Assembly (NCBI RefSeq): GCF_004010195.1
Contig: NC_057718.1
Coordinates: 92,887,404 to 92,951,403, forward strand
Direction of reading: 5' to 3'
Origin: Chiloscyllium plagiosum
Taxonomy: Eukaryota
Length of the DNA stretch: 64,000 bases
Under the pieces are notes generated by a model. The model had not been told where the DNA came from and did not search any database. It worked only from the letters and a program-made list of their open reading frames with translations. Both the position numbers and the translations under genes were made by a program. Shown here piece after piece: positions 1-64,000 of this stretch; the first letter of the stretch is position 1, and every line of letters starts with the position of its first letter.

Positions 1-720
1 AGACCTTGGAGTGCAGGTTTATATTCCTTGAAAGTGGAGTCATAGATAGACAGCGTAGTGAAGAAGATGTCTGTTATGCTTGTCCTTATTGGTCAGTGCA
101 TTGAGCAGAGGAGTTGAGAGATCATGTTGCAGCTCTATAGGACACTTGTTTGGCCACTTTTGGAATACTGTGTTTAATTCTGGTCTCCCTGCTATAGGAA
201 ATAAACTTGGAAGCGTTCAAAAAAGATTCACAAGGTCATTGCCAGGGCTGGAGGGTTTGAACTATGGGAGAGGCTAAATAGGCTGAGACTATTTTCCCTG
301 GAGCATCAGAGGCTGAGGAGTGACTTTAGAAATTTATAAAATCATGAGGGGCATGCATAGGATGAATAGCCAAGGTCTTTCCCCCAAGCTGCATAGGATG
401 AATAGCCAAGGTCTTTCCCCCAAGCTAAGGGTGTCCAAAAGTAGAAGGCAGAAGTTTAAGATGAGAGGGGAAAGATTGTAAAGGGACCAATGGGATAATG
501 TTTTTCATACACCATGTGTAAGCAATAAGCTGCCAGAGGAAGTGGTGGAGACTGGTACAATTACAATATTTAAAAGGCATCTGGATGGGTACATGAATAG
601 GAAGGGTTCAGAGCGATATGGGCCAAGTGCTGGCAAATGGGACTAAATTAGGTTAGGACATCTGGTCAGCATGGATGAGTTGGACCGAAGGGTCTGTTTC
701 CGTGCTGTACATCTCTCTGA
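1..720 (+). mobile_element. CR1-type (HER1-like) LINE 3' fragment, cut by the window start
   Basis: Decayed end of ORF2 (VQKRFTRSLPGLEGLNY) followed by the family 3' UTR GGACCGAAGGGTCTGTTTCCGTGCTGTAC; many paralogous copies in this window. Confidence 0.9.
355..426. repeat. Perfect 36-bp tandem duplication inside the LINE
   Basis: GCATAGGATGAATAGCCAAGGTCTTTCCCCCAAGCT at 355-390 and 391-426. Confidence 0.95.
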
Positions 721-902
721 TGCCAAAATAGATATTTTCTGATTGTGACATTCTGTTCATCTAGCATTCTGGCTGGCAGGATTGGCCTGGTCTGAATGAA
801 ATGATCTTTATAGTTGATGAAGTACTTGCTTTAACTACACAAAAAGATAGTGAGAAAGAGACAGAGCAAGATATAGTCAGGAAGAGAGACCAAGAGAATT
901 TT

Positions 903-1195
903 TTAGATTACATTACAGTGTGGAAACAGGCCCTTCAGCCCAACAAGTCCACACCGACCCGCCAAAGCGCAACCTAGCCATACATTTACCCCTGGCCTAA
1001 CACTACGGGCAATTTAGCATGACCAATTCACCTGACCTGCACATCTTTGGACGGTGGGAGGAAACCAGAGCAAACCTACACAGACACAGGGAGAATGTGC
1101 AAACTCCACACAGTCAGTTGCCTGAGGCAGGAATTGAACCCGGGTCTCAGGCGCTGTGAGGTAGCAGTGCTAACCACTGTGCCACCGTGCTGCCC
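903..1195 (-). mobile_element. HE1-type tRNA-derived SINE
   Basis: Minus strand starts GGGCAGCACGGTGGCACAGTGG (A box), has GGTTCAATTCC (B box), and ends in the LINE-like tail GGGCCTGTTTCCACACTGTAATGTAATCTAA. Confidence 0.9.
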
Positions 1196-1954
1196 ACAAA
1201 GAGATGAGGAGAAATGGAGCGAGGTTAGAGGAGGCAGAAAGAGGGTAAAAGAGAGACAGAGAAGTGAAGAAAGAAAGATGGTCAAAGAGAAAGAAGATGC
1301 AAGGTAAAGTGAGGATAGAGAGAGAGAGCTATGTCCCCATGTGCTCAAAAACAATGATTGAGCATTGGGACGTTTCATTCTCCACCTAGTGGTTATGACA
1401 AGAATAACACATGCAGAAGTAACTGCTCTTTGCAGTCTTGGATGCAGTGAAGCAAGGAAAAACAAAGGAGAATCAGGTACTACTCAAGAGGTGCAATATC
1501 CTGAGTGTCTACGTGAATTTCTGGATGCTAAGCACCCAGTCTTCCGGCTACCATCACTCGATAAAGGACTTTCCAGGTGTAGGATGGACAGTCTTGTCTG
1601 GTCTACCCACTACCCTGTCAGTCATTTGCCATACAACTGGTAGGCAAGTCCATATATGAGAAACACTAAATTCCTGGATGCAGCAAGGATTTCAGAAAAC
1701 CAGATCTTGATTGTTTTCCTGGGGGCAATGCCCACCAATCTCCTGCTGGGACTCCAGCCTCTTGAAATCACTGGTGCTTTTCCCAGCACATTACATGCTC
1801 ATATAATCCCATTTGGAAGGCATGTCAGTAGGATGTGCAGGAGCATTCACTGTGTTATCATGCCCAATGCCTTATTAATGCCTTGCTTTAATCTTCTGCA
1901 TGATATATGTTGGATACATATCCAACACTAACCTTACATGTATAATCTGAGAGA

Positions 1955-3385
1955 AAACCATGCACCTACGTAAATGTTTTTTAAATAACAAAATTGTACT
2001 TGCCTCCACGACAACCTCTGGCAGACTGTTCCAGACCCTCACCACCCTCTGTGTGAAAGAATTGCTTGTCTGGACTATTTTGTGTCTCTCCCCTCTCAGC
2101 TTAAACCTATGCCCTCTAGTTTTAGTCTCCCCTACAATGGAGAAAAGCTCTCCATGTCTACCTTATCAATGCTTCTGATAATTTTATACACCTCCATAAG
2201 GTCACCCTTCAGTCTCCTATGCTCCAGAGAAAAAAGTCCCAGCCTATCCAATCTGTCATTATAACACAAAACCAATGAAGAAAGAATTTGGTATGCTTTC
2301 CTTTATTGGTCAGGGTATTGAGTACAGGAGTTGAGAGGTCATGTTGCAGCTGTACAGAACATTGGTTAGGCCACTGTTGGGATATTGCGTGCAATTCTGG
2401 TCTCCTTCCTATTGGAAAGATGTTGTGAAACTTGAAAGGGTTCAGAAAATATTTACAAGGATGTTGCCAGGGTTGAAGGATTTGAACTATAGGGAGAGAT
2501 TGAGTAGGCTAGGGCTGTTTTCCCTGGAGTGTTGGAGGCTGAGGGGTGACCTTATAGAGGTTTACAAAATTATGAGGGACATGGATAGGGTAAATGGACA
2601 AAGTCTTTTCGCTGGGATAGGGGAGTCCAGAACTAGAGGGCATAGGTTCAGAGTGAGAGGGGAAAGATATAAAAGAGACCTAAGGGGCAACTTTTTCACT
2701 CAGAGGGTGGTACGTGTATGGAATGAACTGGCAGAGGAAGTGGTGGAGGCTGGTACAAATACAACATTTAAAAGGCATTTGGGTGGGTATATGAATAGGA
2801 AGGGTTTAGAGGGATATGGGCCAGCTGCTGGCAGATGGGACTAGATTGGGTTAGGATATCTGGTCAGCTTGGACGAGTTGGAACAAAGGGTCTGTTTCCA
2901 TGCTGTACATTGCTGTGACTCTATGACTTCAGTCCAGGTAGCATCCTAGTAAATCTTTTCTGCATTCTTTCTACTTTAATAATATCCTTTCTCTAGCAGG
3001 GTGACCAGATTTGCAAGCAGCTCTCCAAATATAGCCTCACCAATGTCTTGGACAGCTACAGCAAGATGTCCCAGCTCCTATATTCAATGCTCTAACTGAT
3101 GAAAGCAAGCATGCCGAAAGCCTTCTTCACCACCTTCTCTATCTGTGACTCCACTTTAAAGGAGCAATGAACCCGAACCTCTAGATCCCTTTGTTCTATA
3201 ACACTCTGCAAGGCCCTGCCATTGAATCTGTAAGTCCTGTCCCGGTTTGCCTTACCAAAATGCAACATCTTCATTTATCTAAATTAAACTCCATCTGCCA
3301 TTCCTCAGCGCACTGGCCCAGTTGATCAAGATCCTACTGCATTCCCAGATAACTTTTTTCACTGTCCACTACACCACCAATCTTA
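1955..3385 (-). mobile_element. CR1-type LINE fragment interrupted by a younger opposite-strand copy
   Basis: 1955-2274 and 2928-3385 are collinear minus-strand LINE sequence; ORF 3092-3274 (LHFGKAN...QRDLEVRVH) is CR1 RT C-terminal sequence. Confidence 0.85.
2275..2927 (+). mobile_element. CR1-type LINE 3' fragment, nested
   Basis: Open 167-aa frame LYRTLVRPLLGYCVQFWSP...LERVQKIFTRMLPG...FFTQRVVRVWNEL, then 3' UTR and GACTCTAT tail. Confidence 0.93.
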
Positions 3386-4899
3386 GAACTGAGTCATACT
3401 GGATTTGAAATGTTAATTGCTCATGTATATTATTTATAAATTCGAACTATGCATATTATTTATTTCGTGATTATTTATGCATATGCTGAGTCCAGTTTTA
3501 GAAGCAGAAGGGAACATTTGAATTTTATTTCATCCAGGTTTGGCGCATCTTTGCTGACAAGTATTAATTGGCCCTTATTTCTGGCTGGCTGGCTGACCAA
3601 CTCATTATGATTATTACCACTTCATTCAACCTGAATTGCATTCACTCATTTCCCATGCCAGTAACTCCCATGTTGTAGCCAATGATTGGGAATTGGGAAC
3701 TTCAGAATCTGTGAGTTTGCACATTCGAGGTCCTTTGATATACAAAAGTTCAGAGTCATTCATTTGGCTGAAAGATGTGGGTGAGAGAAGGAACAGGGGC
3801 TTTTTTGTTGCAGGTACATGAGTTAAGGTACGTCTTAATGGTCTTCCTGTATCACAGAGGCAAATGTGCTCCCAACTGAGCCAAGGCTAATAAAGGCTAC
3901 TTGTATCTGATGGATCCGAGTGATCCTCATATTGCAGCTCATGGAATCCCCTGACCGACCATCAGTCGGTCCCTGTGAAATTGCATAGTCCACGCATGTA
4001 AAACATTGGAATAAATAGGTTTCCTTGTGTGGCACTGCAAGTCATAAAGACCATTCTGTTACAATAGGATCTGAAACACGATTTGATAAATTCTCCCCAC
4101 CTGCAGGAGAACCGGTGCTGGACTGCATATTTATCCCTGACTGTTGATCTGCAGGGTTTATTTCTACGGTAATAAGCCCTTCATTCAATAAGGATTGACA
4201 TTTTTATCACTATTAATTTAAAAACTTTTTAATTTGTGCTTCTTTTTTATCAGTCAATAATCAGACTGTGTGAGTAGCCCAGCATTCACTGTTCTAGAGG
4301 CACTTACTTTGCTCTATCTTTGGATTGTATCTGTGTGCAATTCATCTGCAGTCATTCATCATCAAGGCTGTCTTTTATATTAGGTCCCATATATCATCTT
4401 CTGTCAGCTCTTGAACAGATCATTATGCCGTTTAGTGCTATAACATCTAATCATTCAATAATTCTTCTGCCCATATCTGATACAAATATACTTACTTCTG
4501 TGTTGCAGTTTTATTAGCTTGCTTTTAAAGAATGCAGTAATTGCAAATGTCCGTCACAATCTCTCCGGCTACAACAAAGGGTGTGCGGGTGTTCATTCAG
4601 AAATACATCTGTTGCAGGTTTGTTCTTTGTCATCATGGTGGCCAACTGTCACCTCAAGCCACACCAGACTTACACTCGCTCAACAACACATGGGGTTAAA
4701 AATGCAAAGGTGCAGTCAAAATGGAGTAAAGCAAGTAATAAGTGTGTTGCTTTAAAGAAATGGTCTTAAGGAGGACCAATTGTCCTTTTTCCCAAGTCAA
4801 TGCCATCAGCCATTGGGTTTCAGAGTGAAGTTGTTCCTGTAACAGACTCCTCCACCAGTTATCAATGACCCTCCTAGATCTAGTGACGATCCTGCTTAA

Positions 4900-5120
4900 A
4901 TTGAGCAGACACTAAGCTCTGGAGCTTCCTTCCTCAAAAGTCACTGACTCTCTGCCTTAAAGACATTTCTCAAAGCCTATTTGCTTGAAGAAACTTTTAA
5001 TTGCCTTTCCTAACTCTCTTTACATGGCCCCCTGCCAACCTTTGTCTGATCGCTGTCATTTCAGTTGCCTTGGGATGTTTAACTACATTAATAGTCCTAT
5101 GTATAAATATATGTTACTGT
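4900..5120 (+). mobile_element. Old L2-like LINE 3' end
   Basis: CCTTAAAGACATTTCTCAAAGCCTA...GCCTTGGGATGTTTAACTACATTAA...TATAAAT resembles vertebrate L2 3' ends. Confidence 0.55.
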
Positions 5121-5618
5121 CTAAGCCCTATTCATGGAGTGACCTAGTTCAAAGTGATTAGCAATCAATTCTGAAATATGACTTAGGTCATTCAATGCTT
5201 TGTGGAGTGGCTAGCTTTCAGAAACGAGCTTTCCAACATTCGCTTCTTAAATCATAAAATGACAAAACATGAGTTCCATCATCAGGACATACAATTCAAA
5301 TGGCTAGCACCATAATTAATATTCAAGGAAGGATTGACCTATTTGCTATTAGTGACACTGTAAAGTTATTCAGGAAGATGTAATGGAAATATTGATTGGC
5401 AAACTGGCCAGTGATTTTAAATGTGTCAAAAACAGCAAAGGGAATCCCGGGCATTGCATTTTTCTGCTAATATGTATTCATTTCTGCAGGAACTCCATTC
5501 TTAGCTGAAGGGTACCATTTTGATCTTTTCCTGTTTTCTCCTTTTCCAATTATCCTTGTATTGACACCTACACGTCTCTGACACAAACCAATTGGTCACT
5601 TTTCACTTGAGAGTCTAA

Positions 5619-6138
5619 ATAGAGTCATAGAGTTATACAGCATGGAAACAGACCCTTCGGTCCAACCCGTCCATGCTGAATATAATCCCAAAATAAACTA
5701 GTCCAACTTGCCTGCTCCTGGCCAATATCTCTCCAAAGCTTTCCTATTCATGTATTTACCTGAATGTCTTTTCAATATTGTAATTGTGCCCATATCTACT
5801 ATTTCCTCACAAAGTTCATTCCACATGCGAACCATCATCTGTGTAAAAAAATTCTCCTTCAGTCTTTTTAAAATCCGCCTCCTCTCATCTTAAGAATGTG
5901 CCCCCGGTCTTGAAATCCCTCGACCTAGGGAAAAGACAACCACCATTAACTCTCTCCGCACCCCTCGTGATTTTATGAATTTCTGTAAGGTTACCTCTCA
6001 ACCTCCAATGCTCCAGTGAAAAAAAGTCCTAGCCTATCCAGCCTTTCTTTGTAACTCAAATCTTTCCTTTCCAGCAACATCCTGGTAAATCTGTTCTGAA
6101 TCCTCTCCAGCTTAATAATATCCTCCCTATAACTGGGT
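5619..6138 (-). mobile_element. CR1-type LINE 3' fragment
   Basis: Starts ATAGAGTCATAGAG...GGAAACAGACCCTTCGGTCC, the reverse complement of the family tail. Confidence 0.9.
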
Positions 6139-7330
6139 GAGTATGGGAAGCTGTTTGGTTATTGGAGAAAGCTCTTTTCCAAATCTGACCCTAGCCTCAG
6201 CTGATGCTCACACATCCTCCATTAAGCAGAACGAATGGATTGTGCGAATTAGGGGCAAACCGAACGCTTCAGTTGAGGACTATGAAACTAATCATGGAGA
6301 TTGGAGGGGTTAAAACTGTTCTCTTCAGAAGACAGAAGGCTGAGGGGAGGTCCGGGAAAGTTATTGAATATTATAAAATGAAAGGACTAAGAAGAAGAGA
6401 ACAATGATTTCAAGTAATTTGGCAAAAGATGCAAATCTTACATAAGGAAATGTAGCGAATGAAATGCACTGCCTGAGAGTGTGGTGGAGGCAGGTTCAAT
6501 CGATGTATTAAATCGGGAGTGATTTGAAATGGAATGATGTGCAGGTTATGGTGGGAAGGCAGGACAATGACATGAAGGATTCGTTTTGGAGCGTTTATGC
6601 AGACACAATGCCTGAATAGCCTCCTTCTGTACTGTGACAATCAGTGAATCTGTCATATAGCCCTCAAGGCGAGCTTGACTAACCTCAATGACCTCAACTG
6701 CTAATCAGGGAGTGAGGTTTCACAAAATTATGAACGAATTTTTCAAATATCTCAGAGTCCTTTGCTTCTGTAAGGGCATTCACATGTTGGCACACATTGG
6801 GTCCTTGGCTCTCAGGGCAGAACAAGTAATTGAATTTGGATGGCTCCTCACATTTCTCAAAGTGGATCTCAGCCGTTTCAAAAATACAATATTTGCTTTC
6901 ATGCAGGCCAGCACATTGACTGGTGACTCGGTCATTGTGGGAACTTGCTATGCATGTCACGGTCAACTTGTTTTTGATGAGGCCGCTTTGTAAGAGAGAA
7001 AAATAACATCCAAAATTTGCAAAGAACACTTGTGGGGGGATGAGGCGAGGGGCATGACTGATTATTTTGAAGCAATCTTTTACACCTTCCCTTGATACAG
7101 CTAGATGGACACCAGGCAAAAGACTGTGTGCTAGGGCAGTACGTACCATACAGAAACATCACCCTGGATAGATTGTTAATGCACAAGCTTCTGATGCAGA
7201 GGTGAAAGTCAGTGCAGGCTGAGAATTTCTGCTAATCCTTCATTTCAGCAGGCACAAAAACACGCTGGCTTGTCATGTTGTCATAGCTGGATGAGAGAAG
7301 GAACAATGTTAATATTACCATCAGGGGAAT

Positions 7331-7558
7331 TGAACTAACTCTGCAGAGGATGGTATCCCATCACCAACTCACTCTTTATTTACACGTGTGTAATACATGA
7401 AACTGACCCAACTAGCACAGAGGCAGCTTCTGGGGTTAGCAGACACTCCTGTTTCTATCTGTCAGCCAGGGCTCCCTGATTGGACCAGGTCAACAACCCC
7501 AATCAGGGAATTCATATTCTATGAGGTCCAACTGGTTGACCTCATTACAGTCACTACA
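7331..7558 (-). mobile_element. Solo LTR related to the Gypsy element at 18.4-22.9 kb
   Basis: TG...CA ends; shares ATCTGTCAGCCAGGGCTCCCTGATT and TCATATTCTATGAGGT with the LTRs at 18410-18628 and 22687-22904; flanks GGAAT/GCAAT. Confidence 0.85.
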
Positions 7559-7629
7559 GCAATAACATCTCTCTGCATTAGGGATACATTAAGGAGAGAA
7601 AATGACAACTGTGAAACCATTCAACATAA

Positions 7630-7910
7630 AGTTAAAAATCACACAACACCAGGTTATAGTCCAACAGGTTTAATTGGAAGCACACTAGCTTTCGGAGTGA
7701 CGCTCCTTCATCAGGTGATTGTGGAGGGCTCGATCGTAACACAGAATTTATAGCTATAAATTGTGTTACGATCGAGCCCTCCACAATCACCTGATGAAAG
7801 AGCGTCACTCCGAAAGCCTGCGTGCTTCCAATTAAACCTGTTGGACTATAACCTGGTGTTGTGTGATTTTTAACTTTGTACACCCCAGTCCAACACCAGC
7901 ATCTCCAAAT
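7630..7910. mobile_element. Fold-back PLE-type insertion, family A
   Basis: Inverted arms meet with no spacer at 7753/7754 (AATTTATAG|CTATAAATT); TSD CATTCAACATAA at 7618-7629 and 7911-7922; hammerhead motif in each arm. Confidence 0.85.
7683..7717 (-). ncRNA. Minimal type I hammerhead ribozyme motif, family A
   Basis: Minus strand CAC CTGATGA A GGAG CGTCA CTCC GAAA GC TA GTG: core boxes, stem I CAC/GTG, stem II GGAG/CTCC, palindromic AGCT stem III, CUA cleavage triplet. Confidence 0.8.
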
Positions 7911-7952
7911 CATTCAACATAAGACATCTTTGTTCCCCTAATTAGTACTGAC

Positions 7953-8177
7953 TACTGTCAGTTCTGAAATAATGTGGTAGTAGTTCTGTCCTCGTGCATC
8001 CCATGTTATAAGAAAATCGTGTAATAGCAGCACCATTTAAATTAATGGGGCCAGAATTGCGTTATAACCAATACATGGTTTAAAACTTCATGCTTTAGAA
8101 AGAGTGTCCCCAATTCATCAATCGTGTTATAGCGAATTTGTGTTAACAAAACGTGCGTATTTCAACACGACCTGTGC
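7953..8177. mobile_element. Decayed Tc1/mariner (Tigger-like) MITE
   Basis: Imperfect terminal inverted repeats (CTGTCAGTTCTGAAATAATG and CGTATTTCAACACGACCTG) with internal repeats of a CGTGTTATA-like motif. Confidence 0.5.
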
Positions 8178-8204
8178 TTACATTTTATCATTAAGTAAGG
8201 AAAG

Positions 8205-8522
8205 TAGATGTGGCACAGCAGTTAGCACTGCTCCTCACAGCACCAGGGACCTGGGTTCAACTCCAGTTTTGGGTGACTCTCTGCCTTGAGATGGCTGTTC
8301 TTCCTGTGTCTGGGTGAGTTTCCTCCCACACTCCAAAGATGTGCATGTTCGGTGAATTGGCTGTGCTAATTGTCCCAGGATGTGTAGGTCAGGTGGATTG
8401 GCTGTGGTAAATGTGTGGTTACAGGGATTGAATGGGGCCCAGGTTTGTGTAGGATGTTTAGTCAGTCAATGCAGAGTCAATGGGCCAAATGGCCTCCTTC
8501 TGCACTATTGGGATTCTATTCA
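8205..8522 (+). mobile_element. HE1-type SINE, diverged
   Basis: GTGGCACAGCAGTTAGCACTGCT...GGGTTCAACTCC...GGGATTCTAT; matches the other copies. Confidence 0.8.
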
Positions 8523-8599
8523 ATGTGAAATGGGTACATGTTGCACCTTTATTATGGACAAATCGTTATCTTAAAGGTTGCGGACAGTGATTCCTCAAT

Positions 8600-8614
8600 G
8601 CTGCCCCCTCCTGG
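8600..8614 (-). promoter_or_regulatory. Candidate CTCF motif
   Basis: Minus strand CCAGGAGGGGGCAGC, one mismatch to the CCASYAGRKGGCRSY consensus. Motif match only. Confidence 0.35.
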
Positions 8615-9780
8615 AAGTATACAGCTGTCTGGTAGCAGGGCCATCCACCCTGACACAGGTACTGGGGGTCTTTGTAATAAAAATCGAAATCCTAATGCCA
8701 AGTGTAAGGCCTTGCTTCTTTAACTTCCTCATTAACTTCCCAGACCACTTACTGGGCTAATGATGGATTTTTTTAATGTGGCCTAAGTTGACAGCCCTTA
8801 ATGGTGTTGTTGACAATGAAGATCAAACAAACTCTTTTGTTCTTTATGTATCTGTAGACTCAGGAAGAGTGGGATATCCTTCATCTATCTCCAGAGCTTG
8901 GTTTATAACTTGACCCCCAGCCCAGCTCTACTCATCATCATTAATCCGGTACAAATAACCTAAGCGAGTTAGATCAGGGAGCTTGACCAAATGCTCTTAG
9001 ATATTCAGTTTAATGCAGATGGGCCCAACGTTCTCTCATTGTCTGCTGTAGCTTCTTCCTGCATTCTCGCTGTATGTAGATAACTTGTGAATTTTCTTAA
9101 TAGGCATTTTGTCCCAAAGGAGGATTTTAAGGCTCTGTGTTTTGCCTAGTTTGTCTTTCCTGCTACCTTGTGCACACAGTGGTGGGTCACTTTAGCTGCA
9201 ACACAACAATTGCTGATTGGTTTGTTGTGGATAGGGGTGAGACTCCCAGTGCAGAAAGAGGTCATTTGGCCCCTCTTGTTCATGCTAATCTCTCTGTGAG
9301 CACAACTCAGCTAGTACCAGTCTCCTGCCTTTTCAGTGAAAATGTTACAATGGAGATCTTTTCCTGTCTATGAAATGAACTTGGGTGCCAAAATGACAAA
9401 GTGAGCGAATTAATTTCCTTTAATTGTAAGACTAGGCATTCTCCTCCATGTCTCGGAAGGAGAATCACAACATCTGTTGCTTTGGACACCCCCACTCTCT
9501 CTTCCCCCAAATAAAATGGGCAAACCGCATCTCTTACTTGGGTGTGGACGCTTGATCATCCCTGCTCCCGGTGGCAAGTGGTCTGACTGGACTCAAATGA
9601 ATGTCAGTTAAAATCATTGCAGCTGACACTGGAGGATTGGGGTGGAGTGTGTGGGGGTGGGGAACTAACATATCAGGTTTAATTTCTCACCAAAACCCTC
9701 TCAAACACCTCCCCCCCCCCCCCACCCCAGCCCTCTTTTTCCTCATTAGGAAACCAGTACATGTATTTAAACAAGGCAAT

Positions 9781-9795
9781 GCTGCCATCTGCTGG
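9781..9795 (-). promoter_or_regulatory. Candidate CTCF motif
   Basis: Minus strand CCAGCAGATGGCAGC, a full consensus match, outside recognisable repeats. Confidence 0.45.
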
Positions 9796-10029
9796 CTAGT
9801 TTAAATGATGCACTGTTTAAATGATGTCTTCTTCAAAGAAGCAATCATTTCTTGGCTCTTAGTGTGACTATTTCAGAAGAAATAACAACTCCAATACCTG
9901 CCAGACTAAATAAGGCTTATGTAGTACAATCTGTGATGTATACTTCCTGGTAAAATATTAATGTATTGGTTCCCAAAATTGGTAGTCTATTAAAAAAAAA
10001 GTCACTAAAGTAATTTGAATACAGGCAAA

Positions 10030-10200
10030 ATGCTGCTGATGCTGCAAGTCTGAAAAAAAAACCCAGAGAATGCTGGGGAACCTCACAAGGCCTGGTAGTA
10101 TCTGATGAGGTGAGTCATTATGAAATATTAACTTTATTTCTCTCTCTGCAGTTGCTGCCCGACCTGCTGAGTTTCCCTAACTTTCTCTGCGTTTATTCCA
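10030..10200. mobile_element. Old fold-back PLE-type remnant, family C-like
   Basis: GATGCTG...AGAATGCTGGGGAACCTC is inverted against TGCTGCCCGACCTGCTGAGTTTCCC; CTGATGA...GAAATATT lies at the pivot. Confidence 0.55.
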
Positions 10201-10816
10201 CATTTTATCTATTTGTTCTCTGTCCTTAGGAGAACGATAACGAGTGTCATATTCTGGAGATTGTTTAGATTCCTTCAAAATATACTGGTATCAGTTTGTT
10301 GACTTGGTGCTTTCCAAATACTACCTGAGAGATTGAGAAGCACTTCAATGACATTGGATCATTTTATTAATCTTTCAACAGAACATTCTGTCTGTTCAGA
10401 AGCAGTTTTCTAATTACTTTTGGAGTGATCCACTTTTGTGTCTAAAATGGTAATGCTTGCTGTGTCTAAGATCTGAATTGGAGGAGTCAAACTACTCAGC
10501 CTTTTAAGTTTACTCTGCCATTTGATAAGATCACCGCTGATTTTGTTACTCCATATTTCCGCCTGCTCCCAGTAATCTTTTCACTCTCTTGTTTATCGAG
10601 AATCTAACGACCTCTGCCTCAAAAATATTTAAAGGTTCTCCCTCCACCACCTGTTGAGGAACAGACTTCCTTTGTGTGAAAATACAATCCAGCCCCTAGT
10701 TCCAGATTGTGTCAGAAGAGGAAACATCTTTTCCACATCCACCCTGTCAAGATCCCTCAGATACATAACTGTTTCAATCAAGTCTTCCCTTACTGTTCTA
10801 AACACCAGCAGACATA

Positions 10817-10940
10817 AGGCGAAAGTGAAAACTGCAGATGCTGGAGATTAGAGTCGAGACTGTGCTGCTGGAAAAGCACAGCAGGTCAGGCAGCATCCGA
10901 GGGTGCTGCCTGACCTGCTGTGCTTTTCCAGTACCACACT
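10817..10940. mobile_element. Very short fold-back PLE-type insertion, family B
   Basis: CTGGAAAAGCACAGCAGGTCAGGCAGCA is inverted against TGCTGCCTGACCTGCTGTGCTTTTCCAG; TSD CACCAGCAGACATAAG/CACCAGCAGATACAAG (10803-10818, 10941-10956). Confidence 0.85.
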
Positions 10941-11083
10941 CACCAGCAGATACAAGCCTAGCCTATTTTACCTTTCATCACAAGTCAACCAGTCCATTCT
11001 AGTTATTAGTCTAATAAAACTTCTCTGGACTGCTCACAATACATTCATAACCTCCCTTAAATAAAACAACCATACTGTACACA

Positions 11084-11705
11084 TGATTTGGAGACGCTGG
11101 TGTTGGACTGGGGTGTACAAAGTTAAAAATCACACAACACCAGGTTATAGTCAAACAGGTCTAATTGGAAGCACTAGCTTTCGAAGCACTGCTCCTTCAT
11201 CAGGTGTTTGTGGAATTTAAGATTGTAAGACACAGAATTTATAGCAAAAGTTTACAGTGTGGTGTAACTGAAATTATATATTAAAAAAGACCTGGATTGT
11301 TTGTTCAGTCTCTCATCTTTTAGAATGACCATGTTGGTTTCAGCTCTTTCAGATGTAAATCGCAAAACATTGTTTTAAAAGTTACATTCTCAAATGAACT
11401 TTAACAGTGGGCCGACATGACACCAATTGTCAAAGTTCACTTGAGAAGGTAACTTTTAAAAAAATGTTTTGCCATTTACTTATGAAAGAACTGAAACCAA
11501 CATGGTCATTCTAAAAGATGAGAGACTTAACAAACAATCCAGGTCTTTTTCAATATATAATTTCAATTACATCACACTGTAAACTTTTGTTTTAAATTCT
11601 GAGTCTTACAATCTTGTCCTCCACAATCACCCGATGAAGGAACAGCGCTCCAAAAGCTAGTGCTTCCAAATAAACCTGTTGGACTATAACTTGGTGTTGT
11701 GTGAT
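11084..11705. mobile_element. Fold-back PLE-type insertion, family A (arms about 280-320 bp)
   Basis: Arms inverted about 11408-11428; TSD TACTGTACACA at 11073-11083 and 11706-11716. Confidence 0.88.
11172..11206 (-). ncRNA. Minimal hammerhead ribozyme motif, family A
   Basis: Minus strand CAC CTGATGA A GGAGC AGT GCTTC GAAA GC TA GTG. Confidence 0.8.
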
Positions 11706-12286
11706 TACTGTACACAATACTCCTGATGTGATCTCTGTATATCTGAAGCACATTATCTATACTTCTGCATTCAATTCCCCTTGCAATAAACAATAACACT
11801 GTTAGCTTTTCTAATTACTGGCTGAATCTGATACCCACCTTTTATGATTTATTCTGAAGAGTACCAGATCCCTCTTCGTCTCAGAGTTTCTTCAACCTCT
11901 CACCATTTAGACAGACGTTCCTTTCTTAATCTTCCTGCAAACATGGCAGTTTCACATTTTCATGCATTGACATTCCTACATACTCCATTTCTCAAGTCTT
12001 TGGCTATTCACTTAACCTGTACAAATCCCTTACATCCTCTTCACAACTTAATAACAGACGTATCTTTGCCTCATCAACAAAATTAGCAACCGTACCTTTA
12101 GTCCCTTTATCTAAACCATTTATATAAGTTATAAAAATTTCATTAATCATTACTTCTTGCAACAAGAAACGATCTGTTTATATCTACGCTGTTTCGTGTT
12201 AGCCAACTAATCTTCTTTTCATGCCAATCTGCTGCCGCTTACACCATAAACTTTTATTTTCCACTGTGTCCTTTGATCTGGCACCT

Positions 12287-13505
12287 ACATAGAACATAGA
12301 ACATAGAATATACAACTGTGCAGCATAGGAACAGGCCCTTTGGCCCACAATGTTGTGCTGAACATAATCCCAAATTAAACTAATCCCTTCTGCCTGTCCT
12401 TAGCCCTTTTCCTTCCACTCCTTCCATATTCATGTGCTTATCTAAAGGTCTCTTAAATGCCCTTATTGTATCTGCCTCTACGACCATCTCGGCAGTGCAT
12501 TCCACACTCCTATTGCACTCTGTGTAAAAAATTTGCCCACACATCATTTTTGAACTTTCCCTCTTTCACCTTAAATGTGACATTTAGACATTTTAACTGT
12601 GGGAAAAGAATTCTGACCGTCAACCCTATCTATGCATCTCATCATTTTATAGATTTCTATCAAGTCTCCCCTTCTCTCAGCGTCCAGCGCTCTGGAGAAA
12701 ACAACCCGAGTTTTTCTAGCCTCCCCTTATAGCTCATACGCTCTAATCCAGGCTGCATCCTGGTGCATCCCTTTTGCACCCTCTCCAAAGCCTCCACATC
12801 TTTTCTGGAATGTAGCGACCAAAATTGAATGCTATACTCTTAGGTGTGGCCTAATCAAAATCTTATAAAACTGCAACATGACATCCTGAACTCTTGTACT
12901 CAATTCCCCGACAAATAAAGGCAAGTATGCCATTCACCTTTTTTACCAACCTATCTACTTGCATGACCATTTTCAGGGAGTGATGGACTTGGATCCCAAG
13001 ATCCCGCTGTACATCAATACTATTCAGAGTCCTGCCATCAACTGTATACTTTTTCTTAACATTTGATCTCCCAAAATGCAGCACCTCACGCTTACACACA
13101 TTTAACTCTATCTGCCATTTTTCAACCCATATCTGCAAGTGATCTATATCCCGCTGTATCCTTTGACAACCTTCTGCACGCTCCACCACTGAAAACGATC
13201 TTTGTATCGTCTGCAAACTTACTAACCTACCCATCTACATTTTTATCCAAGTCAGTTATATGTATGACAAACAGCAGAGCAACAGTACAGATCCCTGTAG
13301 AACACTACCAGTTACAGACCTCCAGCCTGAAAAACAACCTTTCACCTCTACCGTCTGCCCTCTGTGGGCAAGCCAATTCCGAATCCATGTGGCCAAGTCA
13401 CAATGGATATCATGCATCTTAATCTTCCGGATTGGCCTACCATGTGGGATCCTGTTGAAAGCCTTACCAAAACCACGTACACAACATCCACTGCTCTACC
13501 TTATT
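12287..13505 (-). mobile_element. CR1-type LINE 3' fragment with RT C-terminus
   Basis: (ACATAGA)n tail at 12287; ORF 12863-13234 reads IQRDIDHLQIWVEKWQIELNVCKREVLHFGRSN...QRDLGIQVH. Confidence 0.9.
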
Positions 13506-14264
13506 AAGTGTCTTCTGGAAATTTAAGTATAGTTCATCTATTGGTTCCTTTTTATCCACAGTACATGTTACTTCTTCAAAGAAATCTAATTAATTGGTTA
13601 ATTACAGGTTTCCCCTCAATGTTGATTCTGCCTGACTGGAAAACATTCCATGAATTCCTCAACTTGGCTGTCTTTCCCAAATTGGATTTTCCAGTGAATA
13701 TGCTAATTAAAATCAAACATGTTTATTGCTGCATCATTCTGAAAAACTCTCATTATTTCTTCCTCCCCCCCACCCATGCTGTTGATGGCCTTGCACAGCA
13801 CTCACACGAGTGACTTCCTGCCTTCAATAATTTATCTTCTCCATCCAAACCACTTTTGCAACCTGTTTTTCTGAAATCCCTCTGCATTGTGCTAAAATCA
13901 TCATTAACTAACAGAGCCACCCCTCCACCTTTTCCGAGTTTTCACTCCTTCCGAAATGCACTCTTCAATTTTCAGGTCCCAGTTTGTGTCATTCTGCATG
14001 CATGTCTCTGTCATGGCTACCAGATTGTACTTAGCCATTTCTGTTTACACCCTTGGTTCATCTGCTTGTTGTTTGTAGCCTCTGTAAGGCTATTTTGGGA
14101 TGACTTTCTTTCAATATTAACTGTCGCATATATACATAATTTGTAGATTTTCTTACTCAATAAAGGGTTTTCTTCCCTTCAAACTAAATCTCCACAGAAA
14201 AGAGCAGCAGTGTAGAAGAATGATGTTTTCCATTCGAGAAAGAAAACTCCTAAACTGAGACTAA

Positions 14265-14772
14265 AGTGAGAGATTGTTCAGGTAGAGAGGGCTCAGAAGA
14301 GATTTATCAGGATTTACCAGGGAATGGAGGGTTTGAGTTTCAAAGAGAGGCTGGATAGGCGGGGACCTTTTTCACTGGAATTTAGCAGATTGAGAAGTTA
14401 CTTTATGGAAGTTTATAGAATAATGAGGGATTTAGATAAGGTGAATGACAGGTCTGTTTTCCCTAGAATGGGGGAGATTTCAAGATGAGGGGGCATATTT
14501 TTAAGGTGAGAGGAGAAAGAGTTAAAAACGACATGAGGGCAATGTTTTTATACAGAGAGTAGTTCATGTTTGGAATGAACTTCAGAAAAAGTGGTGGATG
14601 CAGGTACAGTTACAACGTTGAAAAGACACTTGGATAAGTTCCTGAATGAGAAATGTTTGGAGGGATATGGGCCAAGTGCAGGCAGGTGGGACTAGTTCGG
14701 TTTGGGATTATGGATAGCATGGACAGGTTGGATCGAAGGGTCTGTTTCTGTGCTATATAACTCTATGACTCT
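14265..14772 (+). mobile_element. CR1-type LINE 3' fragment
   Basis: Homologous to 2341-2927; ends GGGTCTGTTTCTGTGCTATATAACTCTATGACTCT. Confidence 0.9.
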
Positions 14773-14777
14773 CCTGT

Positions 14778-14988
14778 GAATGCTGGAAATCTCAAACACA
14801 AACAAAGGGAGCTGAAAATAAAGTCAGCAGGTCAGGCAGTGCCCCAGAGGGAAACAGAGTCAACAATACAAATCAATGGCCTTGGATAAGCCAAACCTTT
14901 TTGATGAAGACTCAATGAGGTGAAGCATTGATCTTTGTCCCTGTCCATAGGGGCCTGCCTGAACTATTGGAATTCCGTCAGAATCTGA
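14778..14988. mobile_element. Highly decayed fold-back PLE-type remnant
   Basis: TCAGCAGGTCAGGCAG...ACAGAGTCAAC is inverted against ATTGATCTTTGT...CTGCCTGAACT; TTGATGAAG...TGAAGCATT near the pivot. Confidence 0.45.
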
Positions 14989-15074
14989 GACACTTGCAAA
15001 TATCCAACCATTGGATGATGTAGACAGACCAGGAGCAGATTCTGAGTCTGAGGTTCCAAAATCTCATAAATGCT

Positions 15075-15375
15075 GGGTGGCACAGTGGTTAGCACAGCTG
15101 CCTCACGGCGCTGGAGACCTGGGTTCAATTCCCACCTTAGCCAACTGTCTGTGTGGAGTTTGCACATTACTCCCTGTGTTTCCTTCGGATGCTCCGGTTT
15201 CCTCCCACAGTCCAAAAATGTGCAGGTTAGGTGAATTGGCCATGCTAAATTGCCTGTAGTGTTAGGTGAAGGGGTAAAATGTAGAGGAATGGGTCTGGCT
15301 GGGTTACCCTTCGGAGGGTCGGTGTGGACTTGTTGGGCTGAAGGGCCTGTTTCCACACTGTAAGTCATCTAATCT
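15075..15375 (+). mobile_element. HE1-type SINE
   Basis: A box TGGCACAGTGG, B box GGTTCAATTCC, LINE-like tail. Confidence 0.9.
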
Positions 15376-15388
15376 GGGAGCGTCTGCG

Positions 15389-15655
15389 ATCCTTACCTGG
15401 TCTGGCTGGCATGTGAGCCTCCTGACCCACAGCTATGTGGTTGACTCTTAACTGTCCACTGGGTCATTAGGGCTATGAAGGCTGCTCCTAGTATTTATTG
15501 CCCTAATGACCCAGATACCAGTTAAGAGTCAACCACATTGCTGTGGGTCTGGAGTCACAAGGTAGGCCAGACCAGGTAAAGATGGAAGATTTCCTTCTCT
15601 AAAGGATATTTTTCTTAAATTCCAGATTTTTATTGAATTCAAATTTCACCACCTC
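15389..15655. mobile_element. Tail-to-tail pair of SINE family 2 fragments
   Basis: 15389-15473 (+) is inverted against 15500-15583 (-); both match 15990-16075. Confidence 0.75.
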
Positions 15656-15772
15656 CCCTAAACAATTAATAGGTACATATTTTAATCGCCCTAAATGGTG
15701 ATAGAATGAGAAACCTTCATTGTATTCAAACTAAATTACGGTATCTTCATTGAAAGTGATGAAATCTACCAT

Positions 15773-16131
15773 GGGGGATGCAATGGCCTGGTGATAGTAT
15801 TGCTAGATCATTAATGCAGAAACCTAGATAATGCCCCGAGGACCTGGGTTCAAATCCTGCCATAGCTGATGGTGGAATTTGAATTCAGTACAAAATCTGG
15901 AATTAAGTCTAATGACAACCATGAGTCCATTGTTGATTGTTGGGGAAATCCCATCTGGTTTACTAATGCCCTTTAGGGAAGGAAACTGCCATCCTTACCT
16001 GGTCTGGCCTACACATGACTCCAGACCCACAGCAAATATAGTTGACTCTTAATTGCCCACCGGACAATTAGGGTTAGGTAATAAATGTTTGCTTAGCTAG
16101 TGATGCCTTCATTCCTTGAATGAATAAAAAA
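15773..16131 (+). mobile_element. SINE family 2, near full length (tRNA-like head, LINE family 2 tail)
   Basis: B box GGTTCAAATCC; core ATCCTTACCTGGTCTGGCCTAC; tail ends GAATGAATAAAAA; paralogues at 29.8, 36.6 and 44.1 kb. Confidence 0.8.
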
Positions 16132-16227
16132 TTGGGGTCCAAATGTTGGAAAATGGTGTCAGGCTGAACCGCTGTAATTTGGCTTGTAAAGATGCAATTA
16201 TGTGCTATTAATTTATTATGCTGGTGG

Positions 16228-16300
16228 TTTCAAATAAACCCATTGGACTATAACCCAGTGTTGTGTGAGCTTCAACTTTGTCCATCCTAGTCCAAAAGCC
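16228..16300 (+). mobile_element. Family A PLE-type 3' fragment
   Basis: CAAATAAACCCATTGGACTATAACCCAGTGTTGTGTGA...CTTTGTCCATCCTAGTCCAA. Confidence 0.7.
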
Positions 16301-16460
16301 TAACCACTACATCATCTATAAAAACAAGCAGAGGAGAAAGGAAGACGTCTGAAAACATTGTTGCTCAACTAATCTGGTGGTTCTGACACTGTATAGACGT
16401 TCTGTGAGGTGAAACCATTCCATTGCTATAACGGCACAGACTGGGAGCAGTGATGGTTGG

Positions 16461-16551
16461 CTGATAGAAGGGCTTTTGGCAGAAACATCGACTCTCCTGA
16501 TCCTCAGATGCTGCCCGACCTGCTGTGCTTCTCCAGCACCAAACTCTTGAC
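16461..16551 (+). mobile_element. Family B PLE-type fragment starting at a decayed hammerhead
   Basis: CTGATAGAAGGGCTTTTGGCAGAAACATCGA...GATGCTGCCCGACCTGCTGTGC. Confidence 0.75.
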
Positions 16552-16867
16552 CGATGTCTTGGTTCCCTTTGTCAGCCCAAGTGATGCAGTGAAGAGCTCA
16601 GCTAATGGTACAGGCTTCGGGCCTAGAGTCTCCCACAAGTCAGGATCACTGGCTGGCCACCTGGAAACGAGGCAGTTCTGAAAATGGAAACAAGAGGATT
16701 AGTGAGAGGTCTCAGTTGGACTGGGAATCCTGGGAGGTCACAGAGAATGGATTCTGAGGGCAGGAGGCAGGTTAGAAAGGATCCATTGTGTCAGCCTGCA
16801 GGCTTTTCATGGATCACAACAGCTGGGTATGTATCACTTACATGTTGTGGCAACATCCCAATGGCAT

Positions 16868-17060
16868 ACATAGAGTCATAGATTCATCCAGCACAGATAC
16901 AGACCCTTCGGTCCAACCCGTCATGCTGACCAACTTTCCCAAACTGAACTAGTCCCACTTGCCTGCATTTGGCCCATATTCCTCTAAACCTTTCCTATTC
17001 ATGTACCTGCCCAATGCCTTTTAAATGCTGTTCCTGTTTCTGCATGTATCACTTCCTCAG
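16868..17060 (-). mobile_element. CR1-type LINE 3' end
   Basis: CATAGAGTCATAG...ACAGACCCTTCGGTCC. Confidence 0.85.
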
Positions 17061-17096
17061 GCAAGTGGTAGGTGGGGTTGTGGTCTGTGATTATTA

Positions 17097-17306
17097 CTGG
17101 GTTGGAAATGTGTTGCTGGAAAAGCGCAGCAGGTCAGGCAGCATCCAGGGAACAGGAGAATCGATGTTTCGGGCATAAGCCCTTCTTCAGGCTTATGCCC
17201 GAAACGTCGATTCTCCTGTTCCCTGGATGCTGCCTGACCTGCTGCGCTTTTCCAGCAACACATTTCCAGCTCTGATCTCCAGCATCTGCAGACCTCACTT
17301 TCTTCA
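17097..17306. mobile_element. Fold-back PLE-type insertion, family B
   Basis: Near-identical inverted arms of about 80 bp; TSD TCTGTGATTATTA at 17084-17096 and 17307-17319; minus-strand CTGAAGA AGGGCTTATGCCC GAAA CATC at the pivot. Confidence 0.9.
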
Positions 17307-17394
17307 TCTGTGATTATTAATCCATTTGAAAAGACTCCCTTAAATAAAGGTTAAGAAGCACTGCACTAAGGATGGGAATGGCATCCAGATACAA

Positions 17395-17882
17395 AAACAC
17401 TGGAGAGGGTGCAGAGGAAGTTTACCAGGATGTTGCTGAGGCTGAAGAATTCTAGTTGTGGAGAGAGTTTGGGCAGAGTGGGGTTGATTTCCTTAATGCA
17501 GAGGAGATTGAGAAGGGACATAATTGAGATGTGTACAATTCTGAGGAGCGTAGGTAGGGTAGACAGGAAGGAACCTTTCCCTTTGAAGGAGGGATCAATG
17601 ACAAGGGAGCATAGATTTAAGGTAACGGGCAGGAAGTTTAGGGGAGATGTGAGGACAAACTTTTTCACTCAGAGGGTGGTGGGAATCTGGAGCTCACTAC
17701 CTATCATTGTGGTAAAGCCAGAAACACTTATAGCATGTAAGAAGCATTTAAATGTTGCACTTGCAATGCCAAGGCATACACGGCTATGGGCCACGGTCGA
17801 TTAGAATAGTAAGGTGGTTATTTTTGATGATGCAGACTCCATGGTCAAAAGGGCCCTTTTTCAGTGCTGTCGATCTCCATGA
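17395..17882 (+). mobile_element. CR1-type LINE 3' fragment, distinct subfamily
   Basis: ORF 17409-17804 QRKFTRMLLRLK...RRLRRDIIEMCTIL...FFTQRVVGIWSSLP. Confidence 0.88.
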
Positions 17883-18409
17883 CGTGTGTTTGGAAGAGTC
17901 CACAGACATGGTCCACCATTACCATCTGCTGGACAGAGGTAGTACTGCAACAACAAGAAACCTTCCCTTCAACCCACTTCCATTCTCTTCAAAGAAAACG
18001 ATTGTTACATTTTCAAGGGAGATGTCAGAACATTTTAATTGAGTGAAAGAATTGACTGAAAAGCTTCTCATGGGGAACAAAATTGAATGACAAAGACTGG
18101 ATTCAAAATACAGCAGTATTTATTGATCAAAGTTGATTCTTACCTCTGTCTATTATCATGAGACTTTAAAGCAAAAGGATGGAATAAAACCACTCAGTTT
18201 AATGAAGACCTGGAGGCATATTACATTTCAAAAGGGAAAATGGACTTTGTAAAATGGTGAGTATTGCCTGACAGATAAATAACAGAAGGGTGAGCTTATT
18301 GCTTCCCCTTCCTCCACCAATAGCCCTAAACCCACTCATGAGACAGACCTGTATAACTCAATCTTTCCCGAGTTACTCAAAGGGTCTTCTACCCTCTTAC
18401 AATGAAAGT

Positions 18410-21400
18410 TGAGATCTCATGTGCCAGCAGAAATACTGTCACCAAGTCACCCTTTACTTACATGTGGAGAGTCCTTAACATTGCTCCAGCTCTCACAGAG
18501 CCAGATCTCAGGGTGACCAGGATGCCTGTTCGTATCTGTCAGCCAGGGCTCCCTGATTTGGCCAGTTCTCATTCAGGGAACTCATATTCTATGAGGTCCA
18601 CGAGGCTGACTTCATTACAATCACTAGATCCCGTCCCCTCTGAGTCCTAGGGCACCACTGGTTCTTTTTTTGTTGTTGTGGCTCCTCCAGGGGTGCTCAT
18701 CCAACTCAGCCTCTGATACGGGATGGCGTGTAACACACAGTAGCTCACTTCTTGTGCCTGGAACATCTCGGAAGAAATGCATTCTCTTCTTCATGCAGCA
18801 AAGATGAGGCAACAACATCCGCCGTGTTCACCTCATATTCTGAGGTATCATCAAAACTTGATGGAGAGGGAGAACCCACAGGTCCCGGAACAATCTGAAA
18901 GGCTGTGGAAGATCTGGGTACGTGTTTCTCCTGCACCGTTTGTGCATTTGCAGCTTTCATGTGGTCTATGTGTTTGTTCAGGACCATTGCACCAACTCAA
19001 ACTTTACATGTCACTAGACCTGACCTTGCGTCAACCACACCTCTTACCGATGCAGGGCCATTCCCGTGGTCCCTACACTAAACTTCATCCCCTGAAGTAA
19101 ACTGTCTCTCTCACTTATTGGAGTCTTCCATCTGGCATTGCCATTTCTGATGCCATTTTATCCTCCCCTCTAGTTCCAACAAGATCATATTTAACCTGGT
19201 GCAGAGTCTTCTCCCCATTAACAACTCTACTGGAGCTATCCCTGTAGTTGCGTGAGGGTAGTCCTATAATGAAATATGAACTGGGACACCTTTGTATCTA
19301 GTGAAGCTGTCGGCTGTTTCTTTAATCCTACATTCAAAGTTCGGACTGCTGTTTCCACCAGACCATTGGATGATGGGTAGTATAGTGCTGTCCTTATATG
19401 CTGAATACCGTTCATCTTTAGAAAGTACTCAAATTCCGTGTTTTTAAAAGATGGCCCATTATCTGTGACCAACACTTCCAGGAGTACTTGTGTTACAAAA
19501 GATGTGTGGTGTTTCTACAGCTGTCCCTGTGTTTGATGAATGAACTCTATGCATGCCCAGCCCCCATCACCACTGGCTATTTCAGTTTTGCCAGGAATGG
19601 ATCTTTCTTTGTCCAAAGTCTGATATTGTCGGCTGTGACTGGAAATGTGTCCAGAAAATTTAAAACTGTTTAGAACTCTTGCAGTGGTGGTAGTACTGGT
19701 GGTGTACCTGCCAGTGGGTGACGGCTCAATGCATCAGCATTTGCTACTTGGCCTCCTAGATGGTGATCCAACTTGTGCACTTAGTGCTAGACCCCATCGG
19801 TGGATTTGGCCTGAAGCTATGGGAGACACTCCCTTGTCCTCTTCAAGTAAACCCAGCAGAGGTTTGGGGTCCATTATTATTACAAATTTAAGTCTATAAA
19901 TGTATTGGTAGAACTTCCTGACTCCAAATCTGATTACCAAACCTTCCTTCGCAATCTGGGCGTATTTTGCTCTGCATTACCCAAGTCTTGAACGTTTACG
20001 CTTTTGGGCGTTCTTCACCATGAGGTAACCTATGAGCAAATACTATCCCGATGCCGTACGGGGAGGTATTGCATGTCAATACTAGATCTTGCTTGGGATC
20101 ATTTGTGCCAGCACTTTAGAGAATGATAGCTGTTCCTTCACCTCCCTGAAAGCTATGACTTGGCTACATGACAATTTCCAATGTTGGGCCATTTGTAAGG
20201 TGCTGGGATGAAGTCCAGGTTATTATGAATTTTCTATAATAATTCAGCAGCCTAAGGAAACACCTAAGCACCGGTACAGACATGGGAGTTGGGGCATCTT
20301 TGCCCTGACTTTATTCACCAATGATCTTGTTGACTCTGTAGCCCAAGAAGGTCATTTGGGGTGCCCAGAACACACATTTTTACCTTCTAAGGCACATGCT
20401 GGCCTGGGAGAAATATCTAATCATTCCGTCCAAGATCTCTAAGTGGCCCTATTGATCTTCCCTGTTGTTAGCGTGTCATCCAAATAAGTGGCGACACAGG
20501 CTAGACTTTGTAAAATGGTTTCCATGATCTGCTGAAAAATGGCACAGGCTGATAATACCCCAAATGGCAGTCTCTCACATATTGGCATGAACCCTTATAG
20601 GTATTAATTCTAGTATACTTCTGAAAATACCTCCTCTAACTGCAGTTGTAGGTACATGCATGGTCATGTCCAGCTTTGTGAAGGACAGCCCCCATGCCAG
20701 CTTTGTGCACCAGTCCTCCAGGCGAGACATTGGGTATCCAGCTGTAAGAAGTGGTTTACCATTTGATTAACATTCGCACATAGGCAAACCGACCCTCAGA
20801 CTTCATAATAGGGGCAGCATGGTGGCTCAGTGGTTAGCACAGCTGCCTCACAGCGCCGGGAACTCAGGTTTGATTCCAGCCTCAGGCGACTGTCTGCGTG
20901 GAGTTTGCACATTCTTCCCAGGTCTGCATGGGTTTCGTCCAGGTGCTCTGGTTTCCTCCTATAATCCAAAGATGTGCAAGTTAAGTGAACTGGCCATGCT
21001 AAATTGCCCATAGTGTTCAGGAATGTGTAGGTTTGGTGCATTAGTCAAGGGTAAAATGTACAGTAATAAGGGAGGGAAATGGGTTTGGGTGGGATACTCT
21101 TCGGAGGGTCGGTGTGGACTTGTTGGGCTGAAGGGCTTGATTCCACACCGTAGGGATTCTATGATAACAGGAACACCTGGAGCTGCCCATCCCACAAACT
21201 GGGCTAGTTTGACGATTTCTTCTCTCTCCAGCCTCTGGATTTCTGCCTCTACTTTTGCCCCGAAGGAAAATGGCATTGGGTGGCCCTTGAAGAATCTGGG
21301 AAGAGCTTCTTGGTCAACCTGAAAGCTGGCCTTGTCTCCTTTGACAGTCCCTAGAACGTCCTGAAAATCTTGTGGGTATTTAATTAGGACTTCACTCAGG

Positions 21401-22904
21401 CAGCCTATTTCTAATTGAAAAATGTTGAACTAATCAAGGTGAATCTCTCGCAACCAATTTCACCCCCATCAGGCTTGGGCCTGAGCCTTTCACTACAGTC
21501 AGTGGCAACTAAATCAGTTGCTTCTCAGAAGAGACTGGGACCGAAGTTGTACCCTTAATCTGTAAAGGTTTCCCAGTATAGGTTCTCAGTCTAGCTGAGG
21601 TTTTCCGCAAATGTAAGGGTTGGAGTAATGAGCAAATTTTGTTAAAGACTGTTTCTACGATCAAAGAAACAGCCACACGGGTGTGACCTCCATTCGAACT
21701 GGGGGACCATTTAATGAGAGGTTTATTTTGATTGGTGGTGAATTGGATGTTGCTGAGCAACTTAACTGATCCAAGGTGTAGGTGGACTTTTCGGGGTGAA
21801 CATTCTCCTGGATACTAGCCTATAAGTTCTCTTACTCAATTTAGGTCTTTTGTTGTCTCGAGTCTGCATACCAGCAGGAACTCTAATTGCTCGCTGGCCC
21901 AGATCCTGAAGAAAATTTTAACAGTTTGGCCGAAGTCTGGCTTTGTTTTGGGGTTTTGCTGCGGGCTGACCTAGAATCCCTCTGTTCAGGATATGTCCAG
22001 AGCAAGGCTTGCAAATGCCTTCACTCAAGTGGTGTTCCCCAAGGTCAGTTGGACTGGTGAGGGTGTTCACTTCCACTGGAATACCCTGTAACCCATAAGA
22101 TCCACTTGCTGCATTTTTCAATGATGGCCAGTTGTTGTATCTGTTTGAAGTCTAGTTGGGCTTCAGCTAGTAGGCACGTTTGCATAGTTCCATCATTAAT
22201 TCGACATACCTAATAATCTCTCAGCATCTCATTAAGGGTTAAATAAAACACACATGTCTCTGCCAGTCATCTTAAGTAAGTCAAAAATCCCGATATGGAC
22301 TCCCCTCATTTGCGAATTGCTGAGTAAAGTCAAAGTATCTCAGAATGAGAGGAGGCTTGGAGTCATTATATTCCTAAACTAAATTTGTCATCCCTTGAAA
22401 AGTTTTGGTATCTGGAGCCTCATGGAAAGTTAGGCTCCTAATAACCAAAACAGCTGCAGGACCACAGGCTGTCAGGAGAATTACTCGTTGCTCTTCATCT
22501 GTCCCAATATCATATGCCTGGAAAACACAACACATTCTTTCCCCATACTGATCCCAGTCTTCGACAACAGGACTGAATGAGTCAAGCTTCCCAAATGACA
22601 GCATGATGCCAGAGATGCTTACTCCAACTCAAAGACAATTATCGCGAGCGAGTTTCTTCAGGACTGTGTTTTTCTCTAATTGGCACTGAAATAACTCCAT
22701 GATGGCCGATATCCAGTCACGAAGTCACCCTTTACTTAGACTTAGAGAGTTCTTGACACTGATCCAGCTCCCTCAGAGCCAGCTGTCAGGATGTCTGACA
22801 TCCCTGTTTATAATCTGTCAGCCAGGTTCCCTGATTAGACCAGATTAACAGCCCCAGTAAAGGAACTCATATTCTATGAGGTTGACCTGGCTCAATCACA
22901 AACA
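18410..22904 (-). mobile_element. Decayed Ty3/Gypsy LTR retrotransposon
   Basis: Direct LTRs at about 18410-18628 and 22687-22904; Gag-like FGKLDSF...EDWDQYGERM (22374-22604); protease-region LRTYTGKPLQIKG; RT VATYLDD near 20480; RNase H-region DPKPLLGLL; integrase VTDNGPSF...YYPSSNGLVE (19236-19475); purine tract AGAGGGGACGGGA before the 3' LTR; many stops and frameshifts. Confidence 0.92.
20811..21163 (+). mobile_element. HE1-type SINE nested in Gypsy pol
   Basis: Full head-to-tail copy; flanks ATAATAGG/ATAACAGG may be a TSD. Confidence 0.92.
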
Positions 22905-23204
22905 TTGTAGGCTGCAATCACAGCATTATAGGCTGCTGTGCTATTTGGAGAATTTAACATTAATAATTGCTGTGCTTTAATACGGTGATAGTGGGACTGG
23001 GACCAAATCCAGTTTTGAATTTTCTGAAACCATCGCAGTGATATATCTCATTTGCAGCAATGGATTATGGACACAGCTTCAAAGATATAAACATGAAAAC
23101 ACATAAGATTGTTTACTTATAGAGCACCAATTAAACAATATATAAATGGAAATCAGACCTCCTCTTCGCATTACAAGACTGTTGTAGAGATTAAGTAAAA
23201 CATT

Positions 23205-23787
23205 TACCCCCTCCACACCAACACTCAGTAGCAGCAGTGTGTACTATCTACAAGCTGCACTGCAGAAAAACACCAAGACTCCTTCACTAGCACCTTTCAA
23301 GCCCATGACTGTTACCATTTGGAAGGACAATGGCAGTAGATACATGGTAGCGCCACCACTTCCAAATACTCACCATCCTCATGTTGAAATACATTGCCAT
23401 TCCTTCAATGTCACTTAGAACTCCCTCTCTAAATGTTTTGTGTCTACCTTAAAAGGACTGCCACAGTTTAAGAAGGTAGTTCACTATCACCATCTCAAGG
23501 GCAACTAGGAATGGGAAATAAGTGCTGGCCGAGCAAGTAATGTCCATATCCCATGACCCTAGCCATCACCCTGTTGACATTGAATGGCATTACAGTGGCT
23601 GAATCTCACAATTAATCTCCTGGGGGTTACCATTGATCAGGAACTGAAATGGACTAGTCACAAAATACTGTGGCTATTAGAGCAGGTCAGAGGCTAGAAT
23701 CATTGCAGCAAAAGCCTGACCACCATCTACAAGCCACTAAGCAGGAGAGTGTTGGAATATTCTCAACTTCCTAGATGAGTGCAGTGT
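23205..23787 (+). mobile_element. LINE family 2 (CR1/L2 group) fragments
   Basis: Homologous to the minus-strand copy at 42.4-43.4 kb; 3' end GGGCAACTAGGAATGGGAAATAAGTGCTGGCC near 23500; an upstream piece follows out of order at 23560-23787. Confidence 0.75.
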
Positions 23788-23788
23788 T

Positions 23789-24412
23789 TAGATCAGAGTG
23801 TTGCTGGAAAAGCCCAGCAGGTCAGGCAGCATCCAAGGAGCCAGAAAATCGATGTTTCAGGCAAACGCCCTTCATCAGGAATAGAGACAGGAAGCCTCCA
23901 GGGTGGAGAGATAAATGGGGGGGGGGCGCTGAGGGGGAGGTAGCTGGAAGGTTGGAACTGGGGTAAGATGGGGGAAGGGGAAATGAGGAAACTGGTGAAG
24001 TCCACATTGGTGCCCTGGGGTTAAAGTGTTCTGAGGGGGAAGATGAGGTGTTCTTCCACCAGGCATCGGTGGTGAGGGAGCGATGGTTGAGGAGGCCCAG
24101 GACCTGCATGTCCTCAGCAGAGTGGGAGGGGGAGTTGAAATGTTGGGCCACAGGGCGGTGTGGTTGATTGGTGCGGGTGTCGCGGAGATGTTCCCTAAAG
24201 TGCTCTGCTAGGAGGCGTCCAGTCTCCCCAATGTAGAGGAGACCGCATCGGGAGCAACAGATACAATAAATAACATTGGTGGATTGCAGGTGAAACTTTG
24301 ATGGATGTGGAAGCTCCTTTGGGGCCCTGGATGGAGGTGAGGGAGGAGGTGTGGGCGCAGGTTTTGCACTTCCTGCGGTGGCAGGGGAGGGTGTCAGGAA
24401 GGGAGGGTAGGT
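23789..24412 (-). mobile_element. PLE family B 3' fragment with GIY-YIG endonuclease (Neptune-like)
   Basis: Cys-rich linker CHRRKCKTCAH, then VIYCICCSRCGLLYIGETGRLLAEHFREH; downstream hammerhead ATTC CTGATGA AGGGCGTTTGCCT GAAA CATC (23848-23882, minus strand). Confidence 0.9.
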
Positions 24413-24502
24413 TGATATTGAATAATTTGTACAAAACAAGTGGAATGGAGGAGAGGAAAAGTAAAAAAAATCTAATCTAAAATAAAAAAATAAAAAATAA
24501 AG

Positions 24503-24855
24503 TTACTGTAGTCCTGCCAGAGCTCAGGGTTGCTCTCTCACCACAGAGAAGCAACTGATGGTGGCTTAAGCTGAGGCTGACCACACCCTCTGGTGAGGGG
24601 AGAGACTGGGAAGGAGAGTCCTTCCTGGCAATCTCAGCAGATGGGGTAGGTGAACCCACACTGTTGAAGGGCTTTTGCCTGAAACGTTGATTTTCCTGTT
24701 CCTCGGATTCTGCCTGACCTGCTGTGCTTTTCCAGCACCACTCTAATCTAGAATCTGGTTTCCAGCATCTGCAGTCCTTGTTTTTACCTAGTTGATTTTA
24801 ACCCACACTGTTGACATTACTTTGTATTACAAACCAGCCACCCTGCCACCTTAGA
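24503..24855 (-). mobile_element. tRNA-derived SINE-like element (third family), interrupted
   Basis: Minus head GGCTGGTTTGTAATAC...CAACAGTGTGGGTTCA is B-box-like; sequence is continuous across the 24668-24799 insertion. Confidence 0.5.
24668..24799 (+). mobile_element. Short single-arm family B PLE insertion
   Basis: TSD AACCCACACTGTTGA at 24653-24667 and 24800-24814; the insert begins at hammerhead stem II. Confidence 0.88.
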
Positions 24856-24944
24856 AAACCAACCCTCACTTAGAGCTCACCAAACAACTTATAACTACTC
24901 TGAATCTTACTGACCCGATGGATGGCTCAGAAGTTATCAAAGAG

Positions 24945-25200
24945 GACCCCTACATTGGTATGCCAAGCTATGTCGACACATATAAAGCAATGAAAAAAGG
25001 CACTCCAGCCTCAAACACACCGAGGAGCAACTGGGATAAGAATTAAACAGCCTTTAAAGCCAGGAAAGAAAATAGTTCAGGAATAAGACAAATGTAATGC
25101 TAAAAAAACAGCCAGGACTTTCTCAACAACATTTGCATGACAAAGAAAGATCGTCAATTGGACGCAAGATATGAGCCTACATATGAACGTATCTCGCGCA
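24945..25200 (+). mobile_element. Very old Penelope GIY-YIG remnant
   Basis: TACATTGG (YIG); ACAGCCAGGACTTTCT and TGGACGCAAGATATGAGCC resemble ACAGCCAGGGAATTCCT and TGGACCCAATATACCGACC at 33142-33225. Confidence 0.4.
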
Positions 25201-25857
25201 GGCCAATCAGCTCCTTATTGTGCTGTGCCATACCACATGATGGTTGATGGCCCTACCTCCATATGTGCACCCCTGAGTCACGCCTCATTAGTTGGGAACC
25301 TACCTACCCCTGCTTTAGAAATTCAATGACTTCCATTGTTCTACGAGAAAGAGAATTCCTAAGATTTTTGACTTGGAGAGAAACAATCTCCTCATTTCTG
25401 TGTCAACTGGGGAGCCCCATTAAGGATTATAACACTGTTGCCCACCCAGGCAGAGAGCAAAAGAAAATTCAGCATTGAGTAGCATTAGTGGGAGTTAGGT
25501 TGGATAAGGAATTGGCAATTAAGGCTGCAAAAAGGCTATGCAAAATGTTCTGTCTCGGTTTTTTTCAACCAAGGAGAAAAGAGGAGTGTTATCAGATCTG
25601 GAAAGAGAACTGTGTTTCAACGATGAATTGTGCTCACCATTCACATCACCTGCAGCATGTCTATTGCACAGCTGCACAAACCTAAGGTAAATAGATCTCA
25701 GAGGCCAGATAGGACCCATTCAAGGATTTTAATGGAATGAATGAAAGAGGAACTTGGAGCAGGTATTTGGCACAAGTTTTCCTTCACTTACCTTATACTA
25801 GCAAGCTGCTGGGCCGAGGACAAGCCAGGGGTCATTTCTCAAAGTGGCCCAGAATCT

Positions 25858-25955
25858 AAAGCAAATACAGAAAGCGCTGGAAAGACTCAGTAGGTCTGCT
25901 ACTGTCTGTGGATAGCGAAACAGAGTTAAGGTATCAAGTCAGATATGACTTTTGT
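25858..25955 (-). mobile_element. Family C PLE-type terminal fragment
   Basis: GCTGGAAAGACTCAGTAGGTCTG...ACAGAGTTAAGGTATCAAGTCAGATATGACT; similar to 47077-47173. Confidence 0.55.
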
Positions 25956-27420
25956 TATTGATTTATTACTGACCTGTAAAACCATGGGCTATTGAGTGTA
26001 ATGCCTTCCGAGGTAAAGTTATCAAAATCCCTGTTACAAATAACATTGTGGAGCACCAAAATAGAAACAAGATTGCAATTGAACAGGTTTGTGATGGGAA
26101 GTCATTCAAATTTAATGACCCGGGAGTATTTAAGAAAGGAGCAAGACATCAGATGTGCTGTCCTTGGGCAGGGAAAAATGATGAGAGTGGGGATCAGTGG
26201 AAATATTTTTGCATTGGCTATATATTTGTCTGGCCAACAGAATCTAAAGGGATACCTCTCAATGGCTGCAAACTAGACGAGTGGAATCTGATGGGTGGTC
26301 ACAAACTGTTAGTTGCTATATTTGCATTTTATATAAAATGAATGGAGGTAGACTATAGAAGCAGGAGTCAAAATTTAATGATTTGGGAAATGAGTCAATG
26401 CACTGCATTTCTATACATTAAAATTTCATTTGCTTCACAGATCGACAATATCCAGCAAGGGACCATTGCTTAAATAGTAAGAAGATCATGTGCGTTGTAA
26501 AAGAGGGATGACAATAAATTGAAGCTGTCACAACTATATTCAAGAGGCAGTGACTATCAATGAACTTATTGGGACTTATTACTAGGCCAATATAGAGCCA
26601 ACTTAGTCAGGTAATCCTGCCACTTTACAAATCATGAGTTCATCTACCCTCAGAATACTGTGTGCAGTTATGGTCACTCTCTGCAAAACTGGATATCATA
26701 ACAAATGGAGGGAGGAACATTGTTTGAGGGGATGGAGAGATTTGATCAAATAGGCACATTCTCACTGGAACAGAAGCAGTTGAGAAATATTACAACAGTT
26801 CAGTATTTTAGACTATGTAGAAATTGTGCCTACAGAGGACTCGATTGGCTCAATTGGTAGTGTACTCTCTCTGAGTCAGATGAATGGGGTTCCTGTTTAG
26901 GAGAGGTAGTGGTGCAAGTAATTCTAACTGCAAGGCAATGGACACATGGGTTTTAGTCCTGCCATGGCAGATGGTGAAATTTTAATTCCTGGAATTAAAA
27001 GATGGATTAATGACGATTTGTCATCCAAGCCATTGATACCTATTTTAAATAATTGCGATCCCAGCACTGATCTATGTAGTTAAACATCACTATCTTGAAA
27101 ATGTTCCCCATATTCAAACTCTCAGTTTTCTATTGGTCAGCCATTCCTTCATCTGTGCTAATATACTACCCCCAACACAATCGGCTTTTATTTTATTAAG
27201 TAAACTTACATGCCATACTTTTATCGAACACCTTTTGGAAATCCAAATTACATCCACTTTTTCCACTTTATCTGTCTGACTTGTTAGCTCCTTTAGAGAA
27301 TTGTATTAAATTTGTCAGGAATGATTTCCCCTTCATGAAGCCAGGCTGACTGTGCCTGATCATATTGTGTGTTTCTAAATGCTCTTCTGTTAAATTCTTT
27401 ACAATAAACTGGAGAACTTT

Positions 27421-27476
27421 CCTAATGACAGATGTTATGTTTACTGGCCTAATGATAGATGTTATGTTTACTGGCC
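27421..27476. repeat. 27-bp tandem duplication
   Basis: CCTAATGA(C/T)AGATGTTATGTTTACTGG twice. Confidence 0.9.
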
Positions 27477-27810
27477 CATTTTTGTCTTCTGCCCTTTTTG
27501 AGTGAAGGTATTACATTACCTAATCTTCAGGAACCTTTTCAGAATCGAAATGTTGATTACTACTAAATGCATCCATTATCTCTGTAGCTACTTCCTTTAA
27601 TATCCTATGATGCAACCGATCAGGTCCAGGGAACTTCTTGGCCTTTAGCTCTATTTGATTCCCTAGTACATTTTCTCTAGAGACCTATTGCAATTGTTTC
27701 CTCCCCCAATTTTGCCCATTGATTATGTATTTTTGGAATGATATTAGTGTCTTCCACTATGAAGACTGATGCAAAACATTTATTCAACAACTCTGCCATT
27801 TCCTGGATCC

Positions 27811-28428
27811 TGTTACCCGACCCTCTCAAAATATTTTAAGAAGATAGCCCAGACTGTAACTTTTTTCTTATTTTAAAGGTAGATGTGAAGTGTTTGTTCC
27901 AGATGTGATGCGACTGATCAAATTACTCAACATTAAGCAAAACACAACTTATTTGAACACTACAGTTAAAATACAAACAAAAGAAAGAGGAATTTAGAAC
28001 AATCTAACTATTGTTCTAAACAATAACCGAAAAATAGATACAGTACCTATTACAAATTAATTGTTCGAATATAATAACATCCCATAAGCCACCCCTTGGC
28101 AAAATGGAAAATTCAGACACAGATTCTTACATGCAGCTCTTCAATACAGGAGGGAAAAACAGCAAGGGAAATTCCAGTGAAAGTAGTAGCTAGGAATCGT
28201 TCACTGGAGCGTCCAAATCTTCTGATACCCCAACAGCTTCTGACTGCTGAAAAAACCAAAACCCAGAAAGCTTGATCTGTGAGAGCTGGCCACACCCATT
28301 GGGCATTTTAAAAAAAACCTGCAAAGCCTCACAAGTTGTTTACCTAGTGGTTCTGGTAGATTGCTCAGTGCTTCTGACTTTATAACCACTCTTCAAAAAA
28401 AACCTTTTAAAGTGACAGCATTGTCACA
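27811..28428 (-). mobile_element. Probable solo LTR of about 620 bp inside the CR1 copy
   Basis: TGTTAC...GTCACA imperfect inverted ends (TG...CA); CR1 sequence resumes on both sides; no TSD seen; strand tentative. Confidence 0.6.
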
Positions 28429-28971
28429 ATTTTCATTATCATTTGTTCAGTTTCATTCTCTAAGAGGTTTAAATTCACTTTGAACTCTCACTTCCATTTT
28501 ATAAATTTACAGAAATTATACTATCAATTCTTAGATTAATTGCTAGTTTACCATCATAGTTCATCTTCTCCCCTATTATTTTTTGGTTGTCATTTGTTAG
28601 TTCTTAAAACTTTCCCAATTCTTTGAATAACTACTAATTTTTGCTGCATTATATATTTTTCTTTCAATTTCACCGTACCCTTAACTTCGCTAATTCACCA
28701 TGCTTTGTTTACCCGCTTCCCAGAATTATTCTTTATTACTGAGATATGTCTTAGCTGTTAGTCATGAAACACTTTCTGAAATGTTTGCCATTGTTCATCA
28801 ACTGCCTTGAGCTACTATTTCCCAGGCCACTCCAGCCAACTCTGCTTCTATTCCTTTATGATTACCCTTACATAAGTTTGGCACAGTTGTTGCTAACCCA
28901 ACTTCCTCACTCTCAAATTGAATGCTAAGTTCTACCACATTATAGTTGCTGTTTCTGAGGGGATTTTTTTT

Positions 28972-29447
28972 AGAGACATAGAGATGGACAGCATGGAAAC
29001 AGCCCCTTCATTTCAACCCAAATTAATTTCGTCCCATCTGTCAGCACTTGGTACATATCCCTTTAAACCCCTTCCAATTCATATACCCATCCAGGTGTCT
29101 TTTAAATGTTGTAATTGTACCAGCCTCCACCACTTCCTTTAGCAGCACATTCCATACACACACCACTCTCTGCATGAAAAAGTTGCCCCTTTTAAATCTT
29201 TCCCCTCTCCCTAAACCTATGTTGTCTAGTTCTGGTCTCCCCCACTCCAAGGAAAATACCTCATCTCTTCACCCTATCCATGCCCCTCATGATTTGATAA
29301 ACCTCTATAGCGTCATCCCTCAGCCTTTGACGCTCCAAGGAAAACAGCCCCAGCTTATTTAGCCTCTGCCACAGGTCAAACCCTCCAATCTTGACAACAT
29401 CCTTGTGAATCTTTTCTGAACCCTTTCAAGTTTTACAACATCCTTCT
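28972..29447 (-). mobile_element. Younger CR1-type 3' fragment, nested
   Basis: FFMQRVVCVWNVLLKEVVEAGTITTFKRHLDGYM; tail AGAGACATAGAG. Confidence 0.9.
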
Positions 29448-29824
29448 GAGATCATTTATTAAATCCACTTCATTACCAAATATTCTGATCCTTGTTTTGA
29501 ATCCATACAATATTGGTCTTGGAAACTGTTCCAATTATATGCAATGAATTCTGGCTACTTCTGCTAATTTGGTTTTCCCAACCTACATGAAGATTCAAGT
29601 CACCCATGATTAATGTATTAATTCTTTTAACATGCCCTCAATATCCCCTGATTTATTCTCTGTCCTACTGTTTGAGGGCCTGTTGACTATTTCCATCAAT
29701 GTTTTCTTCCCCCTGCTAATTCTTCCCTCCACCCATTTGGATTCTATACTTGCTGAGCAATCATGATTTCTTGCTATTACATTCATTCCACATTGCACTA
29801 ATAAATAAAATCTGAATAAAAATA

Positions 29825-30050
29825 AAAAAATCAGAAATTAAGAATTCAATGATGATCATAAAAGTATTGTTGATTATCAGGGGGAAATTCCATCTGATTC
29901 ATTAACGCCCTTTAGACAAGGAAATGAACTGTCCTTACCTTGTCTGGTCTGTATGTGACTCCAAACCACACAGCGATGTAGTTGACTCTTTACTGCCCTC
30001 TGGATAATTAGGGATGGTCAATAAGTGATGGCCCTGTGGATTGATAATAA
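29825..30050 (+). mobile_element. SINE family 2, 3' part
   Basis: CCATCTGATTCATTAACGCCCTTTAG...TCCTTACCTTGTCTGGTC...TAATTAGGGATGG; a matching 5' part lies at about 26900-27017. Confidence 0.75.
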
Positions 30051-30559
30051 CAGCCGTTGGACAATTGTAGAGGCTGAGGCTCCTTTTAACTACCACCCCT
30101 TAGGGTCTCCATACCTATCTCAACTACAGCCACTCACTCCTATCACTATCTAATTTGAGCAATGCAACTGCCTCTTGGAGTGAGTGCCAGGCTAATTTTC
30201 TTCTTCCCTGAACAGTTTTCTCCAGGACAAAATGTGTGAAGAATCAAAGGAAGAGTGGTCTATAAAATAAACCTCCTACAGGTTGTTAAGTGAGACTGGC
30301 CAAGCAGTTACTCCAAGGTATCCAAGGATGAACTCCATATAATCTAGGCAATCAGTAGAACACTTCATTCTATCTTTGAAGCAATTAAGTTGTAAAGTCT
30401 TTAAATCTAGCTTAGGTCAAGAGAACAAGCAATTATTAACTTGTAAACATGTTACAATCCCTCCTATTCCTGCGGAATCACTTTGTTAAAAGTTAAGGGA
30501 TATTGCACTTAATGGACTTAATATTGAGTTCAACACCTTCAAATTGTGAATTTCCTCCC

Positions 30560-30890
30560 TTTCTTTTCGCTTGTTACATTGTGTTATCATATCCTCTCTC
30601 CTCTTCGCCCAAACCAGTGGGACTGTCTATCCTTTCAGGTCTGTTAGGAGACACACCACACTTCTGCCATTCTCACATTCTGGTCACTTAATCTGAACCA
30701 TCAACATCTTTTCTCCAACAGCACCCTACATCCACTACCCTCACCCCCCCACCCCCCCAACCACTACAGCAAAAATGCTCTCCTCCCCAAATTTCACTTC
30801 AGCTCTGATGAAGACTCATATAGACTCGAAATGTTAGCTTGTTCTCTCTTCATGGATGCTGTCTGATCCACTGTGATCTCCAGCTTTGTT
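30560..30890 (+). mobile_element. Family C PLE-type terminal region
   Basis: C-rich tract, then a hammerhead, then GGATGCTGTCTGATCCACTG; same layout as family B. Confidence 0.6.
30801..30839 (+). ncRNA. Minimal hammerhead ribozyme motif, family C
   Basis: AGCT CTGATGA A GACTC ATATA GACTC GAAA TG TT AGCT: stem I AGCT/AGCT; stem II is one change from GAGTC/GACTC. Confidence 0.65.
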
Positions 30891-31901
30891 AATTTCATTG
30901 TAAAAGTGGAATTGCTCTGAATTCCAAGTTGAATTGTTGGGAATGGAGAACAAAAGGAAATGAGATTTTCAGGCATGAGGGTCATTAAGAAGTAAAGCTC
31001 ATCTCTTGGCTGTAGTCACAATCTTTTAATCATGATCAGAGGAAAACACTTTTCCTCTATTTTCAATGAGAACTTTTTACAAAGACTGTGTAAGAAATTC
31101 CTTTCCCACTACAATGCTGTTTGAACGGACAGATTTCCAGAAGTTAGAAGCTAAATTGTGGCCACACTAGCCATTAGAGACACAGCTAAATGAATCACTT
31201 CTTGGCAAGTTCTCAGAGACTGAGAAAAGAAAAAGGAAGCCAGCTCTGATATCACTACCTGAACAGAAGAAATCAGAATCCGAGACCCAACAGATAACTG
31301 GTTGCGATTAGATTCATGGATTTGACACTGTTGACGCTAGAGATTGCATTCCAGGAAAGGAATGATTAAAGTCATCATGTTGCATGTCAGGATGAGGTTG
31401 TGTTAGCTGAGAATCTTATTAAACACAGAGAATTGCACTTTTGGATTACCAAGCTGGTTAAAAGTTATAGCCGTCAGTTATCTCAACAATTACTCTTACA
31501 AATAATTTATCAGTTTATAACTTCAGATTCTGGCTCCCGCTATTGTTCATACTCAAGTTCCAATTATCCCTGAATTATTCATGTGAACATCTTTGCTTAC
31601 TCTGCTGAGCAACTCTGTCCAATAATGATTGATGGCTGAAATGTCAAATAGCCAATTACACTTGTGCATGTTTGTATTCCCAACTTTGGGTTAAATTGAT
31701 TTTGTAACCTGTACATAACACTATGTGCATGACTTGTCATGTAGTTTCTTCCTTGAGGAATTGACCAGAAGTTCACTTACTTAACAAGTGAACCTATCTG
31801 AGGAGTAATAATTTAATTTGATCTGAAATGCTGAGTGCAACACCGTTTAATGAAGAGACAAACATCATTCATCCCTAATGCCGTGTTGACCCTGTTCGTT
31901 A

Positions 31902-32065
31902 ATGATTTGGAGGTACCGGTGTTGGACTGAGGTGGACAAAGTTAAAAATCACACAACACCAGGTTATAGTCCAACAGGTTTATTTGATGAAGGAGCAGTG
32001 CTCCAAAAGCTAATGCCTCCAAATAAACCTGTTGGATTATGACCTGGTGATGTGGGATTTAAAAC
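31902..32065. mobile_element. Short fold-back PLE-type insertion, family A
   Basis: CCAGGTTATAGTCCAACAGGTTTATTTG is inverted against CAAATAAACCTGTTGGATTATGACCTGG; the plus arm starts at TGATGAAGGAGCAGTGCTCC. Confidence 0.8.
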
Positions 32066-32249
32066 CAAGCCACTACTTAATCAACAATCAATGTAGGCAA
32101 GTGAGCTCATGGGTGAAAACAGATTGGACTTGGTGTGCGTAAGGACACAGACGACAAAGATTTTAATGGAGGTGGACTTTAGGAGGTTGGGTGAGTATAC
32201 ATAGAACAATTGAGTCTTTTAGTTTAAGTGTTAAGTTCTTATTGGCTGA

Positions 32250-33442
32250 TGTTGTGGTCCTGTTCGCCGAACTGGGAATTTGTGTTGCAGACATCTTGTC
32301 CCCTGTCTAGGTGACATCCTCAGTGCTTGGGAGCCTCCTGTGAAGTGCTTCTGTGATGTTTCCTCCGGCATTTATAGTGGTTTGTCTCTGCCGCTTCCGG
32401 TTGTCAGTTTCGGCTGTCCGTTGCAGTGGTCGGTATATTGGGTCCAGGTCGATGTGCTTATTGATTGAATCTGTGGATGAGTGCCATGCCTCTAGGAATT
32501 CCCTGGCTGTTCTCTGTTTGGCTTGTCCTATAATAGTAGTGTTGTCCCAGTCAAACCCATGTTGCTTGTCATCTGCATGTGTGGCTACTAAGGATAGCTG
32601 GTCGTGTCGTTTTGTGGCTAGTTGGTGTTCATGGATGCGGATCGTTAGCTGTCTTCCTGTTTGTCCAATGTAGTGTTTTGTGCAGTCCTTGCATGGGATT
32701 TTGTACACTACATTGGTTTTGCTCATGCTGGGTATCGGGTCCTTCGTTCTGGTGAGTTGTTGTCTGAAAGTGGCTGTTGGTTTGTGTGCCGTTATGAGTC
32801 CCAGTGGTCGCAGTAGTCTGGCCGTTAGTTCGGAAATGCTCTTGATGTATGGTAGTGTGGCTAGTCCTTTGGGTTGCGGCATGTCCTCGTTCTGTTGTCT
32901 TTCCCTTAGGCATCTATTGATGAAATTGCGCGGGTATCCGTTTTTGTACAAAATCCCATGCAAGGACTGCACAAAACACTACATAGGACAAACAGGAAGA
33001 CAGCTAACGATCCGCATCCATGAACACCAACTAGCCACAAAACGACACGACCAGCTATCCTTAGCAGCCACACACGCAGATGACAAGCAACATGAGTTCG
33101 ACTGGGACAACACTACTATTATAGGACAAACCAAACAGAGAACAGCCAGGGAATTCCTAGAGGCATGGCACTCATCCACAGATTCAATCAATAAGCACAT
33201 CGACCTGGACCCAATATACCGACCATTGCAGCGGACAGCTGGAACTGACAACCGGAAGCGGCAGAGACAAACCACTATAAATGCCGGAGGTAACATCACA
33301 GAAGCGCTTCACAGGAGGCTCCCAAGCACTGAGGATGTCACCTAGACAGGGGATGAAACATCTGTAAAACAAATTCCCAGCTTGGCGAACAGAACTACAA
33401 CAACGAGCACCCAAGCTACAAATCTTCTCACAAACCTTGAAC
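32250..33442. mobile_element. Penelope/Poseidon-type PLE (family D), head-to-head 3' halves encoding GIY-YIG endonuclease
   Basis: Minus arm reads open as NGYPRNFINRCL...ATLPYIKSISE...VVYKIPCKDCTKHYIGQTGRQLTIRIHEH...REFLEAWH; plus arm repeats it from YKIPC; TSD TCTTATTGGCTGA at 32237-32249 and 33443-33455. Confidence 0.95.
33326..33365 (+). ncRNA. Minimal hammerhead ribozyme motif, family D
   Basis: GCA CTGAGGA TGTCACCTAGACAGGGGAT GAAA CA TC TGT; the mirror copy at 32287-32326 (-) has different substitutions. Confidence 0.75.
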
Positions 33443-33852
33443 TCTTATTGGCTGAATCTTACAAGAAATTGGCTAAATGTCATTTTTGGAAAGTTTTCAT
33501 GGAGGGTTTCTCTTTGTGAGGCCTAGTGAAGTTATCACACTCTCATCTCCAACTTAATTTATTAACCATGCACCATTTCCCTCTGCGTCCCCACCCACCC
33601 ATCACTGTCCTATCCTCCCATCGCTGTAGGCTGTCATATGCACCACTGCTGGCACTGGGCTGGATTCCTGGCGTTGAAGTCATATTTAAAACACAGTTGT
33701 GCATCATGCGACAGTCTGGAGAGCTGTGCACAGATCCAGTAAATTATCCTGGAGATGGGCAAATAAGGTGAAGTATACCTGTTGATAAACAAGGCTAATT
33801 GTGAAAATGTGGTTGAAGTACTCACAATGCACATTGAAGAAGGGCAGAAACA

Positions 33853-34200
33853 TGGACAGCATGGTGGCTCAGTGGTTAGCATTGCTGCCTCACAACACCA
33901 GGGACCCAGGTTTGACTCCATTCTTGCTGTTTGAAGTTTGCATATTCTCCCTGTGTCTGCCTGGGGTTCTTCCAGGTGCTCCAGTTTCCTCCCACAGTTC
34001 AAAGATATGCAGGTTAGATGGATTGGCTGTGCTAGGTTGCCCATAGTGCTCAGGGATGTGCAGGCTAAGTGGATTAACCATGGTAAATGCAGGGTTACAG
34101 GGATAGGGGACGAGGGTGTCTATGAGTGGGAAGTTCTTCGAAGGGTCGGTGTGGACTCAATGGGATGAATGAGCTGCCTCTACACTGTAGGGATTCTATG
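33853..34200 (+). mobile_element. HE1-type SINE
   Basis: GGACAGCATGGTGGCTCAGTGG...ACACTGTAGGGATTCTATG. Confidence 0.9.
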
Positions 34201-34894
34201 AAAATAGAATTTGAATATGTAAAAAGTGTAAAGGTCTGATGTTACTAACCCCGCTGTTCTGCCTGAGAGCAACTGACTCATCAGAAAAGAGAAGATTTGC
34301 TGCTGTAGTCATTGTTGAAGTACAGTCTGGCGTGGCAACCAAGTGATCTCATCATAAGTAATCACATTGCATCAGCAGCAAATATAAGTTCAGGTTAAAT
34401 GCTATCTGGAAAAGTGTATCAGGTTTAATGGAAAGTAAAGCAATATATGAATGTATTACCAGGAAATATGACTGGGTTGACTAAACTGATCTCAGATTTA
34501 TTCGAAAGAATTGCATTTGTGGCTATCTACGACAGGTGAACATTTTAATCAAACTGTGCCAAAAGTGTTAGCAAGGTGACCATCTATTACAACTGGAGCA
34601 CATTTATTGACCGTAATAGATGCCTTTAGCCATTGCTGCATATTGAAATATACCCTGTGAATTTGGATACACATGAGAAGGGAAGAGATGGTCAAACTGT
34701 GTTGGCAGTAGTAACACTTGGCCATCAATTCCAACTTAGAGGATTCAAAATAAATCAGATACTTGTGACTGTGATGTTTGTCCATCATATGATGCAATGG
34801 CTATTGGAAAGAATTTGACAATAGTCAATTAACTTTATTAAACTAAAACCAAAATATTTTAAGCTATCAAGGTAACAGGGTTTACAGTCACTTT

Positions 34895-35545
34895 TCTGAA
34901 AATCCATCTGCCATGCTCTTGCCCGTCTGTCAAACCCCCCCAGAAGCCTCTTTACATCCTCCTTACAGTCTACATTCGCACCTAGTTTTATATTATTTAC
35001 AAACTTGAAAATATTCCATTTGTTCTTCAAATCCAAAATTGAGAAACATTGTGAATAACTAGGGCCCAGGCAGTTATTATTGGTGGTGCCCACGAGTGGT
35101 AACCTGCTAGCCCAAGAATAACTTACTTACTTAGACTCTCTTCTTTCAGTCTGTTAACTTTCTCTTAGCCTGAATCCCATGTGCTTTAATTGTACTTACT
35201 AACCTCCAGTATGGGACCTGTTTGATAGCTTTCTGAAAATCCAAATACATCACACCTATTGGTTCCCCCTATTTATTCTGCAATGCCACTAGCCATCCAA
35301 CCAACTGAGCTAACTGACCCACCTCACTACGGCTGATGCCAAGCTAATAGGTCTGGAGATGACTGTTTCCTCTCTGCCTCCTTTATTAAATAGTGAACTG
35401 ATTTTTTTGCTCACTTCAAACTGCAGAAGCTGTTCCAGAATCTGAAGAATTTTGGAAGATTGCCAGCAATGCATCTATTATTTCTATAGCCCAGTTCTTC
35501 TAAAACTGAGGTGATGATGATCAAATCCAAGGGATTTATCAACAC
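34895..35545 (-). mobile_element. Old CR1-type RT fragments
   Basis: IFKFVNNIKLGANVDCKEDVKRL, a decayed KFADDTKLG motif. Confidence 0.7.
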
Positions 35546-36135
35546 TGGGTTAATGAATGGGACTGGAAGTTAGTAGGTGCAAAGTCTGCTGATAAAGTAT
35601 CTTAAGGAGTTGTTTGGTCTTAGAAGTGTTTAAAGTTATTTGCCAAGAACCTTCATGTATACATTGAAGAGGCTGACCACCTGTAATAAATATGCTCATT
35701 AGCAACCCATTTTCAAAATGTCATTGGGCACACCACCGGGTTCAGTCAGGCACTAAGACTGCCAACTCAATTCTGATATTGTGAATGCTTTCAATATCAG
35801 CTCAACCAAGTTAACAACTGACCCTATTGGTTAAGAAGCACCACATTAAAATACTGCAGATTGAAATATTGACATTCTAACTCTCAGTCATGAACTTGCA
35901 TACACCTCAGATTTATCAAGGCCCATTTTTCAATGAAATGTACTTGGGCATTGCACCTGCACAAACCTATAGTCTCGAAACCATGCCTTAGCTGCAACAA
36001 TTAACAACAGCAACAATCAGTACCCAATTATCAGTTTCACTTTGGGAAACCATTGGGAAATAATCTGCAAGCAAAATGAAGTTAAATTGCTGTCACGAAG
36101 GGTAATCACAAACCTAATGATTCAGATGTTGGTTG

Positions 36136-36547
36136 AATAGGCTAGGGTTGTTATCCCTGGAGTTTCGGAGACTGAGAGGTGACCTTATAGAGGTTTATAA
36201 AATCATGAGGGGCATGGATAGGATAAATAGACAAAGTCTTTTCCCTGAGGTGGGGGAATGCAGAACTAGAGGGCATAGGTTTAGGGTGAGAGAGACCTAA
36301 GGGGCAACGTTTTCACGCAGAGGGTGGTACTTGTATAGAATGAGCTGCCAGAGAAGGTGGTGGAGGCTTGTACAATTGCAACATTTAAAAGGCATCTGGA
36401 TGGGTATATGAATAGGAAAGGTTAGGAGGGATATGGGCCGGGTGCTAGCAGGTGGGATTAGATTGAGTTGGGATATCTGGTTGGCATGGACAAGTTGGAC
36501 CGAAGGGTCTGTTTCCATGCTGTACATCTCTGTGACTCTTTGACTGT
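36136..36547 (+). mobile_element. CR1-type LINE 3' fragment
   Basis: Closely matches 2503-2927. Confidence 0.92.
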
Positions 36548-36557
36548 ATGTTGAAGG

Positions 36558-36937
36558 AGAGATGGTGGTGCAATGTTAATTTTCTGGACTTGTAATTCCG
36601 AGGCTCAGACTATCTTACTGTGACATTAATTCCAATCCCACTATGGCAGCAGGTAGAGTTTAAATTCAAATCATAAGATCTGAAATGAAAAGTGAAATTT
36701 AGAATTGATACTGTGCAACCATTATTAATAGCTGTAAAAGCTCATCTGATTAACTCATGCCCTTAAAGAGGGAAATCTGTTATCTTTATCTGGTTTAGAT
36801 TGCGTGCAACTTGAACACCCAGTAATGTGGGTGACTTTTACCTATCCTCTGAAAGGGCCTAGCAAGTAATAGGGATGGGTGACAAGTGCTGGCATGGTCA
36901 GTGATAGCCACATCCCAGGCAAGAATAAATAAAAAAG
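36558..36937 (+). mobile_element. SINE family 2, diverged
   Basis: Collinear with 15773-16131; tail AGGGATGGGTGACAAGTGCTGGC...CCCACATCCC...GAATAAATAAAAAA. Confidence 0.7.
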
Positions 36938-39900
36938 ATACGTGACCAAAGAAATAAAAAGAAATCTAACCTGCCAAATTAATGCACAATAGAGTGCTTG
37001 ATGTTGACATGCAGGCTAAAGGTGAAAGATATTTCACTCCTTTACAATAATTATGTTTCAGGAAACTTGATACAAGTTTGTTGCTGCTTTAATAAGTTGA
37101 AATTGATCACCTCACAGTATTTCACTGGAGGTTTATAATTAGTATATTCTTATCCGAAATAAGGGCATGAAAATTCCCTTTATATTTGAGTGGCATCCCT
37201 TACTTGTGGAAAATGTTGTAGGATATTACTATCAAATGTCAATGTTGATGAAAATGTCAAGGATAAATGGAAACTATACAAAGGGTGGAATCTTCAAGAT
37301 GCCAAGACCAGAAATGATTTATGATGCTGTTCTACATGAGTGTGATAAACCTTCATGTGGATTTATGTAATTGTGTAGGACATTATTAATCATTCTATCC
37401 ATATTTCAGTCTCCACAAAACCCTGCCCATGGAACAGCCTCAAATCATGAGTTTCTTTTGTTTCCATAGCACATATACCTTTCTCCGTAATTGACTACTG
37501 GCTTGCCTCCTTAACCTAACATAATGCTGGTGCATTAATACTATAGCAACTGGTTGTTGTATGGAAAGTAATGTAACTCAGCACAGATAATAAAATACTC
37601 AGGTATGGCTTGTCATTGGAGTAGGACAGAGATTTCTAATTGGGATGTTACCACTAGTAAAAAAAAGTTCCAATATGAATAAAAAAATGAGATTATAATT
37701 GCTAATCCCATTGTATTGCTCCCAGCATCAATCATAGAAATTGTATCTTTTGCTTTCTGGTTCTCAAATGTCTTTAAATTTAAATATTTTTGCTTAGCTG
37801 GGAAATGATATTCTGCAGTCTGGAAATAATGTGGCACCTGTAAGATTGGTTATCACATTAAGCACTTTAGAAATTCTTGTAAGTGATTCATAGCTTGAAA
37901 CAATCCATCAATTCTGGTTGCCAAAAGGTAATTAATATTTGGTTAAATTGAAATACTCTAGTGCAACAAAGAAAGAATCATAGAACATGGCCTCGCAAGT
38001 GCGTAAAAATCTTGGCACTTGGACAACTTTCCTTCAGCTCATGGTTCACTTCAAGTTCTTTGCAGAATTATGATAACAGTTCGAGATACTGCTGTGATGA
38101 GTGATTGAATAGTTGCTAAAGCATTCACTAAAATGACGCGAATCAAGCACGGCTGAATTGGTTTACAAGTATGATGAGACTTGCATCAGACTTGTAATAT
38201 GATTCCCACCTTGAAACAGGTAGAATATGACCAAACATGTGTGTTAGACCAAACAGATTCCTCTTTTCTACTCAGTAGTTCAAATAAAATTCCTTATATG
38301 TTGCTACAACCAAGTGAGGGGGTAAATCAGCTCCCCTCAGTTGATCGAATTAAGTATGTTATTTCTTTTTTAGCACACAACCATATCACATTTCAAGTAA
38401 GATATAGTTGTCAAAATCAAGATACCAATTAGAGGATTTTCATAAAATAAAGGAATTTTATTACCTACTAACCCAGAGACAAATACTAAATTACTTTTTC
38501 CAATACATATTGGAAGACAGGTATAAAGTTTTAAAAAGGGAAATAATGTCCAGTACAATAGGAAAATAATAAATATGCATCTTAAAATGCTTTTAGAAAC
38601 CTTGAGTTATTATAGTTGAACCTGAGACCAAGCTGTTTAATTGCTGTTTTATTTCCTCAATAGTAGCAAGATTGTATTTATCCTGGAGTTTCCTGTGAAT
38701 GGATTTTTATTTTTCCTGATTTGATATGAGCTTTTGAAATTTTGAAAAGGGAACAAGGAGGCAGTCTTCTAATCATTGCTGCTACTAATCCATTTGCTTT
38801 CCCTCTTTGTGATGACCTACGAAGCAGTTAAGTTCATCTGTGTATTCTTGAGTTTGAATCTGCTTTCTCTCTAGTTTGGACCATTGCAGACAACCCTTAC
38901 TTGTCAATGTGTGCAACTTCACATACAAATGCAAATTAAAGTAGAGAACATGAGTTTCTTGACTCCTGACTCAGCCTGATGGTTTTGATATATTTAGAGT
39001 AAATGGTTATCTCATTTCAATCAGTTTAATTTACTACACATTGGTTTCCTAAACTTTCCTTAAACTGTGGTCAGGTGATCACTGCAGCCATGTTCTTTCA
39101 CTTCAGAAGGACTCAGATATTAAAATCAGACAGTGGAAGGTGAAAATTTACTGTCTATATTTTACAACAATTGTGAGAAGCTTTAGTTGTTGGGTCCATG
39201 CATCATTGTGTACTCTTGTGTATGTTTGATTTTGAAAATACAAGCATACATTTCAAACACATTGAAGGGCACCATTTGTTCACAATAAGATAGGAATGTT
39301 ACTAAACAGGAGTGACCAGTTTACGAGCAGGACTTGCCAAAACTGAAGTAAAGCTGACAGCTTCTGTCCATCGGCCTTTACCTAAATGTACAAATGCAGA
39401 TGTATCCTGCACCACATAGGTCAATACTTTTCACAGCAATCGACCAATTTGCTTCAGGTAGTGCTTTGTGAATCGAAAGGAGGGAAACAAAAATGACCTG
39501 TAAGCATTTCCTAGGTGGTCCAGTGAAAGGCCTGAGATCATACTATATGTATGCCAGGCAATGGTTGTACTTGTACTGCTGAAAATGTGAAGTCAAAGCA
39601 AAGTACTGTGGAGGTGGTCTCACACCACTTCATTTCAACTCAGGCAAGTTCTTGCTTGCATCAGACCACATATTCTGCAGCAGTTCAAACCGACAATGCT
39701 TTGTGTGGCACAAGAAAACATAACGCATAGAATAAGCTACTTCGCACAAAGCATTTTGAATTTTAGTGGCAAAATATCATTTGCTATCTTATCCACTTTA
39801 ACTGATATGGAATCATCTACATGATTCTCCCATTGTGATAAGAAGTATCAATTCTTTACTTCCTACTCCAGCTACCAATAACTGAACGAATGTCTTGAAT

Positions 39901-40341
39901 GTCAGATTAAAAATAGAAAAGCTTCATGATACAAACACTTGCTGAGATTTTGTCTAGGTCACCGCAGTGTTAAAATAACGCTGATTTGAAAGGTGCAGCT
40001 TTTGTTGCACAATATTTGAGAGTGAAGGCATGATCATATTTGTCTGTTAAAAAATGTAAAAACACCAGAGTTAAGCATTCATTATTATTACCTGATGATG
40101 GTAGCATCATGAACAAAATGTCATTTTTTTTCCTAAAACTGTATATGTACTGGGTTTTATAAAGAAAAATGATGGTACTTCAATGCTTCATCTAGTAGTG
40201 TGCCAACAAATTAGGCATGACTCACTTACATTTGTTCCCTGACAGAAAAGAGAGGACTTGTATTGATATGCCATTTTTCACAAACTTTGTGCTTTACAGT
40301 CAGCAAAGTATTTTGAATATGGCAGCTAATTTGCACACAGT

Positions 40342-41000
40342 ACGAACATAAGAAATAGGAGCAGGATTCGGCCATCTGGGTGGTTGAGCCTACTTTGTTA
40401 TTCAATAGGATCATGGCTGATCTTTTCCTGCACTCAGCTCCTCATACCCAGCCGCTCACCAATACCCTTAATTCCTTTTACCGTTCAAAAATCTATCTTC
40501 ACCTTAAAAACATTTAACGAGGTGCCTCAACTGTTTCATTGGGCAGGCAACTCCACAGATTCACAGCGCTTAGGGTGACCAAGTTCTTCCTCAACTCAGT
40601 CCTAAATATAAGTCCCATAAGTATCAGTGAGATGACTGAAACATGGACACATAGAAAATGGAACAGGAGTAGGACATTTGGCCCTTCGAGCCCGCTCCAC
40701 CATTCAATATGATCATGGCTGATCATCCAACTGAGCACCCTATTCCCACTTCCTCCCCAAACTCTTTAATCCCTATGAACTATATTTAACTCCTTCTTGA
40801 AGACATTCCGTTTTTGGATTTCACAGGCTCACCGCTCTGTGGGCGGAGAAATCTTTCCTCATCTCAGTCCTAAATCGCCTACCCTGTATCCTTACGCTGT
40901 GACCCCCAGTTCCGGACTCCCCAGTCATCGGGAACATCCTTCCTGTGTTTACTGTGTCTAGTTCTGTTAAAGTTTTATCGGTTTCTGTGTAATTCCCCCC
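40342..41000 (-). mobile_element. Two adjacent CR1-type 3' ends
   Basis: Tails GAACATAAGAAATAGGAGCAGG (about 40345) and ACATAGAAAATGGAACAGGAGTAGG (about 40648); FRTEMRKDFSAHRAVSL. Confidence 0.85.
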
Positions 41001-41169
41001 CCTCCCACGCAACGGGAATTTCCAATGAGAATCATGTCCCCAGCTGCAGGAGAGATATTGGTTGCCATGGCTGCTTCCTTAAGAAGGCAAATGGGATTCA
41101 GGAGAACCAAGGCCAACAGCTAGCCCAAGAGCTGCAACAGTACTCTGTGGAGAATGAGCAGCACTTAGC

Positions 41170-41905
41170 TCAGGGATAGGTCACAGCTTCAGAGTTCCTC
41201 CGAATGTATGGGCTCCACAGGATGACCACAGCCTTTTTGGCTCTCACCCCATTTACTGGGATTGCAAGTTGCAGGTTCTGGGCTTCTCAGCACTCTGTGA
41301 CAGAACTCTGCCGAATGCTAAGGCTGAGAAGTGGGAGGTCATCCTTTTCTGTTGGCTGTGAAGGTGACAGCTGTTTTATGTGATGCTGTCCTTCCAGGGA
41401 GCGATAGGAGACCTGTGTGCGATCTCTCAGTCGTGTGCCCAACAAACCCACCAGGACAGTGACCCACGCCCTCGGAGCAAGATCATGCCAGTTGATTTCA
41501 GTTCCTGGTCACGTGGTCAGTGCTGTGGCCCAGGCAGTAAGATTTGGGAATGTAGCTGGCTTCTCCCTGATACAGGGTGCCATCAGCTGTACACAGGTGA
41601 CATTGACAGGGCTGTATCACAATGCTGCGGAATTCGACATCAGGAGTGGATTCCAATCCATTCATGGACAGGTGATCTGTGAGCACCATTACATCTTCCC
41701 TGCAGTGTGTGCCCACTCCCCTGGCAGCCTCCAACACTCCTACATGTTGGATCACTCTCAGATAATTGGTGCATTTCAGAGTTAAGGCTGGTTAGTGGAG
41801 GACAAAGGCTACCCATTATGATCTTGGCTGATGACCCTATTGGACGGTCCCCTAACTGATATGGAGCATAGATACAGATACAATGCTGCCCAGGTGTCGT
41901 TGGAG
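41170..41905 (+). mobile_element. Decayed PIF/Harbinger (HARBI1-like) DDE transposase
   Basis: Frameshifted pieces AVKVTA, SFQGAIGDLCAISQSCA, AGFSLIQGAISCTQV, RSGFQSIHGQVICEH, PGSLQHSYML and GWLVEDKGYPL*SWLMT...EHRYRYNAA follow Harbinger motif order (GAIDCTH, PGSxHD, GDxGYP). Confidence 0.85.
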
Positions 41906-42364
41906 ACAATCTTAATTTAGGAACAGGAAAATTGTGTGGCCTCGGTAGTTAAACAGTGACTAGGACGAGAGGGCTATATGTTTGAAGGAGTGTCAGCCAT
42001 GCTGTTTATGTACTGGTGAGCAGTATGGCTTTGTGACTGCTGTACCATGACATTGCCAGTGAGGGGCTTTGCCAGATGATTAACACTTGCCCAAGTGTAC
42101 AATGGCCTTTCAAAGATGACGAGGGACACTAGTCTTTCGGTGGATATCCATTCAATGGTCAATTGTTTGGGAACCAGCATGTGGTAGGAGGGGAATAGAA
42201 TTAGATGTTAGGGATGCCATACTGGTGGAGTAGATAATTAATGCAGCGTGTTTGGTCAAGAAAAAGTGAAAAATCTCACTAGACTTTGCGGTGAAAAGCC
42301 TCTAAACAACTCAAAACATCTCAGTCTTAGCCAAAAATATGAAAGATTCGGTCCATAGTTCCAA

Positions 42365-43440
42365 AGTCAGGACAGTGAGTGTCTTGATTATGATGTTGTT
42401 CCCTTATATCTGCCACCCTTGATGTTCCAGACAGTGATGGGTTTGCAAAGTGCTGTCTAAATGAGCCTTGGAAAATTTCTGCAATGCATCTTGTAGATTG
42501 TACACACAGCTGCTACTGAGTGACGGTGATGGAAGGAACAGATGTTTGTGGATGTGGTGCCAATCAAATGAGCTGCTTTGTCTTGGATGGTGTCAAATGT
42601 CTTGAGTGTTACTGGAGTTGCGTTCATCCAGGCAAGTGGGGAGGATTCCATCACATGCCTGGCTTGTGCCTTATAGCTATTGGACAGCCTTTGGGGAGTC
42701 AGATGGTGAGTTATGTGTTGCAGGGTTCCTAGCATCTGTCCTATTTTTATGGCTGCAGTACTTATTAAATAGCCCAGTTTAGTTTCTGGTCAATGGTAGC
42801 TCCCCAGATGTTGGGGGTTTCAGTGATAGTAACACTGTTGTATGTCAAGTGCTGGTGGTTAGATTGTCTCTTGTTGAGGATGGTGTATTGTCTGGCACTT
42901 CTGTGGTACCAGCATTATTTGCTACTGTCAGCCCAAGCCTGGATATTGTCCAGGTCTTGTTGCACTTGAACATGGACTGCTTCAGCATCTGAGGAGCTGT
43001 TAATGATACTGAAGAATGTGCAATCATTTGCAAATTTCTGCACTCTGACCTTGTGAAAGTGGAAAGTTCTTTGATGAAGCAACCAAATATGGTTGGGTCT
43101 AGGACAAAACCCCAAGAAACCCCTGCTAAGATGCCATGAAGCTAAAATGACTGACCTCCGCCAACCAAAACCATCTTCCTCTGTGCCAGGAGAGAATTCC
43201 TGGATTCCATTGAGTTTAGATTTGATGCCACACTCGGTCAAATGTGGTCTTGATGTCAATGGCAATTACTCTCACTTCACCTCTGAAATTCAACTATTTT
43301 GTCCATGTTTGAAACAAGACTCAAGGAAGATCAGGAGCTGAGTGATCCTGGTGAACCCAAACTGAGCATCATTATTGAGCAGATGAGCAATGAGCAGATT
43401 ATTGCTAATTAAGTACTGCTTGATAGCACTCTAGATGAAA
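42365..43440 (-). mobile_element. LINE family 2 (CR1/L2 group) RT fragment
   Basis: KFANDCTFF...QQDLDNIQAWAD and YKAQARHVMESSPLAWMNA...FDTIQDKAAHLIG. Confidence 0.85.
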
Positions 43441-44089
43441 GTGGGGGCTGTTGTATGTGCATCTTGCTTTTTAAGAGAACACACCTTTAAAACCTCATAC
43501 TGTGTATATAAAATGTGACTTTTCTTGTCAGCTAATCAGCTGTGGTTCTGTATGTTTTACAGCAGGAGGTGTGGAGCTCAAGTATCAGTGCACTTTCCCA
43601 AGTGGGTCATAACAGAAATGATTGAATATTAGATCAATACCATTAATATGACAGAGGTGGGAATAGATGGTGAGGGCGAAGGAAGTAGGACACATTAATG
43701 AAGCAATGAAGTTTACAGAGAGCAAAATTGAACCTCCATTTCCACATCGTCTTTTACAATCCCCAAGCTGTTCTAAAGCACTTCACAGCCAACCAAGCAT
43801 CCAGGAGTGCTCTATTCACCTGCTTCATATCATACAAGCTTGTAGGAAGTCCTCTGCACCCTTCATGAGAAATACAGATCTCCTCCTTTCTGCAATGGAT
43901 CCAGAATTGGTGAAATCAGAAGTCAGTGAATTCAGCATTGCCTGGAATTGAGCAAAATGTTGTCTTGCTGATTTATATATCCAACTGAAGAAAGCATTCC
44001 TGCTCATTAATACCATCGTGAAATCATTTGTATCTGATTTAGTTCAGGCCTTGGTTTAATATTCTATGTGAAATGACAAACGACAATGC

Positions 44090-44325
44090 TCTGGGGGATA
44101 TGGGTACATGGTAAAATTCAATCAAAACTCTGGAATGAAGAGGTGTGTTGTATATCCAGCTCATTTACTAATGTGCTTTAGGGAGGGAATCTGTCATCTA
44201 GTCTGGTCCTCCATGTGACTCCAGGACCACAGCAATGTGGTTGGCTCCTGGGTAATTCGGAATGGCCAATCAATGTTGCCTAGCCAGTGACATTCCCCCC
44301 CCTCCCCCTGACAAATGAATTAGGA
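44090..44325 (+). mobile_element. SINE family 2, diverged
   Basis: TTTACTAATGTGCTTTAGGGAGGGAATCTG...ATGTGACTCCAGGACCACAGCAATGTGGTTG...CCTAGCCAGTGAC. Confidence 0.7.
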
Positions 44326-44357
44326 AGAAACATATGTGCCTGAGATGACAAGCAGAA

Positions 44358-44675
44358 GATTAGATTCCCTACAATGTGGAAACAGGCCCTTAAGCGCAAC
44401 AAGTCCACACTAACCCTCTGAAGAGCAACCCGCCCAGATCCATTCCCCTACATTTACCTCTGACTAATGCACCTAACACTACAGGCAATTTAGCATGGCC
44501 AATTCACCTAACCTGCACATCTTTAGATTGTGGGAGGAAACCGGAGGTCCTGGGGGAAACCCACACAGACACTGGGAGAATGTGCATACTCCACACAGAC
44601 AGTCGCCCGAGGCTGGACTTGAACCTGGGACTCTGGTGCTGTGAGGCAGCAGTGCTAACCACTGAGCCACCATGC
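44358..44675 (-). mobile_element. HE1-type SINE
   Basis: Full reverse-complement copy with A and B boxes and LINE-like tail. Confidence 0.9.
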
Positions 44676-46094
44676 TAATGCCGAATGGCAATGACTTTTG
44701 ATATTTTCTAATCAACCTGTTCAGAGATGTTGTGATACACTTCCAGAGATAGGGACACTACCACATGAGCCCCCTTGCCATCAATTTAATTAACACTGAA
44801 ACAATTCACTTAGATGTTTCTATTAGAAAAAAAAAGTCACTTAAGCGGCATGTGAAGCAAGAATTTCATGGAAAACACATTTTCACTGAAAATGCACTAT
44901 TTGTTTCATTTAATTTAAGTTATTAGCAAAGTGAAGGATTACAAATTATAGAGAGAATGAAGTGTTTTATCAGAGTCCAAAGTTTATGACCTGGTCAATG
45001 GCAAATTATTTGCACTGATCATTGAGATGGTGCAAGCTCAAAATATTCACAGAAAAAGATTAACCCATTAGAGAATTCTTTATGAGTGGTTCCTTGAGGT
45101 ACAGATTGGCACTTTATGCATTGTTAAAATGACATGATTGTGTACTTGACTTATTTGAATAGATATACAGGTACTAGTGTGAAATGCAGTCCACAGTAAA
45201 TTGGTTATCCATTAATCACTTCAATTTTCTTTCAGCGAAAAAGTGCATCAATTGAGCAATTAGTGTATCCCTTTGAATTCAGTCTGACAAGACTAGCATT
45301 TATTGCCCTATCTCCTGAGTGCCCTCCAGCAGGTGGCTTCTCATCTCATTGAACAGGGTTGGCCCATGTGGTGCAAGGAGTCCAGTGGTGTTGGTAGGTT
45401 GGGAGTTCTGACATTTTGACCCAACAAAAGTGATGGAACTTCAAAGTTTAGCCCGGCTGGAATGGTTTGCATTTTGAAGATTTGGTTTGAAGTTTTGACT
45501 ATGTAGCTGCTGTTCATGAGGGCTTGAGAGGGAGGCTAGGAGTAGGGCAGGGACTGGTTATAGAACATTTTGCTGAAATCAACAATTTCAAGCCTTTGGA
45601 TATAAGCTAAAGTGAAGAGGCTGATATAAATAACCAACAGGTTAGCACACGTATGAAATGATTTGACTATTCTGACTTTATCGACTAATTTGTTTACATT
45701 GCATAGAGTGGAATTTCCCATTTTGGCAGTAGGGAGAGAGGGAGTGTAAAATAGGTGAGAATGGATGGAGAGCGAAATGTGGAGAATTGTACAGCAGGAA
45801 GCTAAATCTGTATTTCTTGTTTCACATCCTCACCCAAATGTAAAGCTCTGTGCATTATTTGCAGCATCAGCAATGTTCTATTTTATAAAGATTGAATTGG
45901 AGTATGATATATATTCAACAGCAACAAACTCACAACATGCCTGTAGGGTTGATTAATGTTAATTTTCGCTCCCACAAATGTGCAGTCAGATATCTTATGA
46001 AATAATTTTTCACATAACAAGGGTAATAAGTGCTGCACCAGAAATTTGACATTTGAACTGGGATGGGAAGACCAGTTCAGGGTTTCCATTAAAG

Positions 46095-46715
46095 TTTGGC
46101 AAGTTTGCCTTCATTGGTCAGAGCATTGCATACAGGTGTTGGGACATCATATTGTAGCTGTACATGACATTGGTGAGGCTACTGTACAGTTCTGGTCACC
46201 CTTCAACAGGAAAGCTGTTATTAAATTGGAAAGGGTGCAGAAAAGATTTACGAGGATGTTACTGGGCCTGGAGGATTTGAGTTAGAGGGGTGAGGCTAGA
46301 TAGGCTGTGGCTTTTTTTTCCTGGAGTGTAGGAGATTGAAGGGTGATCTTACAGCGGTCTATAAAATCATGAGGGGCATAGATAAGGTGAATTGCAAAGA
46401 TCTTTCCCTCGGCTAAGGGAGGTCAAAACTAGAGGGCATAATTTTAAGGAGTGAGGAGAATGATTTAAAAGGGACCCGAGGGGCAATTTTATCACATAGA
46501 GGGTGGTTTGCATGTGGAATGAACTTCCTGAGGAAATGGTAGATGCTGGTATAAGTACAACATTTGAAGACATTTGGACATGTACATGAATAGGAAAGGT
46601 TTAGAGGGATATATGGGCCAAATATAGGCAAATGGCACTGGTTTAGTTTGAGAAACCTGGTCAGCATGGGTGAATTAGACTGATGTCTGTTTCCAACCTG
46701 TATGACTCTTTGGTT
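46095..46715 (+). mobile_element. CR1-type LINE 3' fragment
   Basis: VQFWSPFNRKAVIKLERVQKRFTRMLLGLEDLS plus 3' UTR. Confidence 0.9.
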
Positions 46716-47076
46716 CTATTATAGTTGGCCTGAGTTGCAAACTTTCACCTCTGACTGTAAGATTCTACATCTGATGAATATACAACTTTCTACGGTAAAC
46801 ACATGGCTTGAGGTTCTGCAGGATATTTTAACTCAGAAGAGATGAGGTATAGACTTTGTTTGGAAGCCCACATGTCCCAGTTCCTCCCTGACAGTTTCAA
46901 ACTACTCACCCCCTCGAAAGTCAAGGTGAGGGGGGAATCACCAACTAGAATTAATATTCCACAATGTATACCCCATTCCACAATGATGTATACCATTGCA
47001 CCAATTGTAATGATATACAATTATACCATTGCAGCAGTCCTCTGACATGCAAAAGGCTTGCCAGCATATTATCAGG

Positions 47077-47173
47077 AACAAAAATAGACATTGTTAGAAA
47101 AACTCAGCAGGCCTAGCAGCATCTGTGGAGAGAAAGCAGAGTGAACATTTCCAGTCCAATGACCCTTGTTCAG
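47077..47173 (-). mobile_element. Family C PLE-type fragment beginning at a decayed hammerhead
   Basis: Minus strand CTGAACAAGGGTCATTGGACTGGAAATGTTCAC...CAGATGCTGCTAGGCCTGCTGAG. Confidence 0.65.
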
Positions 47174-47339
47174 GTGCTGTTATCAAAGCTTAGGCGCTCT
47201 TTTTCTTAAATTCTTTACCATGCTTTGATGGGGAAATAATTTTAGGGCACCAGGAAGACTTGTCAGTTCAAGATTATTGTATATTGTAAACAATCTGCTG
47301 ATTTGAAATTAAGATTGGTAATGACATTATGCCAGAAGT

Positions 47340-47512
47340 GTTGTCAGTAGCATTCTTTACTGTCCTAGGCTCAAGTCCCACTCCAGTGCTTGACCGAGTG
47401 TATGCTGCACTGCAAGAAGTATAATTTGTCTTTTCACATGGGATGTTAAACCAAGGCTGAATTGGATGTACAGGTAAATGATTTCATGATGGTATTGAAG
47501 AGGAACGACGTT
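47340..47512 (+). mobile_element. Ancient Deu-domain SINE-like remnant
   Basis: TCAAGTCCCACTCCAG...GCTGCACTG...GTCTTTTCACATGGGATGTTAAACCAAGGC resembles the SacSINE1/AmnSINE1 core (recalled, not aligned). Confidence 0.5.
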
Positions 47513-47629
47513 TTCCTCAGTTGAATATATAAGTCAGTGAGACGTTTTGTTCATCTCCAGTCTGTGCTGAGTTCAGTGATCCCTGAATTTCACCAATTCT
47601 GAATTCCGTGCCAAAAGGAGGATTATATT

Positions 47630-47929
47630 AGATTAGATTAGATTCCCTACAGTGTGGAAACAAGCCATTTGACCCAACTAGTCCACACCGACCCTCCGAA
47701 GAGTAACCCGCCCAGACCCATTTCCCTCTGACTAATGCACCCAACACTATTGGCAATTTAGCATGACCAATGCACCTGACCTGCACATCTTTGGACTATG
47801 GGAGGAAACCCATGCAGACACGGGGAGAATGTGCAAACTCCACACAGACAGTTACCCAAGGCTGTAATTAAACCCGGGTCCCTGGCGCTGTGAGGCAGCA
47901 TTACTAACCACTGAGCCACCGGGGTGCCC
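47630..47929 (-). mobile_element. HE1-type SINE
   Basis: (TTAGA)n tail and full body. Confidence 0.9.
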
Positions 47930-49375
47930 TTGGAGAGCTCTGTTTCTGAAGAGGGGTGGAGACCACTTCTTACAAGTCTGTATGACATGAACCAGGCCCA
48001 CAGTGCCATCCTGGTTTCAATGGCTGTGGAAAAGCCTGTGGCCTGTGGAGGATGATGTGGAAATGAAAGCCTTATTTTATTGTCTCTGAACTTGCTTCAT
48101 TATTATATCCTACTTCCTTTGGCCTCACCATCCACTCCCACTTCTGTCATATTAATAGTAATGGTCTAATATTCAACCATTTTGTGTCATGATCCACTGG
48201 GTCTAGTATATTGTCAGTTCAGTTGTATTACAACTACGCCACCACCTCCCCTCAAGTATATTGTGATAGCCCAAGTGTTTGTCATTTATCATGCAATGTT
48301 TCTGGAGCTGCTCCAATATTTGAAAGCAGCTTAAAACAACTTTATATATTTATTTTAAGGTTTTGCCTATGAGATTTCTGGGTTGCAGTGATTAACTGAA
48401 GTTACTGTTTGCACACGCCCCTAATTTAATTCTGTGAAAAGCTGGATTCCAATATGTTGGTTCACTTCTGATGCTGATTGATCAAACATAAAAGATGTAA
48501 CCCTTTCATGACGTTAAGGAATCCTAATACATAAAATGATGTGCATTCTTTGTTGTATTACAGGAGTCCTAGAGTAACCCAACTAATTGCACATAGTAAG
48601 CTCCACATACAGAAGTCTGACTTTTTTTTCAACATGTTCTTTGAGAGGTACATGTTTGATTGTATTCCCCTGTGTGGGTTCTTTGCACATTGACACACAC
48701 TCAGGCCAGACTTCTTCGGAAATGATTATCCACATTTATTGCTACACTGGTGCATGAAGGCTTTGAGTTTTTCTGGATCCAACTTCATCTTGAAATAGTG
48801 CATGTTCTTTCATAGTTCAGGTGGAAGCATGTTGCTGGTGCAGAACAGAGGGGTATTTTTACAGCGTTTGACAGTGCTGGGCTTAAATTCAAACTGATAC
48901 TGTGTGTAAACAGAACCTCTAGTCACTGTCTGCAGACACCAGCTTCCACCTTACACAGAAAGCTTGGTAAATATTTTACTTGTTTATCTTATCTTTTAAA
49001 ACTCAGGCAATTTATTACGAATTGCAAAGTTTAAATTGTATTAGCGAAGCTTGTGGGCATTAATAAATCTTCTTGGGTGCACTGGGATTTATTAATTATA
49101 AATGAATTACTTAACTTCAATTAATTAGAATGCAATAAAGATGACAAGGTAGGTGAAATATTGCAATTGCAGGATGTGGGTGCTGCTGGATGCCAGTGGA
49201 ATCTGAATGGAAAGTGTTGAGTGTTTGCAGCATAAGAAGCTGTGGCTATGAATTGAATACTGAATTGCAGACGCTTAAAGTCACATCAAGGATGGGAAAA
49301 GTTACTTGCATACTTTATCCCTGGAGGTGATCGTGGCTCTGAGAATAGGTTCTGCTGATTTATTCAGTGGGAGAA

Positions 49376-49480
49376 ATTCCTGATGAAAGGCTCATGCCTG
49401 ATTCGTCGATTCTTCTGCTCCTTGGATGCTGCCTGACATGCTGTGCTTTTCCAGCACCAGACATTTCGACTCTGATCTCG
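49376..49480 (+). mobile_element. Short family B PLE-type insertion starting at the hammerhead
   Basis: ATTC CTGATGA AAGGCTCATGCCT GATT CGTC GATTC...GACTCTGATCTC; the GAAA box is mutated. Confidence 0.8.
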
Positions 49481-50057
49481 TCAGTGGTCAGGGGCAGGAA
49501 GGTATGACTGAGGTGAGGCAATCAAGATAGATGTGAACTGAAATGCAACTCTCTCATCCAGTTTATTATACAAAAAAACCATCAGCGACCCTAATGACAA
49601 AGGATATGATGAACTTTACTGAATCATAGCTGCACTGAGAGTAGACTTCCAATATTTGTTAAGTGTAATAACAATTAAAAACCCACTCTTTAGAAATTGA
49701 TTTATACCTTGGAATTTATTGCACGGCCTTGCCCATTATATGTGCTGGAAGTTTTCCATTCATTTTCTGTGACATTAACTTACAGTGGCGTTGAAGAGGA
49801 TCAACCACAATCTTTTCACTCAGAGGTCATTTATAAACAGTTACATCTGCTTGTATTGTTTACGGTGCCATTTGAACTGGTCTAATTTTGGTCATTTGGC
49901 AGCTTATTGCATATATGTACCACCCTCTGCATGAAGAAGTTACCCTTTGGGTGCACTTGAAAAATTTCCCCTCTCACCTAATTGTGGTCCAGTTGTCTGC
50001 CACATGCGAATCCAACGTATCCCATATGCATTACATTATTTCACACAACAGATGAGA

Positions 50058-51388
50058 ACATTATAGAATCATAGAATCATAGTCATACAGCACGGAAACA
50101 GATCCTTCGGTCCAACTCATCCATGCTGGTCAGACATCCCATTCTCACAAAGTCCCATTTGCCAGCATTTGGTCCATCTCCCTCTGAACTGTTCCTATTC
50201 AGGTGCCCACCCAGGTGCCTTTTAAATGTCGCAAATGTACCAGCCACCAAAATGTCCTTTGGCACCTCGTTCCATACATGCACAACCCTTTGCATGAAGA
50301 AGTTACTCCCCGGGTCCACTTGAAACTTTTCCCCTCTCATCTTAAACCTATGCCCTCTTATTTCGGACTCCCCCACATGAGGAAAAAGAAGTTGGCTATT
50401 CACCCTATCCATACCCCTCATGATTTCATAAACCTTTATAAGGTAATCTTTCAGCTTCTGACATTCCCTTCAGCTCCAGGGAAAAAGGCCCCAATCTAAG
50501 CAGCCTCTTTCTTTAACTCAAGCCCTCCCGTCCCAGAAACATCCATGTGAATCTTTTCTGCACCCTCTCATGTTTTACAACTTCCTTCCTATAGATGGGC
50601 GACTACAATTATACACAGTATTCCAAAAGTGGCCTCACCAATGTCCAGTACAACCACATCATGATATCTCAGCTCATATACTCAGTGCTATGACCACTGA
50701 AGGCAAGAGTGCCAAACACCTTCTTCACTACCCTATGTGGCTCCACTTTCAAGGAGCTATGCACTTGCACCCCTAGGTCTCTTTGTCGGCAACACTCCCC
50801 AGGACCCTATCATTAACTGCTTAAGTCCTGTCCTGGTTTGTCTTACCAAAATGCAATGCCTCATATTTATCAAAATAAACTCCAATTACCACTCCTTGGC
50901 GCATTGGCCGATCTGATTAAGGTCCCATTGTACTCTGAGATAAACTTATTCACTGTCCTCTGCGCCACGTATTTTGGTGTCATCTGCAAACTTACTAACC
51001 ATGCCTCTTTAATTCATATCCAAATCATTTATATAAATGACAAAAAGCATTGCACCCTACACTCATCCTTGTGGCACACCGCTGGTCACAGGCCTCCAGT
51101 CTGAGAAGCAACTCTCCACCACCACTCTCTGTCTCCTACCTTCAAGCCAATTGTGTATTCAATTGGCTAGCTTCCCTTGGGTCCCATGTGATCTAATCGT
51201 ACTAACCAGTCTACCATGCAGAACCTTGGTGAATGCTTTGCTGAACTCAATATAGACAATGTTTACTACTCTGCTTTCATCAATCTTCTTTGTCACTTCT
51301 TCAAAAAACTCAATCATGTTAGTGTGGCATGATTTCCCATGCATGAAGCCATGCTGACAATCCCTGATCAGTCCTTTCCTTTCTAAAA
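50058..51388 (-). mobile_element. CR1-type LINE 3' 1.3 kb with RT
   Basis: QHGFMHGKSCHTNMIEFFEEVTKKIDE...VYIEFSKAFTKVLHGRL; (ATCATAGA)n tail. Confidence 0.93.
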
Positions 51389-51840
51389 ACAAATTTGGAA
51401 CAAGGAGTCCAATTCAACCCAGCAAAGCCTGTGGAAGTCTTACTCTCCTTTATCTAGTTCATCTGCTGGGGAATCAATCTACATAGGTAAGCACAGAACC
51501 CAGCCTGGTATAATTAAATATGATACAGAGGAGGGTCTTGGGAATGCTTGGGATCAAGTCCCACCAGCCACAGAGGTGTGTCACAACTTGTTCAAACCAG
51601 TCGATTAACAATAATTTACTCACCACTAGTTAGAAAAACCCAAACACAATAAATTTCCAGATCAGTATTGTAGAAATTTGCAAGTCGAAACTTTGTATTT
51701 ATTCTAGTTATGCTGCTGATTTGTCCAAGTTCCAAACACCATTCAATGTCTATCATACAAAGCAAACTCACAAAAAAACATATTTTAGCTCAACATCTCT
51801 GGACTTGCTCCCCATGAATGTCGGCTTGAATGTTCATCAG

Positions 51841-51931
51841 TCAAGAGTGTGGTGTTGGAAAAGCAGAGCAGGTCAGGCAACATCCGAGGAGCAAGAGAAT
51901 CGATGTTTCGGGCAAAAGCCCTTCATCAGGA
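51841..51931 (-). mobile_element. Short family B PLE-type insertion with hammerhead at its 5' edge
   Basis: Minus strand TTC CTGATGA AGGGCTTTTGCCC GAAA CATC GA; probable TSD GAATGTTCATCAG/GAAGGTTCACCAG. Confidence 0.82.
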
Positions 51932-52504
51932 AGGTTCACCAGGCCAGGGAAAGTCTCCACCCATTCCCACAAGGACCACTATGACTGAAGGAAAAGGGTT
52001 TTGATGGGGCCATTTGCATTCTTTGAGATTAATGCCTTCATCAATCTTTGACTGACATATGGGCTCTTAATCTCTCTGCCACCATTGGACAAAGACAAGG
52101 ATCAAAGATGTAATCGATTACCGGCTTTAATGAGTGTTAAACAGCACTCATTTTTATGACTTCATTGAACCCATCAATTTTTCCCATCTTCTTAATTCCA
52201 AGGTATAAGTTTTTTTGCATGTATGAGTACCTAGCAAGAAATAATTAGGGCAAAAGGGTCCAAAGCAAACCCCCAGAGAAATGAGTTGCATAATTGGAAT
52301 TAAAAGACTGTAAAATGGGAACATCAAAATGGTTTGTGGGGGAAGGGTTAGAGCACTGAGCCGATCAAACCCCTTCTGTTATTCAATGAAATCTAAGAGG
52401 TAACAGCCCTGTGAGATATAATCAGTTTTACTGGGTGACAAAGGCCAAAAAATATTAACACTTTGAACCTCAGTAGGATGCAGTCTTAGGGGTTACAAAG
52501 GGAT

Positions 52505-53719
52505 CAGGATTAGAGTGGTGCTGGAAAAGCACAGCAGGTCAGGCAGCATCTGAATAGCAACAGGTCATGAGGATGGTGCTGAGCTGGAAGGTTGGAACTG
52601 GGGTAAGGAGGGGTGAGGGGAAATGAGAAAACTGGTGAAGTCCATATTGATGCCCTGGGGTTGAACGGTCCCGAGGCGGAAGACGAGATATTCTTCTTCC
52701 ACGTGTCGGGTGGTGAGGGAGTGTTGGTGGAGGAGGCCAAGGACCCGTATGTCCTCAGCAGAGTGGGAGGGGGAGTTGAAATGTTCGGCCACGGGGCGGT
52801 GGGGTTGATTGGTGCGGGTGTCCCGGAGCTGTTGTCTGAAGTGCTCTGTGAGAAGGCGTCTGGTCTCCCCACTGTAGAGGAGACTGCATTGGGAGCAATG
52901 GATACAATAAATGACATGTGTGGAAATGCAGGTGAAACTTTGATGGATGTGGAAAGCTCCTTTGGGACCTTGGACGGAGGTGGAGGGGGAGGTGTGGGCT
53001 CAGTTTTGCAATTCCTGCGGTGCCAGGAGGGGAGGGTGAGTTGTTGGGGGGGTGTGGACCTGACTAGGTGTTCATGGAGGGAACAGTCTCTGGAAAGTGG
53101 ATGGGGTGGTGAGGGAGATATATCCCTGGTGGTGGGGTCCATTTGGAGGTGGCAGAAATGTTGGCGGATGATCATACCAATCAACCCCACTGCTCCATGG
53201 CCAAACATTTCAACTCCCCATCCCACTCTGCCGAGGACATGCAGGTCCTGGGCCTCCTCCACCGCCAATCCCTCACCACACGATGCCTGGAGGAAGAACG
53301 CCTCATCTTCCACCTTGGGACCCTTCAATCCCATGGCATTAATGTGGCCTTCACCAGTTTCCTCATTTCCCCTTACCCCACCTTACCCCAGTTCCAACCT
53401 TCCAGCTCAGTACCATCCTCATGACCTGTCACAACTGTCAATCTTTGTTCCCACCTTTCCATTCCACCCTCATCTCCGACCTATCACCTTCACCCCCACC
53501 TCCATCCACCTATTGCACTCTCAGCTACCTTCTCCCCAGCCCCACCTTCTCCCATTTATCTCTCCATCCCCAAGGCTCCCAGCCTCATTCGTGATGAAGG
53601 GCTTTTGCCTGAAACGTCGATTTTCCTGCTCCTCAGATGCTGCCTGACCTGCTGTGCTTTTCCAGCATCACTCTAATTTTGACTCTAATCTCCAGCATCT
53701 GCAGTCCTCACTTTCGCCT
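52505..53719. mobile_element. Fold-back PLE, family B, with GIY-YIG remnant
   Basis: Minus arm to about 53172 and plus arm from about 53173 both encode HFNSPSHSAED...EEExLxFxLGT; TSD GG(T/C)TACAAAGGGAT at 52491-52504 and 53720-53733; hammerhead at about 53587-53621 with the first C mutated. Confidence 0.92.
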
Positions 53720-54265
53720 GGCTACAAAGGGATGTCACTTCATTGTGTCTTTCATCATTACACCTGTCTGAATCTTGAAAGTGTAGTTTCCAGCATTTAT
53801 CTGTGTCAAGCAGCCAGAAAATCTACCCGCTATCAATAGGGTGCTCAGGTCACTTGTGAAATTCAATGAAAAAAAATTACTGGTTGGTTGCCCCTCCTTT
53901 AATATCCTTTCCATTCTCTCTGGAAAGAATGTCTGATTCTATGCCTGATCACATGTAACAACCCATCATTGGCTATCCCCCAATAGGGCCCATTTGTCCT
54001 CGTTTGTGGTCAGAATTCTATTTCTTAATCACTGGAAGCATATCTAGTCTGTGCTGAATCCACAAGAGCTCTGATATAGAGAGAACTTCCATCTTCTTAG
54101 ATAGTTGCGCTATATATATTGAAGTGTTGCTATTAGTTAAAAACAGGTTGAACTATCTCTATGAAGTGGCTCACAGAACCAGTAGTTCACTAAAAAGTCA
54201 AAACACAGAGTTTGACTGCATTACTGTTAACTCAGAACTATCAACCCATGAAGATCTTTCGAATT

Positions 54266-54589
54266 CGGGTGGTATGGTAGCACAGTGGTTAGCATTGCTA
54301 TTTCACAACCTCAGGGGCCTGGGTTTGATTCCAGCCTCGGGCAACTGTGTGGAGTTTGCACATTCTCCCATGTCTGTATGGGTATCCTCCCACAGTCCAA
54401 AGACACGCAGGTTAGGTGGATTGGCTGTGCAAAATTGCCCATAATGTCTAGTGGTGTGTAGGTTAAGGGATTAGCCATGGCAAATGTAGGGTTAAAAATT
54501 AGGGTGGGTGTGGGTGGGGCACTCTTTGGGGAGTTGGTGTGGACTCAATGGATTAACTAGCCTGCTTCTACACTGTATTGATTCTATGA
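54266..54589 (+). mobile_element. HE1-type SINE
   Basis: GGTAGCACAGTGGTTAGC...GGTTTGATTCC...ACACTGTATTGATTCTATGA. Confidence 0.88.
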
Positions 54590-54843
54590 GTCTGAATATA
54601 TGACTCAAATTATGCAAAGCTTTCTGAAGATCTGTGAATGTTTTGAGTGATATTGGCTTTGGCAAAAAGGTGAAACTGCACAACCTAATTTTGCCAACAA
54701 ACACTCCTCTGAGTGAGCCAACAGGGGATGAATCTAGGGTTCAACATTGCTTGAAAAAAATGGACTGCAGTCACAAGGATCCTTCACAAATGACATTGCA
54801 AAAGGCAGCTTAGCATTGCACGGTATTCATCTGAACCAGGCTG

Positions 54844-54933
54844 CTGAAGAAGGGCTTATGCCCGAAACGTCGATTCTCCTGTTCCCTGGATGCTGCCTGA
54901 CCTGCTGCGCTGTTCCAGCAACACATTTTCAGC
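54844..54933 (+). mobile_element. Short family B insertion starting exactly at an intact hammerhead core
   Basis: CTGAAGA A GGGC TTAT GCCC GAAA CG TC GATT...; the 5' strand of stem I is missing. Confidence 0.85.
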
Positions 54934-55157
54934 GCCTGCCTTATGCAGCCAGACAGAGAGTCCCTGATATTGTTGTGCTTCCCACGATGTACGATCAAGT
55001 TTGGAGGAGCCTATGAGGTTTTTCCAAGGCATTTTCAGTACAAGTTTGAAGTAGGTTTCTTTGTATTTCTTCCAGTGCATACATACACTTGCGCATGTGT
55101 AAAATGCAACTGCATGAAGCCTTACTTATAAGTTCATGAGTTCATGAGATATAGGAG

Positions 55158-55373
55158 GAGAAAGTGAGGTCTGCAGATGCTGGAGATCAGAGATGGAAAT
55201 GTGTTGCTGGAAAAGCGCAGCAGGTCAGGCAGCATCTAGGGAACAGGAGAATCGACGTTTCAGGCATTAGCCCTTCTTCAGGAATGAAGAAGGGCTAATG
55301 CCCGAAACGTCGATTCTCCTGTTCCCTAGATGCTGCCTGACCTGCTGCGCTTTTCCAGCAACACATTTCCATC
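55158..55373. mobile_element. Fold-back PLE-type insertion, family B
   Basis: Near-identical arms; perfect TSD TCATGAGATATAGGAG at 55142-55157 and 55374-55389; hammerheads back to back at the pivot. Confidence 0.92.
55251..55285 (-). ncRNA. Minimal hammerhead ribozyme motif, family B
   Basis: Minus strand ATTC CTGAAGA AGGGCTAATGCCT GAAA CG TC GAT; palindromic ACGT stem III, GUC triplet; stem I is weak. Confidence 0.7.
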
Positions 55374-56705
55374 TCATGAGATATAGGAGCAGAATTAGAC
55401 CGTTCGGCCCATCAAGTCTGCTCTGCCATTCGATCATGGCCGATATGCTCCTCACCCCCATTTTCTTGCCTTCTCCCCTTTACCCTTCAACCCATTACCA
55501 ATCTGTCGAACTCCTCCTTAAATTTACTCACTGTCCCAGCATCCTCCGCACTTTGAGGTAGCCAACTCCACAGATTCACAACCCTTTGGGAGAAGTAGTT
55601 TCTCCTCCACTCTGTTTTAAATTTGTTACCCCTTACCCTAAGACTATGATCTATCATCCCAGAATGCCCCACAAGGGGATGATTCCACTCCACGTCTATT
55701 TTATTCACACATTTTAACGTGTTGAATACCTCAATTTAACCTCCCCTCATTCTTCCAAATTCCAGAGACTCTCAGCTTAAAGTGTTCAATCTCTCTTCCT
55801 ACGACAAACCCTTTATCTCTGGGATCAAACTAATGAACCTCCTCTGAATGGCCTCCAATGCCACTCCATCTTTCCCTAAAAAGGGGACCAAAACTGTGCA
55901 CAATACTCCAGGTGTGGTCTCACCAATACCTTGTATAGTTACAACAATGCATCTTTGCATTTATATTCCATTCACTTTTATCTTCTGTACCTGCACACTA
56001 GTTTTCTGGGACTTATGAATGAATACACCTCGATCCCTCTGCTCCAGAGCACCCCAAAGTCTCTCCCCATTATGATAATTAGGTTGCCTTCCCACATTTT
56101 TCGACCCAAATGCATGACCTTGCACTTATCCACATTAAACTCCATCTACCACATTTTGGCCCACTCTCCCAACCTATCTACATCCCACTTGCAAGGTTCT
56201 TATTTCCTGAATGCAATTTACCATCCTGCCTATATTTGTGTCAACTGCAAATTTGGCTACAGAGCCTTCTCTCCCTGTATCCAAGTAGTTAATATAGATT
56301 GTAAATCGCTGGGGCCCAAGGACTGGACCCTGTGGCACCCCACTAGTTACTTCTGCCATTCAGAAAAAAACTCATTTATTCCGACTCTCTGTTTTCTGTT
56401 CATCAGCCAGTCACCTATCCAAACTAATAAATTACCCCTAATTCCATATAATCCAACCTTGTGAATTAACCTTTTGTGAGGCACCTTAACAAACACCTTC
56501 TGGAAGTTCAGACAAATTACATCTACAGCATTCCCATTATCCTTTTTGCTTCTTACTTCTTTGAAGAACTCTAGCAAATTAGTCAAACATGATTTGCCCT
56601 TCATCAAATCATCCTGACTCTGATGGATAGCATTTTGACTTTCCAAATATCCTGATACTGCTTCCTTGATAATTGATTCTAACACTTTCCCAACAACAGA
56701 TGTTA

Positions 56706-56926
56706 GAGTCGAAAAGTGTGGTTCTGGAAAAGCATAGCAGATCAGGCAGCATTGAGGAGCAGGAGAGTGACTGATTCAGGCATAGGTCCTTCAGCAGGCT
56801 GATGAATGGCTTATTGCACAAAATATCAACTCTCCTGCTCCTGGGAGGCTGCCTGACCTGCTGTGCTTTTCCAGCGCCACCCTTTTCAACTCTGACTTTC
56901 CAGCATCTGCAGCCCTCACTTTCTCA
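56706..56926. mobile_element. Older fold-back PLE-type insertion, family B
   Basis: TSD CAACAACAGATG(T/C)TA at 56691-56705 and 56927-56941; pivot CCTTCAGCAGG|CTGATGAATGGC. Confidence 0.88.
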
Positions 56927-58487
56927 CAACAACAGATGCTAAGCTAACTGGTCCATAATTTCCCTCCCTTTTTGAATACAGGCGTTATATTAGCCATTTT
57001 CCAATCCACTGGAACATTTCCCGTGTCCAGGGAATTTTGGAATATTGTAACCAATGGATCTACTATCCCAGCTGCCACTTCCTTTAATACTCTAGAATGT
57101 AGGCTATTAGGACCGGGGGACTTGTTTGTTCTCAATCCTAACAGTTTGCTTCATACCGTGACTCTATCGATGTTAATTGTTCTAAGTTCTACCTTATCTA
57201 TTGCCTCTGACATGCCTGTTCCAACAGGAATAATACTATTGTCCCCCACCATTAAAACAGAGGCAAAGTATTGATTCAGCATCTCTGCCATCTCAGTGTT
57301 CCCCACTATTAACTGTCCGGTTTCATCTTCCAAGGGGCCAACATTCACCTGAGCGACTCTCTTTCCTTTTATTCACCTACAAAAACTTCTGCTACCCTTT
57401 TGGATATTTTGTGCTAGTTTCTTTCATAATGTACCATGGCTCTTTTTATTACTGTTTAGAATCCCTTTGTTTATGTTTGATACTTTCCCAATTGTCCACC
57501 CTGCCACTGGTCTTTGCTTTGTGATATACCTTAGTTTTTGCCTTTATAATGTTGCTGACTTCCTTGTTTAGCCAAGTATGTTTTTTTTAAACCTCCCTTA
57601 ACATCTTCCGCACTGGGATACATTTTAGTTGTGAGGAATTGAGTAGCTCCTTAAACATCTGCCACTGCTCATCTGCTGTCTTACCATTTCACCTTCCTTC
57701 CCAATCTACTCAGGCCAAATCTGTCCTCATCCTTATATAATTTCCTTTGTTTAATTGCAGAACAAGGCCATGGGACTCCACTTTCTCACCCCCAAACTTG
57801 AATTTTGGATTCCATCATACTATGGTCACTACTCCCTCGAGGATCCTTAACTATGATGTCATCAAGTAATCTCTCCTCATTACACAGAAACAAATCCAGA
57901 GCAGCCTGCTCCCTGGTTAGTTCCACAACATATTGCTCCAAGAAACAATCTCTATTGCATTCAATGAATTCTGTCTCCAGGCTATCCTTGCCAATTTGAT
58001 TCTTCCAATCTGTGTGCATGGTAAAATCACCCATGATTATTGCTGTACCTTTCTTGCAATATTTCCTGTGTTATACTGTGCCCCACTGCAGGCCTATAAA
58101 TTACTCCTACCATGTACTTCTTCCCTTTGCCAATTCTTATTTCTACCCAGACCAATTCCACATCTTGATCTTAATTACTTGTTTGCAGCCTGTACAATGC
58201 TTTGTATCCGGATGGAGAGGTTCTTTCAGCTTGAGAGTGATCAGATCCTTTTATTGATCTCCAAAAGCTCATAGTTAAATGAGCAAAGAAAACAGCAAGT
58301 GGTGGAAATCTGCAATGGAAACAAAATACATTGAAAATGAATCTGAACAGTATCCGTAAAAGAAATGTTGGCATTTTGGCTTGTAGCCTTGCACCAGAAA
58401 GAGAATAATTTGAAAGGATTACTCTGCCAACAATTAACTTCTCTTTCTATTCCAGGTGCTAATTGTGAATTTCTATAATTTTCTGTT

Positions 58488-58776
58488 TAGAATAGATTCC
58501 CTACAGTGTGGAAACAAGCCCTTCGGCCCAACAGGTCCACACCGACCCTCCGAAGAGTAACCCACCCAGACCCATTTCCCTCTGACAAATGCACCTAACA
58601 TTATGGTCAATTTAGCATGGCCAATTCACCTGACCTGCACATCTTGGGACTGTGGGAGGAAACCCATGCAGACACAGGGAGAACGTGCAAACTCCACACA
58701 GACAGTCACCTGAGGCTGCATTCAAATCTGGGACCTTGGTGCTGTGAGGCAGCAATGCTAACCACTGGGCCGCCCC
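58488..58776 (-). mobile_element. HE1-type SINE
   Basis: Reverse-complement copy closely matching 47630-47929. Confidence 0.9.
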
Positions 58777-59048
58777 ATTCCAAAGCTTTCAAGTTTCACA
58801 TCTAAATAAAAGTTGATGGATGATGGTCCAAAGTCACAATTACAGTATAAAGGGTTTGTATGAGGAGGAATTTGCTGTGTACAAGAAAGTTTCCACATTC
58901 AATATGCAGATACATACTGGAGAAGGAGCAATATAGGTAGAGCAAGTGACTGAGGCATCAGTGGGGGAGCACTTTGGGCAAGTGATCATAATTCTACTAA
59001 TTTTAAAATGGAAAAGGATAGAACAGATCAAAAGTTAAAGTTCTAAAT

Positions 59049-59493
59049 TGATTTGGAGGTGCCGGTGTTGGGCTGGGGTAAACAAAATGACACAACACGA
59101 GGTTATAATCCAACAGGTTTATTTCGGGAGCACTCGCTTTTGGAGCGCTGCTCCTTCATCAGGTGATAGTGGAGCAGAATCATAAGTCACAGAATTTATA
59201 GCAACAGGATTGCAGTGTCATGGAATGTGATATTAAACAAATTTAGCTTAAGTCTGTCATGTTTTAGAATAATCATGTTAGTTTTGGTTCCTTCATATGT
59301 AAACCCAGAACGTTTTTAAAGTTACATTCTCAACATAGTGAGGTTAGGTTTGTTCAATTTACATCAGTTGTATGATACTTTAATCTTTTATGATAAATTT
59401 GGTGTCCTATGATCCTATCCCACTAGCTAATTGACAAAGGAGCAGTGCTTCGAAAGCTTGCTCTTCCAAATAAATCTGTTGGACTATAACCTG
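59049..59493. mobile_element. Older fold-back PLE-type insertion, family A
   Basis: The minus arm matches 11084-11400; the plus arm ends AAGGAGCAGTGCTTCGAAAGCTT...CTGTTGGACTATAACCTG. Confidence 0.8.
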
Positions 59494-59984
59494 CCTGTGG
59501 TTTGACGGAGTAGCTCCCAGCACAACTAGGAGGAATCTGATCTAGTGTTCTGCTGCCACATCCCTCATGTAAGTCTGCATGCTCCATTTCACAGATTGCC
59601 ATGGCATGGCATATCATCTGTTTCATACCCATTGATCAGGGCTGTGTGAGAGCAACCTCTCCACACCAAAGAAAATCAAAACAACCTTCCCCATGAAAAC
59701 TGATCGTGCAAACCTTGAGAATGGCTTGTATGCTTTTAAAACCATCTTTAAAATAGGCAGAAAGGGCTAGTGATGAGGTGGTTCAGAAAACTGATTGCAC
59801 TCAAAGCCATTCACACCCCTTATCCATTAATTTAACTCCAGCCTGCATAGCTCTGTTACTCATTGTCTGTCAGGATAGTGTAGGACATTGGGATTTAAAG
59901 GCAATCAGTTCCACTAAAAGGGGAGAAACACCCAGCTGGGGATGCTGGCAAATATATTTTGCAATTAGTAGAATGACTGAGGCA

Positions 59985-60172
59985 ATGCTGAGACTGTCTT
60001 GGAGGCTTTTGACCTGGGAGTGGATTGAATGAGGCATATTCTTTCCCTCATAAGAGCAGAAGGGCATCACATGGACTGGCAATGGGACCAGGTGGCAAAG
60101 TCCATTCATGACAGAAGCCCAACATCCAAATCATGGCAATGATGCAAGAGGTGTTTCAATGATCTGACCTGA
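59985..60172 (+). mobile_element. Decayed Myb/SANT-like ORF of the Harbinger accessory-protein type
   Basis: 60077-60169 reads WQWDQVAKSIHDRSPTSKSWQ*CKRCFNDLT, preceded by ETVLEAFDLGVD*MRHIL; fits the W..VA...(R/K).W..C...(W/F).DL pattern. Confidence 0.65.
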
Positions 60173-60896
60173 TTCTTTAAGGAATGCATCTAACTCTCTT
60201 CATCCCTGCTCAGACCCCCGTCACACACAGCTGTATTAATCACAAGGTTCAGAACACTCAGGAGAATTCCCACTTGTCTGCCTTCACTTTCCTACACTGT
60301 GCTTCATTTCACCTCACTCTGCTCAGACTGACGCAGGCTACACTACTGCAGCCCTCATTTCTAGGGGTGAAGCCTTGGCCTTGTTGCAGGGGGTTGCTGA
60401 TTGCCTGCTCATCCCTCTGTGAGCAGGCTCTGCCAATTCTGTTTCAATTGAGCTTCCGTTGACAGCAGTCAGACCTCAGCTGGAAGCTGCTGCCTGCGCT
60501 CCAGCTGAGAGATTGGCCATCAGACATTACATCATGGTTGGGTTTACAATTGTGCGCGTGGAGTTGGCCTCCGCGCTGGAGAGAATGGGCTCCAAGCTGT
60601 GCACAGGGAACTGTGCCAAGTTGGTGCTATAATCCTCCATGCTTCTTGATATCGATCACAGGATTCCTGGCAGGCATTCCAATGTATCAAGCATTTCACT
60701 GTAAATACATATCAGCGTCCTTCTGAAATGCTACCCCAATGAATTCCTTACTTGCGTCGGTTTTGCAGAACTCATATGTGATCTCACTCTTTGAGTGAGC
60801 TAGCTCCTATGCTATAATTGCCCCCTGGTCTGGTTGCAGCCCAGTGACTTACCAGGTGCAAAACTGTTTTCAACGATTTCCTGTAAATCTAGACAG

Positions 60897-61475
60897 TGTC
60901 TAGGACACTAGTGAGGCTTCTTCTGGAATACTGTGTCCAGTTCTGGTTGCCCAGTTATAGGAAGGATATTATTAAACTGGCAAGGACTCAGAAGAGATTT
61001 ACCAGGATGTTGCCAGGTATGGAAGGCTTGAGTTATAAAGAAAGGCTGGATAGGCTGGGATTTTATTCACTGGAGCCTAAGAGCCTTAGAGGTGACCTTT
61101 CAGAAGTTTATAAAATAATGAGAGGTATAGATAGCGTTAATGGTATTGCCTTTTCCCTTGGATGGGGGATTTAAAGACCAGGGGGTACATTTTTAAGGTG
61201 AGAAGAGAGAGATTTTATAAAGACATGAGGGGCAAATGTTTTATACAGAGGATACTTCACGTGTGGAATGAACTTCCTGAGGAAGTGGTGGATGTGGGTA
61301 CAATTACACTGGTTAAAAGACATGTGGATAAGTATATGCATAGGAAATGTTTGGAGGGATATGGACCAGGAGTAGGCAGGTGGGACTAATTTAGTTTCGG
61401 ATTATGTTCAATATGGACTGATTAGACAAAAGGTCTTTTTCTGTACTGTATAACTCTGTGCCTCTCTGATTCTAT
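60897..61475 (+). mobile_element. CR1-type LINE 3' fragment
   Basis: RTLVRLLLEYCVQFWLPSYRKDII...HVWNELPEEVVD. Confidence 0.92.
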
Positions 61476-61534
61476 GTCCCTATGAACTCTGGCTGCAAAA
61501 TCAAACTTGCATGACTGTGATTGGTCAGATGGGT

Positions 61535-63360
61535 ATTTGAAAGGAGTTTGCAGATGCCAAAAAAATAAGTGAGAAGGCAAGCGGTAGGGATAACAAAGAG
61601 TTCTGCTATCGACAGGATAAGTGAATGGGCAAAAAAATGACAGATCGAGTATTATGTGGAGGAAATGTGGGATTATGCAGGAAGAATACAGGAACTGAAT
61701 ATTATTATAATTGGAGAAAGACTGTAGAAAGCTACAGAAGAGAGGAATTTGGAAATCCTTTCCCAGGAATCACAAAAAGCTAATATTCAAGTTCTGTGAG
61801 TAACAGGAAAGGCAAAAGTAATGTTGATCTTTAGTTCAAAGGGAAAAGGGTAATAAAGTGAGGAGATTTTGCAAAAATGATACAAGGCACGAGTTGGAAC
61901 ACAGTTGGAATACTATGAATCATTTTGGGCTCGAGTCTAAGGAAAAATGAGCTGACATTGGAGGCAGTCTGGAGAAGGTTCATTCAGCTAATCTGAGGTA
62001 TGGACAGATTGTCTGATGAGGACAGGTTTCACAGGTTGGGCCTGTACTCACTGGAATTTAGAAAAAAAATGAAACATACAAGATTCTTCGGGGACTTGTT
62101 AGGGTAGATGCAGAGAGGTTGTTTCCTCGTGTGGAACAGTCTCACTCCAGAGGGCATAATCTCAGAACAACAGGTTGCAAATTTAAGACAGGGATGAAGG
62201 GGATCTTCTTCTCTCAGAATGCTGTGAATCTTTGGAATTCTTCACTACAGAGGGTAAATCATAGGACAACTCCCTCATTGTGGGGACAAATCTCATCAGC
62301 ATTTGCCGTACCACCTCCAAGTACATCTTGCTTCAGTATCGAGATCAAAACTTAAAACACTATTCAGGTGTGGCCTGCACCATTGTAGGACAAGTTCTTT
62401 AATCCTGAACTTCAAACACCTTGCAATAATGGCTAATATATCATTTGGCTTCTGAATTGTTTGCTGTTTCTGCAAACTAACTTGTATACTGACATGAACG
62501 TGGAACAGAATTAGGCCATTTTGCCTTTCAAACTTGCTCCGCCATTTAATAAGATCATGGCTGATCTGATAGTAACCCCAAATCCATGATTTGGCCTATC
62601 CCTGACAACTTTTTACCCTTTTGCTTACCAAAAATCTATCCCTTTCTGCCACTTTGACTATCAATATTAATAAACATAATGCCTTTTGAAAAGTATTCTG
62701 CTTGTCTCTCCTGATGAGAAAATGAATAACCTCTCACTTCCCCATGTTATACTCCATCTGTCATCTTAGTACCTATTCACTTAACTCATCTGTCGTTCTA
62801 TGCAACCTTTCTGAGTCTTCCTTACAGCTTATATTTCCATCTAGCTTTGTGCTATCAGCAAATTTATATGCATTCTGTCTCTTCAACTGAGTCATTAATA
62901 CAGATTGTAAGTAACTGACTTGTAATGTTTTTACTACTTTTTTTTAATGACTATTGCCTGCATAGACATTCCTCACTGATGCACAATTGTTCTTATACCT
63001 TCTGTCCCTTCCTGACCCACTTCTGTGGGCGGCATGGTGGCACAGTGGTTAGCACTGTTGCCTCACAGGGCCAGAGACCCGGGTTCAATTCCCACCTCAA
63101 GCGACTGACTGTGTGGAGTTTGCATGTTCTCCCTGTGTCTGCGTGCTCCGGTTTCCTCCCACAGTCCAAAGATGTGCAGGTCAGGTGAATTGGCCATGCT
63201 AAATTGCCTGTAGTGTTAGGTATAGGGGTAAATGTAGGGGTATGGGTGGGTTGCGCTTCGGCGGGTCGGTGTGGACTTGTTGGGCCGAAGGGTCTGTTTC
63301 CACACTGTAATGTAATCTAATCTAATCACTCTGTCTTTTTCTACAATGACCTGTTGTCTT
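61535..63360. mobile_element. Mosaic of old CR1-type fragments on both strands
   Basis: Plus piece to about 62255 (FFSQNAVNLWNSS), then minus pieces including a 3' end near 62495. Confidence 0.7.
63027..63326 (+). mobile_element. Young HE1-type SINE
   Basis: CpG-rich copy with A and B boxes and an (AATCT)n tail; flanks CACTTCTGT/CACTCTGT. Confidence 0.92.
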
Positions 63361-63855
63361 TAACTTACAGTCCTATCCACAGCCCTAGCTATACTCCTCA
63401 AACCTTGTTTCCAATGCAATTAGTAGCTCAGATTTTCAGGACCCGAATTACACTCGAACAGAGATGGACATTTCGAGAGAAAACAACAGCAAAATCATGC
63501 ATGTGGAAGTCCTGTCTCTATTTTCTCCATCATGCATTTCTCTGAAATGTGTGGAGTTGCACTCCTGAACAGGTCAATTATCCTCATAAAGGCTTCATCA
63601 GTTAAGACTCCCAGCCTGTCCCTCCAAAAAGTTTGAACTCAAAGTAGTTTCCTGGTGGAGGCTGGTCTCTGACAACAGAAAGCACCCTGTTTTCCATCTG
63701 CATGGTGAATATCGATTTTTTTATTTCAAAAACATATTTTATTCAATAAAAAAAGCCTTTGTACAGATACATTGTCACAAATGCAGTTTGGTTCTGTGCA
63801 GTTGCATACCAAGTAAACAAACAGACCATTGGACTTTGACTCTATCCAAGAAGAG

Positions 63856-64000
63856 TGAAGAGCTGCCACAGGGTGTGGTGGAGGCTGGTACAATTGCAAC
63901 ATTTAAGAGGCATTTGGATGGGTATGTGAATAGGAAGGGTTTGGAGGGATGTGGGCCAGGTGCTGGCAGGTGGGACTAGGTTGGGTTGGGATATCTGGTC
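63856..64000 (+). mobile_element. CR1-type LINE 3' fragment running off the window end
   Basis: ELPQGVVEAGTIATFKRHLDGYVNRKGLEG. Confidence 0.9.

Follow-up and report, generated by a model that had tools for sequence, protein, structure and literature searches.

Hammerhead copies in the window

The window analysed here, a stretch of 64,000 nucleotides from the shark Chiloscyllium plagiosum (contig NC_057718.1, positions 92,887,404 to 92,951,403), holds 29 hammerhead copies, most of them decayed. The original prediction had described four families, A, B, C and D, that share a hammerhead core, and the core boxes CUGANGA...GAAA are present at all positions claimed for them. A descriptor made of both boxes, exact, and a 4-bp stem II matched the window eight times, compared with 0, 0, 0, 0, 0 and 1 matches in six shuffled windows; one of these matches, at 10102, falls in a decayed copy belonging to another family. 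An Rfam scan of the window returned no hammerhead model even at E<=1 and only spurious miRNA hairpin matches.

Family A comprises a head-to-head pair of short ends of Penelope-like elements (PLEs) at 7628-7913, with an intact core at 7714-7690 (-), a predicted cut between 7686 and 7685 on the minus arm and a decayed core at 7791-7815 (+). A second head-to-head pair at 11074-11706 has an intact core at 11203-11179 (-) and a mutated one near 11631-11655 (+). To these are added a short inverted pair truncated within the ribozyme (31902-32060), an older inverted pair with both cores mutated (59049-59505) and a plus-strand fragment consisting of the tail only (16220-16295).

Family B includes a tail-only hairpin at 10831-10940, both arms of which begin 3' of the predicted cut, and inverted pairs at 17103-17306 (core 17190-17167 (-), palindrome CpG-decayed), 55157-55375 (intact core 55281-55258 (-), plus arm truncated within the first box) and 56713-56932 (older and decayed). 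Its short copies lie at 16461-16541 (+; decayed, beginning at the core), 24661-24804 (+; from the core into the 5' region of the ORF), 49376-49466 (+; decayed), 51848-51932 (-; core 51929-51906) and 54844-54931 (+). The third and fourth have 5' junctions at -32 and -31, respectively, counted from the predicted cut, and the last starts with C3 and lacks the 5' strand of stem I, with boxes (54844-54867), stem II and palindrome intact. Coding remnants are retained in a 5'-truncated element at 23797-24412 (-), where a CX4CxxC linker and a frameshifted GIY-YIG remnant (Pfam GIY-YIG E 0.0067, below the curated cutoff) are followed by the core 23878-23855 and the tail, and at 52504-53720, where the 5' part is inverted and GIY-YIG remnants on both strands accompany a mutated core at 53591-53614 (+) and a tail.

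Families C and D are each present in the window solely as decayed copies. The C copy is a 3' end at 30515-30897 (+) whose core, 30805-30831, has a decayed stem II and palindrome and a predicted cut at 30835/30836. Family D forms an inverted arm at 32250-32946 (-), with an RT thumb and GIY-YIG remnant, a mutated core (32323-32294) and a short tail (+40), and a direct arm at 32945-33442 (+), with a GIY-YIG C-terminus, a stop within stem II, a CpG-decayed core (33329-33358), a predicted cut between 33362 and 33363 and a long tail (+80). A fifth hammerhead family, F, absent from the original list, has three decayed copies, one at 47071-47173 (-) and two F-like ones at 10101-10205 (+) and 25853-25940 (-). 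A box match at 49484 (-), considered as a C copy, was rejected, being the reverse of a decayed B tail.

Judged by eye, boxes, palindrome and stem I are all kept in just three of the 29 copies, those at 7714 (-), 11203 (-) and 55281 (-). None of the 29 forms an intact tandem, and the window contains no hammerhead tandem array.

A minimal type I hammerhead with a palindromic stem III

The majority of genomic copies fits the motif in each family (n = 46 for A, 72 for B, 24 for C and 73 for D), and the A and B consensuses, as well as the partly reconstructed C and D motifs, agree with these majorities. The core boxes C3-A9, G12-A15.1, U16.1 and H17 are the majority state in all four families, and the full pattern is found in 26/46 A, 40/72 B, 16/24 C and 53/73 D copies; H17 is A, C or U, and G is never the majority state. 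In 650 kb not selected for the motif, namely the window, the adjacent 200 kb and 40 scattered 10-kb stretches, the boxes together with stem II and a palindromic 15.1-16.1 occur at 32 sites, compared with none in five shuffles, which bears out the palindromic stem III.

Stem sequences had been said to vary between families while pairing persists, and this was borne out across seven families, each represented by one natural copy. Pairs were counted on a core-anchored table, because MAFFT, given 17 copies, aligned stem II of D and E wrongly. Here, 48 of the 56 variable cells of stems I-III are paired, compared with 27.0 +/- 2.9 when the 3' partners are shuffled among families; none of 20000 shuffles reached 48, a figure that is not a probability because the seven families are related. 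Stem I is compensatory, with 2.1-1.1 being C-G, U-A or A-U and 2.2-1.2 being A-U, U-A or C-G, all paired across families. Stem II, preceded by one extra base after A9, is closed by G10.1-C11.1, which is G-C in seven of eight representative copies and G-U in one decayed copy. The palindromic 15.2-16.2 pair, without a loop 3, is G-C in A and C-G in B, C, D, E and G, and the palindrome is CpG-decayed in the F copy. Conservation within families is 0.96-0.98 in the core and 0.80-0.95 in the flanks, a comparison left out as evidence because decay is neutral, the flanks vary more through subfamily differences and the core itself served to find the copies.

From their sequence, the motifs are identified as minimal type I hammerheads (min-HHRs), as originally proposed. 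This kind is held to work as a dimer, and small PLE-associated hammerheads are described as cleaving in this form (Lunse, Weinberg and Breaker, RNA Biol 14:1499, as cited in the review PMC6765202). Here, the stem III of a monomer is unable to close (2-nt loop), and full-length elements carry paired same-strand copies. Stem I of family B has only two consecutive pairs. In nearest-neighbour folding, the double hammerhead of intact copies reaches -11 to -18 kcal/mol, which is 7-17 above the best dimer, and it is not favoured over other dimers.

The motif, the palindromic stem III and the dimer and circle model of PLE min-HHRs were described by Cervera and De la Pena in 2014 (PMC4209133), and as first stated, the present finding repeats that result in a new genome. 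According to the parts of that paper drawn on here, its min-HHRs share the type I core, the extra base between 9 and 10.1, G10.1-C11.1, the palindromic 15.2-16.2 without a loop and the short stem I. Likewise, several covarying families per genome are described, mostly solo, with some motifs on opposite strands 100-700 bp apart, and min-HHRs are reported in fish Poseidon and Neptune. The families here differ in their stem II of 4-7 bp, and whereas the passages drawn on ascribe solo motifs to truncation and do not map their 5' junctions, the junctions are mapped below. Sharks are absent from the passages of its text and supplement that were examined, and no shark report of these hammerheads was found in the literature searched (mostly without subscription papers, and without Repbase).

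Penelope-like elements carrying the hammerheads

Families A, B, C and D are assigned, from the elements surrounding them, to Penelope-like retrotransposons with hammerheads in their pseudo-LTRs (pLTRs). Each family corresponds to the 3' terminus of an RT + GIY-YIG element, and GIY-YIG-type reading frames lie directly 5' of the family sequences, in the window for D and B and at genomic loci for A and C, with Pfam GIY-YIG matches below the curated cutoff. In D, RT and EN share a single 465-aa frame (RVT_1 E 1.4e-7 in a D copy), while A, B and C carry RT and EN motifs in broken frames. The best protein matches are unnamed shark and flatworm RT proteins. Candidate long open frames turned out not to be intact ORFs. 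The PLE identity of the families had not been recognised in the original prediction.

Full-length elements contain two same-strand ribozyme copies 2.5-4.5 kb apart. A full-length D at locus L161 has a 430-nt direct repeat with two cores 2503 nt apart, and direct pLTRs holding the HHR occur at D loci L161, L159 and L165 and also in B and A. [quoted passage not shown] Similarity fractions of 5' and 3' pLTRs in genuine D elements are 0.03, 0.06, 0.28 and 0.65, many other listed pairs being unrelated neighbours and several B pairs unaligned. An inverted 5'-truncated copy was flagged in 27/49 A and 34/94 B copies, and D and B provide examples in the window.

A CX2-5CxxC linker between RT and EN is found at A loci L107 and L101 and at C locus L104. 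In B, it was read by eye in the window frame 24195-24476 and at locus L097, the linker regex having missed the window copy because of its frameshift. By motifs only, A, B and C appear Neptune-type and D Poseidon-type; the linker is shared by Nematis. As far as the passages used from Craig et al. 2021 (PMC8557442) go, Neptune and Penelope/Poseidon EN+ PLEs share with these families the C-terminal GIY-YIG, partial tandems, the inverted 5'-truncated copy and a 30-40 bp tail, while their Zn-finger-like linker is found in A, B and C and not in D. Family D resembles PAc, a Poseidon element of Anolis carolinensis (PMC11167929), in that the HHR overlaps the ORF start, with an ATG in frame where stem II begins, a cut 28 nt downstream of the ATG (26 nt in PAc) and two tail sites ~40 nt apart.

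Where copies end and begin

The 3' ends of copies lie 40-100 nt past the predicted cut, at two main sites that are 32-39 nt apart in all four families: +53/+92 in A (n=59), +54-63/+86/+99 in B (n=50), +65/+97 in C (n=26) and +40/+79 in D (n=83). None of 75 long copies starts within 5 nt of the predicted cut.

The 5' extent was measured against long non-inverted references, after a first version proved confounded by inverted pairs. In an unselected sample, 41/91 B and 21/49 A junctions fall at -40..-21, and the bins on either side of -40 hold 18 and then 1 copies in B and 13 and then 1 in A. Among non-inverted copies, the proportions are 22/40 for B (p 1.6e-10) and 6/17 for A (p 0.014) under a uniform null, which is crude; arms of inverted pairs were counted separately in the junction tests. 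In independent core-anchored samples, 21/29 C and 16/29 A copies begin at -49..-24, compared with 1/29 in D, which shows no 5' pile. The junctions of A, B and C hence cluster about 25-40 nt upstream of the predicted cut, at the 5' edge of the ribozyme, and near-full-length copies begin at -45 to -28 in B, -36/-35 in A and -34 in D. A flank duplication of 11-14 nt accompanies 6/25 non-inverted B copies at -40..-21. Reads from four sequencing runs place the best-supported loose end on the upstream side of B at -32, with a flank agreement of 0.33-0.46, and many rearranged joints also fall there. Divergence among subfamilies upstream of the core contributes in part to this loose end. Copies of A, B and C mostly share their ends and measure 85-135 nt, and insertion arms number ~0.9 million genome-wide by extrapolation.

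The base before the start A, when not the element's own, is G in 18/24 cases, with 41% expected (p 0.0008, uncorrected), and in 9/12 when only non-inverted copies are counted (p 0.019); a first test, family by family, was not significant. This excess of G is small, and half of the 24 cases come from inverted junctions, at which a G may be contributed by the other arm. An initiator-like context is seen in B, C, F and G, and family A has no clean match. Closer to the cut, 9/20 B junctions among those in -20..+29 lie within -2..+8 (p 0.019, uncorrected), as do 6/16 in A (p 0.12). Seamless copies of more than one unit make up 3/25 in B, at least 5/25 in A and 4/25 in D.

Among the RNA runs, X21 gave no reads, and from X20 came 1158 reads for D and 1904 for B, mostly continuing into unrelated flanks at the tail sites and without a pile of starts or ends; these reads are host read-through. 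The poly(A) single-cell run, of a library type that shows 5' ends poorly and from a species that may differ from the genome's, had no pile of molecule starts or ends. A prior report of a 5' junction, initiator or cap pattern was not found in the literature searched, which had the scope given above.

Proposed role of the hammerheads and alternative explanations

The mostly decayed insertions bearing the pLTR hammerheads of the four PLE families were probably reverse-transcribed from RNA left uncut by the ribozyme. This reading draws on the 3' ends past the cut, the lack of starts at the cut and the A, B and C pile at the ribozyme 5' edge. Similarly, uncut RNA is the main substrate of PAc, whose cleavage requires protein, and no reads were found at the cut (Frangieh et al. 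2024, PMC11167929). That study showed internal RT priming at the tail site in vitro and concerned one Poseidon element, without a Neptune-type element or an in vivo 5'-end census.

In the Neptune-type families, the transcript is proposed to begin with the first A of stem I or immediately upstream of it, and the RT to prime internally at one of the tail sites. Starting from the 3' tail, the RT would make ordinary copies truncated at the 5' end; starting from the 5' tail, which is identical, it would run off at the RNA 5' end after 85-135 nt and leave solo-ribozyme copies. Two run-off products joined head to head would form the hairpins. Two ribozymes, on one transcript or on two, would pair via the AGCU/ACGU palindrome into a double hammerhead, the action of which is probably slow and protein-assisted. 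Cleavage would remove the capped leader, and in D the start codon too, as auxiliary processing; most templates would arise without it. As D is without a 5' pile, the start-site model is limited to the Neptune-type families. For these, there is about an even chance that the hammerhead is the 5' end of the capped mRNA, with the first stem-I base as initiator, that solo hammerheads are run-off cDNAs primed at the 5' tail, and that the ribozyme is a decapping switch between translation and silencing instead of a template-maker.

In the model of Cervera and De la Pena, cleavage by both ribozymes releases a monomer that is ligated into a circle, around which the RT travels more than once. This would account for tails past the cut, for seamless copies and for the small excess of B junctions near the cut, and a ligated D circle would restore the start codon overlapping A9/stem II, as at locus L161. 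Yet, it gives no reason for stops at -40..-21, where ~45% of A and B copies start, and the seamless copies are as well accounted for by read-through from tandem copies; the model is improbable. Given the few junctions near the cut, cleavage may have been a minor route, and the seamless minority still calls for a circle or a read-through transcript. The originally proposed cutting and circularisation of the template RNA by tandem copies is thus at odds with most insertions and may hold for this minority.

With a similarly low probability, the 5' pile arises at the ribozyme edge from RT pausing, fold-back or endonuclease nicking, and does not correspond to an RNA 5' end. At many inverted junctions, microhomology around the first core box was used, and the B pile begins with ATT, a motif preferred by the PAc endonuclease near the pLTR of PAc (PMC11167929). 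However, a structure-induced stop is expected 3' of the stems and not beyond them, the piles of A and C lack an initial ATT, near-full-length copies begin in the same zone, and a G excess precedes the start A.

Less probable still is a fold kept for protein binding, promoter function or translation control after cleavage was lost. The stem I of 2-4 pairs, the lack of a stem III and the weak predicted dimer agree with it, as do PAc HHR mutants that insert unimpaired in vitro (PMC11167929), Naiads thriving without canonical HHRs (as described in part of PMC8557442) and Xenopus dimers, 8/9 of which showed no cleavage (from a portion of bioRxiv 2026.07.22.740005). Against this, all seven families retain every catalytic position, H17 and a palindromic stem III despite their changing stems, and PAc cleavage was lost and rescued with C3/G8 mutants. 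Finally, the length, shared ends and extrapolated number of the short copies might suggest a separate non-autonomous family (non-LTR retrozyme or SINE) spread from short master genes, which is very unlikely, as the copies are collinear with the pLTR-ORF junction of autonomous elements, the window lacks a hammerhead tandem array, and only eight same-strand pairs <600 nt occur among 171 copies.

In the sections consulted of Li, Clavereau, Pollet (bioRxiv 10.64898/2026.07.22.740005), non-LTR retrozymes, reported in one chondrichthyan, likewise have type I HHR repeats derived from PLE pLTRs. Those are tandem non-coding units, whereas the present copies derive from coding elements and lie dispersed, as solo or inverted pieces, and head-to-tail arrays of non-coding HHR units, the retrozyme hallmark, are not found in the window.

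Implications for Penelope-like elements

The role of PLE hammerheads is treated as open in earlier work (PMC11167929; also the portions consulted of PMC8557442), and the extrapolated ~0.9 million insertion arms in one genome provide a natural record of which RNA was copied. If the uncut, capped template proposed above is true, the genome records its start site, cap and uncut state. From the 5' junction pile, the start site can be predicted to the base in three Neptune-type families, the Poseidon family serving as a built-in contrast, and run-off copying would explain the abundance of solo minimal hammerheads in animal genomes.

Hammerhead motifs in the window and the genome

The original prediction of four hammerhead families (A–D), which prove to lie at ends of Penelope-like elements (PLEs), concerned a real feature and described it correctly. 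Their core boxes lie in the window where they had been placed, and a hammerhead descriptor search of the window returned eight exact matches, compared with 0–1 in each of six shuffles. In 650 kb not picked for the motif, the boxes and a 4-bp stem II occurred at 50 sites (0–1 in shuffles), 32 of which also carried the palindrome (0 in shuffles). The sequences proposed for A, B, C and D, reconstructed parts included, agree with the majority of 46, 72, 24 and 73 genomic copies, respectively. Three more hammerhead families were found in the same genome: the D-like E (locus L046:2929-2958, + strand), F with a stem I of 5-6 bp (L209:4109-4134, +) and G (L086:1218-1196, -); three F copies, all of them decayed, also lie in the window (47071-47173, 10101-10205 and 25853-25940).

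The predicted covariation was supported with one natural copy per family across seven families, as pairing persists in 48 of 56 variable stem cells (partner-shuffled control, 27.0 ± 2.9 of 56). This excess is a strong hint of covariation and not a probability, because related families share history. Among 29 A–D copies mapped in the window, nine have intact boxes, U16.1 and H17, and three also keep the palindrome and stem I, as read by eye. An Rfam scan of the window gave no matching hammerhead model, even at E ≤ 1.

Host elements

A GIY-YIG-type frame lies upstream of D (32947-33342), and also on the inverted arm, with its stop codon inside stem II, while similar frames precede B (23825-24502 and 53113-53421). 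Pfam GIY-YIG matches were obtained in two of five window frames (E 0.054 and 0.0067, both below the cutoff). The D ribozyme is triple-coded (window 33329-33358; genomic locus L161): the final endonuclease codons with their stop, an in-frame ATG belonging to the following ORF, and stem II all overlap there. In genomic copies of all four families, the 3' end is sharp and common and the 5' end variable; longer A and C copies extend into endonuclease frames, A also reaching reverse transcriptase (RT) motifs, and one D copy encodes RT and endonuclease within a single 465-aa frame (RVT_1 E 1.4e-7, one of ten frames above cutoff). A CX2-5CxxC linker is present in A, B and C and absent from D; thus, by motif and following the description in PMC8557442, A, B and C would be Neptune-type and D Poseidon-type. 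Among the best 120 of 1327 matches, the closest named relatives of the D protein (L161:870-2570, +) are sequences of Chiloscyllium punctatum, at 89-93% identity, and of Stegostoma tigrinum, at 59%, so the genome is shark-like. Next after shark in these 120 come parasitic flatworms, not other vertebrates (Dicrocoelium 50%, Schistosoma 48%, Spirometra/Sparganum about 40-45%), an affinity possibly due to horizontal transfer or database bias.

Full-length elements carry a ribozyme at both ends. The D element at L161 has a direct repeat of 430 nt, cores 2503 nt apart and an in-frame ATG at A9/stem II, and same-strand ribozyme pairs occur in 9 of 12 retrieved B loci and 6 of 8 A loci; no 5' pseudo-LTR (pLTR) was found for C among the genomic loci examined. 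An unselected sample, 264 kb of which come from the window and its neighbourhood, contains 171 arms (49 of A, 98 of B, 13 of C and 11 of D), which extrapolates to about 0.9 million arms in the 3.56-Gb genome if the sample is representative. At locus L231, three D ends lie inside 730 nt, two of them same-strand, 226 nt apart and with private variants in common. Elsewhere in the window, 19236-21814 (-) holds the disrupted frames of an LTR retrotransposon, recognised by eye from integrase-, RT- and protease-like words and interrupted by a SINE. Abundant repeats include what we take to be CR1-like LINE 3' ends (476-730, 2335-2928, 36140-36545, 50071-50493, 61053-61473) and, presumably, a tRNA-like SINE family (899-1186, 15062-15380, 20807-21170, 47633-47929, 63022-63327).

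Junctions relative to the predicted cut

Counted from the predicted hammerhead cut, 3' ends form two clusters per family: A +53/+92, B +54-63/+86 (and +99), C +65/+97 and D +40/+79. In PAc, the Poseidon element of Anolis carolinensis, the PLE tail is tied to two internal RT start sites (Frangieh et al., PMC11167929), and the two-site ends of A–D are this tail. As the tail ends past the cut, every such insertion was copied from RNA unbroken across the 3' cut site.

At the 5' side, none of 75 copies (25 each of A, B and D, picked for reaching the 5' part of the ORF) has its start 5 nt or less from the cut; B members of this set were picked for lying near the junction, and where A reads -135 the reference itself ends. 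Starts in the unselected sample concentrate at -40..-21 (B 41/91 arms, A 21/49), dropping steeply past -40, and non-inverted copies within -130..+29 also start there (B 22/40, A 6/17). Flank duplications of 11-14 nt in 6/25 such non-inverted B copies mark these 5' ends as true junctions. Fresh samples anchored on core and tail had starts at -49..-24 in 21/29 C, 16/29 A and 1/29 D copies. Across four sequencing runs, the upstream loose end of B with the best support lies at -32, part of this signal being subfamily divergence. Deletion and go-back joints in contigs from sequencing runs fall between -39 and -29, the pattern that template switching by RT on reaching the RNA 5' end would give. At L133:948, joints from many places in the element, 829-840, 984, 1016 and 1133-1150 in contigs of several runs all reach -39 to -29; one joint class yields a head-to-tail unit of ~205 nt, a possible retrozyme seed. 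A minor junction group at or just past the cut (B 9/20, p 0.019; A 6/16, p 0.12) consists mostly of inversion arms or internal deletions.

The initiator consensus is YYANWYY. A context resembling this consensus, with pyrimidines before an A, opens the pile or stem I of families B, C, F and G, whereas family A is a poor match. An internal promoter that includes an initiator is described for Penelope of D. virilis (PMC2377424). A cap-derived G before the start reached no significance in any family; among pooled non-element purines, G made up 18/24 (p 0.0008) and 9/12 in non-inverted copies (p 0.019), p values being uncorrected.

Proposed start-site run-off and ribozyme cleavage

The original prediction also held that tandem copies cut, and possibly circularise, their RNA. 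The paired ribozymes of full-length elements agree with this, but the 0/75 starts at the cut do not. Element anatomy, tails and junction distribution are directly observed; Neptune-type transcripts probably begin at the 5' edge of the ribozyme. Priming at the 5' tail site would then run off that RNA end, giving solo copies of 85-135 nt, and hairpins would be two such products joined head-to-head. A double hammerhead between the two pLTRs or between transcripts would have an auxiliary role, cutting off the capped leader. For PAc, internal priming, an uncut template and protein-assisted cleavage are reported (PMC11167929), and dimer cleavage is reported to be weak in other minimal type I hammerheads (min-HHRs; PMC4209133 and the review PMC6765202). 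Folding energies did not favour the active dimer. Inverted pairs dominate the window; since their two ribozymes sit on opposite strands, such pairs are no source of a dimer partner. D is without a 5' pile, the null for the pile is crude, and the reads of a poly(A) single-cell RNA run showed no site at which starts or ends accumulate, all of which limit the start-site model. Start-site run-off alone is also insufficient for copies that seamlessly exceed one unit (3 of 25 in B, at least 5 of 25 in A and 4 of 25 in D), for which read-through or an RNA circle is needed; comparing 5' with 3' pLTRs did not separate these two routes.

Relation to known systems

Cervera and De la Pena describe min-HHRs with the motif and palindrome found here, and also the dimer, copies that stand alone or on opposite strands, Neptune and Poseidon cases in fish and a circle model (PMC4209133). 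PLE-derived retrozymes are described in one chondrichthyan in a 2026 preprint (bioRxiv 10.64898/2026.07.22.740005). Shark PLE hammerheads were not found in the literature, with coverage thin for subscription journals and supplements of known papers that may list shark families; nor, with the same thin coverage, was any report of the 5' junction pattern. The A–D hammerheads are thus a new set belonging to an already known class, and the main value lies less in the ribozymes as such than in the testable reading that the 5' junctions mark a start site.

Follow-up and report, generated by a model that had tools for sequence, protein, structure and literature searches.

The window, a 64,000-nucleotide stretch of the Chiloscyllium plagiosum genome, contains head-to-head inverted insertions (fold-backs), which raises the question of which elements produce them and how both arms arise. 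A sequence-only reading had listed ten such pairs as ribozyme-bearing Penelope-like element (PLE) insertions, and all ten were found where it had placed them. The TSDs it described around both arms of eight (at 7630, 10817, 11084, 17097, 32250, 52505, 55158 and 56706) are present, 10–16 bases long and exact or near-exact. Their scores were 9–18, and a score of 9 was attained by 1 of 300 random pairs. A TSD search at 31902 and 59049 found none. An eleventh fold-back, absent from the earlier list, carries a weak 9-nt TSD with one mismatch. The minimal hammerhead core is intact in only 5 of the 10 originally listed fold-backs, and the 10817 fold-back is too short to hold a hammerhead. GIY-YIG frames were recovered in the two fold-backs said to keep one, 32250 (in both arms) and 52505, with Pfam support that was weak for the former (E 0.049) and absent for the latter, for which the GIY-YIG search gave no match. 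Arms that had been described as non-coding are in fact 3′ UTR/pLTR belonging to coding elements. The fold-backs are thus real and of a known PLE kind; the pairing of one tailed with one tailless arm and an extra G at arm ends, both described below, had been missed.

Table 1. Fold-backs and single arms in the window (positions in the 64-kb stretch).
Feature	Position	Strand	Details
Family A (Neptune-like) fold-back	7630–7912	.	Tailless arm 7630–7756 (-), tailed arm 7751–7912 (+); TATA-like box inside arms
TSD of the 7630 fold-back	7614–7629 and 7907–7922		Right copy overlaps tail end
Family B fold-back	10813–10940	.	Tailed left (-), tailless right (+); TSD 10 nt exact
Family A fold-back	11084–11705	.	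Both arms 3′ UTR; tailed left (-, minimal hammerhead core intact), tailless right (+); TSD 11 nt exact
Family B fold-back	17097–17306	.	Tailless left (-, intact core), tailed right (+); TSD 13 nt exact; junction with 2-nt microhomology, seen 982 times genome-wide
Family B fold-back	23780–24787	.	Tailless arm (-) long, carrying a Cys linker and a GIY-YIG frame; tailed arm 24661–24787 (+) short; weak 9-nt TSD
Family A fold-back, decayed	31893–32065	.	TSD not found
Family C (Poseidon-like) fold-back	32250–33442	.	Tailless 32250–32953 (-, long), tailed 32945–33442 (+); TSD 13 nt exact; hammerhead core at 33329 includes the ORF start codon (ATG) of full-length copies
Family B fold-back	52505–53722	.	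Tailless arm (-) long, internally deleted, retaining a GIY-YIG frame; tailed arm 53176–53722 (+); TSD 11 nt exact
Family B fold-back	55158–55373	.	Tailed left (-, intact core, extends to inferred start site), tailless right (+); TSD 16 nt exact
Family B fold-back, older	56703–56926	.	Arm identity 75%; TSD 12 nt exact
Family A fold-back	59048–59494	.	Tailed left (-), tailless right decayed; TSD not found
Single unpaired family B tailless stub	54844–54930	+	Begins at hammerhead
Similar family B single stub	16466–16550	+	
Similar family B single stub	49376–49479	+	
Similar family B single stub	51839–51932	-	

The fold-backs are truncated ends of three PLE families, two Neptune-like (A and B) and one Poseidon-like (C). 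RT-GIY-YIG copies of all three occur in the same genome, and the fold-back termini run into those frames, which, together with the TSD, tail and hammerhead architecture, confirms the PLE origin proposed earlier. Long copies sharing the fold-back termini were found, none of which has an unbroken full-length ORF. In family C, copy L203 carries an entire RT-GIY-YIG frame (RVT_1 E 1.9e-11) interrupted by a frameshift and stops. It shows a partial tandem, and a full-length tandem was demonstrated in family C only. Long family A copies (L256, L263 and L264) show RT motifs followed by a linker and GIY-YIG, as do B copies. L205 and L206 are near full-length, with an inverted tailed arm and a 13-bp TSD. 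Families A and B carry a CX2-5CxxC linker between RT and EN, which, according to a 2021 survey (PMC8557442), marks the Neptune (or Nematis) clade. By this linker A and B would fit Neptune or Nematis, and family C, which has no Cys linker and whose ORF starts within the hammerhead, would fit the Penelope/Poseidon clade, both placements following features rather than an RT tree.

To this description we added counts from 1.46 Mb of surveyed DNA, in which 94 fold-backs remained after removal of 43 B-profile hits better fitting related families D/E and 47 arms without a terminus. Outside the window there were 83 in 1.37 Mb (about 1 per 16.5 kb), compared with 11 per 64 kb inside, so the earlier figure of one per 6 kb does not extend beyond the window. 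Nor are the insertions mostly palindromes, as had been supposed: fold-backs account for only 94 of 246 terminus-bearing insertions (38%), and single arms were either tailed (74) or tailless (78). Sixty-five of the 94 fold-backs are at most 300 bp long. Extrapolated from the sample, their number genome-wide is about 2x10^5; profile hits of the three families make up about 6% of the sampled DNA.

The fold-backs follow a strict pairing rule. In 87 of 94, one tailed arm is joined to one tailless arm (p 6e-19 against a coin toss), and neighbouring pairs were head-to-head in 94 cases, tail-to-tail in 4 and direct in 6. TSD scores of at least 9 were obtained for 65 of 94 fold-backs but only 2 of 300 mismatched pairs, with lengths of 9–21 and a mode of 12–16. 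The ends defined by these TSDs form two groups 35–40 columns apart in all three families. Because a TSD encloses both arms and the arms carry the same subfamily variants, each palindrome appears to stem from one insertion event, in agreement with the sequence-only reading. The nearest copy of an arm proved to be its partner for just 19 of 102 B arms, 2 of 42 A arms and 8 of 18 C arms; since the partner is so seldom nearest, templates of one RNA and of two RNAs are indistinguishable.

A minimal hammerhead core pattern is present in families A, B and C, helix III being replaced by a palindromic tetramer (AGCT in A, ACGT in B and C). Of the 94 fold-backs, 55 have an intact core on one strand or both, and its cleavage is predicted. 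Rfam models detected no hammerhead, yielding just sub-threshold microRNA-like matches to hairpins. The ribozyme had been thought to define the fold-backs; however, 104 of 225 family B and 32 of 79 family A arm 5′ ends fall within 20 columns at the front edge of the hammerhead, compared with 6 B and 2 A ends at the predicted cut site. Family A and B arms stop just upstream of the core, and the cut site was rejected as their 5′ end. The pile-up is absent from family C (2 of 36). Arm 5′ ends scatter across several bases. The family A site lies about 30 nt downstream of TATAAA, which we take to be a TATA box, and the family B site lies at TCATTCC, presumably an initiator-like sequence.

At this site arms frequently begin with an extra G. 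In family B, where 4335 matches were obtained, 68 of the 100 at the head of the list had it, compared with 21 of 100 one base further in (Fisher p 2e-11), and in family A in 56 of 100 compared with 21 of 100 (p 6e-7), all tallies being counted by hand from positional, not random, lists. Both arm types carry it (12 tailless and 9 tailed among fold-backs), and in none of 40 fetched loci did element sequence continue upstream of the G. Reading these 40 loci showed the G to be clearly untemplated, with no filler, in only 4; in 12 it follows filler, in 6 (5 of them independent) it doubles as the final base of the TSD, in 9 it could derive from the partner arm and in 9 it is ambiguous. A splice acceptor was rejected as its source: no AG occurs at that point of the template, and the preceding base is variable.

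The extra G at A and B arm ends is as expected from copying of an mRNA cap, and a cap-derived extra G has been reported for full-length L1 insertions (PMC11702581; PMC2912911). Here the putative cap and start site are read from DNA, one raw RNA run having given 0 aligned reads. The pile-up might instead stem from stalled RT or from processing linked to the ribozyme, and the G from terminal addition or target preference. R2 adds untemplated G and T at its junctions without a cap (PMC13000458), the shark ends spread over several bases, and in 6 of 20 B loci the G coincides with the final base of the TSD. However, the excess is limited to one base and repeated in family A, unlike target preference or general tailing, while arms rarely start at the cut site and the family A site follows a TATA-like box. 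We consider this cap-free account unlikely.

We propose, with a probability of roughly 70%, that the fold-backs are dead-end insertions of EN-bearing PLEs, likely twin-primed at the target, whose cDNAs were end-joined head to head. Two staggered nicks 12–16 bp apart would prime two separate cDNAs, each starting at a different one of two internal sites about 35–40 nt apart, and host end-joining would fuse the cDNA ends. The template would be a capped, hammerhead-uncut transcript from the pLTR promoter. Priming at the sites nearest the transcript 5′ end would give run-off ('strong-stop-like') cDNAs of only 95–140 nt, which would account for the very small size of most copies. Unpaired stubs, which are equally common, would be left by a single cDNA, and priming at a downstream copy of the sites would give long and full-length copies. 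The two 3′-end groups match two RT start sites of an anole Poseidon element, PAc (PMC11167929). An RNA stem between tail and upstream sequence is possible in all three families but is not put forward here: folding z-scores were -0.2 to -2.3, and either covariation was too thin or the pattern failed.

Snap-back or self-priming, in which a cDNA or antisense RNA folds back and is copied and the tail remains after endonuclease trimming of one end, has been proposed for the head-to-head palindromes of PLEs in the rotifer Adineta vaga (PMC3846280), and the tail has been attributed to endonuclease resolution (PMC8557442). It would suit the subfamily variants common to both arms and the perfectly symmetrical centres of the 7630 fold-back and some others. 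Nevertheless, the tailless arm extends >15 nt further 5′ than its tailed partner in 32 of 87 fold-backs and the tailed arm is the longer in 13, so no one folding direction fits all, and a longer tailless arm cannot be made by snap-back copying of a tailed cDNA. Among 48 short fold-back junctions, 23 contain filler, 21 show microhomology of 1–8 nt, 3 are blunt and 1 has a long overlap; the filler counts against snap-back. Rare variants were seldom common to both arms (6 B, 2 A and 5 C, compared with 389, 186 and 134 unshared). Moreover, tailed and tailless arms alike extend to a common 5′ site and carry the extra G there; unpaired stubs share that site and the two 3′ ends. Altogether, these data make snap-back improbable. 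A fixed order with the tailless arm made first, hinted at by the 32 to 13 excess, does not hold up in the young B subfamily, in which the longer arm was tailless in 9 of 20 loci, tailed in 10 and not called in 1; no fixed order of priming is shown.

Twin priming at the target agrees in several respects with PAc, which in vitro nicks and extends both strands, is predicted to dimerise and uses uncut RNA as substrate (PMC11167929). Two internal RT start sites define its tail, and its ORF, like that of shark family C, starts inside the hammerhead (PMC11167929). In vitro, however, PAc showed no difference in start site between the strands (PMC11167929), whereas in the shark genome the two strands use different sites, and the strict pairing rule is therefore not explained by that work, the main text of which leaves inverted and short copies unexplained. 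Tentatively, and at slightly worse than even odds, we suggest that twin priming is programmed, a dimer on one capped uncut RNA assigning one start site to each nicked strand and most events ending as strong-stop-like run-offs. If so, the tail and the inverted copy would be two faces of one reaction, and the extrapolated genome-wide set of natural products would document start site, cap and end-joining to the exact base. As in L1 twin priming (PMC2912911; PMC11702581), both target strands would be primed, the TSD is kept, joins show microhomology and run-off ends carry a G. In L1, the second cDNA is copied from another stretch of the RNA, further upstream, and the product is an inversion with no duplication, whereas both shark cDNAs copy the same segment from fixed internal priming sites, with no poly(A), and give a palindrome.

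The short palindromes might also be non-autonomous, MITE- or SINE-like units, transcribed and recopied whole by PLE protein. Non-autonomous PLE derivatives are known (bioRxiv 10.64898/2026.07.22.740005; PMC8557442), and the commonest junction has 982 exact occurrences in the genome, all 12 fetched copies lying in the same orientation relative to the tail. Yet these 12 copies represent several subfamilies, the two arms of any one copy agreeing with each other, and the same flanks also enclose many other junctions (9568 matches, both strands); the 7630 junction was found once in the genome. Because junctions vary and recur in different subfamilies, the fold-backs are not MITEs amplified as units, contrary to the earlier description. 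Both outer ends correspond to the two start sites of long elements, and G-start copies share an upstream flank at only one duplicated locus. Whole-unit amplification thus seems very doubtful.

Assembly artefacts or class II MITEs are highly improbable: the assembly is gapped, often within long fold-backs, and 5 of the 94 touch N, but TSDs of variable length lie outside both arms, arms differ by 1–25% mismatches, the tail is asymmetric and the termini are continuous with RT-GIY-YIG frames. The same variable TSD length and continuity uphold the view that the termini are not those of DNA transposons; MITEs would show a fixed short TSD, symmetrical TIRs and a uniform unit, whereas these insertions have TSDs of 9–21, a one-sided tail and varied junctions. 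Contigs of three runs (two other organisms), compared with positions 7000–12000 of the window, included among the pieces listed none that bridges an insertion, and repeats swamped the tables.

The architecture is not unusual for PLEs. Published EN+ PLE insertion units (PMC8557442; PMC3846280) combine an inverted 5′-truncated copy, a one-sided 30–40 bp tail and a TSD, and minimal hammerheads are likewise on record. The shark elements share with them the head-to-head truncated copy, one-sided tail, TSD round the whole unit, C-terminal GIY-YIG, hammerhead in the pLTR and partial tandem in a full-length copy. They differ in that their halves are usually reduced to about 100–140 nt and that, by extrapolation, they are so numerous; a tailed/tailless pairing count and a fixed, putatively capped 5′ end are not given in the accessible passages of those two papers. 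Metazoan PLE minimal hammerheads are mostly single motifs of truncated PLEs, with pairs on opposite strands 100–700 bp apart in Schistosoma (PMC4209133). In the shark cores, too, a palindromic tetramer replaces helix III; however, that study proposes cleavage and circular templates, whereas the shark arms terminate upstream of the core rather than at the cut site. Animal non-LTR retrozymes (bioRxiv 10.64898/2026.07.22.740005) are also small, hammerhead-bearing and pLTR-related, and occur in a chondrichthyan, but they are defined as head-to-tail hammerhead tandems, and direct neighbours are rare here compared with head-to-head ones.

A literature search covering few subscription papers returned no paper that invokes either twin priming or a G of cap origin for PLEs. 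The 2021 survey calls the formation of PLE inverted copies and of the tail undefined (PMC8557442), and a 2024 in vitro study leaves later integration steps open (PMC11167929). The shark insertions allow the integration of this poorly understood class to be tested on the scale of a genome. Direct biochemical predictions follow from the pairing rule, from the stagger of 12–16 bp, from the extra G at the run-off base and from the way arm ends keep clear of the cut site. For annotation, the hairpins attract spurious microRNA matches and may pass for MITEs.

All ten inverted pairs proposed by the sequence-only reading were found in the window (G000:C9:92887404-92951403 of a gapped, 3.56-Gb assembly), and, as it had claimed, TSDs lie outside both arms in eight of them, with scores of 9-18; a score of 9 was reached by 1 of 300 random pairs. 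The minimal hammerhead core is intact in five of the ten, and an Rfam search of the window detected no hammerhead. The GIY-YIG frames attributed to two of the fold-backs are kept, but their Pfam support is weak at best.

Positions in the window of fold-backs (head-to-head inverted arm pairs) and associated features
Position	Feature	Observation
7630	fold-back	TSD
10817	fold-back	TSD
11084	fold-back	TSD
17097	fold-back	TSD
31902	fold-back	none found in TSD search
32250	fold-back	TSD; GIY-YIG frame
52505	fold-back	TSD; GIY-YIG frame
55158	fold-back	TSD
56706	fold-back	TSD
59049	fold-back	none found in TSD search
23780-24787	additional fold-back	beyond the ten
7780-7912, 33320-33442, 55160-55290	tail pairing	possible, 7-9 bp with sequence upstream of tailless end
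7913	family A tail end	divergence point of contigs
10020-10205	decayed head-to-head pair, related family E	degenerate hammerhead at 10102; left out of fold-back counts
15383-15589	207-bp inverted pair of another repeat	no match to five PLE profiles; no TSD; related copy at 15970-16055
1959-2793, 2410-6131, 12322-14754	inverted pairs of old LINE-like fragments	70-77% identity
56350-56775	old LINE-like frame	RVT_1 match

A survey of 1.464 Mb (26 kb N), covering the window, its two 100-kb flanks and a dozen 100-kb blocks from other contigs picked without regard to content, contained 340 terminus-bearing arms, 188 of them in 94 head-to-head pairs and 152 single. Adjacent arms were tail-to-tail in only 4 cases and direct in 6. 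One tailed and one tailless arm made up 87 of the 94 pairs, and single arms were divided between tailed (74) and tailless (78). The TSD threshold was passed by 65 of the 94 pairs (null, 2/300) and by 26 of the 152 singles, lengths centring on 12-16. In all three families, the TSD-defined outer ends clustered at two positions separated by 35-40 profile columns. For every one of three runs, from three organisms, more than 1,000 contigs diverge from the window at the family A tail end; this terminus is therefore sharp and common to many copies. Fold-backs of at most 300 bp numbered 65 of 94. The proposed density of about one per 6 kb did not hold outside the window, where we found one per 16.5 kb (by rough extrapolation, about 2x10^5 in the genome), nor are fold-backs the majority product, with 94 pairs against 152 singles. 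The fold-backs are real, are new members of the known Penelope-like element (PLE) class, and form a valuable, large-scale natural archive of PLE integration.

Hammerhead-like ends clustered into three main families, A, B and C, with two minor relatives of B. Upstream sequence in long A and B copies carries RT motifs, a CX4CxxC-type linker and GIY-YIG, the Neptune/Nematis pattern of PMC8557442. Family C is without the Cys linker. The named protein closest to a frame of this family belongs to Chiloscyllium punctatum, at 92% identity, so the host is probably a bamboo-shark-like species. In a full-length family C partial tandem (L203), the ORF starts at an ATG within the hammerhead, like that of anole PAc, and is interrupted by stop codons and a frameshift; the copy's 13-bp TSD, seen by eye, lies outside the automated search window. 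Two near full-length copies (L205, L206) each carry an inverted tailed arm and have 13-bp TSDs. Genome searches with the B and C endonuclease regions each returned >100,000 first-look candidates, which are not copy numbers. Long palindromes are likely under-represented in the assembly, since gaps occur at or beside the middle of long fold-backs of family C (L011, L012, L015, L020, L028).

Amplification of short palindromes as whole units would account for the 982 genomic occurrences of the 17097 junction and for the longer half lying on the tailless side in 12 of 12 fetched copies. However, these 12 copies span several subfamilies, the two arms of any one copy agreeing with each other; many other junctions occur between the same flanks (9568 matches, both strands); and the 7630 junction was found once in the genome. 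We rejected unit amplification on this junction diversity and these mixed subfamily backgrounds; the MITE-like reading likewise was not borne out, junctions being diverse and recurring across subfamilies. Common subfamily variants were shared by the two arms far more often than by shuffled partners (B, 220 vs 75; C, 150 vs 30; A, 39 vs 17), and few rare variants were shared by both. Among 48 short fold-backs with a TSD, junctions showed microhomology of 1-8 nt (21), filler (23), often copied from local sequence, blunt joining (3) or a long overlap (1). They have the look of end-joining products; microhomology and filler are typical of microhomology-mediated joining.

Read 5' to 3' from the flank, each target strand joins an antisense element copy beginning at one of two start sites. 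The simplest reading of this arrangement is that a fold-back would represent two target-primed cDNAs. On a presumably capped transcript from a putative promoter in the pLTR, the terminal partial-tandem segment, the start sites would lie about 95-140 nt from the putative 5' end. Priming at the sites nearest that end would give run-off cDNAs, one producing a stub (an unpaired arm) and two a fold-back. In PMC11167929 an anole protein, modelled as a dimer, nicks and extends both strands, working from uncut RNA with two start sites that bound the tail. Antisense self-priming, proposed in PMC3846280, does not cover the 13 fold-backs whose tailed arm is the longer one and leaves a G at the sense start unexplained; snap-back of a tailed cDNA does not cover the 32 whose tailless arm is longer. 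No fixed priming order was evident in a young B subfamily (longer arm tailless in 9, tailed in 10). With the tail pairing possible in all three families, the inner start site would sit in a loop; support from folding z-scores is weak and from covariation thin.

The 5' ends of arms carry a further mark. Arms starting in a 20-column window at the hammerhead front edge numbered 104 of 225 in B and 32 of 79 in A, against 6 of 225 and 2 of 79 at the predicted ribozyme cut site; the pile-up was not seen in family C (2 of 36). These positions come from local alignment, with edges uncertain by a few bases. The A site lies about 30 nt past TATAAA and the B site at the A of TCATTCC, which resemble a TATA box and an initiator, respectively. 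The template base before the start A is C in long copies of the subfamilies examined. Where it was not C, hand counts over the first 100 matches listed gave G in 68 of 100 for B (4335 matches) and 56 of 100 for A; arms ending one base deeper in the element had it in 21 of 100 in both families (Fisher p = 2e-11 for B and 6e-7 for A). Inspection of 40 G loci, the first 20 listed per family, showed no element sequence upstream of the extra G in any of them. By script, 21 were fold-backs (G arm tailless in 12, tailed in 9) and 19 single, a few of the latter resembling fold-backs with short partners. The G was plainly untemplated in 4, followed filler in 12, coincided with the final TSD base in 6 and possibly with a base of the partner arm in 9, and was ambiguous in the other 9. 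A cap-derived C on the cDNA, inserted or paired with a G of the other end, would explain all these classes; target preference fails to account for an excess at one base. Cap-derived G is reported for L1 (PMC11702581, PMC2912911), and R2 adds G and T without a cap (PMC13000458). Informally, among the B ends lying one base deeper, those with a substitution of the initial template A often kept a G before it, as though the first nucleotide had been miscopied after a cap-derived G.

An inverted truncated copy with a TSD and a tail on one side is the standard PLE form in PMC8557442, PMC3846280 and PMC8969392. PMC4209133 describes minimal hammerheads that lie mostly in truncated copies, with some forming opposite-strand pairs 100-700 bp apart, and bioRxiv 10.64898/2026.07.22.740005 describes retrozymes as tandem derivatives. 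A literature search covering article listings and the main text of the papers cited here found no report applying twin priming or cap-derived G to PLEs; PAc Figs S1-S2 or the older reviews by Evgen'ev and Arkhipova may already contain part of these findings.

The old LINE-like inverted pairs in the window look like independent insertions. Elsewhere, two loci 3.7 kb apart (L275 and L276; G000:C1:3887910 and 3891600) share the same family B stub and flank, and are a local duplication or an assembly repeat.

Follow-up and report, generated by a model that had tools for sequence, protein, structure and literature searches.

The formation of pseudo-LTRs (pLTRs) and the role of the hammerhead in Penelope-like elements (PLEs) are described as open in the available parts of two accounts (PMC11167929; PMC8557442). 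The EN+ PLEs of the Neptune clade are the closest described relatives of the elements reported here, and both share a C-terminal GIY-YIG whose motif contains two Cys, a CX2-5CxxC linker, a hammerhead pLTR, an optional tail of 30-40 nt at one end, frequent 5' truncation and an inverted 5' copy (Craig et al., 2021; PMC8557442). Unlike the present case, the available part of that account contains no sharp truncation peak at a defined base together with an excess of G. Positions being counted from the C of CUGANGA as 0, the ORF of Poseidon_Ac, a Poseidon-clade element of Anolis, starts at helix II, compared to about +170 in our family A, but it shares two internal reverse transcriptase (RT) start sites, which delimit the tail located at the pLTR-body junction, likewise extends both target strands and uses uncleaved RNA (Frangieh et al., 2024; PMC11167929). 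A multi-copy mRNA from tandem loci was proposed for this element, and the available part of the report maps neither transcription start nor genomic 5' ends (PMC11167929).

The minimal type I hammerheads of metazoan PLEs also share CUGANGA, one extra base, helix II, GAAA, a palindromic 15.2-16.2 and a short helix I, and occur mostly solo, with some on opposite strands (Cervera and de la Pena, 2014; PMC4209133). The same report, in the part available, proposes cleavage and circularization, whereas the short copies studied here start away from the cleavage site. Non-LTR retrozymes are also short hammerhead units derived from PLE pLTRs, including many monomers, but in the available part of the report (Li et al., bioRxiv 10.64898/2026.07.22.740005) they are defined by tandem units, whereas the copies found here occur singly or head-to-head and do not constitute a separate lineage. 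Our literature search returned no report of the end peak described below or of a cap signature in PLEs. In LTR retroelements, minus-strand strong-stop DNA is primed near the RNA 5' end and runs off at the cap, the promoter being located upstream of the start. The logic that we propose for Neptune PLEs would be the same, although PLEs have neither tRNA primer nor integrase; the target DNA primes, so that the short product would integrate directly.

Penelope-like elements in the window

The window is a 64-kb stretch of the Chiloscyllium plagiosum genome (NC_057718.1, 92,887,404 to 92,951,403). By their sequence features, families A, B and C are Neptune-type PLEs carrying minimal hammerheads, and the elements themselves belong to a known class. 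A GIY-YIG end of Neptune type was read in A, in two copies of B and in one copy of C, and the preceding CX2-5CxxC linker is intact in A and B and decayed in the single C copy. Two of four ORF pieces queried gave Pfam GIY-YIG matches, the A matches being under the curated cut-off (E 7e-4 and 6e-3), another four PLE ORF pieces gave no match at all, and no RT domain was matched among the pieces queried. RT motifs of PLE type (DKG and a core YIDD) are visible in broken A copies and were not seen in B and C. In family A, the pLTR precedes the ORF start in direct orientation, the ORF begins at about +170, and the tail continues into the 5' UTR and ORF start. The pLTR, the optional tail and the inverted 5' copy, which are Neptune-clade traits, were found. 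Family D is of Penelope/Poseidon type and serves as a contrast case.

Core boxes, helix II, a palindromic helix III stub and a short helix I are all present, as in a minimal type I hammerhead. A descriptor matched 234 times, 174 of them palindromic, against once in shuffled sequence, in a set that includes motif-selected loci; a Rfam scan returned nothing at gathering score, and the frequency of CTGANGA in the window is unremarkable (53 matches vs 45 +/- 7 after shuffling). Self-cleavage is predicted from the motif, with a cut at +27/+28 in A and +28/+29 in B.

The copies in the window are as follows, ends being placed by aligning them with long natural copies unless stated otherwise (strand is given for single copies; pairs bear no single strand).

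7628..7913, family B pair, joined at -42 (-42/-42 at 7753) via a palindrome at the TATA box
16461..16541, plus strand, family A short solo copy, 5' end 0
17103..17306, family A head-to-head pair, minus arm +87 to -1, plus arm +9 to +126, target duplication about 13 bp
23782..24393, minus strand, family A long copy with Cys linker, GIY-YIG end, C-rich 3' UTR, TTTATC at -37, initiator-like site and hammerhead core at 23878
24661..24796, plus strand, family A short solo copy that bears a tail and shows a target duplication, 5' end 0 to +7
31902..32060, family B head-to-head pair, tail-bearing arm +36, short arm +1 (at 31985)
32250..33443, family D inverted pair, joined within the ORF, away from the ribozyme
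47075..47174, minus strand, family C short copy, apparent start about 0, judged without a long copy of its subfamily
49376..49479, plus strand, family A short solo copy, 5' end -4
51846..51932, minus strand, family A short solo copy, 5' end -3
52508..53722, family A long inverted pair with GIY-YIG fragments, plus arm with core at 53591 and tail
54844..54932, plus strand, family A short solo copy, 5' end 0
55157..55371, family A head-to-head pair, tail arm to about -4, short arm from +1 (55285)
56700..56933, family A head-to-head pair, ends -1/0 at 56798/56799
59084..59492, family B longer inverted pair, minus arm with TATAAA at -38 and core at 59162

The first 7 nt of the copy at 24661 lie inside the target duplication, so that 24668 is a fair start call, and the aligner reads -12 for the tail arm of 55157..55371 because the two arms overlap.

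The initial annotation had proposed that short copies of families A, B and C begin or flip within about 10 nt of CUGANGA at ten sites. Nine of the ten map in this way and the tenth (47173, family C) is plausible; the clustering is confirmed in the window and, for A and B, in the genome sample presented below. The ten sites omitted counter-examples within the window, namely a pair at 10901 (+40/+44), a B copy at 16220 (+25), the B pair at 7753 and several long copies.

Distribution of 5' ends in the genome

Families A and B were submitted to a life-table analysis in a sample of 1.55 Mb taken from elsewhere in the genome. Among 542 A anchors, 278 were retained (score >=70, not better matched by C, 3' end at or past +60, de-duplicated), 41 of which touch assembly gaps and were censored; for B, 77 of 100 anchors were retained. 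Breakpoints along the consensus are not smooth but peak at the core, as the initial annotation anticipated. Of the copies reaching the core, 90/186 in A and 24/52 in B end in -8..+2, which represents 0.057 ends per nt at risk against a background of 0.0035 in A (16x, p about 1e-56) and 0.054 against 0.006 in B (9x, p about 1e-12). The peak is seen in both solo and inverted copies. Its upstream boundary is sharp, the A rate being 0.002-0.004 ends per nt over -20..-49 and B showing none over -20..-39. The most frequent A end is -4 (18/237), whereas the commonest called B ends are -3/-2 (10/73), -8 being called only in 2/73. In sequencing runs X19 and X1, labelled as two organisms, -4 was among the top sites listed for loose ends, which are mixed genomic flanks; a separate set of -4 loose ends was discarded, as it was confounded by a reference variant. 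No accumulation of read begins or ends was listed, and the RNA reads, about 2% of one poly(A) single-cell library, revealed no RNA 5' end.

Two candidate explanations were rejected. The cleavage-end model fails since A shows no peak at +25..+31 (0.003 per nt, equal to background), the rate in B being 0.010 per nt on 5 ends; the ends lie 27-32 nt upstream of the predicted cut and, as the initial annotation held, are not those of cleavage products. An alignment artefact from the C-rich UTR was simulated, and the pipeline inflated the -8..+2 bin by up to about 2x (A 22 true vs 41 called; B 30 vs 41), far under 16x.

We propose that reverse transcription begins some 90-130 nt into the leader and that RT then runs off the RNA at its capped 5' end, which would most likely be why about half of the short copies begin just before the ribozyme (probability about 0.7). 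The initial annotation first suggested an RT that stalls or switches template at the folded ribozyme of a longer RNA, which we regard as distinctly unlikely. A stalling RT would agree with a peak that adjoins the ribozyme in A, B and weakly D, with the raised rate at +3..+10 (0.018 per nt) and with a +9/-1 junction recurring at the foot of helix II at six loci. However, stalling is expected on every pass, yet among copies running from the ORF start back through the ribozyme only 1/10 end at -4 (by eye, loci picked by best score; hand-computed p about 0.015-0.05, assuming a stop rate of 48-40%). Moreover, the A leader folds no better than its shuffles (z -0.25 and +0.27; B z -2.6), the upstream edge is hard, and a stall leaves unexplained a single-base excess of G at a base that tracks the TATA box and not the core.

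Candidate promoter boxes and the additional G

In Pol II promoters of the TATA/initiator type, the TATA box is located about 30 nt ahead of the initiator A. A TATA or TATA-like box is indeed found 29-33 nt upstream of an initiator-like A at -4 in A and C or at -8 in B. The box is non-canonical in A (TTTATC-like, at -33..-37 in 23/28 long references) and canonical in B (TATAAA in 9/9 references, 8 of them at -38..-40) and in C, where 55 copies hold 14 TATA-like hexamers at -35..-30 vs 5 over the other 186 positions. Family D carries TATAAA at -45..-53 and its ends do not follow that box. Of its 181 raw matches, mostly flanking SINE, 45 sample copies were retained; none of them ends at -14..-25, and 6 ends form a weak cluster at -13..-4, identified post hoc, so that this Poseidon-type family does not fit the run-off reading.

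The non-templated base preceding the end was then counted genome-wide by exact words, family A being represented by subfamily A2; such counts are independent of the aligner, and the C-rich UTR artefact cannot affect them. In A2 at -4, G was found 3955 times, A 1854 and T 747, i.e., 60% G for a background of 25%. At -3, G reached 14% (929 vs 5932 C/T; background 21%), the counts at both -3 and -4 being distorted by recurring inverted junctions, and at -5 it reached 22% (722 vs 2523 A/C; background 27%). In B, the count was made at -8, the position predicted from the TATA box beforehand, and G accounts there for 58% (1055 vs 761 A/T), compared with a 26% background only. No G excess is visible in C (5 G, 5 A, 4 T, 9 C), whose copies are few and old. 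Among the G loci inspected, the partner arm templates the G in just 6/30, whereas in 7/12 solo G loci it falls within the target duplication and may there be derived from the target. According to the available part of one report, RTs copy the cap as an additional G (PMC4038843), and the G preceding the A suggests such a copied cap, whose expected pattern it matches. A splice acceptor at -4 was ruled out, AG being absent there. By contrast, Penelope of D. virilis has an internal promoter, and its start is located 46 nt ahead of a 75-nt intron whose end is at helix I.

In A and C, position -4 coincides with the outer end of helix I (read from the sequence in C), so that B alone can tell a start site apart from the structure. 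This coincidence agrees with a template whose end at about -4 results from 5'-3' exonuclease trimming, or from cutting at the foot of a protein-bound ribozyme, the G being added by a C-biased terminal transferase activity. RTs do add non-templated bases at template ends, according to the accessible part of one report (PMC8857657), and the ends of family D ignore the TATA box of that family. Nevertheless, we consider this explanation unlikely, as the G excess of B at -8 falls outside helix I, which ends at -3 or, allowing a mismatch, at -6, and is located 30-32 nt from the TATA box, and as a TATA or TATA-like box at about 30 nt is retained in three families.

It is very improbable that the element endonuclease nicks its own DNA or cDNA at an ATT before the core, or that microhomology to AT-rich targets draws the junctions there. 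Poseidon_Ac was reported, in the part available, to prefer 5'-ATT-3' near the ORF-pLTR junction (PMC11167929), family A carries ATT at -4..-2, and AT or ATT is common to target and element at several solo junctions; however, B has no ATT there and an equally strong peak, and the other ATT and AT-rich sites of the element show none.

3' ends, head-to-head pairs and relationships between copies

The 3' ends of the copies fall at two points, about +88 and +125. Inverted A pairs number 76. Of 69 classifiable inverted pairs, 63 consist of one +125 arm and one +88 arm, and it is more often the +88 arm that extends to -10..+2 (27 vs 8 among discordant pairs, p 0.002). The +9/-1 junction of the window pair, at 17190/17191, recurs at 5 sample loci, with a 2-nt join in 6 cases vs a 3-nt join in 0. 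A single master for this junction is disfavoured: the six loci have different flanks, a separate target duplication is visible by eye at 5 of them, and variants are mostly the same in both arms yet change from one locus to the next.

The initial annotation also considered a discrete non-autonomous RNA of 100-130 nt, SINE- or retrozyme-like; such a lineage would be amplified from its own masters. Short copies of subfamily A2 do outnumber long ones (42 vs 18), and a few head-to-tail unit joints exist in contigs (943 to 818, 15 contigs in X15). However, 94 short and 76 long A copies interleave in a tree (50 label changes vs 54 shuffled; 85 columns, weakly resolved), four sets of identical sequences contain both short and long A copies, and a single column distinguishes short from long A copies at p<0.01, uncorrected, so that neither a short-only clade nor a robust diagnostic site private to short copies was found. 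Short and long copies thus share subfamilies, which argues against a separate SINE or retrozyme. In addition, 5' ends vary, the upstream TATA box is missing from short copies that end at -4, copies in the sample are either solo or inverted, and the window holds no tandem array of the hammerhead unit. An independent lineage therefore appears extremely improbable.

A proposed strong-stop-like model

According to the run-off reading, Pol II would start at the A at -4 (A, C) or -8 (B), so that the mRNA would begin with the ribozyme and, as in an LTR, the promoter would precede the start. Priming by the element protein would take place in the 5' copy, at +88 and +125, in the manner seen in vitro with Poseidon_Ac, and the cDNA would acquire a C opposite the cap before joining the target, often after the loss of a few bases, which would produce the downstream tail of the end distribution. 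Head-to-head pairs would form when both target strands prime, one per start site, and the two cDNA 3' ends are then joined. Long copies may arise from templates that lack this end, such as tandem read-through transcripts or circles produced by the ribozyme, or else result from jumping to the 3' repeat, whereas short copies would be dead by-products devoid of promoter.

More tentatively, and with somewhat less than an even chance, Neptune PLEs may follow an LTR-like plan of replication although they are not LTR elements. They would combine an upstream promoter, an mRNA beginning at the first bases of the ribozyme and priming within the leader; the strong-stop-like cDNA would either integrate, yielding the abundant copies of 90-130 nt, or have the promoter rebuilt by a jump to the 3' repeat or by a ribozyme-made circle.

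Implications

Short repeats of this kind should not be annotated as SINEs or retrozymes. If these ends do represent capped starts, transcription starts are documented by many thousands of copies across the genome, about half of the RT passes stop at the RNA start, and internal priming described in vitro is tied to genome structure. If the LTR-like plan holds true, a single rule would account for pseudo-LTRs, tails and head-to-head pairs alike, and PLE start sites could be mapped in any genome from counts of G.

Element Families and Their Leader

In families A, B and C, the long copies terminate in a GIY-YIG endonuclease whose motif includes two cysteines; the CX2-5CxxC linker is kept in A and B. 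By definitions set out in part of PMC8557442, the three families are, on these motifs, Neptune-type Penelope-like elements (PLEs), and the contrast family D, which is without the linker, is of the Penelope/Poseidon type. A minimal type I hammerhead core is found in all four (model from part of PMC4209133), and positions are counted here from the C of its CUGANGA box. The 3' ends of A copies lie at about +88 and +125. Copies holding the ORF start show this tail continuing directly into the 5' UTR, which is short, and on to an ATG near +170, so that the short copies are copies of the element's leader. The family A ORF also harbors a long Thr/Pro/Ala-rich low-complexity stretch about 600–900 nt upstream of the RT start (loci L093 and L099).

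The window contains several other features:
2335-2844: LINE RT fragment, which we take to be CR1-like
12863-13234: LINE RT fragment, likewise presumably CR1-like
17370-17804: LINE RT fragment, likewise presumably CR1-like
50083-50469: LINE RT fragment, likewise presumably CR1-like
56347-56775: LINE RT fragment (RVT_1, E 9e-7), bordered by an inverted pair at 56700
20959-21429: ORF piece that we take to resemble an LTR-element pol fragment; no match in the Pfam search
41408-41785: possible DNA transposon fragment (weak DDE_Tnp_4 match, E 0.005, below the cut-off)
6694-7158: non-repeat ORF piece that may be a host exon; no match in the Pfam search
25973-26341: non-repeat ORF piece that may be a host exon; no match in the Pfam search

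Pile-Up of 5' Ends at the Hammerhead Core

The initial annotation proposed that 5' ends and inversion points cluster at the CUGANGA box. Nine of its ten sites indeed lie no more than 10 nt from the core, and the remaining one, in family C, is plausible. The clustering was also recovered in a sample of one 100-kb block from each of 16 other contigs (1,552,795 non-N bases in total), where 5' ends were mapped by comparison with long natural copies and the breakpoint distribution of A and B peaked at the ribozyme instead of being smooth. In this sample, 90/186 A copies and 24/52 B copies that reach +2 stop by -8. The end rate per base at risk thus exceeds the background 16-fold in A and 9-fold in B, in solo copies (12- and 7.5-fold) as well as in inverted arms (15- and 8-fold). 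The distribution has a sharp edge upstream and declines gradually downstream, and no peak of family A ends was found in the sample at the predicted cleavage site. In a cut-and-remap simulation, 21 of the 157 A copies whose true extent was greater ended up in the bin -8..+2, indicating that the pipeline inflates it at most about twofold. Family D shows little pile-up: -8..+2 holds 4 of its ends (p 0.06), and a window of -13..-4 chosen post hoc holds 6.

In the sample blocks, the C-rich 3' UTR of 41/278 A copies meets a gap in the assembly, and long A copies are therefore under-assembled. Among ten copies running from the ORF start back through the ribozyme, the 5' repeat stops near -22 in three (L126, L131, and L149), which may mark a second favored end.

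Short Copies and Inverted Pairs

A discrete short non-autonomous RNA had been suggested as the source of the short copies. This is argued against by the intermixing of 94 short and 76 long A copies across all four subfamilies: their tree requires 50 label changes, compared to 54 in shuffles, and identical units occur among both. Target duplications of at least 8 bp, called by a loose finder, flank 54/76 inverted pairs and 19/50 short solo copies, compared to 6/50 shifted controls (which cover solo copies only), and they mark short copies and pairs as separate insertions. In run X15, 15 contigs link the tail end back to -3 (L087:818-943), which suggests head-to-tail doublets of a 126-nt unit.

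Of 69 classifiable head-to-head pairs, 63 combine a +125 arm with a +88 arm, and it is the latter that extends into the start zone more frequently (27 vs 8). According to part of PMC11167929, Poseidon_Ac primes at two internal sites bounding the tail, extends the two strands of the target and requires RNA downstream of the priming sites. We infer a similar origin for the pairs, in which each target strand would prime at one leader site and the two cDNA ends would then be joined, usually across 1–3 shared bases; under such two-strand priming, inversion points pile up because cDNA ends do. An identical +9/-1 inverted junction was seen in 6/76 pairs (window 17103-17306 and five sample loci), and its longer-microhomology version in 0/76. 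The family B pair at window 7628-7913 is joined in a perfect palindrome centered on the TATA box at -42.

A Predicted Transcription Start

Among the ends of family A, the most frequent falls on the A at -4 (18/237 ends), within TCATTC, which we take to be an initiator-like word. Of 28 long A references, 23 have a TTTATC-like box at -33..-37, and 8/9 B references have TATAAA at -38..-40. In family C, TATA-like hexamers concentrate at -35..-30 and TCAGTT often ends at -1. As the usual spacing from TATA to start is about 30 nt, starts are predicted at -4 in A and C and at -8 in B. A rotifer pLTR was noted before to contain a TATA box and an initiator-like word (part of PMC3846280).

RTs can add a G when they copy the cap (part of PMC4038843), and the base preceding the ends was therefore counted genome-wide with exact words in the 3.56-Gb assembly containing the window. 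Before the -4 end of subfamily A2, G was found 3955 times, A 1854 and T 747 times; the G share is 60% at -4, 14% at -3 and 22% at -5, against backgrounds of 25, 21, and 27%, respectively. In family B, G reached 1055 vs 761 for A/T, a count covering -8 alone among the B end positions. Among the first 30 G loci listed, the partner arm templates the G in 6 and a substitution in a long copy accounts for 1, leaving 11 inverted loci with a non-templated G and 12 solo loci, 7 of which have the G inside the target duplication. Palindromic pairs made up 18 of the first 100 listed matches with A before the -4 end, and after their manual removal G:A was still about 2 (expected 0.6).

Probable Run-Off at the RNA Start

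We consider the ends to result from run-off at an RNA end (probability about 0.8), and that end is probably the predicted capped start. Should priming require sequence lying downstream of the tail, a lone element would prime solely in its 5' copy, from which the RT would meet the RNA start after 90–130 nt. About half of the passes would end there, and the remaining ones would use a template without an RNA-start end, or jump. The initial annotation had offered, as one of two possibilities, that the RT stalls or switches template just after copying the folded ribozyme. Of the ORF-start copies crossing the ribozyme (a small, score-selected set judged by eye), only 1/10 ends at -4. This low share speaks against stalling each time the ribozyme is crossed and favors long copies being made from tandem or circular templates. 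The run-off reading is weakened by the reads covered yielding no RNA start, by the outer end of helix I also falling at -4 in A and C, by B sample ends being commoner at -3/-2 than at -8, by the lack of a G excess in the small, old sample of family C, by zero D ends at the TATA-predicted site, and by the different arrangement of D. virilis Penelope (part of PMC2377424).

In the literature searched, which leaves two older reviews outside its coverage, neither this peak nor a cap signature in PLEs is reported. The class of element and its architecture are already known; the observation is real and refines the mechanism within this known class.
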